Assembly: GCA_051294905.1 (NCBI GenBank)
Contig: CM119372.1
Span: 13,890,001 to 13,954,000 of the forward strand
DNA: 64,000 nt
DNA from: Botryllus schlosseri
Taxonomy: Eukaryota
Direction: 5' to 3'
Of the stretch, positions 1 through 64,000 are shown in pieces (positions within the stretch are counted from its first letter, which is position 1; every line of letters starts with the position of its first letter). A program made the translations under genes and the position numbers. The notes under the pieces are model-generated. The model ran no database searches. It was not told the origin of the DNA and saw nothing but the letters and a program-made list of their open reading frames with translations.

Positions 1-895
1 TCACATGTCGCATACATGGATTGACGGAAAGAAATATGTGTCTGGACAACAGTTTGAATCAAACCCATCACGAAACAAATGTCCAACAAGGAGTTGAGTG
101 GCTCAGCTTGCGTGAAATCAGTTGCGACTTCATACAGCGTAGTTATACACACAATTTTTACTACTGGTACGGTCTGTTACGCGGACTGAGTTCAGCATAC
201 TGCATTCACCAGTTCATGGTGCCATACAATACAATAACAACGTTTCTGTCATGATTGAAAAAGTGTCTATCACCAATGAATTAAATAGCTGATTGCTGTT
301 AGTGGTATTCATGGTGTTTTTCGACATAGTCATTGGTCATTTACACCAGGCCTGTATGCTAGGCCTTTTAAGACATCGCTCACGTGGATCGGATGTCGGA
401 GAGGAGCTCCAAGAAACCTCCAACACTGATCTTTGATTAATGACAAAACATAAAATAGAAAATTTCGCAATAATGCTGACACCTCCGAATAGAACCTATA
501 ATAAGTCTCCGTCACATCACGGATAGATTATGAATAGCATTGGTTCTCCCTATGGCGTTGTGAAGTCACAAATTTATATCTTCACTTTTTGCTCTTCAGA
601 TTTCCTGTTTTCTACTGGCAATGGATCTTCGTTTTACCTAAGAACTAGAAACTGCGTGAGCGAATAACTTGTATATCCCGCTTTCAACCACAGTGCGATG
701 AAATTCAAGTCAATGTCATTTTCCATTACTATAGGATTTATGAATCCATACAGATTGATATAAATATAAATGGATCACCTACAACCTTATATAGGATACC
801 ATATACATGTGGTTAGTTATGTTCTACATACTTGCACAATATGAAGCGTACAATGTGCAGCATGTACTATCTGTTGTACATGTACAATTGTATAT

Positions 896-1741
896 CAGGG
901 ATGTCAAACTCAAATTGCGTCGCGTGCCGGATTCCAGCCTTCAAATCGCTCGCGGGCCGGACCAGTCAACTGATTCCAAAATGTTACCTCGTGCACTTGG
1001 TTTTCACTTGAATACCTCAAAAGCATATATAATAGATAATACACGGATCATAAGGTTTTTAAAGTAGCAAGTCGCGACACTTTTATTCGCGAATAATGAA
1101 ATTGGCAAAAATACGATGATTGTCCAGTTAAATACAGTTCAGAACTGCTAAAACAGTGGCGGTAACAACGATAAAAATTGGCATATTCTATACTCCCTTT
1201 GATTTAGCCGTAATCTGGCGTTAGCTCTGCATATGCGATGTGAGAATTACAATATATTTAATTGCAAACGCGGACGTTGCAATTTGGTTTATTATTATTA
1301 CACCGCGAGTCCGATTTCTCTCATGTCAGGAGATCTATTGGGTCCAAAGTGACACAGCAGTACAACTCTAATGACTAGAGATATTTCAATTATATATTTC
1401 TGCAACTAATGTATTTTCGATCTAGACCGCATATAACGGCTTCGCATTGGCGTTTTCGCTTCTGTGAAGTACTACTTTTTGGTCCATATTTGTGCAAAAC
1501 TCTGAACTTCAGTGTGTACCTATAACTTTCTTGAAATTGGATGTCAATTTCACAGATTTGTTGTTACTATTGGTAACTAGAGTGAAACCACAGCCGTCGT
1601 CGGGTGGTTATAATGGTGCCTATTAACAATGGAGGTATTTCCTGCAACAAATCTCAACATTTGTTACAAATGTGCTGGAAAATATAAGGATTTTTCAATC
1701 TACTCAGAATTGCTTCGCGCGCCGTATGTTTGACACCCCTG
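896..1741. mobile_element. Non-autonomous hAT (Buster-type) MITE, family A copy 1
   Basis: TIR CAGGG(A/G)TGTCAAAC; TSD ttgtatat/ttgtacat; homologous along its length to 29646-30545. Confidence 0.85.
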
Positions 1742-2244
1742 TTGTACATTGTACAACCTGTGGAACTTAATGAGTTTTACCGATGTCGTCATTCTAGCGA
1801 TGTATAAGTTGTGGAAGTTGTGATTTCTCTTATATCCCTTATTAAGGGCACAGTAGGGGAGCACATATTGTGTCTTCACGTCAAATATCAGGTGCGCGAT
1901 ACATGCACGTTCACCGGTTATCCAATTAATAACCTCTATGACCCAATCAACAATCTTTCGAATGCCTTCATTGGCAAGCATGAGTCAATTGAAACTGCAT
2001 GGATTCAATTACGCACGCATCTTCACATGTCTATACACTAAATTAGTGTCGCAATTTTCGACGATACAATCTGGCATCAATCTCACATCAGTTTCAACGC
2101 TACCTGCCAGTCACGCAACAGCGATGTCATGTCCATAATTGGCGAGTCACTTATACGCGTTGATAAATACTTCGACATGCTGGATATGACTTGACCTTTC
2201 CAAACTCCTCCAAAACCTCATCGCAGAAGTACTGTTTGTTATAT

Positions 2245-2385
2245 TTTATTTGCAAAAGAGTGGTCCGTCTATCACGATATAAGCGAAAATGTGGTGGAAA
2301 ATAAAACACGTTTAGAAAATAATTTAAAATGAGCCAATAATCGTCAGCGTCTGTGATTCAAATCACAATAAATAATAATAAATAA
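2245..2385 (-). promoter_or_regulatory. 3' UTR AU-rich elements and polyA signal of IL-17 paralog 1
   Basis: Two TTATTTATT nonamers (2377-2385, 2367-2375) and AATAAA (2245-2250) on the minus strand. Confidence 0.55.
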
Positions 2386-2689
2386 CGTGTGGCGCAGGCA
2401 TCGCCTCACAGTGGATCAACAAACGTAATCTATTGAGTCGTAGGTTTGCTGGTTTTTGTATACCTCCCGCAGTACTCGTCATCAGTAAATCTGCCAATAC
2501 ATTTATGGTATGGTTTTCCCCGACATTAGAGCATTGTCTCGATACAGACAATTTCCCAGGTCGTAGACCGGTCGCCATTAAGCCTAATTACTTTAGGGAG
2601 GATTTCCGAAGCACCCGTCTGCATATGTGTAACAGAATTCACCTTGTGTCTAAAATTGTTTCGAGTACGTATTGATTCAATTTGGTGGA

Positions 2690-4878
2690 CTACGTCGACG
2701 CAACGAACAGCAGGGGGTGCGCGACGCAAGTACACGCAACCTTGAACTTTCTCGTTGCGATGGTATAACTCCCGTCGACTTCGCTTTTGTAGAACACGCT
2801 CTGTTCGACTTCAACTGGTACTGAGGAATATGTAAAGGTTTGCCTTCCAGTAGTGGGATCAATACATCCCTTGCACGCGCATTTGCTCTCCAAGATCATC
2901 GTGGGAAACCTGCGAAACACAGAGAGTGATTGAGCGTAATAGCGAGCAATATCAGGACGTATGTTCGTTTGCAGCCGAACTCGTAAGGAGGCGGGACTGC
3001 GAAATAACTTGAGCTGATATTGGCGATGTTATATCGGTAATAGCGTGAAAAAGCTTCAGGGATTTTTCAACGTGCGATCTGCGATCTCGTGATAATAAAC
3101 GTTGGGAATGTCTTTTAAGCCTTTGATTGAACTTGGATCACAGCGATACAATCACAACGCCAGGTCGGTCCATATTCCATATACGCTTGTTAAATATCTG
3201 TTATCGAATGCTAGAAATTGAAATGTAAACTTGGAGTTCAGCTATAAGGTTTAATCTACAGAATTTTTTTTCGTCAAGCAGTAAAAGGGATTTTGAATTT
3301 GCCGATACATTGCTTAAACTGCACTTTAATATATTTTGACCCTGGAAGCAGTGACATCACGTACCACCATGGTATTCTTTTTATTATCGACTTTATAGAT
3401 GTCACTTAATTACAAGAGGCAAGATTGCAAATTTTCACATGCGGTAACTGTTAGGGATCGGAGAACATTTTCGTGTCAATTCCAAGCAGGGATTTTTAGA
3501 AATCCCTGATTCCAAGTTACTTTCTCTGATTATAATACTGAATCTGTTGTCGTCGTGCCAAACTGTCATACCACCCACATATTTTGAAATATACTTCGCA
3601 TCTCACTCTATGAGCGGCTTCTCATCTGCTACCGGTGCGTTTGAGGGCTACATCAACCGAACAGGGAATGTGGAATGAGCAGTTGAACGGAACAAGACAA
3701 TAATTTATTTTATTATTCAGGGCTATACTCAAGCAACCGTAGAACTGTTATTGGTCAACGAAGTAGCTAATTGACGAATGACTGGCTATAAAATTTACAA
3801 TTGAACTGAGTAAACTCATGACTGATGACGGTGTATTCTTATTTTCGACACAAGGACATCGTATAAACATATGCCACATATTGATTAGATCTAACTGTAC
3901 ATAACATTTCATGCATGTTACCGTGACAATGCGTTTTGTTCCTACAGTATATCATTAATCGGCTACTTGTTACGCAGAAAATTACCATCTTCACTAGCAA
4001 TTGTTCTCGAAACGAGCTGGTAACTATTTCCAGAATACTCCCGAATCCCCAGAAGGAAACGTATGCCTTGTCATGGTGTTGGTGATTTTTCAGTGACTTA
4101 TCACTGCTTAGTTCACCGCTAAAACACTTGCTACGTTTGGAATAATCGTCATTAGAATATTGCATATGAATCAGGTATGGCGCCTCGCAAAATAGTAAAA
4201 GTATACGTCCATTTGCGAAGTCTGATTCGACCATTACTTTCTACATTTGGCCACATACTTGTCATTGTAGTCAATCAAAATAATCTCACCTATTCGTATC
4301 ATAGCTGATTTCCGACACGTATGGCGATAGGCTTCGTCTGCCTATATCGTCTTTATACTTTCTGAGATATTCTTCTGTGAAAGTCGGACAGCCGCTGTCG
4401 AAAGCTCGCTTCTTACGCGTCAATGATTTCTGAGATTTCCCGAAAGCATTGGCTGCCGTGTTCTCCCTCGCTTTAGTTATATTGTGCATATATTCCTTCG
4501 TTCTTCTAATCAGTTCGCTGTTCATTATGTTTTGGCATATCAGGCTGGAAAATAGTAGTTTATATATTAGCAGCTGGCATTATTTTACGTGTCACCTGTA
4601 GCAACCGACCTACTAAGATTTTGATAATCCAAGTAATACACATATACTACTCAGTGAAATATTCCCGGTACGCCTGAGTAATAAACTTACAGCATTTCCG
4701 GAGAATTGTCGTGGAATTTCCCCTTCAATTGATTGCAATCAAATTCTTCGTCAATCTGTCGCATTACCGTGTTGACGCTACCCGGCGATAGCCTTCGCCC
4801 ATGACATCCGATCTTATGGATCCCGGGTCCATTAAAAATGAGTACAGCCACAATGCCCAGTAAGAAGCAGTTTTCCAT
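2690..4878 (-). CDS. IL17: Interleukin-17 family cytokine, paralog 1 (3 coding exons: 4878-4691, 4544-4290, 2909-2690; 220 aa)
   Basis: GT-AG junctions (CT|GTAAGT..TTCCAG|C; AG|GTGAGA..TCGCAG|G) join into a 663-nt open frame. It encodes a hydrophobic signal (MENCFLLGIVAVLIF) and the IL-17 motifs CP..RSLSPY..D..RFP..CACKGC..SVPV..CTCV. Confidence 0.93.
3487..3508. mobile_element. 22-bp palindromic TIR-only micro-element in IL-17 paralog 1 intron 2
   Basis: CAGGGATTTTTAGAAATCCCTG flanked by the perfect 8-bp direct repeat attccaag. Confidence 0.7.
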
Positions 4879-4946
4879 GGTTATGATCACTAGCGATTCT
4901 TTAGTTTCGTACGATTCTGATGTTTTCAAATAGTCGAGTGGAGCGC

Positions 4947-4952
4947 TTTATA
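4947..4952 (-). promoter_or_regulatory. TATA box of IL-17 paralog 1
   Basis: GGCATATAAAG on minus strand ~70 nt upstream of ATG; equivalent position in all three paralogs. Confidence 0.55.
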
Positions 4953-5791
4953 TGCCTTTTCATTAGGCCAAAACGAGAGATCTGTGATGTCAGAATCGTT
5001 ACAACAATAGCCTTTTTGCCGAGGTTATGCATTTCGCGGAAAAAAATACACTTTATAACATTCGAATCATCATTCACGGTCAAAAACGAATGAAATTTGA
5101 TAGGGCTCACTTAGTTTGACAATACATTCAAATATTGTAAAATGGTTCCATGTGCTGTAGGAAGAATTTAGTGCTCAATACGAGGGATCCCACTCAGGCC
5201 ATGGCATATATTGTGCCACAGCACAACAATATGTGGTACACCACCCTGGACAGAATTGATAATATTCAAATTTAATGGTTCATAATTTTTTTTAATGTCT
5301 CATTGTTTTCACACATATAGATAGAGGCCTATCTGGCCTGCTTAATATACCGTATCTGTGCAATATATGCGGAATCGAAACTTTTCGTGTCTGGGCTGAA
5401 ATGAAACCGGACTTATGGCAAATCGATGTATCTGTTCCGGGCCGCTATATTTACTACTACGGCATGATGATGAAGTTTTACGACACAAATTATATTTCAT
5501 TAAATGAACGACCGCCATGAAAAAGGATATCCAATCCATACAACTCGCTAGTCGTCACAGAAAGATTTTTTAATTGCGGTTACAGAGTTCAGCTGTGCAG
5601 AATCATTGTGAATCACCGAAGTTCTATCTCGCTTACAATTAAAATCCTGTATGCGTGTCCTGTGTGTGAAATATTGTGATCATGCAATTGGTAATATCAC
5701 AACACGAACTGTATGAGAATACGAGCTTGACTTGATGGGTGCAACATGAGATATTATATTCCGATCTATAAATGCTACACTGTTATGTGGG

Positions 5792-6337
5792 TAGGGTTGC
5801 ATTTAAAACAAACATGTTTAAAACATGGCCCTTGTTTACAACATTTTTTTATTTTTATTTTCTAGCCATGGCGTCATTAATCTTCAATTGTGACGCCACT
5901 GTGGAGTGGCATCGACAATTGCAAATATAGGGTAAATATGGCTCCTTTGACGAAAAGGACTTCCGACCACTGTCATAATAAGCAGACCAAAATATCTCTA
6001 ACAAGGACTACATCGTTTTGCATTTACAGTCGGCGGTCATCATGGTCAGAACACCCATTCCGTACCAATTATGTATATCTGCTTGCTATAACTGTCGAAC
6101 CAACGACGATTTCGAGGTTTCCAGCCACTCCGTATTGTAAACGTCGACTGTATTGGGTTCAAATCGTCCGTATAGGCTCATGCTACATGTTTTTCGAAAG
6201 TTTTTGCACAATTATGGCATAATTATACAACGTTTGAAAAAACACAATTTTCTTAAAAGGCACTTGTTTGAAGCACTGTTTAAAACATGCTTTAAGCAAG
6301 GTGTTTTAAAACAGCGTTTGTTCTAAATGCAACCCTA
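5792..6337. mobile_element. hAT-like MITE, family B
   Basis: TIR TAGGGTTGCATTTA; tatgtggg on both flanks (2-bp offset on the right); related partial copy at ~35280-36161. Confidence 0.75.
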
Positions 6338-9300
6338 TATATGTGGGTATCACTTGCGCGAATTATTTTCTCTGAAAAAAGACGAAGCGGTGTTAGAAAT
6401 GTAAATGTTGCGTCTATTCCTGCGATTGTTTTATCTACAGGGTATTGAATAATTTGTTGTGGCTTTGAACATAAGCATCGGGTTCCTTATGCTCACTGCT
6501 CAATGGTGTCTGTTTTCAAGAGAAAGTAAAGCCAAAATCCCCATTCGTAGTCTGTGTCGACTTAATTCTACGTATATAGTTACATATAATTGAATTACAT
6601 AACACTAATTCGGAATCGCGTAAGTTTATTACTCAAGTTGAACGGAATGTATGAACAACCTCATATAGTTGTTCACCGGTTTACCCGAATAAATATTGTG
6701 CGAATAAGCCTTAATCATTGATGTGATGTACCGACAACATAGTTCTGGAATAAATTAAAAGGAGCTAGTAACTAATAGTGCTCAACAGGATGTGGCCGGA
6801 CTCGCAAATTCCTGTCTAGTGTAGTTTTGAAAGTTATACTTCATTGCATTCCAAGTTTGATATGGAATCTCTATTTACCAAAATACCTCATCTACAGCGG
6901 ATGCCATTTTGTATAGTACATCCTTCGTGTAATGGCACAGACATTTATAATTATTACACTTGACATGCTGTGCTGATTTGAATACACTCATGCGGAAGTC
7001 GAATTCGGATTCGCTGAAGATAGTCACGCATTCGAAGCAGATGACGTACATACATTACTGACGTATAATGGATGTCAGTATTTAAGGCTTGCGAAGCATT
7101 TCCCAGAGTCACGAAACTGAAAAAATAATGCAAATTGTAATTTTGTGGGTCCTTTATTCCGGAAACGCTGTGTCGTGAGGATAGTAACAATGAGGGGGTT
7201 TGCCACAAGGAAATCATAATTGCTTCATTTACTAAACTTGGCAGTTTCCAGTAAAATTTGTAATTCTTTTGAATGCTGCTTCAAGTGTATAGTCACAGCT
7301 GTGCGAAGTACCAGTTTTGGAAGTGCTTGGTGAGGGTATAATTAGTGTTATTTAAGTCTGTTGCTATTTCTTGCGTTATTTAAACATAAATGCATGTCTA
7401 TTTCAGAAGTACGCTAAAATTGCATCGCTTATGCAGTTTCATTCTATAGTTCTCACCCTTAGTCGCAACTGTGGCAAGTCATGTTTCGTAATAACCATAT
7501 CCGCCACACAAAATTATCACTTGGGCTGGAATGTACGTCATGTCATCTATCGATAACACAGTGGAGGAATCTGATCCAGTGCAGCGGTAACGTGTTTGAA
7601 TCCGTGCAGTTCTAACGGAGGAATCAAAGTAACTTAAAATCCAAAAGTTTGGTACCAGTTAAAAGGGAGGGAAGTGGTCAAATCTCGCTGTTTGAATATT
7701 ACTCCTGTTAAATTTGTTCTGAACAGAAAAAAATCCGTTTGTCCTGTAATTTGTATGCTCCGGAATGTGAAAGACACGTCGCGACGTGACCGATACAGCG
7801 ATATCACCCAACTATGGGGTCTACGTTATCTGCGAATTCAAATTCGTCACGGCTACTTTAATTGCAAAGTTCTGATAATTTCAGGTATGCATGATGAGGA
7901 AAATCATAACAGTAGTCAACCACCAATAACCCCTTTCGAATGATAACAACAAATAAACTCGTCCAATAGAACGTATCCTCGTGGTCCGCAGGTCATCCTA
8001 GTGCAAGAGATATGTTATTTTAGCGAAATCTGATCCCTCGCATGAGAGTGTCGATAATAACAAAAACAAAATAATATGAGCTCGTCAATCACCCACAGCA
8101 TTGCGATGCTTACTAGGCAGGGAAAACAACACTTCTATCTTTTCAAATACCTCTGAACAAGGCGCCTTCTCGCTCTTGATTTATAGCACAAATATTTCAA
8201 TGCACTACTTATGATGCCATCAAAGGTAAATGTAACCTGAGCAGAATCGCTTGGATCGCGCGGCAGTATCTGCACTTCCGACTTACACAGTTACATCACC
8301 AGAGCTGACAACACACAAAATAAGGCGTGTAGATGTTCAAGAGCTGCTTATTCGCAGTATAGCTCCGATTCATGCTACTACTCGAATGTTCATGAACACT
8401 GGACACACAGTGGTCGCATCAATTCATGCTCTGACATCCGCCAGTACGCCATTCGCATCAAATCATGATTTTTGGAGCATGCCCGATTGCCCGTACATCG
8501 GGAATGCAAATATCAAGGTTACCGAATACCAGACACAAGATCGCCAAAATTGGTTGCTGAGTGTTCAGTTCATACCAGTAATCCTGGTATGGAGCAAAAT
8601 GTAGTTGTATTTTGCACACCCTTGTAGACGCCCATCAGTGTCGCAACAACATTTGATGTCGCGATAACGATCCAATCAACCAGATGAGATTGTCCGGTTG
8701 AATTATCAAGAGGCGGCAGCCCAACTTAATTGCCACTCTTTACATCGCTACAGTTCCAAACAAAAGAAAATAAACATGTTTCGCCGCGAGTGGAATCCAT
8801 ATTCGTACCTATACACATGACTTAAATCAACCTGTTGGCATATCGCCCAGCGAAGAATATTTCGACAACGTCATACATCGATGATCCGGCGGCATTATTC
8901 CCTATCCAGTCATCGGATGATGCAACCAAGAGAGGCAGTCTGTTGGATGACACGTATAAACTAATAACAAGTCTTTACGTAATGTTTACAACGGACAGCG
9001 CATGAATAATTGTCGAAGTACGCCGTATTTCGCAACGATTGCCTGATTGCTCAATGTTCAGTTTTCGGCCTGGAGTTTGTCGACGGGACAGGTGTGTACT
9101 GATAATATCAACAATAGCGATATTATAGTGCATCATCGGTCATCCCCCAATATGTTTAAACATCGTTACGAAACTAGTGACCACTATATTCATCCATTAA
9201 ATGACTGGGCTTACCTTTATGAGCATAAACATTGGGCAGTGACACATGCTATAACCATAATGTTACATTGTCGCAAAATGAAAGCTCTCTGCCTATTAGC

Positions 9301-9831
9301 TACAGCCGAAAACTTGTACCGACACATATGTGATTTGGGGGTATTCTGAATGACTTTGATTGTTATTTGAGAAGCTTAGTCCACTGAAGTATATCTTAGC
9401 TAGATTAATTCCCGTAGTAGTCACCGAATTCGACTATCAACAATCACCGTTGACGATGCGAATCTTGATGATACATAGGTTCGCGCTCGCGACTTCTGAA
9501 CTATCAAGGTACACAAGCCGAACGTGAACTTGAACATAACGTACGCAGCATCCCTATATGCAAACCTATTTTGAAATGCGATAATTTCGCAGAAATCTTA
9601 ACGTTTGGCTCGCAAATCATTCAGTTTCAACTTCCTATCACTCGCTGCATCAAGATGGAAGTATCAAACGAAAGTCAACATATGACTGAGATAAATCTTG
9701 TAACGAAGAAACGTATACTGCTTCTCGACAATTTTGCTTGTAATATCACGCTATTCCGGTTGTAAATAATAATTTAGATAGTTTCTGGGACTGCTACGCG
9801 ACAAGACCGAAAACTGACTATAGATCTAGAT

Positions 9832-10234
9832 CAGTGATCCTCGACCTTTTTCGACTCGTCGCCCCCATATCAATCTCGACACAAATTGTCGTACCCAATA
9901 TTTACGGATCCGAAAAAGAAGACATACAAACGGGAAATTTATTCACCTAACTCTGATCGCTGGTGAATTGACTATAAAGGAAACGTGCTCGGAAAATCGG
10001 TTTCCTCGACTACTTTCAGTTGGGTTGACCATGTTTTCTTTAGTCAATTTTCGCATCATATGCAGAATAAGCCGTCTTCACGCGCATTTTTTGGCCGTGT
10101 TAATTGAATATATCTCACTGGACGTTCTAAAATTTTCGTCCTCCAATCGCCCGTTTGATATTTTCGACCCCGGGTTTCTCAACATCGACCACTGGGGGTG
10201 GGGGGGGGGATATCGCTCACATTGGGAACCACTG
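9832..10234. mobile_element. Charlie/Buster-type MITE
   Basis: CAGTG..CACTG ends; perfect TSD atctagat. Confidence 0.8.
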
Positions 10235-11282
10235 ATCTAGATCATGAGCTTGTATCTTCCCGCGCATGACATATAACTATGTCCAATGCAACCGCAAATG
10301 ACACGAAGATCCTCCGCAGCAAAATCGTTCCAGCACTCGAAGACTCAGGAGCAGACATGGGGTAATCGCGATTAGTAATCGTAATCGATTACGCGGATTA
10401 CAGCATTTTCAAGTAATCGTAATCGCAATCGATTACATTAGAAAAAAATCCAAAGTAATCGTAATCGTAATCGACTACTTCACATATCTAATCGATTTCT
10501 TTGTGAAAGAACGATTACTTTTTATTTGTAGAATGAATTTGACATAACCGAACATTCGTGAACAAGGAAGAGATATTCTACCTCTACCAGGTTATTGATA
10601 GCGCAAACGGTTGATAATCAAACGCCTCTGCCCATTATTATGTCAGAAGTATTATCTTTGCTCGCCCTTGCGTAAGACGTATCCACACGTAGTAAATATA
10701 TATCCGATGTACATTGTTGTGTGGTTGTTTGAACAGCGTAAGCCATGACGTATGTCAGGTTATCAATACGCTCCAGACGCCACTACCTCGCAGCAAGATA
10801 ATAATCATCATTCTGCCTAGTTTCTAATAGTAACTTATGTATTGATGTTTGGTTATGCTTAGTTAAACGCAGTTTGGCCGTTGCTGCTTGGCGAGCAGTA
10901 GGCCTAACTATGTAGTATACGTATGTATTGTACGTACACCGGACAAAGATTTGAAATTTTGTACTCGTCAAATAAAACATTACGATGGTTATAATCAACA
11001 GCTGCTAATATATATCATAACCGACCCGTTCTTTGCCGTTTCTCGTAACGGCAGCTTGTAATATCTGTATTAAGTGGAAGGTAGAATTTTAAGTTCACTT
11101 TATCTTATTCTTATATGACTCTACTTGAAACGGGCGCCAGTCGTGTCGTTATTTCACAATTCTTCACTCGACATTTATACCTGTCGCCATAGCCATCCGC
11201 TTATATACCATGTTAGCGTGGGCTGTAGGTACAATCAGGACCAAAACAGCAATTCGTCCCCCACTCCAAACGTTGGTATTGG

Positions 11283-11819
11283 CAAGGTTGTAACCAAGTC
11301 ACAAGTCAATATCACTTTTATAGTTTTGACTCGAGTCAGTTCGAGTCATTTTCAATTCACCCCCGAGTCAAGTCCTAGTCTAAGTCAGCTAGTGTACGGT
11401 CGAGTCCGAGTCATAGTGTTTGACTCGAGTACGAGTACGAGTCCAAGTCGTTATGTTCACAGATCAGTTTTCAGATCAATCCGGTTCAACCCACTTTTTT
11501 CAACTCTGCTCGAGTGATATAGAATGGCTCGTATTCATAATATAGTAATTTTCATCAGTTTTCACAGTTAACGGCCCGATTTCCATGTACCAGGACTGAT
11601 AGACGAAATACAAATAATGTGGTAACTTTACTATTCTTCGAAGTGACATGGAATGTCTGTCTTGGGCGTTCTAGTCTCAAGTCATATGACAAAATGACTC
11701 GAGTACAAGTCGAGTCCATACAAAAATTGATTCAAGTCGAGTCAATTTACGCATTTGAAAAAATGACTCGAGTCAAGTCTAGTCACCAAATAATCGCGAC
11801 TCTAGTCATTAAAACCCTG
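11283..11819. mobile_element. Nested MITE with GACTCGAGTC subterminal repeats
   Basis: CAAGGTT..AACCCTG ends; TSD ggtattgg/ggtatcgg. Confidence 0.7.
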
Positions 11820-12639
11820 GGTATCGGGGCCCCATGGTGGTCAGTTTTCAAGTTGGTGACTGAATTTTGTCATAATATCGGTAATTGCATTATATTGCTA
11901 TTCATTCAGATTTACCGGTAGAGCTGGGGGCACGTAATTCATAATTAGGCTATAGCATCTGGTATGTTGCCATAATTACTTTATTGTATGTTGTTAATTC
12001 GTGAAAAGATACTGTAGTCGCCCAAACGTAGCAGACTAAAAGAAAAACTTTTGTGAGACGCACACACAAATTGTCATGTCTTCATTCTTCTTTGAGTGCC
12101 CCGGCTAGCATTTGCATTGTTGGGGCTCAGATTGGAGGGACCGGACTATTCGTCACGCCCACAGAGCGCGGCTACTGACAATGGACACATACCCAAAGTT
12201 TTGACCAAGGTCATTCTTTGGTAGCACACTTTGTGGAGTTGCATGTTGGCCGAAATTGCATATGTCTTTTGGTGTGTCTTGGGGGGGTAATGACCGCCAC
12301 CGAAATCCATATTCCTATAAATTATGCATGTTTTTTTCTTGAGGAGGAGAGGTATGCATTTCAAAATCAAGCTATTTAGAGACATTAAATCCCGAAGCTC
12401 GAAGAAAATTTTCAAGTTAATTAACTCTCTTGAAAATACTCTATAATAATTTATGTTGATTTACGAAATACTTTTGAGTCCCCTAAGAGCTCACTCCCGG
12501 TTCTATTGGGGAGTTTGGGGTGTGGCAGTTACGGACCTGGCAAGAATGCAAATCGTTGGGTGCGACGAATAGCCCTGCATAGAGTTGGGCAATGGGTGCA
12601 TTATGACGCAACAAATGACGTCGTCGTCCAAATATCATA

Positions 12640-13058
12640 TGATCGACCAAAAAGATCATCGCTCTATAAAATATGCCGGACCTGATGTGTGGAACAGTAT
12701 CCCGTCGGCCATCCGACAGTCGACGAGCATGTCCACATTCAAGTCGAAATACAAGCAATGACTATTAAATAAATTCAGTTCAACCTCAAGATTACCGGAC
12801 CACGACTGACCTATTGATCTCGCTTCCCATGACATGCCGCCCTATTCTTGTCGCTTTCTATTTCTATACTATCTTCTTTACTTTCATTCAGTGTGCATGA
12901 CTCCTCTTTACATAGCCTAGGCCAAGGTGGGTGTTTGATTCCATAGACTAATCCAAGTCGCTTCGACATCTTCCTCTCTATTCATTGTATCGCATTTTTT
13001 GTGATGTATTGAACTGATAAAATTGCTAATAAACCAATGATGATGGTGATGATGATGA
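12640..13058 (+). mobile_element. 5'-truncated L2/Crack/CR1-group LINE 3' end
   Basis: Translates to SIKYAGPDVWNSIPSAIRQSTSMSTFKSKYKQ, typical of ORF2 C-termini. Followed by a 3' UTR, AATAAA and a (TGA)n tail. Other copies occur in the window. Confidence 0.75.
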
Positions 13059-15654
13059 AGTATGATTTATAAAGAAAGTTGTTATATCATTAGACCTTAT
13101 TTTAATCGAAAACCTCATATTGTCTTCCAATATCTCTTCCAATATTTTAGTTATAAGAAGCAAAACAAATGTAATCGTGAGTAATCGTGATTACTTTTGA
13201 AATGTAATCGTAATCGTAATCGACTACTTCCTGATTTTGCTGTAATCGTAATCGTAATCGTAATCGCGGGATTCACAAGTAATCGTAATCGCAATCGATT
13301 GCATTCGTGAAGTAATCACCCCATGTCTGCTCAGGAGCAGTTAAACAATACTTGGTGCAAATTAGTTGACCTTGCAGGCCGAAATCTATCTCGATATTTA
13401 CTAGAATTTTACCAACCAGTTGTTATGGGATAAGATTATGAGAGAACATATCGCTATACAGCTAGTAGCACCAAGCGTATACTCTGATATGAAATACAAT
13501 CTTCGATAGCAGACGGATGGGCGTATAGACAGACACTAGTAAGATAACATTGATTTTCGATTGAGTTAGCATTATGACGTCATCTGTTCGTGTTCGCACG
13601 AACCAGAACCACAACCTCCCTAATATATGTAGCCCAGACAAAACAAATCACAACATCAACTGATACTTGCGATGCTGGTTGCCAAAATCTATTTTGATTA
13701 CCAACTTAACACGATTATCTTTGGCAATTGTTTTCTTCCACTTTCGACTGAAAATTATTATAATTATATTATTTTCAAAACGACAGTGGTGCTTATCGCA
13801 TAGAAAGATCATAAGCACCGGGACAAATGATATTTGTAAGTATGCAGTTTATTGAGCTCGTAATTATGACGGATGGATTAATTTTTTGCCACTCTCATTC
13901 ACTCTTTATTCTCTCCCACAATGGCTGATCCGCCTCCGTAGCTTTACCGCTGAATATTTTGCCTGGCCCACTGCTGGCCGAAGACGAGTGAAGTTGAGCC
14001 TACATAAACCTCCGACACGTTGATAATATTCTCTCTTGTTCGTCAAAAGGAGCCAGGTATCTGATTTCATGCGGATATGGTATTGTAAAGCCCAATATTT
14101 TTAGAGCAGGTATATTTGTTCTCTGTATTCTAAATCAACTGGAATCGTACTTGAATCTCAAGTGTTTAGTATTCAATGTGTGCCTCTCCATCGATAACAA
14201 GTTTACACCGGACTGATGTTCTTTTTTGATTCCGGAGATGGCGACTTGTCTTTAGGTTTAGGCATAGATTGGGTGGCGTTTGGCAGTTTGGTTCCATATA
14301 AACCACCAACACCTGGGTAAGGATCCTGGAGTCTATATCGGCAGAAATCGAAACCGCATCCTCATTGGTATTGCAGCAGTCGACCATATACCATAATGAT
14401 ACTCGCCACTGCTGCTATGATACGAAGACTGTATAGGTGTGCTCTGTGCATATCGTCATGTGACGTGGCAGAAATTAGAAACACGCACCTATAGAAGCGA
14501 ATTTCCATGATATGACGCTGATTAACAACAATATAAATATTTATAGCCTATAATGTATCAAAATAGTGTTAGATTTAGCAATTCATTAAAGAACAATAGT
14601 CGCAATTCGGTTTTTCCAAAATGTACAGTCATTCAAAAAGAGCAATTAAATATATTTCAATTCAATTTGTTCTATACATACCTCAAGAAAAATCACGCTG
14701 CTGTTTCTTTGTTTTGGCTTTATTCACACACGTACAACAGTGGCGCTTGTCGGCTAATAAGGTCAGGTGAGCCAACAGTAACTCCGACAATGTTCATTGT
14801 TTATGGCCTTTGCTTTTCATAATCTTCCGGCCGCGCTATTTCGCCAGCAGTCTCTCTGTCGTGACCAAGTGCTTTAGTCGCTTCCCTGGCTATAATGAAG
14901 CAGTCCGTCGACTTTGTACATGTAGGCTATGTACAGTACACAATTATACATGTATGACGTACAAGCACATTACACGTACGTACAATCATCAAGCAGCAGA
15001 TGTGGTCAAAGTAGTCAATATTCTACTTGAGTACCGTCAATGTCGGCGACTATCTCGGCCCCTCTACCAGAAATTATTTCATTGTTTTACTGGCATACCA
15101 TCAATGTTGGGAATCTCTGTCAATGTCTGATGTGTTTGCATTTCCAATACGCAAGAGAGGACAATGGTGAAAAATAAAACAACTTTCTCCGAGGCATCCA
15201 GGCTAGTATGCAAGACTACTTAACACTTAATGCTTACTATAGGCTACTCGAGTGGTATTCGAAGCAAGGAAGGATATTCTACTTCTACGTGAGCTAACTT
15301 GGAGCACTACTTCTACTCGTACTCGAGTAGAATTTCATGTCACTACTTGTTGACATACCTTAAACATGCACCTCTGTTGATTAGTAATTGTACGTGCATG
15401 TACAATTGTATGTACGTACAATGTACATGTATCCGACGTAGCTGCGATATAGCCGACATAGTCACCATAGTCGACATGCACAGAGTATATAGACGCCAAC
15501 GAAGTATTCTAATACTGATATAGTAATCCAAGAAGGGCAACATTCTAGGTCACGCGGGTTCAGGTTTTATACGTCAGGATTGTTTGTACAAACTATACGA
15601 GTAACTGCTGATGGTTGACTTGGAGCCATAATTTGAAAACACGTGCATTGAAAG

Positions 15655-16710
15655 CAGACTTGGACAACTAGAAAATTTTCAGCTTTTCCAAATTAAATTA
15701 GAAATAGAATTAGAGGTAAACAGTTTTTTAAATTATAGATTAGAATTAGAATTACTGAATTCGCAAGAACTTGGGAATTGAATGAAATTGTGAATGGGAA
15801 ATAAATACAGCTGAAATGAAGCTTGGCTCATTTTGTACTCTACCAGTGGTCACGGCAATCGCGTTCGGCGATCTGATTTGTGATTTTGGAAGAACGCGAG
15901 ATAAAGCATTTTGAAATGCTGAAATTGATTTCAGTTTCAACTTACTATTGTTGTTGTTTCAAAATAAGCCATCTGCCTGAGCCCAACAACACTATTCCAC
16001 ACTAGCTGAAACAGCTTCGGCGATGGCAACAGCATTCCATCGATGGAGAGTCAGCTGATATCAATAAGCATATTGCCTCGACGTGAAATGACCCAGACAC
16101 TGCCAAGACGGAGACGCTTAGAAAACGACATATAGGACGTCTCCACAACAACAACAACTATATTTTGGATGAGATAGTCGTTCAGATAGTAACATTTCTG
16201 GTTAGCTCCAATATAGATTCATTGGTCGCTGGAAAGCGTTGTCGGGTATCGTACTTAGCTCATATTTCAAAATAAAATCAGATTTCTTTTTGTATTTGTA
16301 CTACTTTAAATAAAATATTACTTCTTTTGTGGTAACCATGAGCAATTGAGCATCGCGCATGTTAGTCAACATGGCATTGTACTAACGTAAAGTTTTAAAA
16401 ACTAGAATGTTGTTCGCAGACTACAAGCTACTATGCTAGCAGGCTTTTATTCGTCACAATAACTATAAGGACTGTACGGTGTAAGGCAATGGCGGCTTGG
16501 CACTGGATTTCCCTGCTCGAGAGGGATATTCTTGTTAACTCGCTGAAAAATGCCTCGGACAAAGAGGCATTTTCCGAAAAACAATACATTAGATTAGACT
16601 TAGAATTAGAGCTTAGGAACATTTCACAAATTAGATTAGAATTAGATTACTGGGTTTCGCTCTAATTTAGTGCAATTAGACAACTAGAATTATCTAGTTG
16701 TCCAAGTCTG
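15655..16710. mobile_element. hAT (Ac-type) MITE with TTAGAA subterminal repeats
   Basis: Perfect TIR CAGACTTGGACAACTAGA; perfect TSD attgaaag. Confidence 0.88.
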
Positions 16711-16812
16711 ATTGAAAGCTATGATGAGTGTCATGTCCTTGAGTTAAAAATATCAGCGGTGTTCTACTTTGTACCTTAGACAGAAAGGGGGACAGACGAA
16801 CATATTGTTTAG

Positions 16813-17783
16813 TAGGGATGGTGTGAACCTCTGAAAGGTTCAGGTTCGTGTGAACGTGAACCTTTTTGAAAGGTTCTGTGTGAACGCGAACGTGAACCTC
16901 GTGATGTCATATTGCTAATTCCAACCCTATACATTTCAGTGAAGTGATAGCCTATATTAATGTACACAATACCTAGCGACGACTCGGACCACATAATGCC
17001 GCAACGCTGAAGTACATATTGACGTTTTTAAACGTCGTCAAATGTATCAACTGAGAAATCAAATGATATAATATTCCCATAAAATCAATATCTTCCGTCG
17101 CTTTCCTAACAATTTCGACGAAGACTTGCAAGGGAATATTATAAGCTTACGCCTTAACGGTCTAGGCCAGACCGGGCAATGTATTCGGCGTCTGAGTATT
17201 GCTACGTTAATATTGAGCAGAGTGTAAAACGAGTTTCTATACTTGCTACCGATATTACCCCACTAACACGTTATACAGCAGTGGCCAACAACCCGCACGG
17301 ATTTCGTTTTTATGATACAATAAACATATGAAGTCAAGATTGACCCCTACTCCTGCGAGATATTTTACATCAGACAACGATATCAATTTCATTGATTGGT
17401 TGAATAACCATCATTCGCTGACTACCTACATGTAGTGTATTTCGCTCTCGATGTTGTGTGATTGCGGTTCAAGCTCACCGCAAAGAATCACTAAATATTC
17501 GACCAAACTTTTGTAACAAAGCTCTAGTAAAATTTTTGAGATTGTCAAGATGGATGCTCGTTTAGTGCTGATTGTTTATGCTGCCAGTGCCAGGCATATA
17601 GTGGACAGCAGTTTTATTGCAATAAATTTCAATCAAAGATGATATAATGAAGTGAAAATTGTAATATATGAAAAAGGTTCACAGTGCAGAACCTACCAAG
17701 GTTCGTTTGCGAACGTGAACCTCTAAATTTCTGAGGTTCACACACAGAACGCGAACGTGAACCTCGCGTTCACACCATCCCTA
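16813..17783. mobile_element. MITE with GAACGTGAAC subterminal repeats
   Basis: TIR TAGGGATGGTGTGAAC; flanks attgtttag/aatgtttag; partial copy at ~40372-40580. Confidence 0.82.
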
Positions 17784-18577
17784 AATGTTTAGTCCCTAAG
17801 TTACGAAAAATCCAGCCAACCATGCAGTCAAGCTGATATCAAAGCAATGAGAAAGACTGCGCAGAATCGGCTGACTAGTCACGAAGTAGCGTGGTGCGCG
17901 GTGCCATCACGTGGGTAGGTGTAGCTTATCAGAGGTGGTCAAAGTAGTCAAGAAAGTTACTCAAGTAGAAGTAGAAGTAGCGACAAAAAAATATACTCAA
18001 GTACGAGTAGAAGTACTTCTTCCATAGACAACCTAAAACTACTTGAAGTAGAAGTAGAATTGACTGACTTCAAATCTACTCAAGTAAATAAGTAGTTGTG
18101 AAAACGATCGTAATTCGTTCGTGTGGATTGTCAAATGATGCAAATTGAGCTATGCGAAAGGTGCCGAGCTTGATTCATATTGATGCATACCAATTACCAG
18201 AAGGTATCCAATTTTCGTCAGCATAAGCATTCGGTCGCTTGGAATGCCAAAAGCTGCAAATTGAGCTATGTGGAAGGTGTAGAGAGCTTGATTCATATTG
18301 ATGCATCCCAGGAGGTATCAATTTTCGACAGAATAAGTATTCGTCCTCATTATGGGATGAAAATGATAGTATTGATATGGAAATGCAATGCTAATCCTTT
18401 GTGTACTAGAACAGCACGTTTTAGAAAATATCATGGTATGGCGCACTCCCCCATATTATAAGGCCCATATTTTAGTCGAAGAGCAATACGGAGAAGTTGT
18501 ATAAATGTATAGGATACGGTGTAAACACTTTGCGCGATTAGTAAACGTTAATAAAAAATATGGTGGATCGTAAAAAT

Positions 18578-19019
18578 TAGGCTTACCATATTTTGGAAAT
18601 GTAAAAAGAGGACACTTTTTCAGAAATTTCAGACATGCAAAATTGGAGAAGAATTCTCAAAAACCGGTAAATTTCTCCCACTTCGTGATCGGTTGACTAA
18701 AAAAAAAAGGTCTTCACTTCCGCTCAGAGCTCAAAATAACGTTTTTCTCTCCACATTTCCAGGTGGATGACTAAAAAAAAAGGTCTTCTTTTTGCTCAGA
18801 GCTAAAATCACAGCTTTTCCCTCCGAAATACCCGTCGGTGCTTCACTTCTGCGCTAATTTGCGGCATAGCACTCGCATTTTCCTCTAAATCTCACCTGAA
18901 TTTTCAAAAAAGAGGACAAAATCTCAAAAAAGAGGACAAAAGGGCGTCCTCCGAGGACACTTTCAAAAAAGTCAAAAAAGAGGACAAATCCTCTTAAAAG
19001 AGGACGTATGGTAAGCCTA
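18578..19019. mobile_element. Nested MITE with AAAGAGGAC repeats
   Basis: TIR TAGGCTTACCATA; perfect TSD gtaaaaat; related to 62117-62317. Confidence 0.85.
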
Positions 19020-19076
19020 GTAAAAATGCCATATTGTGTAGCTTTATTTCCGGAAATTAAAGGCATTACTACACTA

Positions 19077-20278
19077 GGCCCGTATTCAAGAAACCTTACT
19101 CAGTGCTCAAACTCATTTTGCGTCAACATTGCGTAAGAATCGGTATTCAGAAAGCGAAGCGAGAGAACGAGTTTGAGTTCGACTGGAGTCGAACTTGGCA
19201 CTCTTTCGAGTTCTACTTTTGTGGTTATGGTATTCAATGACGATCTGAGGTTGGAGTCGATCTCGAAATGCGTCGTTTGAGCAAGCGTTTTCCGAGTCAA
19301 GCCGTGGGCAGACTCAAGGCCTTACTCATTCCCTTTTTTACGGTTTGGTCCTGAATATTTTGCAAAAATTGCGCTGTGAGCATGTTTGGTGCCTGAATTC
19401 ACAATTTCAACTGTAATATATAGCACCGTTCATGTTCGAAATCAGGAAATCATGTTCTAGCGCCGTATGGCTTCATCGTCGGCTGCATAGGCTATTCCCA
19501 AATCGGCGGACATTTTCATCAGAAAGGTTTCCGATGGATTCCCAAAATCGGTTAATTCCTCACAACGCTCGGTTTTTTCACTTAATATAAAACTTAGCAT
19601 CAGGATATGTAGAAACGAATGGAGAATGAATGTTACTGAAAAACCACACACAAGCTGTTGTGTACAATAGCGATCCTCCAATCCCAGCAAGAACCGAATC
19701 CTCGGCGATGCGAACAAATGCACTACACGATGGTAGATGACCAGGCGCTTTACGAATGTACGCAATGTTAGATCACAGCAATACAGTTGATAAAACCCTC
19801 CGTCCCTGTGTATGGCGAAAATATCAACAACGCGGTACCAATACCCATCATCAGTAATCCAATAAATAGCTTGTGCTTATGCCTGAAAACTTCAGGATGA
19901 AGTCTGGTGTTTCATTATTTGAAAATATTTGCTTTGGCTACTACAGTATGTCAAATAGTCATGTTATTGAGCGGTGTTATTTCGTCTATACATCCGGCGT
20001 ATGATTTTAATACAATGTGTTGACGTAATTGAAGGCAATACTAGGCAACCAACATCACATCCAAACCCGCGAATTGCCAGATCGCGAGCAATTAACAAAA
20101 CCGCAGATGTCTGCAAGCAGTCATCAAGCTGTCTAATCTATCGAGTAAAGACTCGAAACCGAGCAACGCTCGAAATCCTATCCGAATACCAAACGATCTC
20201 TCGAATCGAGCTTGACTCAGCCTTTGCTCCGTCGAGCACGACTTGAGTTTGAGATAGAGACGTGTTTCTGAATACGGG
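19077..20278. mobile_element. Nested element with long imperfect TIRs, possibly PIF/Harbinger-like
   Basis: GGCCCGTATTCAAGAAAC .. GTTTCTGAATACGGG; absent from the second family E copy; right end appears clipped by a deletion. Confidence 0.55.
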
Positions 20279-20929
20279 AATTGATAGCGAAATTTAAATG
20301 CTACTTCCAAAAGCGGAAAATGTTTTCCATGGCTTTAGTCCAGAAAGTTTCAAAGGCGGTATGCTAAAACAGCTCTAAAACTGAAGAAAAAGTCAGAGTC
20401 CTCTTTTCCAGATTAGGACAAGTCATGATACGACATGATACCTGATACATGATACGACATGATAGGTAAATGCTAGATCGGGAAACATCAGTTCCAAACT
20501 TTGTGATGAGCCATATATACTGTGATGAAATATGAAGGCCGACAATGCGGTGTGAACGGAACCACGCCAACCCGCTGACTAAATTATATTCACCGATACT
20601 TTCGTGAAATCATACCGGTTACTCCGTATCCACTGAGCGCGAAGCGCGACGAAAATTCTGGGCTTTACTCAACTTTTATGAAAATTAAATGTTGATACTC
20701 CGTGAATACAGCCCCGAAATTCCTCGAGCTATCTTCCTGATTGGATGATTAAACTAATTCTACTTGACAAACTGAAAATAGCGAAAAGTAAGTAAGTAGA
20801 TCACAAAATATTACGAAGTGGAAGTAGAAGTAGCGAAAATCAGATCTACTTGAGTAAGTACCAGTGGTAGAGAAAACTACTTGAGTACTTCGAAAAAGTA
20901 GAAGTACTTCGTTACCGACCACCTCTGAG

Positions 20930-22563
20930 CTTAATACACTGGCAATCTAGCGTATGCAGTACAAAATAGCAGAAAATACCAATACACCCGATTGTTCGCC
21001 CGTAAACGTCCGCGAAGACAATCTGTTTTAGGAAAGAGATGTGAAAGCTCTATCAAATATGCCGGACCTGACGTGCGGAACAGTATCCCGCCGGCTATCC
21101 GAGAGTCGACGAGCATGTTCTGTTCACATTCAAATCGAAGTATAAGCAATTTCTACTAAATGAATACTATAGTCCAGACCTGGGCAAGGTGCGGCCCGCG
21201 AAGTCATTCTGTGCGGCCCGCGAAAGGTTGCTTGGAATTCGTAACGTAAACCCTACTTTTTGAATGTTTACGCGTGGACTAAAACCATAGGCGGTATCAA
21301 CTAAACAGGAAATTCGTCGACTTTAAATCCTAATCATTAATATGCCACGATTACGCTGCCAACGCACCTCGCATGCATAATGCAAATTCAAAATAAAGGC
21401 AATGGGGCAAAGTCTGAGTAGCAATAAAAGACACAATAAATCATTCTTTCAAATCTCTAATTCGTAAAACAAGTCAATTGGTGCTCGCGATTAATATATG
21501 ACTCATATGTATCACTCATAAAGGCTGAACGGGCATGTCAAAAAAGTAAGCCGAAAGCTGAAATTCAAAGAAGGTTAGAGCGCTAAATATTTGTATACTG
21601 GAGTTAGGGGTACACTCCTGCTTTCAGTTTTGTGGAGCATGTCGCCGAGATTAAGGATTTTAATTATGTCGAAAACACGAAACACTAGGTCGAGGGAGGG
21701 CGAATTTCAGAAAAACTGCAAGCTTCGCTCAACATCAAGGCTATTACAGCAGCACAATGCTCGGAAGGCAGCGACCAATACAATAAACATTGTAGTATGC
21801 CTTATAGATTTCAGTGCAGTGGTTCTCGAACTGTATCTGAAGAGGGACGCGAAGAAGATGTTAAAAAATAAAAAAATTCGCGCTTCGCGCGATTTACCTC
21901 GATATTATGGTAATATACTTATGGCTCTGTGTATTGTCCGACTTTGATATTACATAATTCTCTCATCATCAGCCATAACCTTCCATGCCAACAAACCATC
22001 TGTTGGGATTGCTAGCATTCTCGTTTCTCTTTTTTTAAAGATTTTGTGATATCATGATAGGGGGGTCGAAAGCTTTCACTATCATAAAGGGAAGCCTGCC
22101 TAAATAGTTTGAGAACCACTCTCTTAGTGTAATAATAGAAGAACGTGGAGAGAGGTTGAAATAGAGGTAAAAATGTATCATGTTCAACATTGTTTCGACT
22201 CATGACGACAAATAGATGATTTTTTACTTAACCGCCACTTTCTCATTTCCTAACATCAACATGTTCACTGAGCAACATTAATAACAATGTAATTCAGAAA
22301 TAAAATTAACAAACGCTGGAAAACACAGCTAAAATTTTTCACTCGGCCCGCCAACGTATTTTCTACAGCTCATTTGACCCGCGGAGTAAAATAATTGCCC
22401 ATGCACCCGTGCTATAGTCCGTCCTCAAGATTACCGGATCACGACCTAACCTATAGATCTCGCTTTATGTGACATGCCAATCCATTTTTGTTGCTTGCTT
22501 TTCTATATTATCTTCTTTTACTTTTCAGTCAGTGTGCATGCCTCCTCTTCACATCGCCTAGGC
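20930..22563 (+). mobile_element. L2/Crack-like LINE 3' fragment split by a MITE (pieces ~20930-21174 and 22420-22563)
   Basis: SSIKYAGPDVRNSIPPAIREST..FKSKYKQFLLNEY; the 3' UTR resumes after the insertion and matches 12780-12925. Confidence 0.7.
21175..22411. mobile_element. Buster-type MITE (GCGGCCCGCG subterminal motif) with a smaller decayed MITE at 21817-22121
   Basis: Perfect TSD ctatagtc; CAGACCTGGGCAA..TTGCCCATGCACCCGTG ends. Confidence 0.75.
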
Positions 22564-23804
22564 CAGTGGTTCCCAACCTTTTTTGACCCATCGCCCCCTT
22601 TTCAAGGTCAACACCGATCATCGCCCTCCAAATTTTGTGTACCGAAAATTGGGCATACAAACTGTAATCACCGGCGGGTTGACTAAAAAAAAAAGGTTCA
22701 AATTTTCTTAGGGAAAATTAAATAAAAATTTTTAATTGGATCTGCGGAGTCCTATACTGGTCAGAATTGAACCAAATTTGGTGTGCAGCCTTTTTTAGGG
22801 TAACCTGACAATTTAATCAGTGAATGGCTGGAATCCTGGAAAAAAAGTTATTTTTGAACAGCCCTAATGCATATGCACGCACAGATCGTGTGTACGTATA
22901 TCATGAGTCGGTGTATATGCCGCAAAATATCAAGGACAAAAATAAACTCCGTCCTTTCTCTTCTCGTTAGTCACGTGACGTAATTTGGGTAAAGCCCGCG
23001 TGATTTTCAGTTATCCCCGAAGAATGTCGTGTGCGATGTCACTGAGATTTTGAAAATACGGCACGCTGTTTTGAATTTACCTCGCCATAGTCGCAGTTTC
23101 CTTTTCTTGAGAACAACGAATGACATTCCATTTGGCCTCGCGTCACTACATGTGAGAACTTATGATATTTCTGTTGATTACTCACATAAAAGTCACTGTG
23201 AGTCGTGCTGTTAATGATCAACCTATTGCCACATAGCTGGTGTACTCGATGGAATGCATCGACACATGGTAACCATATTCTCAGAATTATTTCCAGCTTG
23301 TCTCGGTTTTCTTCCCCTATACGAATGCGGGATACGTCCCATAACGCTTCATGTGTGATGCTGTAAATATTACGATGAATGAAACGATATTCAGAAGAGA
23401 TCCCATTAAGGCGCTCAAATGTAGTAACAAAGAATTCCCCACCTACACTCAGCGAAAATTGTTGCTCACTACGCTGATGAAAATGGACCTGCGGGCACCA
23501 CAGAAAAGCTATTTGATTACCGAAAAGTGGAAGTAGGCCTACTTCCAATTCTGCGAATTCGACAGCTCACATATCCGGTATACACAATTTAAGGAAAGGA
23601 AACGGAAACGTGGTCGATTTAAAAAAAGGGTCGAGAGAAGTTTTTTTATTGACCTGAGAAAATCTAGCATCGGCATCTAGCTTAGGGCGCATTGCCAAAA
23701 CTCCAGAACAGTGGTTCTTGACCTTCACTAACGCCAAATTTATACAAACAAAAATCTACCACGAGACGCTCCACTAAAGATATAAATAATACATTGCTAT
23801 AGAT

Positions 23805-26429
23805 CAGTGTTCTTCAACCTTTTTCGTTGTGGTACACCCTTTTAACGTTTAATCGATGCTCGTACACCCCTGACCGCATACCTCACTGATTCCGCATATA
23901 AGCCTAATCCAGGGGTGTTCCAACTACTTGCTACTCACGGACGTGCTTAGATTTCATATATAGCATACAGCCGGATTCCGGCGGAAAGTCGTCACGGCCC
24001 ATCTGGACGTGATACACTAATATTAAATTGGTTTCTGGGAACTTCGCACCGCGGAGATCCCTTGTGGTGTTCTGTGCCATTACTGATTTTTTGAGATGTA
24101 CCTTGCGTATAAAAGTTTTAAATTGTAGCAGGAGAACACCCCCGCATGCTTGCTATCTATACACTAAATCAGAGGTATCAAACTCAAATGGGCTCGCGGG
24201 CCAATTTCATAATTTTGATGACGCCACGGGCCACAGCATCAATAATAGGGATATTCAATGTACAATTTCCAAGTAGGCCTTATTTCACGGGGCCTAGCAG
24301 ACAGGCATTCCTCAAACATCGTGGAAATGTAATTTCCTATTGTACTATTTACGCTTGACACACGGAATAAAAATCACATTTTCAAATATTTGAATAAAAT
24401 TGTTTTTGTGTCAGGCATATTTTTTTTTAATTAATGCGTTACAGACATCATGCGAGAGGATGCATCATGGCATCGTAAAGCTGTTGGTTATAATATTGCT
24501 GCTAGTGGATCTTTGACGTGCCACAATTTTATGTAGAATATTTTAAAATCTACTGAAGATTGATCCGATATCAGAGAATTTTAACGGTGTAGCCTAATCC
24601 TGGTTTTGATATAATCGTGATAAGTATAGGCTATTGTTACAGTCATTGCCAAAGTCAAATTAAATCAGCGTTAGATTTTGCCTTCAAATAATATTGAAAC
24701 ATATCAATAACAACTTAAATATAATCATTATTGAGTCATAGTGTTCATTGTGCTTCCAATAAGATTTCTCGTAGCCCCTGTCCCTTTTCAACACATTCTC
24801 TGATGGTACCTATATTAAAAATCACAGAGCCCATTCACTTTAAATCGCGCGTAGCGCTAAGACTTTATTCCAGTTGAATAAATTGGCCAAGAAAATATTT
24901 CACAGCATATAGGCCTAATTCCACAATGCATCTCGTGCACCCTGATGTGGTGCTTCGTACCATGATGGGGTTTAAGGACCGTGGTTAAGAACCCCTGGAA
25001 TAGATATGTCCAATCGGCGAAGAATTCGTTGATGTTACAGCTGTAGAGCGTACAGCTACCTTACTCGCCACCGATAATAAGATGGATAAAGAGAATAAAC
25101 AACAAGTTTTTTGATATTTCAGTGATTTTTACGTAGTTTTAGCGTGAACTTTAAGTTTTTATATCTAAAAAAGATATATGGCACTCGAATATATATTTTT
25201 GAATACTTGAAATTACAAAATGCCGTTGCGGGCCGCACAGAATGCTCTCGCGGGCCGCGTGTTTGAGACCTCTGCACAAAATACTTGATTCCCCGTCTAT
25301 AGTCGCGCGATGGCGCGAAGCGCAAAAATCCATCTGGAGGGTAATTTCGTCGATAATATTGGCAGTTTCATATATTTCTGTCAAATGTTTATCCATTATT
25401 ATTATCCAACGTGATCAGATTAACCAATATCGGTAATGGCCGGTGTCTTATAGAATGTTGGGCACAAAATTATTGATGATGCATCTTCGGGTTTTTATTA
25501 ATCGCTTTGTTGCATGTTTTTATTTTTTGACCTCCCATCAGGATTCCAGGCATATAGTCGAAATATGTATTGGAATCGGTCAAACGTACTAAAAAAACCT
25601 TAATTTGTGGCACGCACACGAGACGCGCACTCAGTATTTCTTTATGGGGTGCATCATTTTTCTCTGCGCTTCGCATTTGTACGGTGGACTCAGATTACAC
25701 TATTATATTAAAAACAAAAAATCCGCGCCGCCCTCAATCGCGCAAAGCGTGAATAAAATTTTCAAGTTTAAAATCTCTCAAAGATTCGGGAACCAATTCG
25801 TTAATTCTAATTGCATAGTGACGGACGCCAACACACGCAAATTTAATTACGTGTAGGGAGCCGATTAATTATTGTTTAGCGGTTGCATGCGAACGTACGT
25901 CTGCAGGTTGGTCACCTGTAGCCAGATGAAATAAGGGTGAACAAGGTTGCAATGTATTTGAAATGCTTAATCAGGGCTCGAAGTTACCGGACCAACATCT
26001 AGCACGGTGGTTCTCAAACTAGACCCATCGAGACAAGCTGGCTACGGCCCTGCAATTACGTACAATACACTATTTATAAGCATCGATCAGAAAGTATACT
26101 AATTCAATATTTATGATCTCTCTTGTCGCAAGCTAAACACATGTCGCAAGCTAAACACATGTCAACTACATCCTGTTCTACTCCAAAAGTAACAAATAAA
26201 TACATTACCAACATTTGAATAAGGTGAAGCATTTGCTTATGACATCAGAAAAGGAATGTAATGGTGCGAAATGCACACGCGGTCAAAATGTTCTGAAGCA
26301 TAAATTTGCCTTTTTGTAATAGCTTGTTTTTGGTCAATTTTAATGCGAATCTGGTACACCCCCGTACACCCCATCTAAGCGGTACAACTTTCTCTTTAAG
26401 TTTTTGTACACCCCGGTTGAAGAGCACTG
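23805..26429. mobile_element. Buster-type element with nested MITEs (23910-25920 and, within it, 24170-25274)
   Basis: TIR CAGTG(T/C)TCTTCAACC with perfect TSD ctatagat; inner element TIR CAGAGGT(A/C)TCAAAC with TSD cactaaat/cacaaaat. Confidence 0.8.
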
Positions 26430-26696
26430 CTATAGATTACTGGTGCACAAAAGGAACTGTGTATCAAGAGTGTTGAAAGAACGATACCAAAATTATAATT
26501 TTCACAGAGAACGAAAACATTATATTAAATATTTATTGAAAATCAGTGACTTCTGCTGTTCCCATTCAGACACCATATCAGAAATGAATCAGGAAATAGC
26601 CGATATCTCTTACATCTAATCAGGACTGAAACAGCACTTCGTCAGACCCCCCCCCCCCCAAAAAAAAATATATATATATATTAATAATAATAATAA

Positions 26697-27402
26697 CATC
26701 ACCACTTCGACAAAAAATTGGTACGATTACAGCCCAGCACCAGTGACAGAAAACGACTAGGTAAAAATTCTGTGGGATGTACCAGTTATAACTGACCGCG
26801 AAATCAGAAGCAACCGCCCGGATATGATCCACAAACTAAAAAAGAAAAGAGAATACTAATTCATTGAACTGGCTGTCCCAGCTGATCACAATATACAACA
26901 AAAAGAATCAGAAAAGCAGTCCAAATACGCAGACCTCAAAATGGAATGTGAGAAAATGTGGCAATGCAAAATAAACATTGTACCGATCGTCATTCGCGCT
27001 ACAGGGGTTGTAAGCAAAAAACTCAAGAGACATATCCAACAGATTCCGTGTAACGTTCGATTCGAGATGATCCAATAGATCACGTTATTAGGCACTGTGC
27101 ATATTCTTCGGAAGGCCTTGAATGCACCACTGGACTACAATTATACTAGTGAATCACAGCATCATTTCTGTAATTTCGATTCTTCATTTTCAATCATCTC
27201 TACCTCTGCTCTGTAACCCTTGCCAATTCTTCATCTACTGCAATTCTGTAATTGACTTCTCCATGTATTGCATAGGAATAACAATTTGACTGCATTACTG
27301 AAATTTTAAAAATTTACTCCAATCTCGTCATTTTCCTTTGGGTGCAGTTCGCTCCCCGGATTATGTGTGCATTGACCAGTTTCTTACTGTGAATAAAGAA
27401 TA
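26697..27402 (+). mobile_element. 5'-truncated R4/Dong-clade non-LTR retrotransposon (restriction-like endonuclease remnant)
   Basis: One frame with 3 stops: WYDYSPAPVTEND*VKILWDVPVITDREIRSNRPDMI..IELAVPADHNIQQKESEKQSKYADL..W..IVPIVIRATG..IQ*ITLLGTVHILRKAL; flanked by (TAA)5 on both sides. Confidence 0.85.
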
Positions 27403-29645
27403 TAATAATAATAATAAAACGTTGATCTTTGCCCCCTAGGCTTCGCCCCCCAGACCCCCTCCGGTTATTCGTTTTTGCCGCGACTTATTACCGAGATTTG
27501 TTGTGCTGTTTAGTGAGACGACTGCATTCGGCTACACGAATGATTGAATCGGGCAATATGATATAGAATTGCATAATGCATATATATTGCTATCAATTTT
27601 TATCCTCTCTGCTCACGTAATCAGGTTTACCAGTAGTACTGAGTGAGGTGTCTTGGAAATTGTAGGCCCGTAAACAATAATTAAACATATTCGGGTGTAC
27701 CCGTTGGTATAATGACTTCGTCACATGATGTTATTTCGTGAACTCCTGTCTGCAATGTCAAAAGACATTGAAATCGCCCCAACTTACTAAACTAAAAGAC
27801 CCACACGATTTAAAATTGGTATTTCTTCACTTGCAATCAAGTTTTCCTTTCGGGATGGCATTTGTCTTGTGGGGTTCAGATTGTCAGGACAGAAACATTT
27901 GGCGTCAGTCTTATAGGCGCCTATGGACAATTAAACCTATCTTGAAGATTTCGGTCAGCATAAGGACAGGCCGTTTCGGCCAATGTTTTCTCGCTGGCGA
28001 TCGTTCTGGCACACTTCTTGGAGTCGCATGTTACATGGCCTAAAACTTTTATATGTCTTGGTGCGTTGTGGCGCGGCAATGGCCGATGCCGAGTTGCCTA
28101 TTTCTATAAATCATGCTTATTTTTTCTTGGGGGAAAAGCACCCAATAACCAAGATATTTGGCGACATTAAATCGCGCGCTACGCAAAAATTTTTGAAAAA
28201 AGTACTCAATAATTTATACTAATTCTCAGAATAATTTTGGGCCTCCTTCAAGCTCGCCCCCTCCCCAATTGGGGGGTTTCGAGGTGCGGCAGTTACGGTC
28301 CTGCATCTATTGACTGATGCCGATATTTCTTTTAAAGTGTGATATCGACTCGATGTCATCGGCAAACCAATGATAAATCGGTCCAGCTTTAGTCATAACT
28401 TTTCATGGTGGAACTTGCCGAATGTGCTATCCTCATCGTAATTTCATTTGCGATTTGCTATTGGCATTAAGGTAAACGTGACATTATAAAGCTAACGCTA
28501 ATGACTATTCCTAAATTAATGATATTATATTTCATCATGAAATACAGGGATGTGCGTTATAGTTCGCACCTAATAATAAATCTGTAGTTTATATCCGTAT
28601 AGGTGTATTACTGCATGTGTAAGTATATATAAATATATACATGTATCATTAGGTAGATAATCCAGAAATCATTTCATGCTATATATGATTGAACGGAGCT
28701 CTCTACTCATCTATATTTATATTTCTCCGAGCACTAGTCACTGTCGATTTATCTTGTCCATCTGTACTGAGTACTCAACTTACCTTACATGGATTACAAA
28801 TCGCAGTCTCGAAGTCGATCACAAGAATAAACATAGAATTCACGTACGTTTTGAATATAGCTTCGATTTCACATGGAATATTGGCCGCCCGGGATGTTTT
28901 AAATTGACTTGAAAGTATAGAACGATTCAAGTATGGGTATGAAAGATGAGAGGTATAGGGCATTAAATTTTTATTTCCGTATTGCATCGAGTGGTGGCGT
29001 TGTACGTCAGATCATTGAATTATTCACATTGGTCACTTTTGTGTCGGCAGTATATGTATACCTGAACAATTTCTGTATCTTATGAGAGCACGATGAAGGA
29101 ATAGCCTATAATAAGCAGTGTAGACCTGGCGCACGAAACTTTTCATGTGATAAGCGCCACTTCCACGTTTAAGTACCAATACACTAATAATAATATTATT
29201 AGTCAGAATTCCTGTTCTTACACTCGCTTGAGTATGCAATGGTGGCGGTGATAGATGAGGAATGCGATTGCGTGTGCTGTATCGTCACTACACACTTCAG
29301 CATGCACATTGCACATTCGATAGCTACATAGAATTATAGGAGCGTGCTAAATATAGATGCACGACTTACACGTATATATGCCTCAATATTCTTGTAGAAT
29401 TGCATCCTATAGCATGATGATTTTCTCCTTCTTCTGACGTCATGCGGATTTGAATAGGTTGCTATGCATAGGATTGAAAGGCTTCTTTACAGAGAAGTGA
29501 TTATTCTTGTCGGGTTATACTATTAATAAATCTGAATAAATGAGTAAATAGTTGATCGGTGAATTTAATAATATTTCATAAATCGAAAATAATTTATGAT
29601 AATGACATGATTGATATACCAAGTAATATACCGTATCCTCTGATT

Positions 29646-30545
29646 CGGGGGTGTCAAACTCAAATTACGTCGCGGGCCGGATTCCAATCTTCAAATCGCT
29701 CGCTGGCTGCACCAGTCAACTGATTCCAAAATGTTACTTCATGGCATTGTTATAACTATGATTATAATTATGAACTATAATACGCTATAATAGTGTATTA
29801 CAGTGTATCACGGTTCATCGGGGTCTTATTCCAGCTAGTATCGTAACCTGTATTCGCAAACAATAGAATTAGTAAAAATACGATGATTGGCCGGTTGAAT
29901 ACAGTTATGAACCTCTAAAACAATGGCAGTAACGACGATGTAAGTAGCCAATATTACTGTGATCCCTTAGCTTTAGTTATAATATGGCGTTAGCCCTGTG
30001 TATGCGTTGTGAGTAATACAATAGATTATCTGTAAACACGGGCGTTGGAATTCGGAACCTTCAATAAATCACGATTAGTGTGTCTCCAGATTCCGGGGAC
30101 CTTTCGAGTCGGAAGTGACACAGCAGTACGCCCACAGATACTTGAAATATTCAATGTAACTATTATATTCTCAATGCAAACTGCATATAACGTTTCCGCT
30201 TTGGCGTTTTCACTTCCGTGAATACCTACTTTTTGGTCCATTTTTCCATAAAACTCTGAACTAAATTTGCACTTTTTTGGCTTCTGGAAATTGGGTGTCA
30301 ACGTCCGCGACCTAATTGTTCCTAGTGGTAACTAGTGTGAAACCACAACAACGCAGTGGAGTGGTTATAATGCGGGCTACGAACATACTCGACATTTGCT
30401 GTCTTGAGGGATTATTTAATGGAAGTACTTCTTTCAGAGCATCACAACAAGTGTTACACTTACAGATGTGCTGGATAAGATAAGCATACTCAGAATTGCT
30501 TCGCGTGCCGGATGCGACCCGCGGGCCGCATGTTTGACACCCCTG
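29646..30545. mobile_element. hAT MITE, family A copy 2
   Basis: TIR C(G/A)GGGGTGTCAAAC; TSD ctctgatt/ctctaatt; matches 896-1741. Confidence 0.85.
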
Positions 30546-31403
30546 CTCTAATTTATCAAGAACGGCTGAAAGGAATTTCTGAAAAGAAAAATTGATGGAT
30601 TCATCGAGTCTTTCGCATCTTCGATGTATTTCATAACATCCCTAACATTCCAGTAGAAAATCAACTATATAGATACGAATTCATTAGCATTGATTTATCA
30701 ACAACAGGTGTTAATTACAACAAACGACAAATGCGAAAAATAGGGAGAGGCTCAATTTCTTAAGCGTATAATTTGCGTTGCTGTTTCGTCGGAATGTCGG
30801 AAGCTCGCTGAGGTCAAAACAGGAAACGCTCATGTTTGGCATGAGAGAAATTGGCCAATCGCTCACGCACACCCTCTCATTATTTTACAGTCATTGGCGC
30901 TAAATTATTTTGTGAGTGCTGACACTCGGAAGAAATATGCTGCGTGCGCAACCTGGATCGACCAGAGAGATAAATAAAGTCACGTAATAAAGAGGTAACC
31001 AGATGGAGAAAGCTACAGGTACCCGTTACTACATATATCTTTCACATCGCCGTGTGTCGTGAATTTTGTCTCATCACGTGATCTGGTTGTGTTGTAATAG
31101 GGGCAACGGAGCCTTATCAAGCTGCAGGCAGAGTCACGACACTCTTCTGTTTGATAACACTGGCTATCGACAAAATGTTACGTCACATAGCAGAATTGTG
31201 ATACTGGTTGTCTCGGATGTCGAATTTGTATCGTGCAATTAACCTCATTGTGAAAAAGCATGCTCAGAATCCGCCTGAAAAAGTGACCGGTAATATAATT
31301 ATGAATATGACGAGGTCAGTGGTGACTGGTGTCTGTGGCCCGATTATGTAGATGTGATCACCGCACGTGTCCCATGAAGAGCAGTTTATTTTGAATCGGC
31401 GCG

Positions 31404-31412
31404 CATATAAGA
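31404..31412 (+). promoter_or_regulatory. TATA box of IL-17 paralog 2
   Basis: GCATATAAGA ~60 nt upstream of ATG 31468. Confidence 0.5.
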
Positions 31413-31467
31413 ATGGAAAAACTTCGATCACATCAAAACAGTTACGGAAGCGGAAAGCCTTGCAAGG

Positions 31468-34400
31468 ATGGTGTATTTTGCTTCAGCGCGAAATCCTTTT
31501 ATAATTAAGATAATATTGATATCGTTTACGATGTCGGTTTACAGCCGGAGCGTTCCGCTGAAAGATTTAATACGCTTGGAATATGACTGCAAAGGATTAT
31601 CGGGGGGATCCGTATACGAAACGGCTGAGCTTGGGTATGTGGAATAGAAGTTGAAAATGTGTCGTCGCCGCACGCTACTAATGATGGAAACCACCGTCCA
31701 CTGTTCCGCTATGATGGCCTTGAATGTATAGTCCTATTCTTGCAGTGGCGGAGTGATCGCCCCGGATGCTCACCTTTGATTGGGCAATAGCTACATATGA
31801 ATAATTTAATACATCTCTACCGTATATCGTTAGCAATATTTCCAGAACGCTTTTTTTCAAAACAATAGGGGTCGGGCATTCACGATTTAGTGCAGGGTGG
31901 TAACAGGGATTTCTAGAAATCCCTGACTGGTAATATGCCCCGATGAATGCGTACTGCTATCATTAAATATATCTCATTGAAATATTCTGCAATGCACCTT
32001 TGATCTAGTACAGTGGTTCTCAACCGGGGGTCCGCGAAGCATTTCCAAGGGGTCCGCGAAGCCTCTAAATTTGCGAAATGGTTAATAACCTAATTTTGAT
32101 TTTTTCCATTTAAGCGGAATCACGAGGCTGTTTGTGGTTCATTACGGCTACAAATTCATGACTCACATCAACAGAATGGCCGTCTAGATAAAATATTCTA
32201 CTGCGAAAACTCATTTTAATTGCCAATAGCCTACTGATACAAACATATTGATTTTTGGAGATGTTTTGTTGGGAATTGTGGAAAAAATAGAAGTTGGAGT
32301 AGTAAGGTCGAGAAGGGTAACAGCTGACTTCGAAATGTTTTTAAAAATTCGTTATCACCTTAAATATACATAACCGCTATTCCATAAAAACTTCAAGATG
32401 AATTTCTAGATAGAAAAGACTAGGCTGGACGTTATATTTTCGTTAAAAAATCTGTTTCTCTATTTTGGTGCTATTTCCATATATGTTGCGACCATCCAAA
32501 GGTATCATTGAAAGCGTTTTCCGTTATTATTACATTCGCCACCGCCTATCTTTGTGGAGTTGTGGAGTTTCAAGACATGACCACGTATTAAAGAAATGCA
32601 GCTGCAGAATGAGCTTTCAAATAATATAACTCCACCCAATTTCTAAATAAATAGTATGATGTTATTATCAAGAAAAGTCATTATGTTGCTGTTTATAACA
32701 GCCGGTACAGTTATATTTGCACAGGAAAGATGACGGTTGCGCGATAATAGGGCTAAATTCGAAGAAAAAAACGTGGGGGACGCGGGGGTCCATGAGGGTT
32801 CACAGGGGGTCCGCGAAGACAAAAAGGTTTGGAACCACTGATCTAGTACGATTGCGAGTACAAATATAGATTGCTCATATTAAATAGATATCAGAATGAA
32901 GGTGATGTAAACGAGGCAGCAAAAACGAAATATTCCAATTCGCAGCAAAGAGTGCCACATGCTGATGGCCACTAACATCATGCGAGAGACTCGCCAGTAT
33001 ATCGAGACGGCGTCAGATGAGGAGCTCGAGCGTGCAAGAGTAGAATATTCGGAGTCTAAAACGTCCAACAGCAGCCGCGCGAAAAGATCACCGAAAGCCT
33101 GTCCGATTCTGCATGAGGCCCATTTGAGCGAGCATGACGAAATGAATGGAATGAGGAGCATGTCGCCGTACGACAGCAAACTGGATTTCAATCCTCGCAG
33201 GTAGACAAAATTTATCGAGCTATTCTTTTGGTAAATCTCTGTATGGTATGGTGAGCCAACTTCTACGTTCATTTTGCGCCAGGCCCGTAACTTTGCTTCC
33301 TAATCTTGATCTGCTAATTTGTAGCACAGGCCATTTATGATTTTGTAAGCCTTCCCACTGTTACACACCGTACGCAGCTCAGGTAACGATGGAGACCCCA
33401 AAGATAAAATAAAAAAAATCAGACACTGGAGCAGCGATTACACGCCATTTTTACCCGAACCGATTATATTATTACAGTTACGGGCATCTTATTTTTTCTT
33501 ACGGCACAAATCACCATTCTAATGACAGAAAAAATAGGTTTGTATTCCAATCTTTCGATGAGATATCGTCTTATAATTTGCTCACAAACGTCAGGGCAGT
33601 GTCGATGTCTATACAGTTCTCATAAAACAGTGGTTATAGACATGGAAACTATTATATTGATAACATTGTTTCGGATCTTCATGTCTACATAACATTCAAA
33701 TATCCAGTTAACTTGATGTCGTTCGATTCTTAATCCATGTCTGGTAATAGTGCGAAAGTATGTAGGCTAGTGTCATAAAAGTTGTGGTCGTGAAAACTTT
33801 TATTCCCAATTCCAATCCATACCAACCAGACCTGGCATTGTTCCAATATCATTAAGCTAATGTATTATGGTGGTTGCCCGACATATGAGCATGCGACACA
33901 TTGGAAAACGACAGTTCAGCATGGAACACATCAGCATGCGTCACTTCAGCATGAGACTGTATAACCCAAAAACTTACCCTAACCCGAAACATAGCCTAAC
34001 CTAACCTAACCTAGCCTAACCTAACCTAAACCCTAACCCTAACCCAACCATAAACCTAACCTAACCTACCCCTAACCCGTAATTTAACCCACATGCTCAT
34101 GTGTCGCATGCCAAATTGTCGCATGCCAAAGCGTCGCATGCTGTAATGTCGCATGCTCATATGTCCACGGACCATTATGGTCTGTGTTAATAAAATTGCA
34201 TTCTGAATTCATTCGCATTTCTGCTAAATAGAACTTTTGTTCGTGAAAGTGAAACTGCGAACTGTAGAAACGAAAAACGAGAGACTGCAGTTGGACATTG
34301 CATCTCAATTCACGGGGTATTTTGAATTGGTGAAAAACTTCGATAAAATAACTATATGACTATGGCAAAACGTGGTCGCAATTAGCACAAAAAAGACAAT

Positions 34401-34719
34401 ACGGTTATATTTAATATGTTTTCCCTGGCATATTTCAACAAAGTATTCTTTTGCTTTTTATGTAAACCTTTATCAAGTTCGACATTGCATTCATTGCATT
34501 TATAGGTATCCGAAATACGTTCTACAGCATTACTGCCTATGCGACGGCTGTATAGACCCTCACACTAGACAGGAAAGGACAGATCTCTCGTCATTTCTCG
34601 TTACCGCTGCGATGAGAGTCTTCGTCAAGAAAAAAATACGTTCTGGTTATCGTCCGGCAAATCTCAAGGTCAATGTGGGCTGCACGTGTGTGGTTCCTTC
34701 TATAATAAATCACGCATGA
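31468..34719 (+). CDS. IL17: Interleukin-17 family cytokine, paralog 2 (3 coding exons: 31468-31634, 32946-33200, 34506-34719; 211 aa)
   Basis: Junctions GG|GTATGT..TCGCAG|C and AG|GTAGAC..TTATAG|G give a 636-nt frame. Signal-like FIIKIILISFTMSVYS and motifs CP..RSMSPY..NPRRYP..CLCDGC..CTCVVP. Intron positions and phases match paralog 1, and exon 2 is again 255 nt. Exon 1 is absent from the ORF track. Confidence 0.92.
31904..31925. mobile_element. 22-bp perfect palindrome micro-element in IL-17 paralog 2 intron 1
   Basis: CAGGGATTTCTAGAAATCCCTG, flanks ggtggtaa/actggtaa; 21/22 identical to 3487-3508. Confidence 0.65.
32011..32840. mobile_element. Charlie/Buster-type MITE in IL-17 paralog 2 intron 1
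   Basis: TIR CAGTGGTTC; perfect TSD atctagta; GGGGTCCGCG subterminal repeats; ends related to 46645-47566. Confidence 0.85.
33872..34173. mobile_element. MITE with a telomere-like (CCTAA/CCCTAA) core in IL-17 paralog 2 intron 2
   Basis: TIR GGTnnnnnGACATATGAGCATGCGACA; perfect TSD attatggt; ~15-bp subterminal tandem units. Confidence 0.78.
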
Positions 34720-34948
34720 TTTATTCGCATACTAAATACCTCTACGTGCGCGATTATGAGTTGGGGGAAATTTCAAAATATCGCTGTGCTTCGTTAGACG
34801 TGAAATTATTTTTTGATGTATACGCACATTTACTTGAGTGTGTAACATAGCTTTAATTTTAGCTGAAATTTTAGAATTTGTATTTTTGTCTATGCTTTTA
34901 GAATATATTCCTATACCTTCACTAATTTGCTAATACCACTGGACGTAT

Positions 34949-34954
34949 AATAAA
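34949..34954 (+). terminator. Candidate polyA signal of IL-17 paralog 2
   Basis: AATAAA ~230 nt after the stop codon. Confidence 0.45.
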
Positions 34955-35375
34955 TCATGTTTCACTCCGTTATGACAATGACTGATAAAGAGCGTTATGG
35001 GATATTCAATACAGCCACATCCTGTATAGGTATATACAATTATCTGCATGATGAATTAATTTGAAGACTGAGCGTAAACGGACCCGGTCATAGAGACTGG
35101 TAAAATCCACAGGCTGGGGCAACTTCATGGATCTCTCACCGAACGCGATGTCGTAGCGTTGAACTTTTGTCAACAAGTTTCCTACCAACGACCACGCGAA
35201 CTTAGTTATTATTGTGTTGGTACAGCATGGAAGGTGCGGAGGAATAGACACTAGTACGTAACCCTGTCTTAAACGGAACAAAAATATCTTCAACCAGGTC
35301 TACATCGTTGTGCAGCATTTCTACGGTCGACGGTCAACATCATCAGAATATCCATTCCTACCAATGATCAATAAA

Positions 35376-35893
35376 TAGGGCCGGGCACAATGATTCGAGT
35401 AGTCGAATCTGAATCGAGCATAAATGTTAATGATTCGAGTCGAGTGAGTAGTAACAGACTTTTTCGAGTACTGAAATTCTGCGCTACTCGCCACTGAAAG
35501 ATAATTTATCAGTCTGAATTATAGTTTCGAATCTAATTTTCACTGTTGAAGCCTTGGAACCTTGATTGGCGGTATCGTAGCATACGAAACATCTAGTACA
35601 AAGCCACGAAGGTTACTGGACGTAGCACATTTCCAAAAGTTATCATTATCCCACAACATTGTCACCAAGTGAAATGACTTCGGCATGGTCAAAAAATTAC
35701 CAAAGTATCATTTATGAGATGGATAATAGGCATTATATTCTTTGCGTTGGCATATACGGTACATAGTTCAACTTTGGCTAGTACATAATGTTATGACGTC
35801 ATAATGAGTGATACTCGATTACTCGACTCGACTCGAAGCATACTACTTGATTCAGAATCGAATCACTCAGGTACTAGATTTTGCCTAGCCCTA
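35376..35893. mobile_element. hAT MITE nested in a family B remnant
   Basis: TIR TAGGGC(C/T)(G/A)GGCA; perfect TSD tcaataaa. Confidence 0.82.
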
Positions 35894-36686
35894 TCAATAA
35901 ATACGTGCTATGACTGTGGAACCAACGACAATTTCTAGGGTTCCAACCATCACATATCCGGCATATCGTATACGTCGACTATATCGGACGCAAATCTTCT
36001 GTAGGCTCATACTACATGTTTTTTCGAAAGTATTTACACAATTATGGCATATTTATACAACTTTGAAATAAAAAACAACAACAATTATTTTAATAACATT
36101 TTTTAAAACACTGTTTAATCCATGTTTTAAGCACCATTGTTTTAAAATATAATGAAACCCTAGATAGGGATGATCGATAAGACCTTCGAGGTTAAATATA
36201 GTCTGATCATACCCAGATCAACCAAGTACATTGTTTCTACATGAAAAAAGAAACAAAGTCAATAATAATAGTAGCCCATAAATGCCAATTAGATCACGCC
36301 TTTGCGACGTCAGAGGCAAAACTATTGGTCGAAATGATTAGAGATTAGTAACCACTATCACAATTTTAGTAATTATAATACTAGATTAGTAACATGATAA
36401 TGCCCTCAAATTTCAAAGCTTCAATTCGCCTGAGTCGATCGACTGGGTGATGTGGTGCGATTTAGCGTTGTTTCTTGAGAGTCGTGTTTTGCATGGGCAA
36501 TTCATTGATATTGGTCACTCGAAATCAAATAGATAATTTTGTGGTGTTGCGCCAATATGTAAATGCATATAATCAAAATTATCTATATTTCATTGTTATT
36601 CAGTTCGCTCGCAGACAATTTAGACACCCTGGCTAGTTGGTCATTGAAGTTGTTATCGGTGGTCAGGGAATCGGTTATATTATAAC

Positions 36687-38152
36687 CAGAGGTGGTCAGT
36701 AACGAAGTACTTCTACTTTTTTCGAAGTACTCAAGTAGTTTTCCTCTACTTCTGCTACTTACTCAAGTAGATTTGAATTTCACTACTTCTACTTCTACTT
36801 CATAATATTTTGTGATCTACTTACTTACTTTTCGCTATATTCAGTTTGTCAAGTAGAAGTAGTTTAGTCCTCTAATCAGGAAGATAGCCTGAGAAATGTC
36901 GGGGCTATTTTCACGGAGTATCGACACTTAGTTTTCATAAATTTGAGTTAAGCCCAGAATTTTCGTCGCGCTTCGCGCGCAGTGAATACGGAGTAACCAG
37001 TATGATTTCACGAAAGTATCGGTGAATATTATTTAGGTAGCGAGTTGGCGTGTTTCCGTTCACACCGCATTGTCACCCATCGCCATATGTCATATTTCAT
37101 CAGTGGATACGGAGTGGATACGCAGTGGAGTGGACGCGCAGTGGAGTGGATACGGAGTGGATACGCAGTGGATACGGAGTGACCAGTATGACTTCACGAA
37201 AGTATCGATGAATGTAATTTAGGTAGCGGGTTGGCGTGGTTCCGTTCACACCACATTGTAGCCCTTCGCCCACATGAAATAATTCATCACAGTATATATG
37301 GCTTATCATAACGTTTGAAACTGATGTTTCGCAATCTAGCATTTACTCATCATATTGTAATCAAGCTGTTCATGGCGTGTCCTAATCTGGACTCTGACTT
37401 TTTATAGTTTTAGAGCTGTTTTAGCATACCAACCTTCGAAACTTTCTGGACTAAAGACATTAAATACATGCTCCGTTTTTAGATTTAGACTTCACTTTCA
37501 ATTCCCAGTACCATATATTTTGATTTCTAATTTATATCAGTTCTTTTGTCTGGATAACGTACATGTTGAAGTGTAAAATCAAGTGTGGTTATGTCTTCAA
37601 TTTCCAGAAATAAAGCTACACAATATAGCATTTTACGGTCCACCACATTTTTTATTAACGTTTGCTAATCGCACAAAGTGTTTACATCGTATGAAACACA
37701 ACATCTCCATATTGCTCTTCGACTAAACTACAGGCCTTAAAATATGGGGGAGTGGGCAGTACCATGATATTTTCTAAAACGCGCTGTTTGAGTAAACAGA
37801 GTATAGTATCACGTTTCCATATTAATACTATCATTTTCATCCCATGATGAGGACGAATGCTTATCGAAAATTGGAGACCTGCTGGCTGCTGGTATGCATC
37901 AATATGAATCTAGGTCGTCACCTTTCGCATAGCTCAATTTGCACCTTTTTACAATCCATGCGAACGAATTACGATCGTTTTCACAACTACTTACTCACTT
38001 GAGTACTTTTAAAGTCAGTCAATTCTACTTCTACTTCAAGTAGTTTTAGGATGCTCATGGAAGAAGTACTTCTACTCGTACTTGAGTAGATTTTTTCGTC
38101 GCTACTTCTACTTCTACTTGAGTAGCTTTCTTGACTACTTTGACCACCTCTG
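36687..38152 (-). mobile_element. hAT-like element family E copy 2, with an internal duplication and a GAGTGGATACGCAGTG minisatellite at ~37101-37180
   Basis: TIR CAGAGGTGGTCA; perfect TSD attataac. Confidence 0.88.
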
Positions 38153-41100
38153 ATTATAACTGATCTTAATCGAACGCTACCGTCCGATCTGGCCAGAGCA
38201 TACCGAGAGTCCGGAATAAAATCCCTCTCAAATTTGGAAATCGGCATTGTTACGAACGAACGCAATGATAACAATGTGTTAAGTAATAAGATGAAGTCGA
38301 CATTTTAGCAGGATTTGCTGCGTTGAGACTACAAATGTACTATATGAACTATTTTATTTCCAATAACAGGGGCTGAAAATAGTTTATTTTATTATTATGA
38401 CTATAATTGGTAACTTTCAGTTTCATGTTTTATATCTATCTTCATAGTAATTTGAGTCTGTATTTTTATTTTTTGATCGTTCGTATATCTGGGATTTTTC
38501 GAAATAACCCGAAGAGATCCCAGATCAATCATGTCAAATTGACTTTCGGTTTAAGTCTTATGCGAAATGGTATTGTCATTTTTCTAGCTGCGTACAGCTC
38601 AACCTATATCTCTATCTTGCGTATAGGCCTATCATTATAACGTAAAATCCTCAATATTCAAAGTTTTACCTTTTATAGTACAAAATATAAATCATATGCA
38701 CAAATTCTAAGCAATCGAGGACGAAAGAAATTTAATGAGCCACTATGCACTTCTCTTGGGTGAACTGCATCTGCACCATATTTCAGTGCATTTTTGTCAT
38801 TTTCACAACGCTGGGCATATATATAAAATTGGATATATGAGTGGCGTGATCACGTCCCAAACCAAGACGTGGACGAGGTTTATGGTTCGCAGTATTCCAT
38901 GAAGACCAGAATGCTCATTACTCATAAATGTCTCAGACTATTAGAGCTCTACCCCAATCCAGTGATAATACACGTGGGGTGCCACCCAAATACAGATACC
39001 ATGCGCACGTTGGGCTGTCAGCTTGAACTAATCCTCAATCGCAATGTTCTTTTTGGTTGGTGTTGATCAATGCGTATCCACTATCCATACACTATCCATA
39101 GTTCGTTACGCCTGGACAACTGATTGAGGTAGGGCCTACCACATGTACATAGGATGTCGTACCAGTTTGTGTAAATTGGAGAAAAGTTCAGGTATTTCCG
39201 TTCCATTCTTTTATTCCCGCAAACACTAAAATATCACTGACAGACATATTTCAATTCAGGCTTTTCAACTATCAACTATCATCAGGAGAGAACGTCGGTA
39301 ATTGCGGTAAAACAAATTCGAAATATGTAAATATTTTTTGTCTGTGAGATGACATGACTATATGAAGAGAATAGCGAACGGGATATGACAGCCCACATTA
39401 TCAATAACGGGCATCGGGGCCTGTAATGTGTGCTACGTAGGCCGAACGACCACGGATTAGGTTGTAAAATAACCTATAGAGTCAGCACAACAAAAATGAA
39501 ATATTCCTGGGATCTTATGTCATGTGCCATTTTTGGCTGTCAAGCAGGATTTGAAGTTGGCCATGAAATATTCTCATAACGAAAGTGGTCCACAACTTTG
39601 ACAAGGTTCAGAATCCCTGCCATAGCCATGATTCCTGTATGCAGTTCTCTTATGATGCCTGGAATGATATTGTCGTAACTTGTCATCTAGAATTTTTTGA
39701 AATTCCCCCTATAAACGCCGAACAACACCTGATATCAATGTATCTATATATTTAGGTATGATTTGATAATACGAACATAACCCAACCAGTGTAAACAAAC
39801 TACGCGCTGGCGAAAAACAATAAGTGAGATATGTAGAATGTAGAATTGTAGATAGTATGTTGCGTAGGAATACTTACTGCTTACGTTACTTTCTGAAAAA
39901 GTGTAGTCAGCGTTATAGTAATCAGTTGCCCCCTCGCAAACGATAAAGTTATTTGGGAGAAAATCCTCGTCGACGTGTAATCGAATATTAAGGAAAGCCT
40001 CTTCTGTTCTCCCAATGGATCATGTCATACTTATCACAACTCAATCGTGACATAAGAAAAATTTTGAGCAAATATGACTCAAATTTTGTATGATGACGAG
40101 CGTCTCTAAATGTAAATAACAGCCGATCCGCAAAGTGTACGGATGTATATTGTTAATATGATATTAGGTCATACGTACATGAAGTTTTCGGCCTCAGTTC
40201 CGTTGTTGTATTAAAAATGTGTCATCATTGATGACTTATGAATTCGCTTAAGCCGAACGAACTTCGTGACAGCAACGTAAATCTGCTATAATTCACAAAA
40301 TTCCATGATTTCAGCGGATTACTATTGAAGGGACTATCCGAGGTTTGTAGGCCCGGGAAAGGAAATGCATCCAGGGATGGTGCGAACCCCTGAAAGTTTC
40401 AGGTTCCCGTGAACGCGAACCTTTTTGAAAGGTTCTGTGTGAACGCGAACGTGAACCTATGACGTCACGTGACGTCATATTGCCATTTCCAACCCTCAGT
40501 ACTACCTAGCGACGACTCTGGCCACATTATGCCGAAGTACATGCTGACTTTTTAAACTTCACCAAATGTATCAGGTATACCACGTATATATGTCAATACG
40601 TCATACTATAAGGTTCGGGTATAATAGAAACATGCAGCTCTTTGGCGATAACTTCCGACAGAAGCGTGGGATATGGTATAAGGGATATGTAACTGACAAA
40701 TTATCACTGTGGCGACATTTTTCAGCTTTTTTGCTTTTATGAAACGAAAAATTGAGATTACCTAATTTGACGATACTGATTCCGAATTTGCCGTCAGAAT
40801 TCATATATCATGTCACAATTTTATCGAATAAAAATTTTACGCAAAAGCGCGCTTATGCACATTTAGGCCCGTATATGATACAAGGCTCTCAACTTACTTC
40901 ATTGCCGGTTTTATTATCTTAAACTAATCCCACCAAATAATCAGAATCCTTAGTATTTCCAAGAAATTTCAAAGACTACTCCAATTCGGTTCGTCGCCTT
41001 CCTATCTTTTCATTGTATCGCAGTCTTGTGATGTTTTGAAGGGAAGAAAATATTATTAAATTGATACTGATATCAAAAACTAGGCCTAGAATACTTACTT

Positions 41101-44087
41101 TTTTTTACATACTTATAAAAAGTTACTTTTACTTCTACTTGAGTAGAAATTGACACCGTTTCTTCTACTTCTACTTGAGTATCTATGGTAAGTACTTTGA
41201 CCACCTCTGATGACGTCACAATGTATATAGCTATGAGCCAACAGCAAGGAATACGTCACAGAACAGACTGTTTTTAGCACTGAAATGCAAAATTTTAAAT
41301 CACAGGTTATGAATAAGTCTTGACGTGATAGAAAAATAGCGACTTCATATTCGTAATCAGCGTACGAAAATTGACATCATATCGTCATCATTTTGGCCTG
41401 AAAGCAAAAATCATGTCGACCAGTGTTATTTGTGTCCATAGGACAGTTAGTGCGTTTGGTGGCGAGTACTGGAATTTCGCCCCTGCACTTCGTGATTAGG
41501 TTGGGAATTGGTAAAATGGAAATGACATATTATTCACGTGATATGAACTGGCATCATGGAATTTGTTCTTATAGTTTAGTTGATTAACAATTATATCAGA
41601 TCAATACAATGAAAAGATAGGACGGTGTTGAAACAACTTGAAGTATAATGTTTGAAACCAGACACTAACCACGAAACTATACGTTTGAGTTTGCCATCTG
41701 ACATCTGACAACTGTCGTACTCGCACAGCGATATTTATGCGTGGTTACATATTATCCGTACGCACGAAGATTTTGATGTTTTTAGATATGCGCATTAAAA
41801 TACCTTACTGCGTCGTCATCAATGACCAACGGCCATCACTTACATCTTACATCACACGGGTACAGACGATATATCATGCTTTCTTTCGGCGCCGTATTGT
41901 AATCAAATTTCCATACGGCAGTAGGCCTAATTTAGCCTAAAACCACTCACTGGGAAATTCATACTACTTTTCATACGTATATTCTCTCTAATCTAATATT
42001 ATCGCAAATTTCTGGCTATATTCTGTTGCTTCACACTTGCTGCAATTCCTGAAATTATTTATGACTTATTTTTACAAAAACAATCTGTTCCGTTATTTTT
42101 TTCTTCATTATCAAGCGCGGTATCACGTTGTCTCCTTAGCATATATATTCTGAATGGTTGCTCTATCTATGTGTGTGTTAGTGGGTTGATTATATATGTC
42201 TGCATATGTAATTAGCTATCGTTGGCATCAAATACTCTTACTCGCGGTGACTGACTCCGAAGACCTCACGACCCCTCGTCGAGTAGGCCTACTTGTATAC
42301 ATAGCAATTTTATGATATATCTTTTCTCCTTGTTTCTTGGTGTGGAGAGTAAAAACCTATCTATATATCGATCTATCTGTGCAAGCGGATATCGCATAAG
42401 AATTTCGTGAAACATGTTATTGTTGATTCAATCAAAATTGCGATCTCACAAAGGGACGAACCGGAGTGATTAGCTGACGGTTGGAGTGAGAATTATCAAA
42501 TTCCGACAAACGTAGCGCAGGAGCTCTCGGAATGCTGATATAGCGATCGGAGGGTCGATCGTGAAATTCGTACTTGTAGTCCACGTGACAACCAAAGATT
42601 TGACGCCTGCATACTATCATTCATCCCGCCTATTTGATTGATATTGACGCCAGTCAGTTGGATTATTTTTTTAACTCCGAGGTCACAGCCTAACTGTATA
42701 TTCGCAAACAACTATACCACGTGTTGTGTGACGATGGCAAACTTGTCGGTAAGTTACGCCAATTCTCAGCTTTCATTTTGTTCTGCAACAGACTCCCATC
42801 GCACTCCGGTCGCACCAGATCTTTTAATATCCATCGCAATTTCAAAATGGCGCAGGCATTTGTATTACAGCGGCTTATAGTGGTGATAGTGGTATATGAT
42901 AGTGATAGTCCATCCGTTTTGTGATACACATACACCGGGACTGTGGCACAGAAGCTCCACTGCTGCATGTAATTTTCTGCGCCACTGCCATTATATGAAT
43001 ATGATATGTGTCCAACATTCAACGGATCGAAAACATAATACTGCGATTTTAAAAACTGTTCAAGTCTAAGTATTAATTAAATATAATCGATGAATTTTGC
43101 AATGCAGTTCAAACATACTTGGTTAGTACCTCAGACACCCCCCCATCGCGTTTGATGTAGGGAATTCTCCGTTCCAAGCTCTAGAATGCGGCATATGCGC
43201 TATGATGTCATATTATTATGTGGCCTTCGACTACAATGACACGAAATATACGCGGGTTTCTTGAACTCCTTGGGGTATTTCGTCCCAGCTCTTTCGATAC
43301 AGTCTAACCAGTTAAATTACTGGAAGTCCCCTGTAGGCCGGTTTCGTGTTTCGCTATTTCGTAATCAAATAATTCCACCCGATCGAGTCTGACTTCCAGT
43401 TGATTGTTTCACACCTGGGGCAACATCATCCCAGAATACGGAATGTCGCCTTGGTGCTATAAAGTTTCGAGTAGCGCTCGTATCAGCGAAGCCTATTTCA
43501 TCGCGATATTTCAGATAGCAGAAATGATGTTTTTTTATAAATAATTTATTGTCTTCTGGTAAAGCATAGACATTTGAAGAATGGAACAAATTACAAAAGT
43601 GAAGATAGATGAAATAAATCTCGGAAATAGTTTTAAACATGATGCGTATTATACATAATTATTTATAAATATATCTGTAGTTAAAAACATATTATCAACA
43701 CATTCGTAAGTCAAGCTAGTCTATAGACGCGCATCACAGTTCCAAAAAACGAATATCTCAATATATATGTAAATAAACGATGACAATTTAATTCTAAAGA
43801 TGCATTGCCCCAGAACACATTTAGTATAATATGTGGTCAATCACCGACTCAAAATAAAGGCAACGAAAAAAGTGATCCGATTAGCTGATATTGTTTGATA
43901 CGATTTTCCGAATAACAATGTTCCGTCGACATCACGTCATTAATAGCTATTCTTCAAAACTTAATCGTATCTACCTGAAGACAAGGTGGAATTATTAATG
44001 GTTACAAAAAACATTACAAGATGCAAGATCGCATGATGCTGGGAATGCAGTGGGATACTGGAATGTAACGAAATACTGGTATCACGT

Positions 44088-45495
44088 CTAAATAAATCCA
44101 ATCATACAGTGACAACCAATCGTTATGACATCGACATCTCTAATGTTGTAGTTCGCGGTGCCGACATTCTCCCGATACCAGAAAATGAACTTCGTCATTA
44201 CAGCTTTTGACTTCAATGAGACACCGTTCATGTGCAATGTTTCCTGTCTCGTTCCGGGATTTATGCAGCCTTCGCAGAGACACCGGCGCTGTGCGATGTA
44301 GTTGGGAAACCTTGAGAAAGAGAATAAGCGACTCATGATTACTATTATTCGAGAAGGCTAACTTTAAGCGTGCTACGCAGCGTATTTTATGACCTGCGAA
44401 ATATTTGGGACGAGTTCTATCGTTAGTGCTGTAAGTGATTAACTGGTAGCCTACTGAGGCCTATCACTCTGTGCTGCCTGCAAGCTACTCGCGGTAATGG
44501 TTAAATCGACTTATACCTTTACCTTTGTCTTTTGACAAATGTTGTTTCACAGACCAGTAGAACCACTTATCACTTGCATATAGTTTTCAACGTATACACG
44601 ATTTTGAAAGGTGTCCATTAAATATAGGCCCCCTGCAGCCTCTGACAATCACAACGCGGCCTAAAAAACTGGTACAGAATATGTCATACGTTACGCTTCG
44701 TACCTCAAGGGGTTGTATTCTAAATCGGTGCTGTAAGGTGATAGACTTGTGCTTCCACTCAAGTCTCGCTGCCGCTGCATCAAATCGTCCGATAATCTGG
44801 GGCACTCGGTCGCTGATCGGCGAGTCCGACGATCGCGTTGATAATATCTCAATCTTGCTTCTTCTAGCTGCTGCGGGACAGCTTTTCGAATCAAGGCCAA
44901 GGATTCGCGCATCACGCCAGTTCGCATCATCAATTCGCATTCCCTCCTAGTTAGTACGATACACGTTGCAGTACATTGTCGAAAATTATGCATACGCATG
45001 TTTGAAACTCCATAACTATAACACACGGAGCATGAGAGTGTACGTTGTAAGCCTTATAATGACAGTAGCCATCATGCAATTCGGGAATTGTCATAGCTAT
45101 TGCATTGCGATCGGATAAAAAAACAAAGGCAATAACACGTTTACCAGTATAGAGCTTCCATGAAATGTATCCTGTACATAGAGCAGGTAAATTAGCTGAC
45201 TGATGTGACATACAACAGCCACAGCAGTAGCACCGAACATCAACAACAACAACCGACGATCGAATGACAATTCCAACCCATCAAATCACACTAGACTAAA
45301 TGGTACTCACAACAACTGCTTCGTCTCTTCACGAGATTCACCCACGATTCCTTTGCATCGATATTGTCTCGTTGCGGCATGCGCGGACTCAAAACGAAGT
45401 TTTCTGGATACTCTCCAGTCCATCGGAATAGCCGCGGTACAAAGTGAAATAAGAAAATCGGAGAGTAGGAAATGAAATATAGCACTCGTTTTCAT
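44088..45495 (-). CDS. IL17: Interleukin-17 family cytokine, paralog 3 (3 coding exons: 45495-45311, 44946-44704, 44310-44088; 216 aa)
   Basis: Junctions TT|GTGAGT..AACTAG|G and AG|GTACGA..CTCAAG|G give a 651-nt frame. Signal MKTSAIFHFLLSDFLISLCTA and motifs CP..SLSPY..NPLRFP..CLCEGC..GCHC. Phase-2 introns as in paralogs 1 and 2. Confidence 0.92.
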
Positions 45496-45554
45496 TGTTT
45501 GGTGTCTTGCTTGCTTGGTGGTGACTGATAAGATTCATTAGCCTTATGTGCGTT

Positions 45555-45562
45555 CTTATATA
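45555..45562 (-). promoter_or_regulatory. TATA box of IL-17 paralog 3
   Basis: TATATAAG on minus strand ~60 nt upstream of ATG 45495. Confidence 0.55.
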
Positions 45563-46644
45563 CTGCATTGCTAGAGTATAGAGACCTCACGTATTCGAGA
45601 GAGAACTAAACCACGATTAAATTTCTGCTACTCGATATTACGACAGCCGCAATTAGCTTGAAAATATATCGTACATTAGGCGTACTCTATATTTGGACAT
45701 TGGGAGGCAGAATTCTGGGATAAAAGCCAATTATAGATCAGTTCTATAATAGACAGTTTCTTCTGTTCCGCATTTATCCATTAGCCACGCTCGTTAGTTT
45801 CTTTGCTGTATCAATTTAGCTTTAGCTGATGCGATACCGTGTCGCTACCATGCAGATGTGCCTTCGGCAAAGCAAAATGAATTTCTCAACAACTACTCTT
45901 CTATTACAAGAGCTTGTTGAAAGCTTCTTATATTACAAGACACGGTTGCATCGTGTGGTTAAAAATTGTGAAAGTCTCCAATCGAAATTAGCAAACTTAG
46001 TCTGGATCACTCGGATCAATATACTATCAATTAATTATTATTACATTAATTTTATCACTTGGGTGATATCTCGGTTGCACGTACGATGTCCTATCATGTG
46101 CCAGAGTGCCAGGCAAACGGTGATGTTTCCTTCTCCGCACATAATATCTTAGGGACATAGTGGAATGGTAGGTCTACCGCTCGTGAAAATATTTAAGCTG
46201 TAGTTCGAATACGTTCACTACCTAAGGATAATGACAGCTGGCTGCCGCCATCATCTTTTTCACATTCTCAGTCAAAATTTTAGACTACGTCATATTTAGG
46301 CAGCAGTGATTGCAATTACAATAAAGTTACAAACACAATCACAATTACCTCAAAATATGTTGAAAAATAATAATATTATGTCGAAACGTAGCAAGTAGAC
46401 TAGCTGTCTAACATGGTTAAATTGGTTATCGCTAATGACGTATACAATTCAAATGCGCCAAATGATACTGTACAATTAAAATAATTTAGTTCATATGACT
46501 AGTGAATTAATTTGCATCGGGCTATTTTAACCAGTCTTGTCAGTTCTATTAGAACCGCGATGGCATATTCGCTGACTAAAGTACAAGATGTATACCTCTC
46601 CGTGTTGTCATATAGCCTAGTTAGTCACAGGGTAAGCAATAGAC

Positions 46645-47566
46645 CAGTGGGTCTCAACCTTTTTGTCTTCGCGGATCCCTTTTGGACCGTCACGGACCCC
46701 GCGAACGGCGCGAACCCCTCTAGTTTTCGTTACAAATTAGCTCAATTATCGTGCAACCGTCTTCTACCTTGCGAATAATAATTGTAGGCAAGTGATAAAC
46801 AGCCACAAAATGACTTTTCTAAAAATTAACATCACACTAGATGTAGAAATTGGGTAGACCTTTTTTTATTTCGAAGCGAATTTTGCAGCTGTATTTTTTG
46901 TCTTGAAAATCCACGTCTTCGATTTGATATGAACGAGTGCAGAAAATCCATTCCCACAAAGATACATGCTGGTGGCGGAAGTATATTACCGCGTAAGGCA
47001 TCCGATGACAGTTTTTAGTGTGAGTTTTTAATGAACTTATCACGTCCGGCCTAGTCATCTCTATCCAGCATCTCATCTTGAAGTTGTTCAGTGGATAAAA
47101 CAGAATAAAATGGATTTCGTGGCGAGGTTTCAATTCCTTCATTGGGGCAGATTAGGAAAAACATTCAAGAACTTCTATTTTAAACGACCGTTTACTAATT
47201 TGCTGAGACTGACAACTCCATATCCCAAATGTTTTGCAAAATTTCGAAGTCACGCTGTTTGACCTTGCTATCTCCAACATTTCATTTTTCCACAAATCCC
47301 AACAAAGCATCCCTAACAAGCAATATGTTTGCATCGGCAGGCTATTGGCAATTGAAATGAGTTTGCATAGTCGGATATTTAATCTCATACAACCATTTTA
47401 ATAATACGAGCCCGAAAGTTTTAGCAATTATAATACGAAACTGTTTCATGCTTTCCCTAATTCATATAATTACAATTTAGGTTATGAATCCTTTTACAAA
47501 TTAAGACGTTTCGCGGACCCCCTGAAAATGCTTCGCGGACCCCCAACCCCCGGTTGAGAACCACTG
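46645..47566. mobile_element. Charlie/Buster-type MITE
   Basis: TIR CAGTGG(G/T)TCTCAACC; perfect TSD caatagac. Confidence 0.85.
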
Positions 47567-48991
47567 CAATAGACACTTTCACCTTCGAATACGCCTGTCT
47601 TTAGAATTGGCCTGTGCCGCCTGATGGCCTGATGACGCCATAGGTTTGCTCGTTTACCACAAACTTTATATAAAAGTACGAGTTCGCACGAACAGCATCA
47701 GCTTATTAATATTTTCATCATTTCAAAACACCACAAAAACTGCGATACAATGAAAAGATATGAAGGTGCCGAAACGACTTGGAGTAGTCTTTGAGATCAG
47801 AAATCACCTTGGCGTTGGCCAGGCGAAGTAGAGAATAGGCATGCACAGTTGCACACTAGGGTTATGACTAGAAAAAAAATTTCAAAATTTTGTGTGTCCT
47901 GTAGTCACAAATGATGAGCTTTTGTGTCCTGATTTCAAAACTCACAAAAGTTAAGACTGTTTGAACAAAAACCTCCCGCACAAATATGTTCCAGTTTTCA
48001 CTGTATTGAGGTTAGGCTTTCTTTTGTAGATACAGACTATATAATTTATATATCGACTGATTTGAATTTAACGGACCCAATTCCAATTGCGAAGATTTAA
48101 AATAGTATTTTGGTACATTTTGATCGCCCAGATTGAATTATTCCTATCGTGTTCTTGTTTACAGTCAATATTAAATAATTAATAAATAATTATTAATTCC
48201 GATTTTAGATGTAGACTGTATACATCGTATAATTTCCATTTGTCTGGCACAAATCAAACTGGGTGTTCGAAAAGGCGAAAGTAGAACAACTCTAGGTATT
48301 TTCATCGGTCTAGAAAACCGCTTAGAAGAATATGATGTACAGGAAAATTCGAAAATCTCATATATCATATGTGGCACCGTAGCATCTGTTAATACTGGAC
48401 GGCAGAATGGCGTTGTTTCAAAACTGCGAAATGCAATGATGAGCATGGGTTTTCATATCCCTTGCCAACATCATATTATCGATTCTTAAAGCATATATTA
48501 GAGTTCTTCGGTCCAACGTCTTCAAGAAATCCAACTCTCAGCTACAAATTTGGAGATGATGTGGTAAAACACTATGAAAACTAGGTGCAATCCACCAAGC
48601 ACGAATTTCAGACGAAAATATTAGAAAACCGAGGATGTAGGGATGATTTTAAGTTTATCTATGGCATGTGCAGAACATGCCGTTTTTTCAAAGAAAATAG
48701 TATAGATTACCACTGATCAAATGGCATAAACTTCCATCTCTACGCAATGCAAGAGGGTGCTCAAGGGCCATTATTGCGTACTTCCACTTCCCCAGATAGA
48801 GAATAACTCTGGAGATGCTTATTTATCGCAAATGCGTGTCAGGAAGACTGGTATTCATCATCATCATCATTGGTTTATTAGCAATTTTATCAGTTCAATA
48901 CACCACAAAAATGCGATACAATGAAAAGACAGGAAGATGTCGAAGCGACAAGGAGTAGTCTATGGAATCTGACACCCACCTTGGCCTAGGG

Positions 48992-49729
48992 CAGGGGTTC
49001 TCAAAGGGTGGGCCATGGCCCACTGATGGGCCACAGGAACATTTGCGGTGGGCCACAGAGTTATTAAGAAAATTTTAGAATTAATGTTAGTTTAGTTATA
49101 TTTGGTATGTTAATCGCTAAAAATATATTCATATTATCAAATTATACGTAGGTTACCTAAAGCGTTTCATCCGACTCTGATGAGTCGTAGTGGCACGTAT
49201 GGAGTCAGCATGTACAAGTCCAAAACGGGAAGGAGAAACGGCGGCTTTTTCCACTGGCTATGACAACCTAACCAAAAACTGGCTATGACAACCCAACCTA
49301 AAATCCCAATCACACAGTGGATACGAGGATTTGATCATTGTGTTTCGCGATGCGAATGGAGCAGCGGACGATCATAATATACACACAAGTTTTAGCCTAT
49401 GATCTACCAAGGCCGTAACTGCTGCACCCAAACCCCCAATTGCAGGACTTTGAAGGGGCCCAAGAGTATTTCGTTGGTCGTTTGTTGGAGGATATTTATT
49501 CGACTTGAAAATTTTCGTCGCGCTTCGCGCGATTTCATGGGCCGAAAGGTCTACATTTAAATATCATCAGTAAATCAGAAAAAATGCGCATATTTTAGAG
49601 AAATAGGCATATCGGTGCCATCGATTACCACGCATTGAACAGGATTATGAATCCAAGATAAGAGGTGGGCCACAGCACATTTTCAAACCGGAAAATGGGC
49701 CACGGCCAAGAAAGGGCTGAGAACCCCTG
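48992..49729. mobile_element. Buster-type MITE
   Basis: TIR CAGGGGTTCTCA; TSD gcctaggg; TGGGCCAC subterminal repeats. Confidence 0.85.
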
Positions 49730-49744
49730 GCCTAGGGCCTAGGC

Positions 49745-52350
49745 CAGTGGTACTCAACCTTTTTCACCTCGCGGACCGGTAAAATTTCAAAAGATATTTG
49801 GCGGACCGGTGAACCTTAAAATTGAAATCAACCCCAAATGTAATGTATCCAGCCGTTTTCCTGCAAGTGTGGTACTAGAGCAGGGGTTGCCAACCTTTTT
49901 GCTATTCACGGCCGCATTTCGATTACTTATACGGCCTACGGCCGCATTCCAGGGCCTAGTCGCAAAGAACTAACTGGACACCATACCCCTGTTAAACTGT
50001 GCATGTCCATGTCCATTTCTGGGGATTTCCGGACTAATCTACCTTTTCATATCATCTTACTGTAGTCATCGAAATCGCTACATAGTGGTAATGTTATGAA
50101 TAGGGCCATTTAAAGTCATTAAAGTCATATTTTTTTCTATGCATCAGTAAGCCGTGAAATTAATTTTAACGCGAAAACCACGGCCCTAGGGGGTAGATTA
50201 AGAAAGTTATAAAGTCATATAAAGTCATATTTTCCCGGTCAGGTCATATTTGAGTTATAAAGTCATATTGTTGTATACTTTAAATAAAACGTGCCAATTT
50301 AAGCGGTGAAGCAATTAAGCACTAAGAAAGTGAGGCAATTTCTGATTGAACGAAGGCAAGCTGTAAGGTTAGCTTACATAACATAGCAGTCACAGACCTA
50401 TGAGGTCACACATTTCATTATGAGTAGGACTGAAGTAGGACGTCATTTGAAGTTCAGTCAGTGGGTAGGCAGGCTAAAGAGCGCTATCTGGGTCAACTTA
50501 TAAAATAGTATTTACGGTATGGGCACCACTATAATAAATAGTCGAAGAATTGGTCACCGAAATATGCCTCCACTACAACAATATTTCAAACTTGATACTG
50601 GAAATGGAAAGTTGTACGTACACTATCAGAGAGGCTAATGCTGATCTAAATGCCCTTGATTTCAGAATAGATCCGCTTGAGCTCAAAAATTACATTAAGA
50701 AGTGATTGGACAAAAACGACATGAAACAAATTATGGAGCTGCAAAGGCAAGACATTTCACCAGCGCTGTATGCAAACCTGCAGAAATGTCAACCAACATC
50801 AGCGTCTGTGGAGCGCTCATTTTCCTTACTAAAGTCATTTTTACGTCCAAATTGTCACTTTAAAGACTCCAACATTCCACACTACATGAAATTGTACTAC
50901 AACAGTGGTTTAAAATAAAGATGGATGCGTATTACTGTTATGTTGTGTATGTATTACTCGTCAGTTCCATGAGTGACGTTGGTTACATGTAAAAATACAC
51001 TATTTTAACATAAAGTCATATAAAGTCATATTTTCCATAAAATAAAGTCATATAATTGATTTTTTAAGGTCATATAAAAATGGCCCTAGTTATGAATAAC
51101 AACTGTGATCGGTTATGGTCGCGCCACGCGCGAAATTTCTTTCAGATTTATGAATGAATTTCGACAAGTTTCACGTATTACTATGAAATATTTATCCTTT
51201 CTCAACCAAAGTGATCAGATTCATCGGTAGAGTTGATGGAGAGAGTGTTTTGTAAAATTTAGAGCAAATGGATGCATCTTCGGGTGAACCAATTGTTAGT
51301 ATAGTCACTTTGGGAAGTGTTGTTACTTCTTGACCTCCCATAAGGATTGTCGGTGTAGTGGAAAGATAGTGGAATCTCCAAAATGTACCAGAAACAAATT
51401 TCTTTCGTGATGAGCGTACGATTCCAGAGTGTTATTTCTATATAGGGTGCATGATTTTCCTCCGCTGTTCCCAACTGTACTGTGGGGCTCAGATTGCAAC
51501 GGGCGCTACGACTACATTAAAATCGAAAAATGAAGTCGCATTGAATCGCGCATAGCGCGGAGAAAATTTCAAGATTAAATAAAATATCTAAAAAGTTCGG
51601 GAGACAATTCGTAAATTCAATTTTTATGTCTACGGCCGCCGACACATGCTAATTTAATTACGGTCGCAGGTTGGCCACCCGTGTACTAGAAAGTGAAATT
51701 GTGAGGGTTTTGTTCGTAATTAAATATGTTTAAGATGGTATTCATTTGATTTTACGGTAGTGTCTGCTGAGTGCTGAGTCGAGCTAAAAGTGACTTGCCC
51801 AGATAAACATGGCTAATTTCGAGCCGACGGCCGTGCATTAACCGACCGGGCAAACTGCATGGAATAACATTCTTCTCTCTGACAATAAACAGAGATGAAG
51901 CGTTTTGGAGTAGGACCAAGCACTTTGTCGAGCTATCTTGCTCATTTCCCACAACTATCATACGTAGCCACCTACGAATACAATGCGCCGCACAAAAACG
52001 CCTGATTACAGCGATACCTGGCCAGTAGCCACGCACAAAATTAATGAATCAAGAACGAATGATCGTAGGATTCCGCGGTTTAGCGACTCAGCTCTTAGTA
52101 GCGAGTCGCATGTCGTCACCGGAGACAGCTTGAACTTTAAGTCAAATCGAACATGTTTCCGGGACTAATCTTACCTCACGAAGTTCTGCATCAGTTTAAA
52201 ATTTGACGTTTTAGTTATTTTAGTAATGGGCAAGCCTTCAACATTTTGCATCTTGAAATTAAGGTATAAAATCTAAATATACCCCGCGGACCGGCAGAAA
52301 AGTCGTCGCGGACCGGCACCGGTCCGCGGACCGGCGGTTGAGAACCACTG
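49745..52350. mobile_element. Buster-type element containing nested element 49881-51683
   Basis: TIR CAGTGGT(A/T)CTCAACC; perfect TSD gcctaggc; inner element TSD tactagag/tactagaa. Confidence 0.85.
50101..51088 (+). mobile_element. Internally deleted hAT transposon retaining the transposase C-terminal (dimerisation) coding fragment 50706-50918
   Basis: TIR TAGGGCCATTT; perfect TSD gttatgaa; AAAGTCATAT subterminal repeats; peptide PTSASVERSFSLLK..F...N...YMKLYYN. Confidence 0.85.
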
Positions 52351-52478
52351 GCCTAGGCGATGTAAAGAGGAGGCATGCACAGTGCACACTGAATGAAAGT
52401 AAAGAAGATAGTATAGAAAAAGAATGCGACAAGAAATAGGGCGGCATGTCTAACCAGATGTCTAAAGATGGAATATAC

Positions 52479-52897
52479 TAGAGCCCGACCAATTATCGGC
52501 TCGCCGATAATATCGAGACGATATCACACTTTGAAAGAATTATCGGTATCGGCCATTGGAGCTGAATAATTAACAGCAATTTGCGTGTGACGTCATGACA
52601 TGGCGGAAGGAAGTCAGAAACTATAATCTTTGATCGCTAGACTGAGAATATTGATATATTTCATATAGCTTACACTTTACAGGTGTCTAGATGCAGCCTT
52701 TCTAGTTCATTTCATATTCAAGTATAACAATGGCTGTAAAGATGTTCAAATAAATGCCCTCTGAAGATTTGAGAATGTGCTTATGTATACATTCAACTTC
52801 TTTTGAATATCGGCTGAATGTATTGGGGTTATGGGCTACGATGTGAGATATTGGTTTTATCGGTATCGACCCAAAATCCAATATCGGTCGGGCTCTA
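52479..52897. mobile_element. hAT-like MITE
   Basis: TIR TAGAGCCCGACC; perfect TSD gaatatac; related fragment at ~28310-28392. Confidence 0.85.
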
Positions 52898-53799
52898 GAA
52901 TATACCAAAGATTATTTGCTGCTATCTTTGCGGTCTAATGTCCTGCAGCGATAAAGTTGCCCCAAAACTCCGTTGGAAGTCGGATATGTCCGTCGTAGAT
53001 GTCCCTGGCACCAACATAATAACAGAGAGGGAAGTCAAATTGATGGATGAATTTTACAAGAAGTGCAAAAGGACATATATTTGAAGATTAAATTTGTAGC
53101 AAAGAATATCTTTGAATTTTAAATTTTTTCCATATTTGAACCAGTGTCGAAAATTGATGTTAGTTTGTGCGGGACATTTTTTTCGATTTGAACAAAATGA
53201 TTATAATTTTATTAATTTATACCAAAATGTTCATCAATTCCTGCTACAGGCAAAATTTTTTTTTTTAGTGATAACCCTAATGCACACACTGTAGCATACC
53301 GCTGGTCCTTTTAATCCATTGTCCCTAGTTAACGCCAGGTATCTGTTATGAAGGAAATATACTATGCTTGTACTAGGATTTGACCATATGACAACTATTA
53401 TAACTGTACTATCTCTTCTAGTGTCGCTAAAGCTTAGTAACCATTGTTGTACGCTAAACATAAGTTCTACCTTTTTCATATCACTAGTAGTTTACAAACC
53501 CGTTTCTAATTGGCTCATTAAGTTTCACGATTACATGCATTGTTACGCCTTTTCGGGTGTAAAAACCCACGTTTTCTCTGTTGCGGCCCTTGAGATGTGA
53601 GATTCACCTCAGCGCCTGACGTACTATTCTCTGCAATACATCAGACTGAGTTAACTCGTGTGAGTTAAGGAATCAACGCCTAAGACAGCAAGCTACCAGC
53701 AAGTCGTTCAGCTACCTACTGCTCCAGCACGACACAGCCTTACTGTTACATGATGCCATTGAGTTCGGTAACACAGCTCACTGTTACAACACTAAATGA

Positions 53800-54430
53800 A
53801 AAGTAAAGAATTTAAAAGGCGAGCGATAAAATGAGGTGGCATGTGACGGAAGGCGAGATCGATATGTTAGGTCGTCGTCAGGTGATCCTGAAGGGTGACT
53901 AGTATTCATTAAAAGAGATTGCTTGTGTTTCGACTGATGTGGAAAGCGAGGTCGATGTTAGGTCGTTATCCGGTAATCCTGAAGGTTGGCTAGTATTCAT
54001 TTAGAAGAAATTTCTTGTATTTTGAATTGAATGCGGATTGCGGACATGCTCGACGACTGTCGGATAGCCGGCGAGATGCTGTTGCACAATTGGGGTCCGG
54101 CATACTTGATAGAGCAATGCGTTTTCTTGTATTCCCTCCTGATCATATGGTAGTTGTTCTTCGTTGACGCGCGTGTGCTGTAGGCCTACTTGTGCGCTTT
54201 TCACTTTGAGGTGAAGTAGTCGTTGAAATTTGATGGACATTGACCGCAATGGAACTGATACATAAACTTGGCAATTTCTAACTTCCTCGTATCTTCTATG
54301 TTTATAACACAAAATCTTTTGAGTAGCGTCCGCATCTGGGTTTTTCCAAAATATCCCAGTGGCATCCCTGCCACTGATGACTCTGATTGATTTATGATCA
54401 TTTGCGATTCCAGAGTCCTCAAAGATCACG
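53800..54430 (-). mobile_element. Degenerate L2/Crack-like LINE ORF2 C-terminus and 3' UTR (partly duplicated)
   Basis: LEIAKFMYQFHCGQCPSNFNDYF ... FNSKYKKFLLNEY; same family as 12640-13058. Confidence 0.7.
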
Positions 54431-54879
54431 ATTCCACTGTCTGTTTATCTAGTCTAGTTTGAATCGAACCAAGACGACCATAGGGCCAAACATTTCGATA
54501 GTCAATGTGGAGAAGCAGCAAAACCCTACGCTGTAAAATAGTACGAGAGATTCGACTACGCAGCAGAATAGTGAAATCAATAACACGATCATCATGTAAC
54601 ACAACTATCTGGTCCAGCATAAATACCACAACCATGAATGGAAGACATTATGGAAATGATCGAAATTCATTATTGACCGTGTTGGAAATTGGACTATGAC
54701 CAATTATCGCATGAGCCATATTTTCTGAAAGTTAGTATCATAAGTATGTACTAAGAAACAGAGGCTCAGTTTTAGCATGAAATATTTTTTATACTTTTTT
54801 CTGATTCACTATAAGTTCTTTCAGGTGATTTAATGAAAATAACATTTCGAATTTGCTGGAAAGCTGTGGTTCCGTGTCA

Positions 54880-55150
54880 GGTGACTCATCAGGCGTTTTT
54901 CGTCATTGTCTACGCAGCGGCCATCTTTGATGTCATAACAGGGCTAGACGTCACGACAGGCAGATTTAGTCGTGTGATTGCGTCACTGTTTTCAGTCAGC
55001 TTAGGCGTGGCGAGGAGCTGAAAGTAGGTAAGTTTTGTAGATAAACCATCAGAGGTTCCTTTGGTAGTACTTGTTTTGATTTATTCTACTTTAGTTATTA
55101 GCTGACGTCACTTGAGCCCGGGAATGATGAATGCACTTATTGGCGGGACG
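54880..55150 (+). promoter_or_regulatory. Probable CREB promoter and non-coding exon 1 (donor GTAAGT at 55028; candidate acceptor TTGCAG ending 58479)
   Basis: CpG-richer patch with AP-1 TGACTCA 54882-54888, YY1-like GCGGCCATCTTT ~54917-54928, CRE-like words at 54928, 54946 and 54978, a perfect CRE at 55103-55110, E2F-like TTGGCGGGA 55141-55149 and a strong AG|GTAAGT donor. Confidence 0.55.
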
Positions 55151-55619
55151 GGAGTGCGCCTCACCGCTCGTGTTCATTTTGGCGACAAATTCTATTTCGT
55201 TGAAATACAAGCAACGGAAAACTTTAAAAATAATGTTATCACTCATACGCGCCTGTATTCTAAACGGTGACTGGTTATCCATACATTACCTCGGAACACT
55301 GAGCGCTTGAGCACTGGGCTACAGTGAGTCCCAAATAACTGAACCGATCGGTGTGAACGGAAAAACCTGTCATTTAATGGTAAATCGCAAACAACAACTC
55401 GGTAAATCATGACTAAATTAACTGAAGGTTAGGTGAAGTACATAGATTCAGAGTTGGTTGGGTTTAAGTATGCCATAGGTACCGTGACAACTGACAAGCA
55501 AGTTAAATATTTTGATAAAGACAGATTTAATCAAGGCCAGGGTTGATGCGATTGTGTTGCAATCCTGTGGTGTTCTGAACTAATGAAAATAGTACGGTAA
55601 ATGAACGAACACCGAAACT

Positions 55620-58300
55620 GATTAAAGTACATTTGAATAAAATGAAGCTATAGTGCACTGCTTTTGTCTTTCTACATCACAGTTTTTGATGTATCCATTG
55701 GTATATTTTGTCACTTGGCGACAACTGAAATTAGGGTATGGGTACAAATGCGTACCAGTGTGCAGTTTCCACGATTGACTTTTGTCAACGTCAACCCAAT
55801 CACAGTGGTGGAGATATTTGACTGCCCATGGACGCATTCTATTACGGTACATATTAGTAGTTTCTTATGACTCGGTTCGCTGCTGTTGGTGTCTATACTC
55901 TTCATGTTGTATAGCCTTGCTCGTTTCATTATGACACATACCTTTAGCATAGACCTAGTAGCCTACAGTGATTCGCAACTCGAGTCCGCCAAATCATTTA
56001 TAGTACGTGAGCCTATCAATCCAATGGAAGTGGTGTCTCGTGCACACCAAAGATACTATTCGCAGAACACAAGTGTGACGCTAGGAACCGTCTTGTTACA
56101 CCAAATATATTATGCTAAACGTACCGGAATTCCAACCCGGCTATCAATCAATCTATATCCAATATGGAATCGGCGTCTCGTGCACACTGAAGATACTACT
56201 CGTAGCATACAGGTGTGATGCTAGGAACTGTCTAGGTACCCCAAAAGCTATATAGAGCGAAAGCAGTTCTGTTGTTTTCAACTCGATGTCTGTGTAAAGC
56301 TGGATCTTCCACGGTAGCAATGGTTTAAAGTTTAAAGAAAACTGAGTCGACAAGAACCAATATTAAATTAGATTGACGACCCTAATTCCAGATTTCAACT
56401 AGTTACTTGCGACAAGGGTCAGGGGAAAGCGATAGGCTCTATCGCGCGATTCATCTCAGGTTTATGTGGCTCTATCGCGCGATTCATCTCAGGTTTATAC
56501 ATAATGAGATACGCCTATTTGTAACAGGCTAATTCTTCTCCCATCACTCAAGTCCGTGGATACTTTTGCCACTGGCAAATTAGTACGTTGGGAAACACTG
56601 ATCCAAGTGTAATTGATAAGAATACAGTTTCCTAGTTGATACACCCCATTAATTCTATACAAGTGTCCATGTACCTGCTGTATACACATATTTTCCTATG
56701 CTTTCCCGGAATTATATTAAAAGATCAAATGGACTGATCAAATTTCTGAATTTGAACCAAGTACTTGAGAAGAATTTAAAAATAGATGTAGTCAAATTTC
56801 GCCTGCTCCATGGGACTTTCATCATTCCAGGAGACATACATGGCCCATGCAAGCTGTGGTTTCTGATACGAAGATTGACTGTTTCTCCAGTATGCTTCAT
56901 TGTAGCCTAATTTCGGAGATTGATATTAGGTGTTAATATATATATATCAACATGGTTGACTTGGCATCAATTCCACAATTCAAATGATTGTTTCACGTCA
57001 GCAAATCAATATTAGTTGAACCTACAAATATTGGTAACCTAGCTGAGTAGGATACTCCATGATAATACTCCCCCATTGGCCTTAAAATGATGACAATAGG
57101 CCTATGACACATATATAAATCAAATATTCTCACACAGAGCGATCAAAATTACTCCACCAAATGATAGTATTCTACGTATAGCCTACAATAAGTACGCTTC
57201 AAAATTCTGACTACGTGATGAATAGCAACATTACTCAGGACGTCAGGTCTACTCATGAAACTGTTGGTATCTTCGCCAAGAACTGAACTGAAATTCCATG
57301 CGAATTGGTTGGTAAAATAACTAGATCCAAATATTATCACTAGAAAAAAGTTTACTTAGCGCTAGGGCAACTTAGATCAGCTTCACTAAAATGTTGAACT
57401 TTTGGGTCTAAAGTGGAAGACAAAGTTGTCGCCAAACTGTTATGCAGTGCGAAACACATGAGTTAGAGCTAAGTTCCCTCGCGACAGCATATGGTCAAAT
57501 GTAGTTTTTCTTGTCCCATATTCATATTATTAGGTCGTAAACTGTAGTTTTAAATTTACATCCACACTAATTTGGTAAATGTAAAAACTATCCTACTGTG
57601 TGCCTTTACAGTGTTTTTTGACATAGTAGCCAACCTAAAATTGGTCGGAACCTTTCATACAAAGACTCAATGTAGCGATGTCGATTCTACCTTGAATCAC
57701 ATTGTTGTTTGAGCAAAATGCTTCATTTCACTCAATGACACCCAAGTGGCAGCATTCTATTGCAATGAAGTTGTAAGAGAAAGTATTAACCCTGTTCCAG
57801 GGTATTTTGAAACTTCCAAGTACGCCTCATATTCCAAGTCGTATGCAGACTTGAAATCACCAATTGTGCAGATGATCAGATAATAATTGACATGTATCGC
57901 TGGTTATAAAAATGCTGCTGGATCTACTCTGGATCTGCTACTGTATCACTGTTGATCAGTCAAATTTCTCACTATCACCAATAGTCTGGTGATACAACTC
58001 TGCCAAGCAATTGCAACTGTTTCTGAAGCATACATAATCTTTATAAATAGTCTTCCCTTAGGTTCTGCTTTGCATTGTGCTGAAGTAGAACTTGGTGAAT
58101 CGTTCCATGTGGTACTTCGCCCCACAAGTCGAATGGCAACAAATTTATTCTTTTTCATCTTCTGTAAATTCGGAGAGAATAGCATTTACTTCAATTTGCA
58201 TTTTTATAAATTAATATTGGCGACCATAATTGCCAAAATTCATTGCAATTCTCGGAACTTTAACTATGCCACGTCTAACATGACGAGTAGGACTGTTGAA
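55620..58300 (-). pseudogene. Possible heavily decayed DNA-transposon coding relic inside the putative CREB 5' intron
   Basis: Scattered frameshifted peptides (CGAKYHMERFTKFY; NFRLATMSKNTVKAHSRI) loosely resemble large CXC-domain-associated transposon proteins; no intact ORF. Confidence 0.25.
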
Positions 58301-58607
58301 GTAGCTGAAGTGGGGAGTTTTGCAGCAAAATTCAAATTGACATCAATTCTCTTTTGGAGTTGCCTGAAATAATATCATTGAATTTTATCCGGCTGCCTGA
58401 ATCATTCACTAAAGATTCAGGACTTACCTCTTTCGAACTGATGTGAAAATTTGTGATCATTTGTGTATGACTATTGCAGAAATACGATCGCAGTTAGATA
58501 TTCTGAGAATTCCTTTCTACCCGAGAAAACAACCTCTAGCAGATTGGTTGAGCATTGGACCACCGGCTCGGTTGCTCGGTATGTTATCCGCCTGACTGAG
58601 TGATACA

Positions 58608-59453
58608 ATGGAAAGTGGAACCCAAAGTGTAATTACATCCAACCAACAATCCGTCATTCAATCCCCCTCTGCGTCCCTCAATAACGGGGATTCAGACACT
58701 AATAGGGCCCCTAGTGCAGAGGATGCGCAAAGAGATTCTGCGGCAACCAACAACACCCACCAGAGTCAGAGAGAAATTCTTTCACGGCGTCCTTCTTACA
58801 GAAAAATTTTAAGCGATCTCTCCTCCGAACCTTTATCTGCTTCGCTGAATCAATCCGTGAAGATGGAAGTGTTGAACGAAACAAGGTCGTCGGAAGAGTC
58901 CGAAAACGAGTCAGACTTGGGAGGCATCTCGTTGCAAGGAACTCCCACGATCGCTTACCAGACCAGCACGGGCACGGTGACAATCCAGCAGGCTCCGCAA
59001 ACCATACAGATATCGACACCTGGATTAAGCCAAGAACAATCTAACGATATGCAAACGTTTACAGTCGCAAACGCGCTCGGCCCGGGTCATGCGGCCATCG
59101 TGCAACAAGACGGTCAGTTATGGATGCCGGGTGGGCATGTTGTGGTGCAAGGCACGGGCGGCGACCTTCAAGCGTACCAGATTCGAGCGTCGGGCGGCAG
59201 TCAGCTCGCCGTAGTCCACGGCGGGGGCGGAACGGGTCAACCGCAGACACCGCAGCAAATGGCGGAGGAAGCGTCCCGTAAGCGCGAATTAAGACTGATG
59301 AAAAACCGTGAGGCGGCGCGAGATTGCCGGAGGAAAAAGAAAGAATACATCAAATGCCTTGAAAACAGGGTTCAGGTTCTCGAAACGCAAAACAAGGCGC
59401 TCATCGATGAGTTGAAGACTTTGAAAGAGATGTATTGCGCCAAAGACATGTGA
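58608..59453 (+). CDS. CREB: cAMP-response element-binding protein (CREB/CREM/ATF1 family), 281 aa, single coding exon
   Basis: KID motif ILSRRPSYRKIL (Ser63 equivalent to CREB1 Ser133), Q-rich region with GDLQAYQIR, and C-terminal bZIP RKRELRLMKNREAARDCRRKKKEYIKCLENRV..LE.QNK.LI.ELK.LK. Confidence 0.97.
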   Translation: MESGTQSVITSNQQSVIQSPSASLNNGDSDTNRAPSAEDAQRDSAATNNTHQSQREILSRRPSYRKILSDLSSEPLSASLNQSVKMEVLNETRSSEESENESDLGGISLQGTPTIAYQTSTGTVTIQQAPQTIQISTPGLSQEQSNDMQTFTVANALGPGHAAIVQQDGQLWMPGGHVVVQGTGGDLQAYQIRASGGSQLAVVHGGGGTGQPQTPQQMAEEASRKRELRLMKNREAARDCRRKKKEYIKCLENRVQVLETQNKALIDELKTLKEMYCAKDM

Positions 59454-60979
59454 TAATACGACAAGCATGGGGCGAACTCGTTTGTAATGAGCGCTACGAT
59501 ACTAGCCATAGTAGATTGAACACCCACAGTAAGATTGCTTGAATATGAATATGCAAGCTTTTCAATGCTCGGTGGGTCCACGTCGCTGTTATTGCTTCTG
59601 GCATTGCCACAGATACGATGTTTCTCTTAGCTGTCAGTGCAATTTTCCTGGAGGCAAATTTGACCGTGGCGTGTTGGTGTTGGGATGCACTACGTAAATT
59701 CTGATGGCGACGGCATGGTATTTACGTTCCTCAACTGCATTTGTACATACAGATTATTTTTATTGGCAGTGTTTTGTTCATTATTGAGTTCATGGTTTTC
59801 GTTTTACCCAGTTGCCGACATGGTGGGTCTTTCTTTATCGATACTTGCATTGATGTCGCATGAAAACGGTCCGGGACGGGGTTGAATTGCCAATACTGCG
59901 AATGTAGCATTAATCGATCGTTGCTAGAAATACTGAACTTTGAACTAACGCCTTCAGACTTTTGTTACATTAAATATCAATGTGTTTGTATTCGGTCATA
60001 TGGTTTTGTTGCGTTTAATATAAATCTTCCAGATTTGCACGGTGCGTGACATATGCAGGAATGTTCAAGGCATTTGATGTAATGCACCCTGCTCACTGGG
60101 TAATATTTCTTGGCAAATAATGCGATCGTATCCAAGAGGGTAAAGGCGTGTCACACGTTTGATGGGGCTTGACATAGTAGACGGTCTGCGGACAAATGAG
60201 CATTGAACATTCTACCTTCAGTATGCGAGTCAGATTTATGGTTAGTTTTGTGTTTACATGCTCGAATGTGGGGCAGCCGTGATAGATTGGACCGCGCTGT
60301 CACGTAACATAATGAAATGTCAATTCGGATCGATACGTCTGTACTGAGCTGACATATAGGTTATTGTATTCAACAATTCGGTTTTGTGACATCAGAAATT
60401 GGTAGCGGTGGCTGTGCGAGAACGGAACTCGAAGGTGCTTGCTTGATTGACCAACTCGACTCCCTCTCCTGTCATGTCATTACATCACGGTCTTGTGTTC
60501 TATGGGGATGGAAGAGGAAGAAAACGAACGAGCAAATAACGCCTTTATATTTAGAATTACCGGTACGCGTAATAGTAACTAGAGAAACTTCAAAACATTT
60601 TCTACACGAGCATTGTGATGTCATTTGTTTCCACTAAGACTATTGTTAAAAAAAGAAATCGCTGCCCCCTCAATTTTCATCCTGGCTACTCCTGTCCCGG
60701 GGTATAACATTGTCACTTTGGAAGGCTGTCGTAAGTACCCACTCGCTTCCTTTTCTTGTCAAGATTCTGCATGTGACCTTGCTGGAGACTTGCTCACAGA
60801 ATGATTTTGGCAAGAAATAGTTATCGCTGCAGGACACTAACGCCCAATATTCTTTATTGTTTGTCTCTCATCCTAATGTAGCTTGTAGCTATCGCTCTTG
60901 ACACTGCTGTGCCCCGATAGGAAAATAGCTGTTGGTATTAAGGTAAGGTCATCGTAATCGCAACTACATTTGATTACTG

Positions 60980-62393
60980 CAGAGGTCTCAAACACGCGGC
61001 CCGCCAGAGCATTCTGTGCGGCCCGCGAAGACATTTTAGATTTTTAATAATTTGACAATATATCCGTGTCACATATATCTTTTCAGGTTATAAAGTGAAA
61101 ATTCCCTCTTAAATTGCTCCGAAAGGCTGAAAATATTCATCAAATTTCACCATCACATCAATTGTAAACGCTACCATCATGCAGTGGAAGATTCACTATT
61201 TCGCCACATTTCCAATTCATGATGACAAAACCTGACCCTTAGACGATTCGTGACTGAAACTTGTGAGTTGGAATTGGACGCGACCTTTCTTAGAATTACT
61301 CAGACTCGGGTTAACTCGATGGATAAATGAAAATGACTCGAGTGGACTCGGAGTGACTCGGAATGCCGTGAATTTGTTATAACCATGGACGCAGCGAACT
61401 AATCGCGTATCAGGAAAATAGTAATAGATCAGAAGGTCGCAGCATGGTATTTCGCTAACTAAGCGAGTAGTTATGGCAAACATTGGCAATCTGTTAGTTA
61501 CATCGTTGATCGCTAAACGATGTTATCAAAGACACTTAAACTTAAAGGTACCGTAGTAGTACGCTCCAACGATGTAACAACAATGGGCCGTTCAGCGTTC
61601 CGACATTTCAATCACTAGGACACATTCGCTAATATATTTATATTATATTTATATTTTTTTTCTGCTCCTATATTTGAAGATAACTGGCCATGAGATTAAT
61701 AGCCTACTTATCAGAAGTATACCCGAATCCTGGATTGGAATTACCGGTACAATTACAATGCCCAACCTAAAAATATTTTGATTTCAGATCAGTCTCTATC
61801 ATCAATCTGTTAAATTCAAAATATTCATAGTAGCTGCAAAATTATAACCCGATAGCTTTTATGATGGTATCATACACATGTCCGCCCATATGGTGTCTAT
61901 ATCTTATAATTATATATCAAGTACAACAACAATTCTATTCAAATAGTTATAAATGTGATGATTCTTTTCGCGCCAGGCCTAAATTTATACAAGAGTAAAG
62001 CACATTTTGACAATATGTGTTTACCGTCAGTCTGCTTGATCGGCTCACTTTCAATAGGACAATTCATTCCCGCAAAATAAGGCCTACTTGGAAAGACATT
62101 GAATACCCCTATAAATTAAGGTCAACTTTCCACTCAGATCCCGAAATTCCCGCCGGAGCGTCACATCGGTGCTAATTTACGGCATCTTAGTCGGGTTTTG
62201 CTATAAATATGACCAAAATTCTCAAAAAAAAGGACAAAAGGGCGTCCTCCGAGGACACTTTCAAAAAAGTCGAAAACGAGGACAAATCCTCTTGAAAGAG
62301 GACGAATGGTAACCGTACTATAAATGCTGCGGCCCGCGGCGTCGTCAAAACTGGAAAACTGGCCCGCGAGCACATTTGAGTTTGAGACCTCTG
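60980..62393. mobile_element. Buster-type MITE (same family as 24170-25274, opposite orientation) with nested 62117-62317
   Basis: TIR CAGAGGTCTCAAAC; perfect TSD gattactg; inner TSD ctataaat. Confidence 0.85.
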
Positions 62394-63077
62394 GATTACT
62401 GCAATGTTAGCGTTGGTTGAGAGAAAACCGGTGCTTCCATTGCATGGTTTTACTCGCACGCCAGTGCAGGTGCCCGGAGGTCACATTTTTTAGACTGGAT
62501 AGCGGATCCTGCCGATGTGGATGCAATTGAATTTTGCTCCATAGCGATAAGCTCTGTATAAGGCGCGACAGCGACGTGACAAGGTGAAGGACTGAAAGTA
62601 GGATTGGATAGACATCGGATTGCAGCCCACTTATTCAGAATCAGCAATGATATATATTGGGAATCGCGGATGTTCAGACCAATGTTTCCTCTAATTTTTG
62701 ACGAGTCTGCGCACACTCACTACGCAGACCCCTGGACAACAGTGCGTAACGACTAAAAAAGGATTTTCTTGCGCACAACTAAGAACCTCTTGTCGTTACA
62801 CTAACACTGTTGCCCTACCTCGCCCAGACATTGCTTCATTGATCATTTGCTACCATTGTTTAATTTTTTTTTTCTATTTTCCTTTCGTAACTAAACATTT
62901 TTTTACAGCCAGACTGTTCTGAGTCAAGTGTACCTGTTTGATGCTGGTGTGATCAGACTAGATGACCTTCACGGTCTTATCGATCATTCCTATCTAATAC
63001 CGAATACTGTACACGCATATTTTCTGTACCACCATCACTGCCGTTTGTTATGTATTTTGGTTCGATGAAAATAAAGA

Positions 63078-63102
63078 CTCTCTCTCTCTCTCTCTCTCTC
63101 TC
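63078..63102. repeat. (CT)n microsatellite
   Basis: Direct observation. Confidence 0.9.
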
Positions 63103-63626
63103 TTTTCTGTGCGCAGAGATCGTGTCAGCACTGAGCATTTGCGCACGTGCGCAGCTTAGATGGAATATTGGTCCAGACTCTATATATCCCTGTAAGGTAG
63201 GGTTAACATATTTTAAGATCCGAAAAAGAGGACACTCTTCAAGTTAAAATAAGATGAAAATTTTGGGAAATAATAAAGGTCATAACACTGGGCAACAATT
63301 TTGAACGAAAAATTTGTTGACTTCGATTTTGCACTTCTGCACCAAAAATGCAGCTGGTTTTCTTCTATCACGTCAAGTTTTTGCTCTGCGACATACGCCC
63401 AAAATATGCAAATTTTCACGAATTTGGCCATATGACTTTTACCATATAATAAGGGATCAATTGAATTATTAGGAAATAAGGTAGGCCCATTTTTTGTTAG
63501 AGGATGCAATTATAGAATGTAAACGTTTACATTCTATAATGCAATCATCCAAGGATATTTCACACACATATTTGACGCAAACTGCGGTATATGGCAAGAA
63601 ATAAACATTACATTTACTATCAGCTG

Positions 63627-64000
63627 CAGAGGTGGTCAAAGTAGTCCAGAAATCTATTCAAGTAGAAATAGAAGTAGCGACGAAAAAATCTACTCAAGTG
63701 CGAGTAGAAGTACTTCTCCCATAAGCAACTTAAAACTACTTGAAGTAGAAGTAGAATTGACTGACTTTAAAAGAACTCATGTAAGTATAAGTAGTTATGA
63801 AAACGATCGTAATTCGTTTACATGGATTGTAAAAAGGTGCAAATTGAGCTATGCGATAGGTGGCGAGCTTGATTCATATTGATGCATACCAGCAGGTATC
63901 CAATTTTCGATAGCATAAGTATTCGCCCACATCATGGGATGAAAATGATAGTATTGATATGGATATGCGATGCTAATCCTCTGTTTTCTCGAACAGCACG
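63627..64000 (+). mobile_element. hAT-like element family E copy 3 (runs off the window)
   Basis: Begins CAGAGGTGGTCAAAGTAGTC; colinear with 17930-18420. Confidence 0.85.

Follow-up and report, generated by a model that had tools for sequence, protein, structure and literature searches.

Three divergent tunicate IL-17 genes are predicted to encode prepro-cytokines with a conserved furin-type site

IL-17 cytokines are central in barrier immunity and major drug targets, and they are usually regarded as requiring signal-peptide removal only. The window analysed here, a 64-kb stretch of the Botryllus schlosseri genome, contains three divergent IL-17 genes (g1, g2 and g3) with a polybasic R-x-K/R-R motif shortly ahead of the IL-17 domain, which raises the question of whether some IL-17s are made as proproteins. 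We conclude that these are probably three paralogous tunicate IL-17 genes coding for prepro-cytokines, an explanation that takes in likely cleavage at the motif.

Each gene has three exons (Table 1), and its introns are GT-AG and both in phase 2. The first exon of g1 ends in a GTAAGT donor in phase 2 and has collinear similarity to the Styela clava protein P0038 (E 2e-5), and that of g3 has a GTGAGT donor and resembles Styela P0026 (E 2e-4). The first exon of g2 is proposed from splice phase, donor and similarity: it is the sole upstream ATG frame combining a GTATGT donor in phase 2 with a long hydrophobic start, its similarity to g3 exon 1 (E 0.049) and to Styela P0031 (E 0.01) is weak, and the RNA support for this gene covers exons 2 and 3. 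The closest upstream ATG, at 32656, also has a signal-like start and was dropped as the g2 start because its frame contains a TGA and reaches the sole good donor in the wrong phase. No fourth IL-17 gene was found in the window by tblastn with all exons. The paralogs share 24–34% identity over exon 2 and 28–38% over exon 3, which bears out the description of three spliced, highly divergent paralogs given in the earlier note.

Table 1. Gene models and polybasic motifs of the three IL-17 genes, in window positions
Feature	Position	Strand	Content
g1	4691-4878, 4290-4544, 2690-2909	minus	220 aa
g1 exon 1	4691..4878	minus	ATG, hydrophobic N-terminus, start of pro-region with first conserved pro-region Cys
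g1 exon 2	4290..4544	minus	second pro-region Cys, RKKR, CP, SLSPY opening the IL-17 domain
g1 motif RKKR	4406-4417	minus	
g1 exon 3	2690..2909	minus	IL-17 domain (C-x-C-x2-C ... C-x-C) and stop codon; genome locus L005
g2	31468-31634, 32946-33200, 34506-34719	plus	211 aa
g2 exon 1 (proposed)	31468..31634	plus	ATG, hydrophobic N-terminus, EYDCKGL motif
g2 exon 2	32946..33200	plus	pro-region, RAKR, CP, SMSPY
g2 motif RAKR	33076-33087	plus	
g2 exon 3	34506..34719	plus	IL-17 domain and stop codon
g3	45311-45495, 44704-44946, 44088-44310	minus	216 aa
g3 exon 1	45311..45495	minus	ATG at 45495, hydrophobic N-terminus, first pro-region Cys
g3 exon 2	44704..44946	minus	pro-region, RDRR/RTRR (44817-44837), CP, SLSPY
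g3 motif RTRR	44817-44828	minus	overlapped by RDRR three codons upstream
g3 exon 3	44088..44310	minus	IL-17 domain and stop codon

The assignment to IL-17 draws on profile, cysteine framework and the modelled fold of an ortholog. The proteins were analysed exon by exon, so that the Pfam IL17 (PF06083) scores of 54.4 (g1), 50.4 (g2) and 41.9 bits (g3), against a cut-off of 24, refer to exon 3 and not to the whole protein; the matches cover profile positions 16 to 80/81, and the first 15 positions are encoded by exon 2. All three products have the first Cys in C-P, S-x-S-P-W/Y, C-x-C-x2-C, and C-x-C near the C-terminus. The C, P and S-x-S-P positions are invariant in alignment A1, as are the four knot-region Cys columns in alignment A2. 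In a Foldseek search with the model of Styela P0031, the top matches were IL-17A/F structures (E about 1e-6, TM by target 0.55–0.79).

The motif occurs at one place only in each of the three proteins. Its coordinates and strands are exactly those claimed in the earlier note, which had also placed it 4–5 residues ahead of CP; we counted 5 (g1), 4 (g2) and 4 (g3) residues from the P1 Arg to the Cys. Cleavage there would release mature peptides of 111, 108 and 111 aa, identical to the lengths calculated previously, and the gene models likewise yield the pro-region of about 80 aa expected in each. The signal peptide claimed for each protein stands as far as the N-termini are hydrophobic in all three, the prediction being made from hydrophobicity alone. 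A further possibility raised was splicing that drops the pro-region. Spliced contigs of run X2 join 33198 to 34504 in g2, reaching the 3' UTR to 34794, and 44702 to 44308 in g3, where the contig carries another 69 letters on the 5' side of exon 2. In g2 and g3, the two genes covered by the RNA comparison, the motif-bearing exon 2 thus stays joined to exon 3 as modelled; g1 lay outside it. Contigs of run X1 run across exon-intron borders and are uninformative on splicing.

A motif of this kind could arise by chance in a linker rich in Arg and Lys, with no function at all, and the g1–g3 proteins do consist of 14–16% K+R. The counts already contradict such a reading, to which we give next to no credence. 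Alignment A3 has 21 class-A rows, all ascidian, drawn from this genome, Styela clava, Ciona intestinalis and one further source; 17 of them have the motif in the same columns, against 0.31 expected from composition-preserving shuffles. In a wider set, the motif adjoins the first Cys in 21 of 75 parsed representatives, compared with 0.023 per 13 positions as the background over the rest of these proteins. Within A3, P4 is Arg in 18/20 rows, P2 is Lys or Arg in 19/20 and P1 is Arg in 19/20, while P3 takes 12 different residues, Glu, Pro and Ile among them; the columns flanking the motif are 15–37% conserved. At the level of sequence, this supports selection on the polybasic block with a furin/PCSK signature, in which P4, P2 and P1 are kept and P3 is free.

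The earlier note had proposed looking for the same site in tunicate relatives. Each of the three genes has a Styela clava ortholog that retains the site, and Ciona IL17-1 retains it as well. Over exon 2, g2 pairs with Styela P0031 (RAKR/RPKR, 58% identity), g1 with P0038 (RKKR/RKRR at the aligned place, 47%) and g3 with P0026 (RTRR/RRKR, 31%), and we treat these proteins as apparent orthologs on the strength of this 31–58% identity. In Ciona IL17-1 the motif reads RHKR, or RQKR in a second record. The site is also found well beyond the three window genes. The genome holds 24 IL-17 exon-3 matches, and exon 2 was located for 20 of them; for the remaining four (L008, L019, L023 and L024) a search of about 7.7 kb upstream failed to find it. 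Paralogs L019 and L007 appear broken. A canonical site is present in 12 of the 20 paralogs, and the notion of a special subfamily of three therefore does not hold: judged by these predicted proteins, the architecture of pro-domain plus site is a family trait in ascidians. The site is nevertheless dispensable for some members, since it is absent from 8/20 paralogs here and from 4/21 class-A rows (Styela P0040, Ciona IL17-2 P0179, P0128 and P0106). A protein search with a word index, which is blunt for this family, returned nothing for g1 exon 2 and, for A3, two proteins that were both already in the alignment.

The most likely mechanism can be sketched from the gene models and the model of one ortholog. 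The product would begin with a signal peptide, followed by a pro-domain some 80 aa long that is helical and has two conserved Cys spaced 17 residues apart. A short, flexible stretch bearing R-x-K/R-R would link this to the cystine-knot IL-17 domain, which measures about 110 aa. In the secretory pathway, cleavage C-terminal to the P1 Arg by a furin-type proprotein convertase would leave the mature chain starting 4–5 residues ahead of the first IL-17-domain Cys, and the pro-domain might aid folding or dimerisation or confer latency. In the AF2 model of Styela P0031, helices span residues 64–78, 81–92 and 95–113 (block pLDDT 86–96), and RPKR (115–118) falls in block 111–120, with a mean pLDDT of 61, between confident domains. 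In this model, which represents the Styela ortholog and not the window proteins, the site thus appears to sit in a low-confidence linker joining the helical pro-domain to the IL-17 core, low pLDDT being only a proxy for exposure. The same genome has 11 matches to the convertase P-domain PF01483, the best of which, at 72.4 bits, lies in an open frame of 735 aa. We infer cleavage, and with it any "protease activation", from the sequence together with the ortholog model, and the combined features suggest that these cytokines are made as precursors requiring cutting.

The earlier note had suggested that this lineage may control IL-17 activity by convertase processing. The site is not peculiar to this lineage, for it is matched in position in many vertebrate IL-17C orthologs. 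The best vertebrate matches of the ascidian exon-3 profile were IL-17C proteins. These have, like the ascidian genes, a polybasic block ahead of the same first Cys, at a distance of 5–10 residues, preceded by about 60 N-terminal residues that include one conserved Cys; unlike the ascidian proteins, IL-17C has extra Cys in its core. In our survey of vertebrate IL-17C (121 rows examined, 113 parsed), the site was canonical in 70/113 parsed rows, including all 38 parsed sauropsid rows, and degenerate in primates (canonical in 0/7 rows) and rodents (0/15). Further searches showed a canonical site in lungfish, frogs, axolotl, sturgeon, platypus and marsupials. MAFFT aligns one pro-region Cys and the basic block of ascidian and IL-17C proteins, which is suggestive only, and with the site left out, the two pro-regions had no similarity detectable by hhalign (probability 0.3, E 0.18; and 0.2). 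Tentatively, and with less than even confidence, we suggest that a convertase-cut pro-IL-17 was ancestral to the IL-17C-like branch of tunicates and vertebrates, perhaps to IL-17/CFSH ligands more widely, and that IL-17C would be a proprotein dependent on furin-type cleavage for its release or activity in birds, reptiles, amphibians, lungfish, monotremes, marsupials and many placental mammals, the site having decayed in primates and rodents. Such decay, if true, would explain why the site is absent from a literature based on human and mouse.

The N-terminal region also lends itself to a different interpretation. IL-17B, IL-17C and IL-17D are usually drawn with their N-terminal extension retained, and the region ahead of the motif could be a permanent part of the mature cytokine, with the basic block serving as a glycosaminoglycan- or matrix-binding patch or as a structural element. 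This would suit the alligator IL-17C model, in which RSRRRRR (75–81) ends a confident helix (block 71–80, mean pLDDT 91), as well as the long poly-Arg runs that many vertebrate rows have instead of a tidy R-x-K/R-R, and a cleavage product has not been observed so far. A PDB search found no solved IL-17C structure. The ascidian proteins, however, keep P4, P2 and P1 fixed and leave P3 free even for Glu, Pro and Ile, a pattern that fits protease subsites better than a charge patch; the site lies in a low-pLDDT linker in the Styela model, and its position in ascidians is constant, 4–9 residues ahead of the first Cys. We therefore consider a permanent extension unlikely, and cleavage by a furin-type convertase remains our preferred explanation.

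If the site is cut, a folded pro-domain with a convertase motif would provide post-translational control over where and when active IL-17 ligand appears, and IL-17 would then resemble other ligands of the cystine-knot type. The motif is preserved across ascidian orders, and its position is matched in many vertebrate IL-17C proteins. These observations are relevant to the production of recombinant IL-17 from invertebrates and non-model vertebrates, because the construct boundary determines what gets assayed.

Among known proteins, the Styela clava predicted IL-17-like proteins XP_039267779, XP_039268001, XP_039266357 and XP_077966475 have the same layout as g1–g3, as does Ciona intestinalis IL17-1 (Q6L5M6 / NP_001123347), with a signal peptide, a Cys-containing pro-region, R-x-K/R-R, CP and the IL-17 domain. 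The pro-region in Ciona is shorter (about 46 aa) than in g1–g3, and Ciona IL17-2 has no such site. The Styela and Ciona records are named "interleukin-17B/C/F-like", "uncharacterized" or "precursor", names that are silent on a pro-domain or convertase site. NGF and the other neurotrophins, Spaetzle and TGF-beta also consist of a pro-domain, a furin-type site and then a cystine-knot ligand; the likeness to ascidian IL-17 is one of layout, between different families without a shown sequence relationship. Their pro-domains serve folding, latency and sorting, roles that are only conjecture for ascidian IL-17.

CFSH provides a published example of an IL-17-domain prohormone of the convertase type. 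According to the available text of two papers (PMC6056722; PMC8398477), crustacean CFSH and CFSH-like are IL-17-domain preprohormones with a signal peptide, a precursor-related peptide, a dibasic KR site and a mature IL-17-domain chain. Among the titles and abstracts returned by our literature search, none dealt with the processing of a chordate IL-17 by a convertase. With CFSH and CFSH-like expressed in neurosecretory tissue (PMC6056722, available text) and oyster IL17/CFSH precursors confined in expression to the visceral ganglia (PMC8398477, available text), the ascidian products might instead be neuroendocrine prohormones of the CFSH type, processed by PC1/3 or PC2 at the dibasic pair within regulated secretory granules, and acting as hormones, not furin-activated immune cytokines. 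K/R-R doubles as a PC1/3-PC2 signal, and the near-zero depth over IL-17 exons in the two bulk RNA-seq runs X16 and X20, at the depth sampled, is compatible with a small population of expressing cells. PC1/3 and PC2 do not need the P4 Arg, however, a furin-type requirement present in 18/20 rows, and an eLife sea-urchin IL17 paper states, in the text available, that LPS raises Ciona's three IL17 genes in pharynx and immune cells (PMC5457136, citing Vizzini 2015), which makes a neurohormone quite improbable. As putative furin-type pro-cytokines, the ascidian products differ from CFSH, an arthropod eyestalk neurohormone whose related peptide is 33 aa long and whose site is a plain KR in the sources available; compared by architecture alone, the ascidian genes are those of a chordate and have a four-residue furin-type motif with a conserved P4 Arg and a predicted 80-aa helical pro-domain.

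The three IL-17 genes of the window (g1, g2, and g3) lie in sequence of about 40% G+C on contig C2 (assembly size, 495.5 Mb) and were each modeled as three exons separated by GT-AG introns, both in phase 2. Exon 3 matched the Pfam IL17 profile at 54.4 (g1), 50.4 (g2), and 41.9 bits (g3), against a cut-off of 24 bits, and tblastn of all exons found no fourth IL-17 copy in the window. Pairwise identities of 24–34% over exon 2 and 28–38% over exon 3 agree with the divergence that the earlier note had described. Exon 1 of g2 was chosen because of its phase, its GTATGT donor, and its similarity both to exon 1 of g3 (E 0.049) and, over a short collinear stretch, to the Styela clava ortholog (E 0.01). 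The ATG at 32656, though nearer, was rejected as the g2 start given its in-frame TGA and wrong phase; the segment that it opens may represent a decayed or alternative first exon.

Coordinates of features in the window and of RNA contigs aligned to it
Feature	Position	Strand	Description
g1	4691-4878, 4290-4544, 2690-2909	minus	IL-17; 3 exons; 220 aa
g2	31468-31634, 32946-33200, 34506-34719	plus	IL-17; 3 exons; 211 aa
g3	45311-45495, 44704-44946, 44088-44310	minus	IL-17; 3 exons; 216 aa
Segment in g2 intron 1	32656-32826	plus	ATG, signal-peptide-like stretch, in-frame TGA, good AAG|GT donor in wrong phase
X2 contig, 545 nt (g2)	32945-33198 joined to 34504-34794		spliced RNA
X2 contig, 907 nt (g3)	44702-44945 joined to 43722-44308		spliced RNA; 69 extra letters 5' of exon 2
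High-depth sequence	about 35000-38500 and 40000-41500		contig depth in thousands; many odd joints
Ser/Arg-rich open frame	37987-38304	minus	no Pfam match
Ser/Arg-rich open frame	63523-63882	plus	similar to the preceding; no Pfam match
CREB/ATF-like factor	58596-59453	plus	uninterrupted 285-aa open frame

Beyond the IL-17 genes, the CREB/ATF-like frame carries pKID (46.2 bits) and bZIP_1 (69.3 bits) matches in a single exon, and the sequence between g2 and g3 looks like a high-copy repeat or transposon.

In each of the three proteins, R-x-[KR]-R occurs at one place only, as overlapping RDRR and RTRR in g3, and checking the window sequence reproduced exactly the motif coordinates that the earlier note had assigned. 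The last Arg of the motif precedes the conserved Cys-Pro by 5 (g1), 4 (g2), and 4 (g3) residues, within the 4–5 residues claimed, and the gene models return the same predicted mature lengths of 111, 108, and 111 aa. The distance from the hydrophobic N-terminus to the site, about 77–85 aa, likewise fits the proposed pro-region of ~80 aa, within which each of the three proteins has two Cys spaced by 17 residues, one encoded by exon 1 and one by exon 2. Splicing that removes the pro-region had been named as a possible objection. The joints in contigs of the RNA run X2 coincide, apart from a two-base AG ambiguity, with the exon 2–exon 3 junctions predicted for g2 and g3; these contigs span both exons, and therefore the motif-bearing exon is present in mature RNA of g2 and g3. 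Depth on the g2 and g3 exons was about zero in two raw RNA runs.

The IL17 profile had 24 matches in the Botryllus schlosseri genome, spread over six contigs, and an upstream exon was located for 20 of these, on which the motif counts rest. Just upstream of the first Cys, 12 of the 20 encode a canonical R-x-[KR]-R. Seven belong to class A, with the motif 4–7 residues before CP, including L017 (RHRR), L020 (RTKR), L021 (RTRR), and L022 (RKKR) outside the window; five belong to class B, a tandem array near 21.7–21.85 Mb (L001 and L002, RHKR; L006, RQRR and RSRR; L009, RLKR; truncated L007, RSRR). The remaining eight (L003, L004, L010, L011, L012, L014, L016, and L018) lacked the canonical motif, some having only a dibasic pair 20–25 residues upstream. 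The site does not mark a subfamily private to this locus or lineage: 12 of the 20 paralogs and many vertebrate IL-17C proteins carry it.

Five paralogs (L011, L012, L014, L026, and L031; C2 16.75–16.82 Mb and C16 3.76 Mb) have N-terminal regions of 150–250 aa on a single exon, with a common pro-region Cys-x(12-16)-Cys and no canonical furin site adjoining CP. Thr/Ser-rich, mucin-like stretches occur in L012, L014, and L031, and L014 and L031 share a dibasic G-x-R-R-[SA]-x-D place ~20 residues upstream. The class-B members L007/L027 and L019/L033 (C2 21.75–21.82 Mb) look broken: a stop interrupts the exon-2 frame of L007 just before its RSRR block, and exon 3 of L019 is missing the C-terminal Cys pair.

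With a profile built from 23 translated exon-3 sequences, a search of 1.84 billion representatives retrieved 389 proteins at E ≤ 0.001; among the best 150 of these, Styela clava and Ciona proteins were closest. The apparent Styela orthologs retain the site: P0031 for g2 (58% identity over exon 2; RPKR against RAKR), P0038 for g1 (47%; RKRR against RKKR), and P0026 for g3 (31%; RRKR against RTRR), as does Ciona IL17-1 (RHKR; RQKR in a second record). The motif occupied the same columns in 17 of 21 aligned ascidian class-A rows, the exceptions being Styela P0040, Ciona IL17-2, P0128, and P0106. Randomizing the 40 residues before the Cys gave 0.31 expected hits in 21, a figure that is not a probability because the rows are related. 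The furin/PCSK consensus fixes P4, P2, and P1 in the pattern R-x-K/R-R. In the ascidian rows, P4 was Arg in 18/20, P2 Lys or Arg in 19/20, and P1 Arg in 19/20; P3 was variable, with 12 residue types among which were Glu, Pro, and Ile, and flanking columns were 15–37% conserved. Judged from this alignment, the subsite pattern is that of the furin/PCSK consensus and not simply a patch of basic residues.

The AlphaFold2 model of P0031, built from the same class-A alignment, had a mean pLDDT of 82. Helices at 64–78, 81–92, and 95–113 (block pLDDT 86–96) precede RPKR 115–118, which lies inside block 111–120 (mean pLDDT 61), and the beta-rich core after this linker matches IL-17A and IL-17F structures. 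The model, of a relative and not of the window's proteins, is as expected for a folded pro-domain on a cleavable linker. The convertase P-domain (PF01483) had 11 matches in the Botryllus genome. A convertase-processed pro-IL-17 is the best explanation and a probable one, with cleavage itself a step that we infer.

Among the best 150 of the 389 proteins, the first Cys was placed in 75 (unparsed: 55 without S-P-W, 16 without C-x-C-x2-C, and four without Cys), and 21 of these 75 had a canonical motif ending 4–9 residues before it, whereas the background rate over the rest of these sequences was 0.023 per 13 positions. The non-ascidian carriers were vertebrate IL-17C (lungfish, three frogs, axolotl, gecko, Tasmanian devil, pig, shrew, bullfrog, sturgeon, and platypus). 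A hippopotamus IL-17C query (best 120 of 235 matches; 121 records examined) gave 113 parsed rows, with 70 canonical, eight R-x-x-R only, 24 dibasic pair only, and 11 none. All 38 parsed sauropsid rows (P0257–P0300; birds, turtles, alligator, and gecko by name, one without name) were canonical, as were 32 of the remaining 75 (mammals by name, four without name); primates had 0/7 and rodents 0/15, with human IL-17C not among the matches listed.

The vertebrate polybasic block, 5–10 residues before the first Cys, matches the ascidian site in position, and MAFFT aligned one Cys and the basic block between the pro-regions. Without the site, the ascidian and vertebrate pro-regions had no profile similarity (hhalign probability 0.3 and 0.2), and in the alligator IL-17C model the block terminates a confident helix (pLDDT 91); both count against a simple common origin. 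A search of the PDB copy gave no IL-17C structure. An ancestral pro-IL-17C, with the site lost in primates and rodents, is a bolder, tentative reading.

At the level of sequence, the convertase-site layout characterizes the ascidian IL-17 family, and many vertebrate IL-17C proteins match it in the position of the site. Judging by titles and abstracts, we found no description of convertase processing of chordate IL-17s in the literature, and the accessible portion of a sea-urchin IL17 study mentions only a signal-peptide cleavage site (PMC5457136). A convertase-type precursor of an IL-17-fold ligand is not new in principle, because crustacean female sex hormone (CFSH) is described as a preprohormone with a signal peptide, a 33-aa precursor-related peptide, a KR site, and a 167-aa mature IL-17-domain chain (PMC6056722), a layout also given for CFSH precursors in an oyster study (PMC8398477). 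CFSH thus offers an architectural precedent for the ascidian trait.
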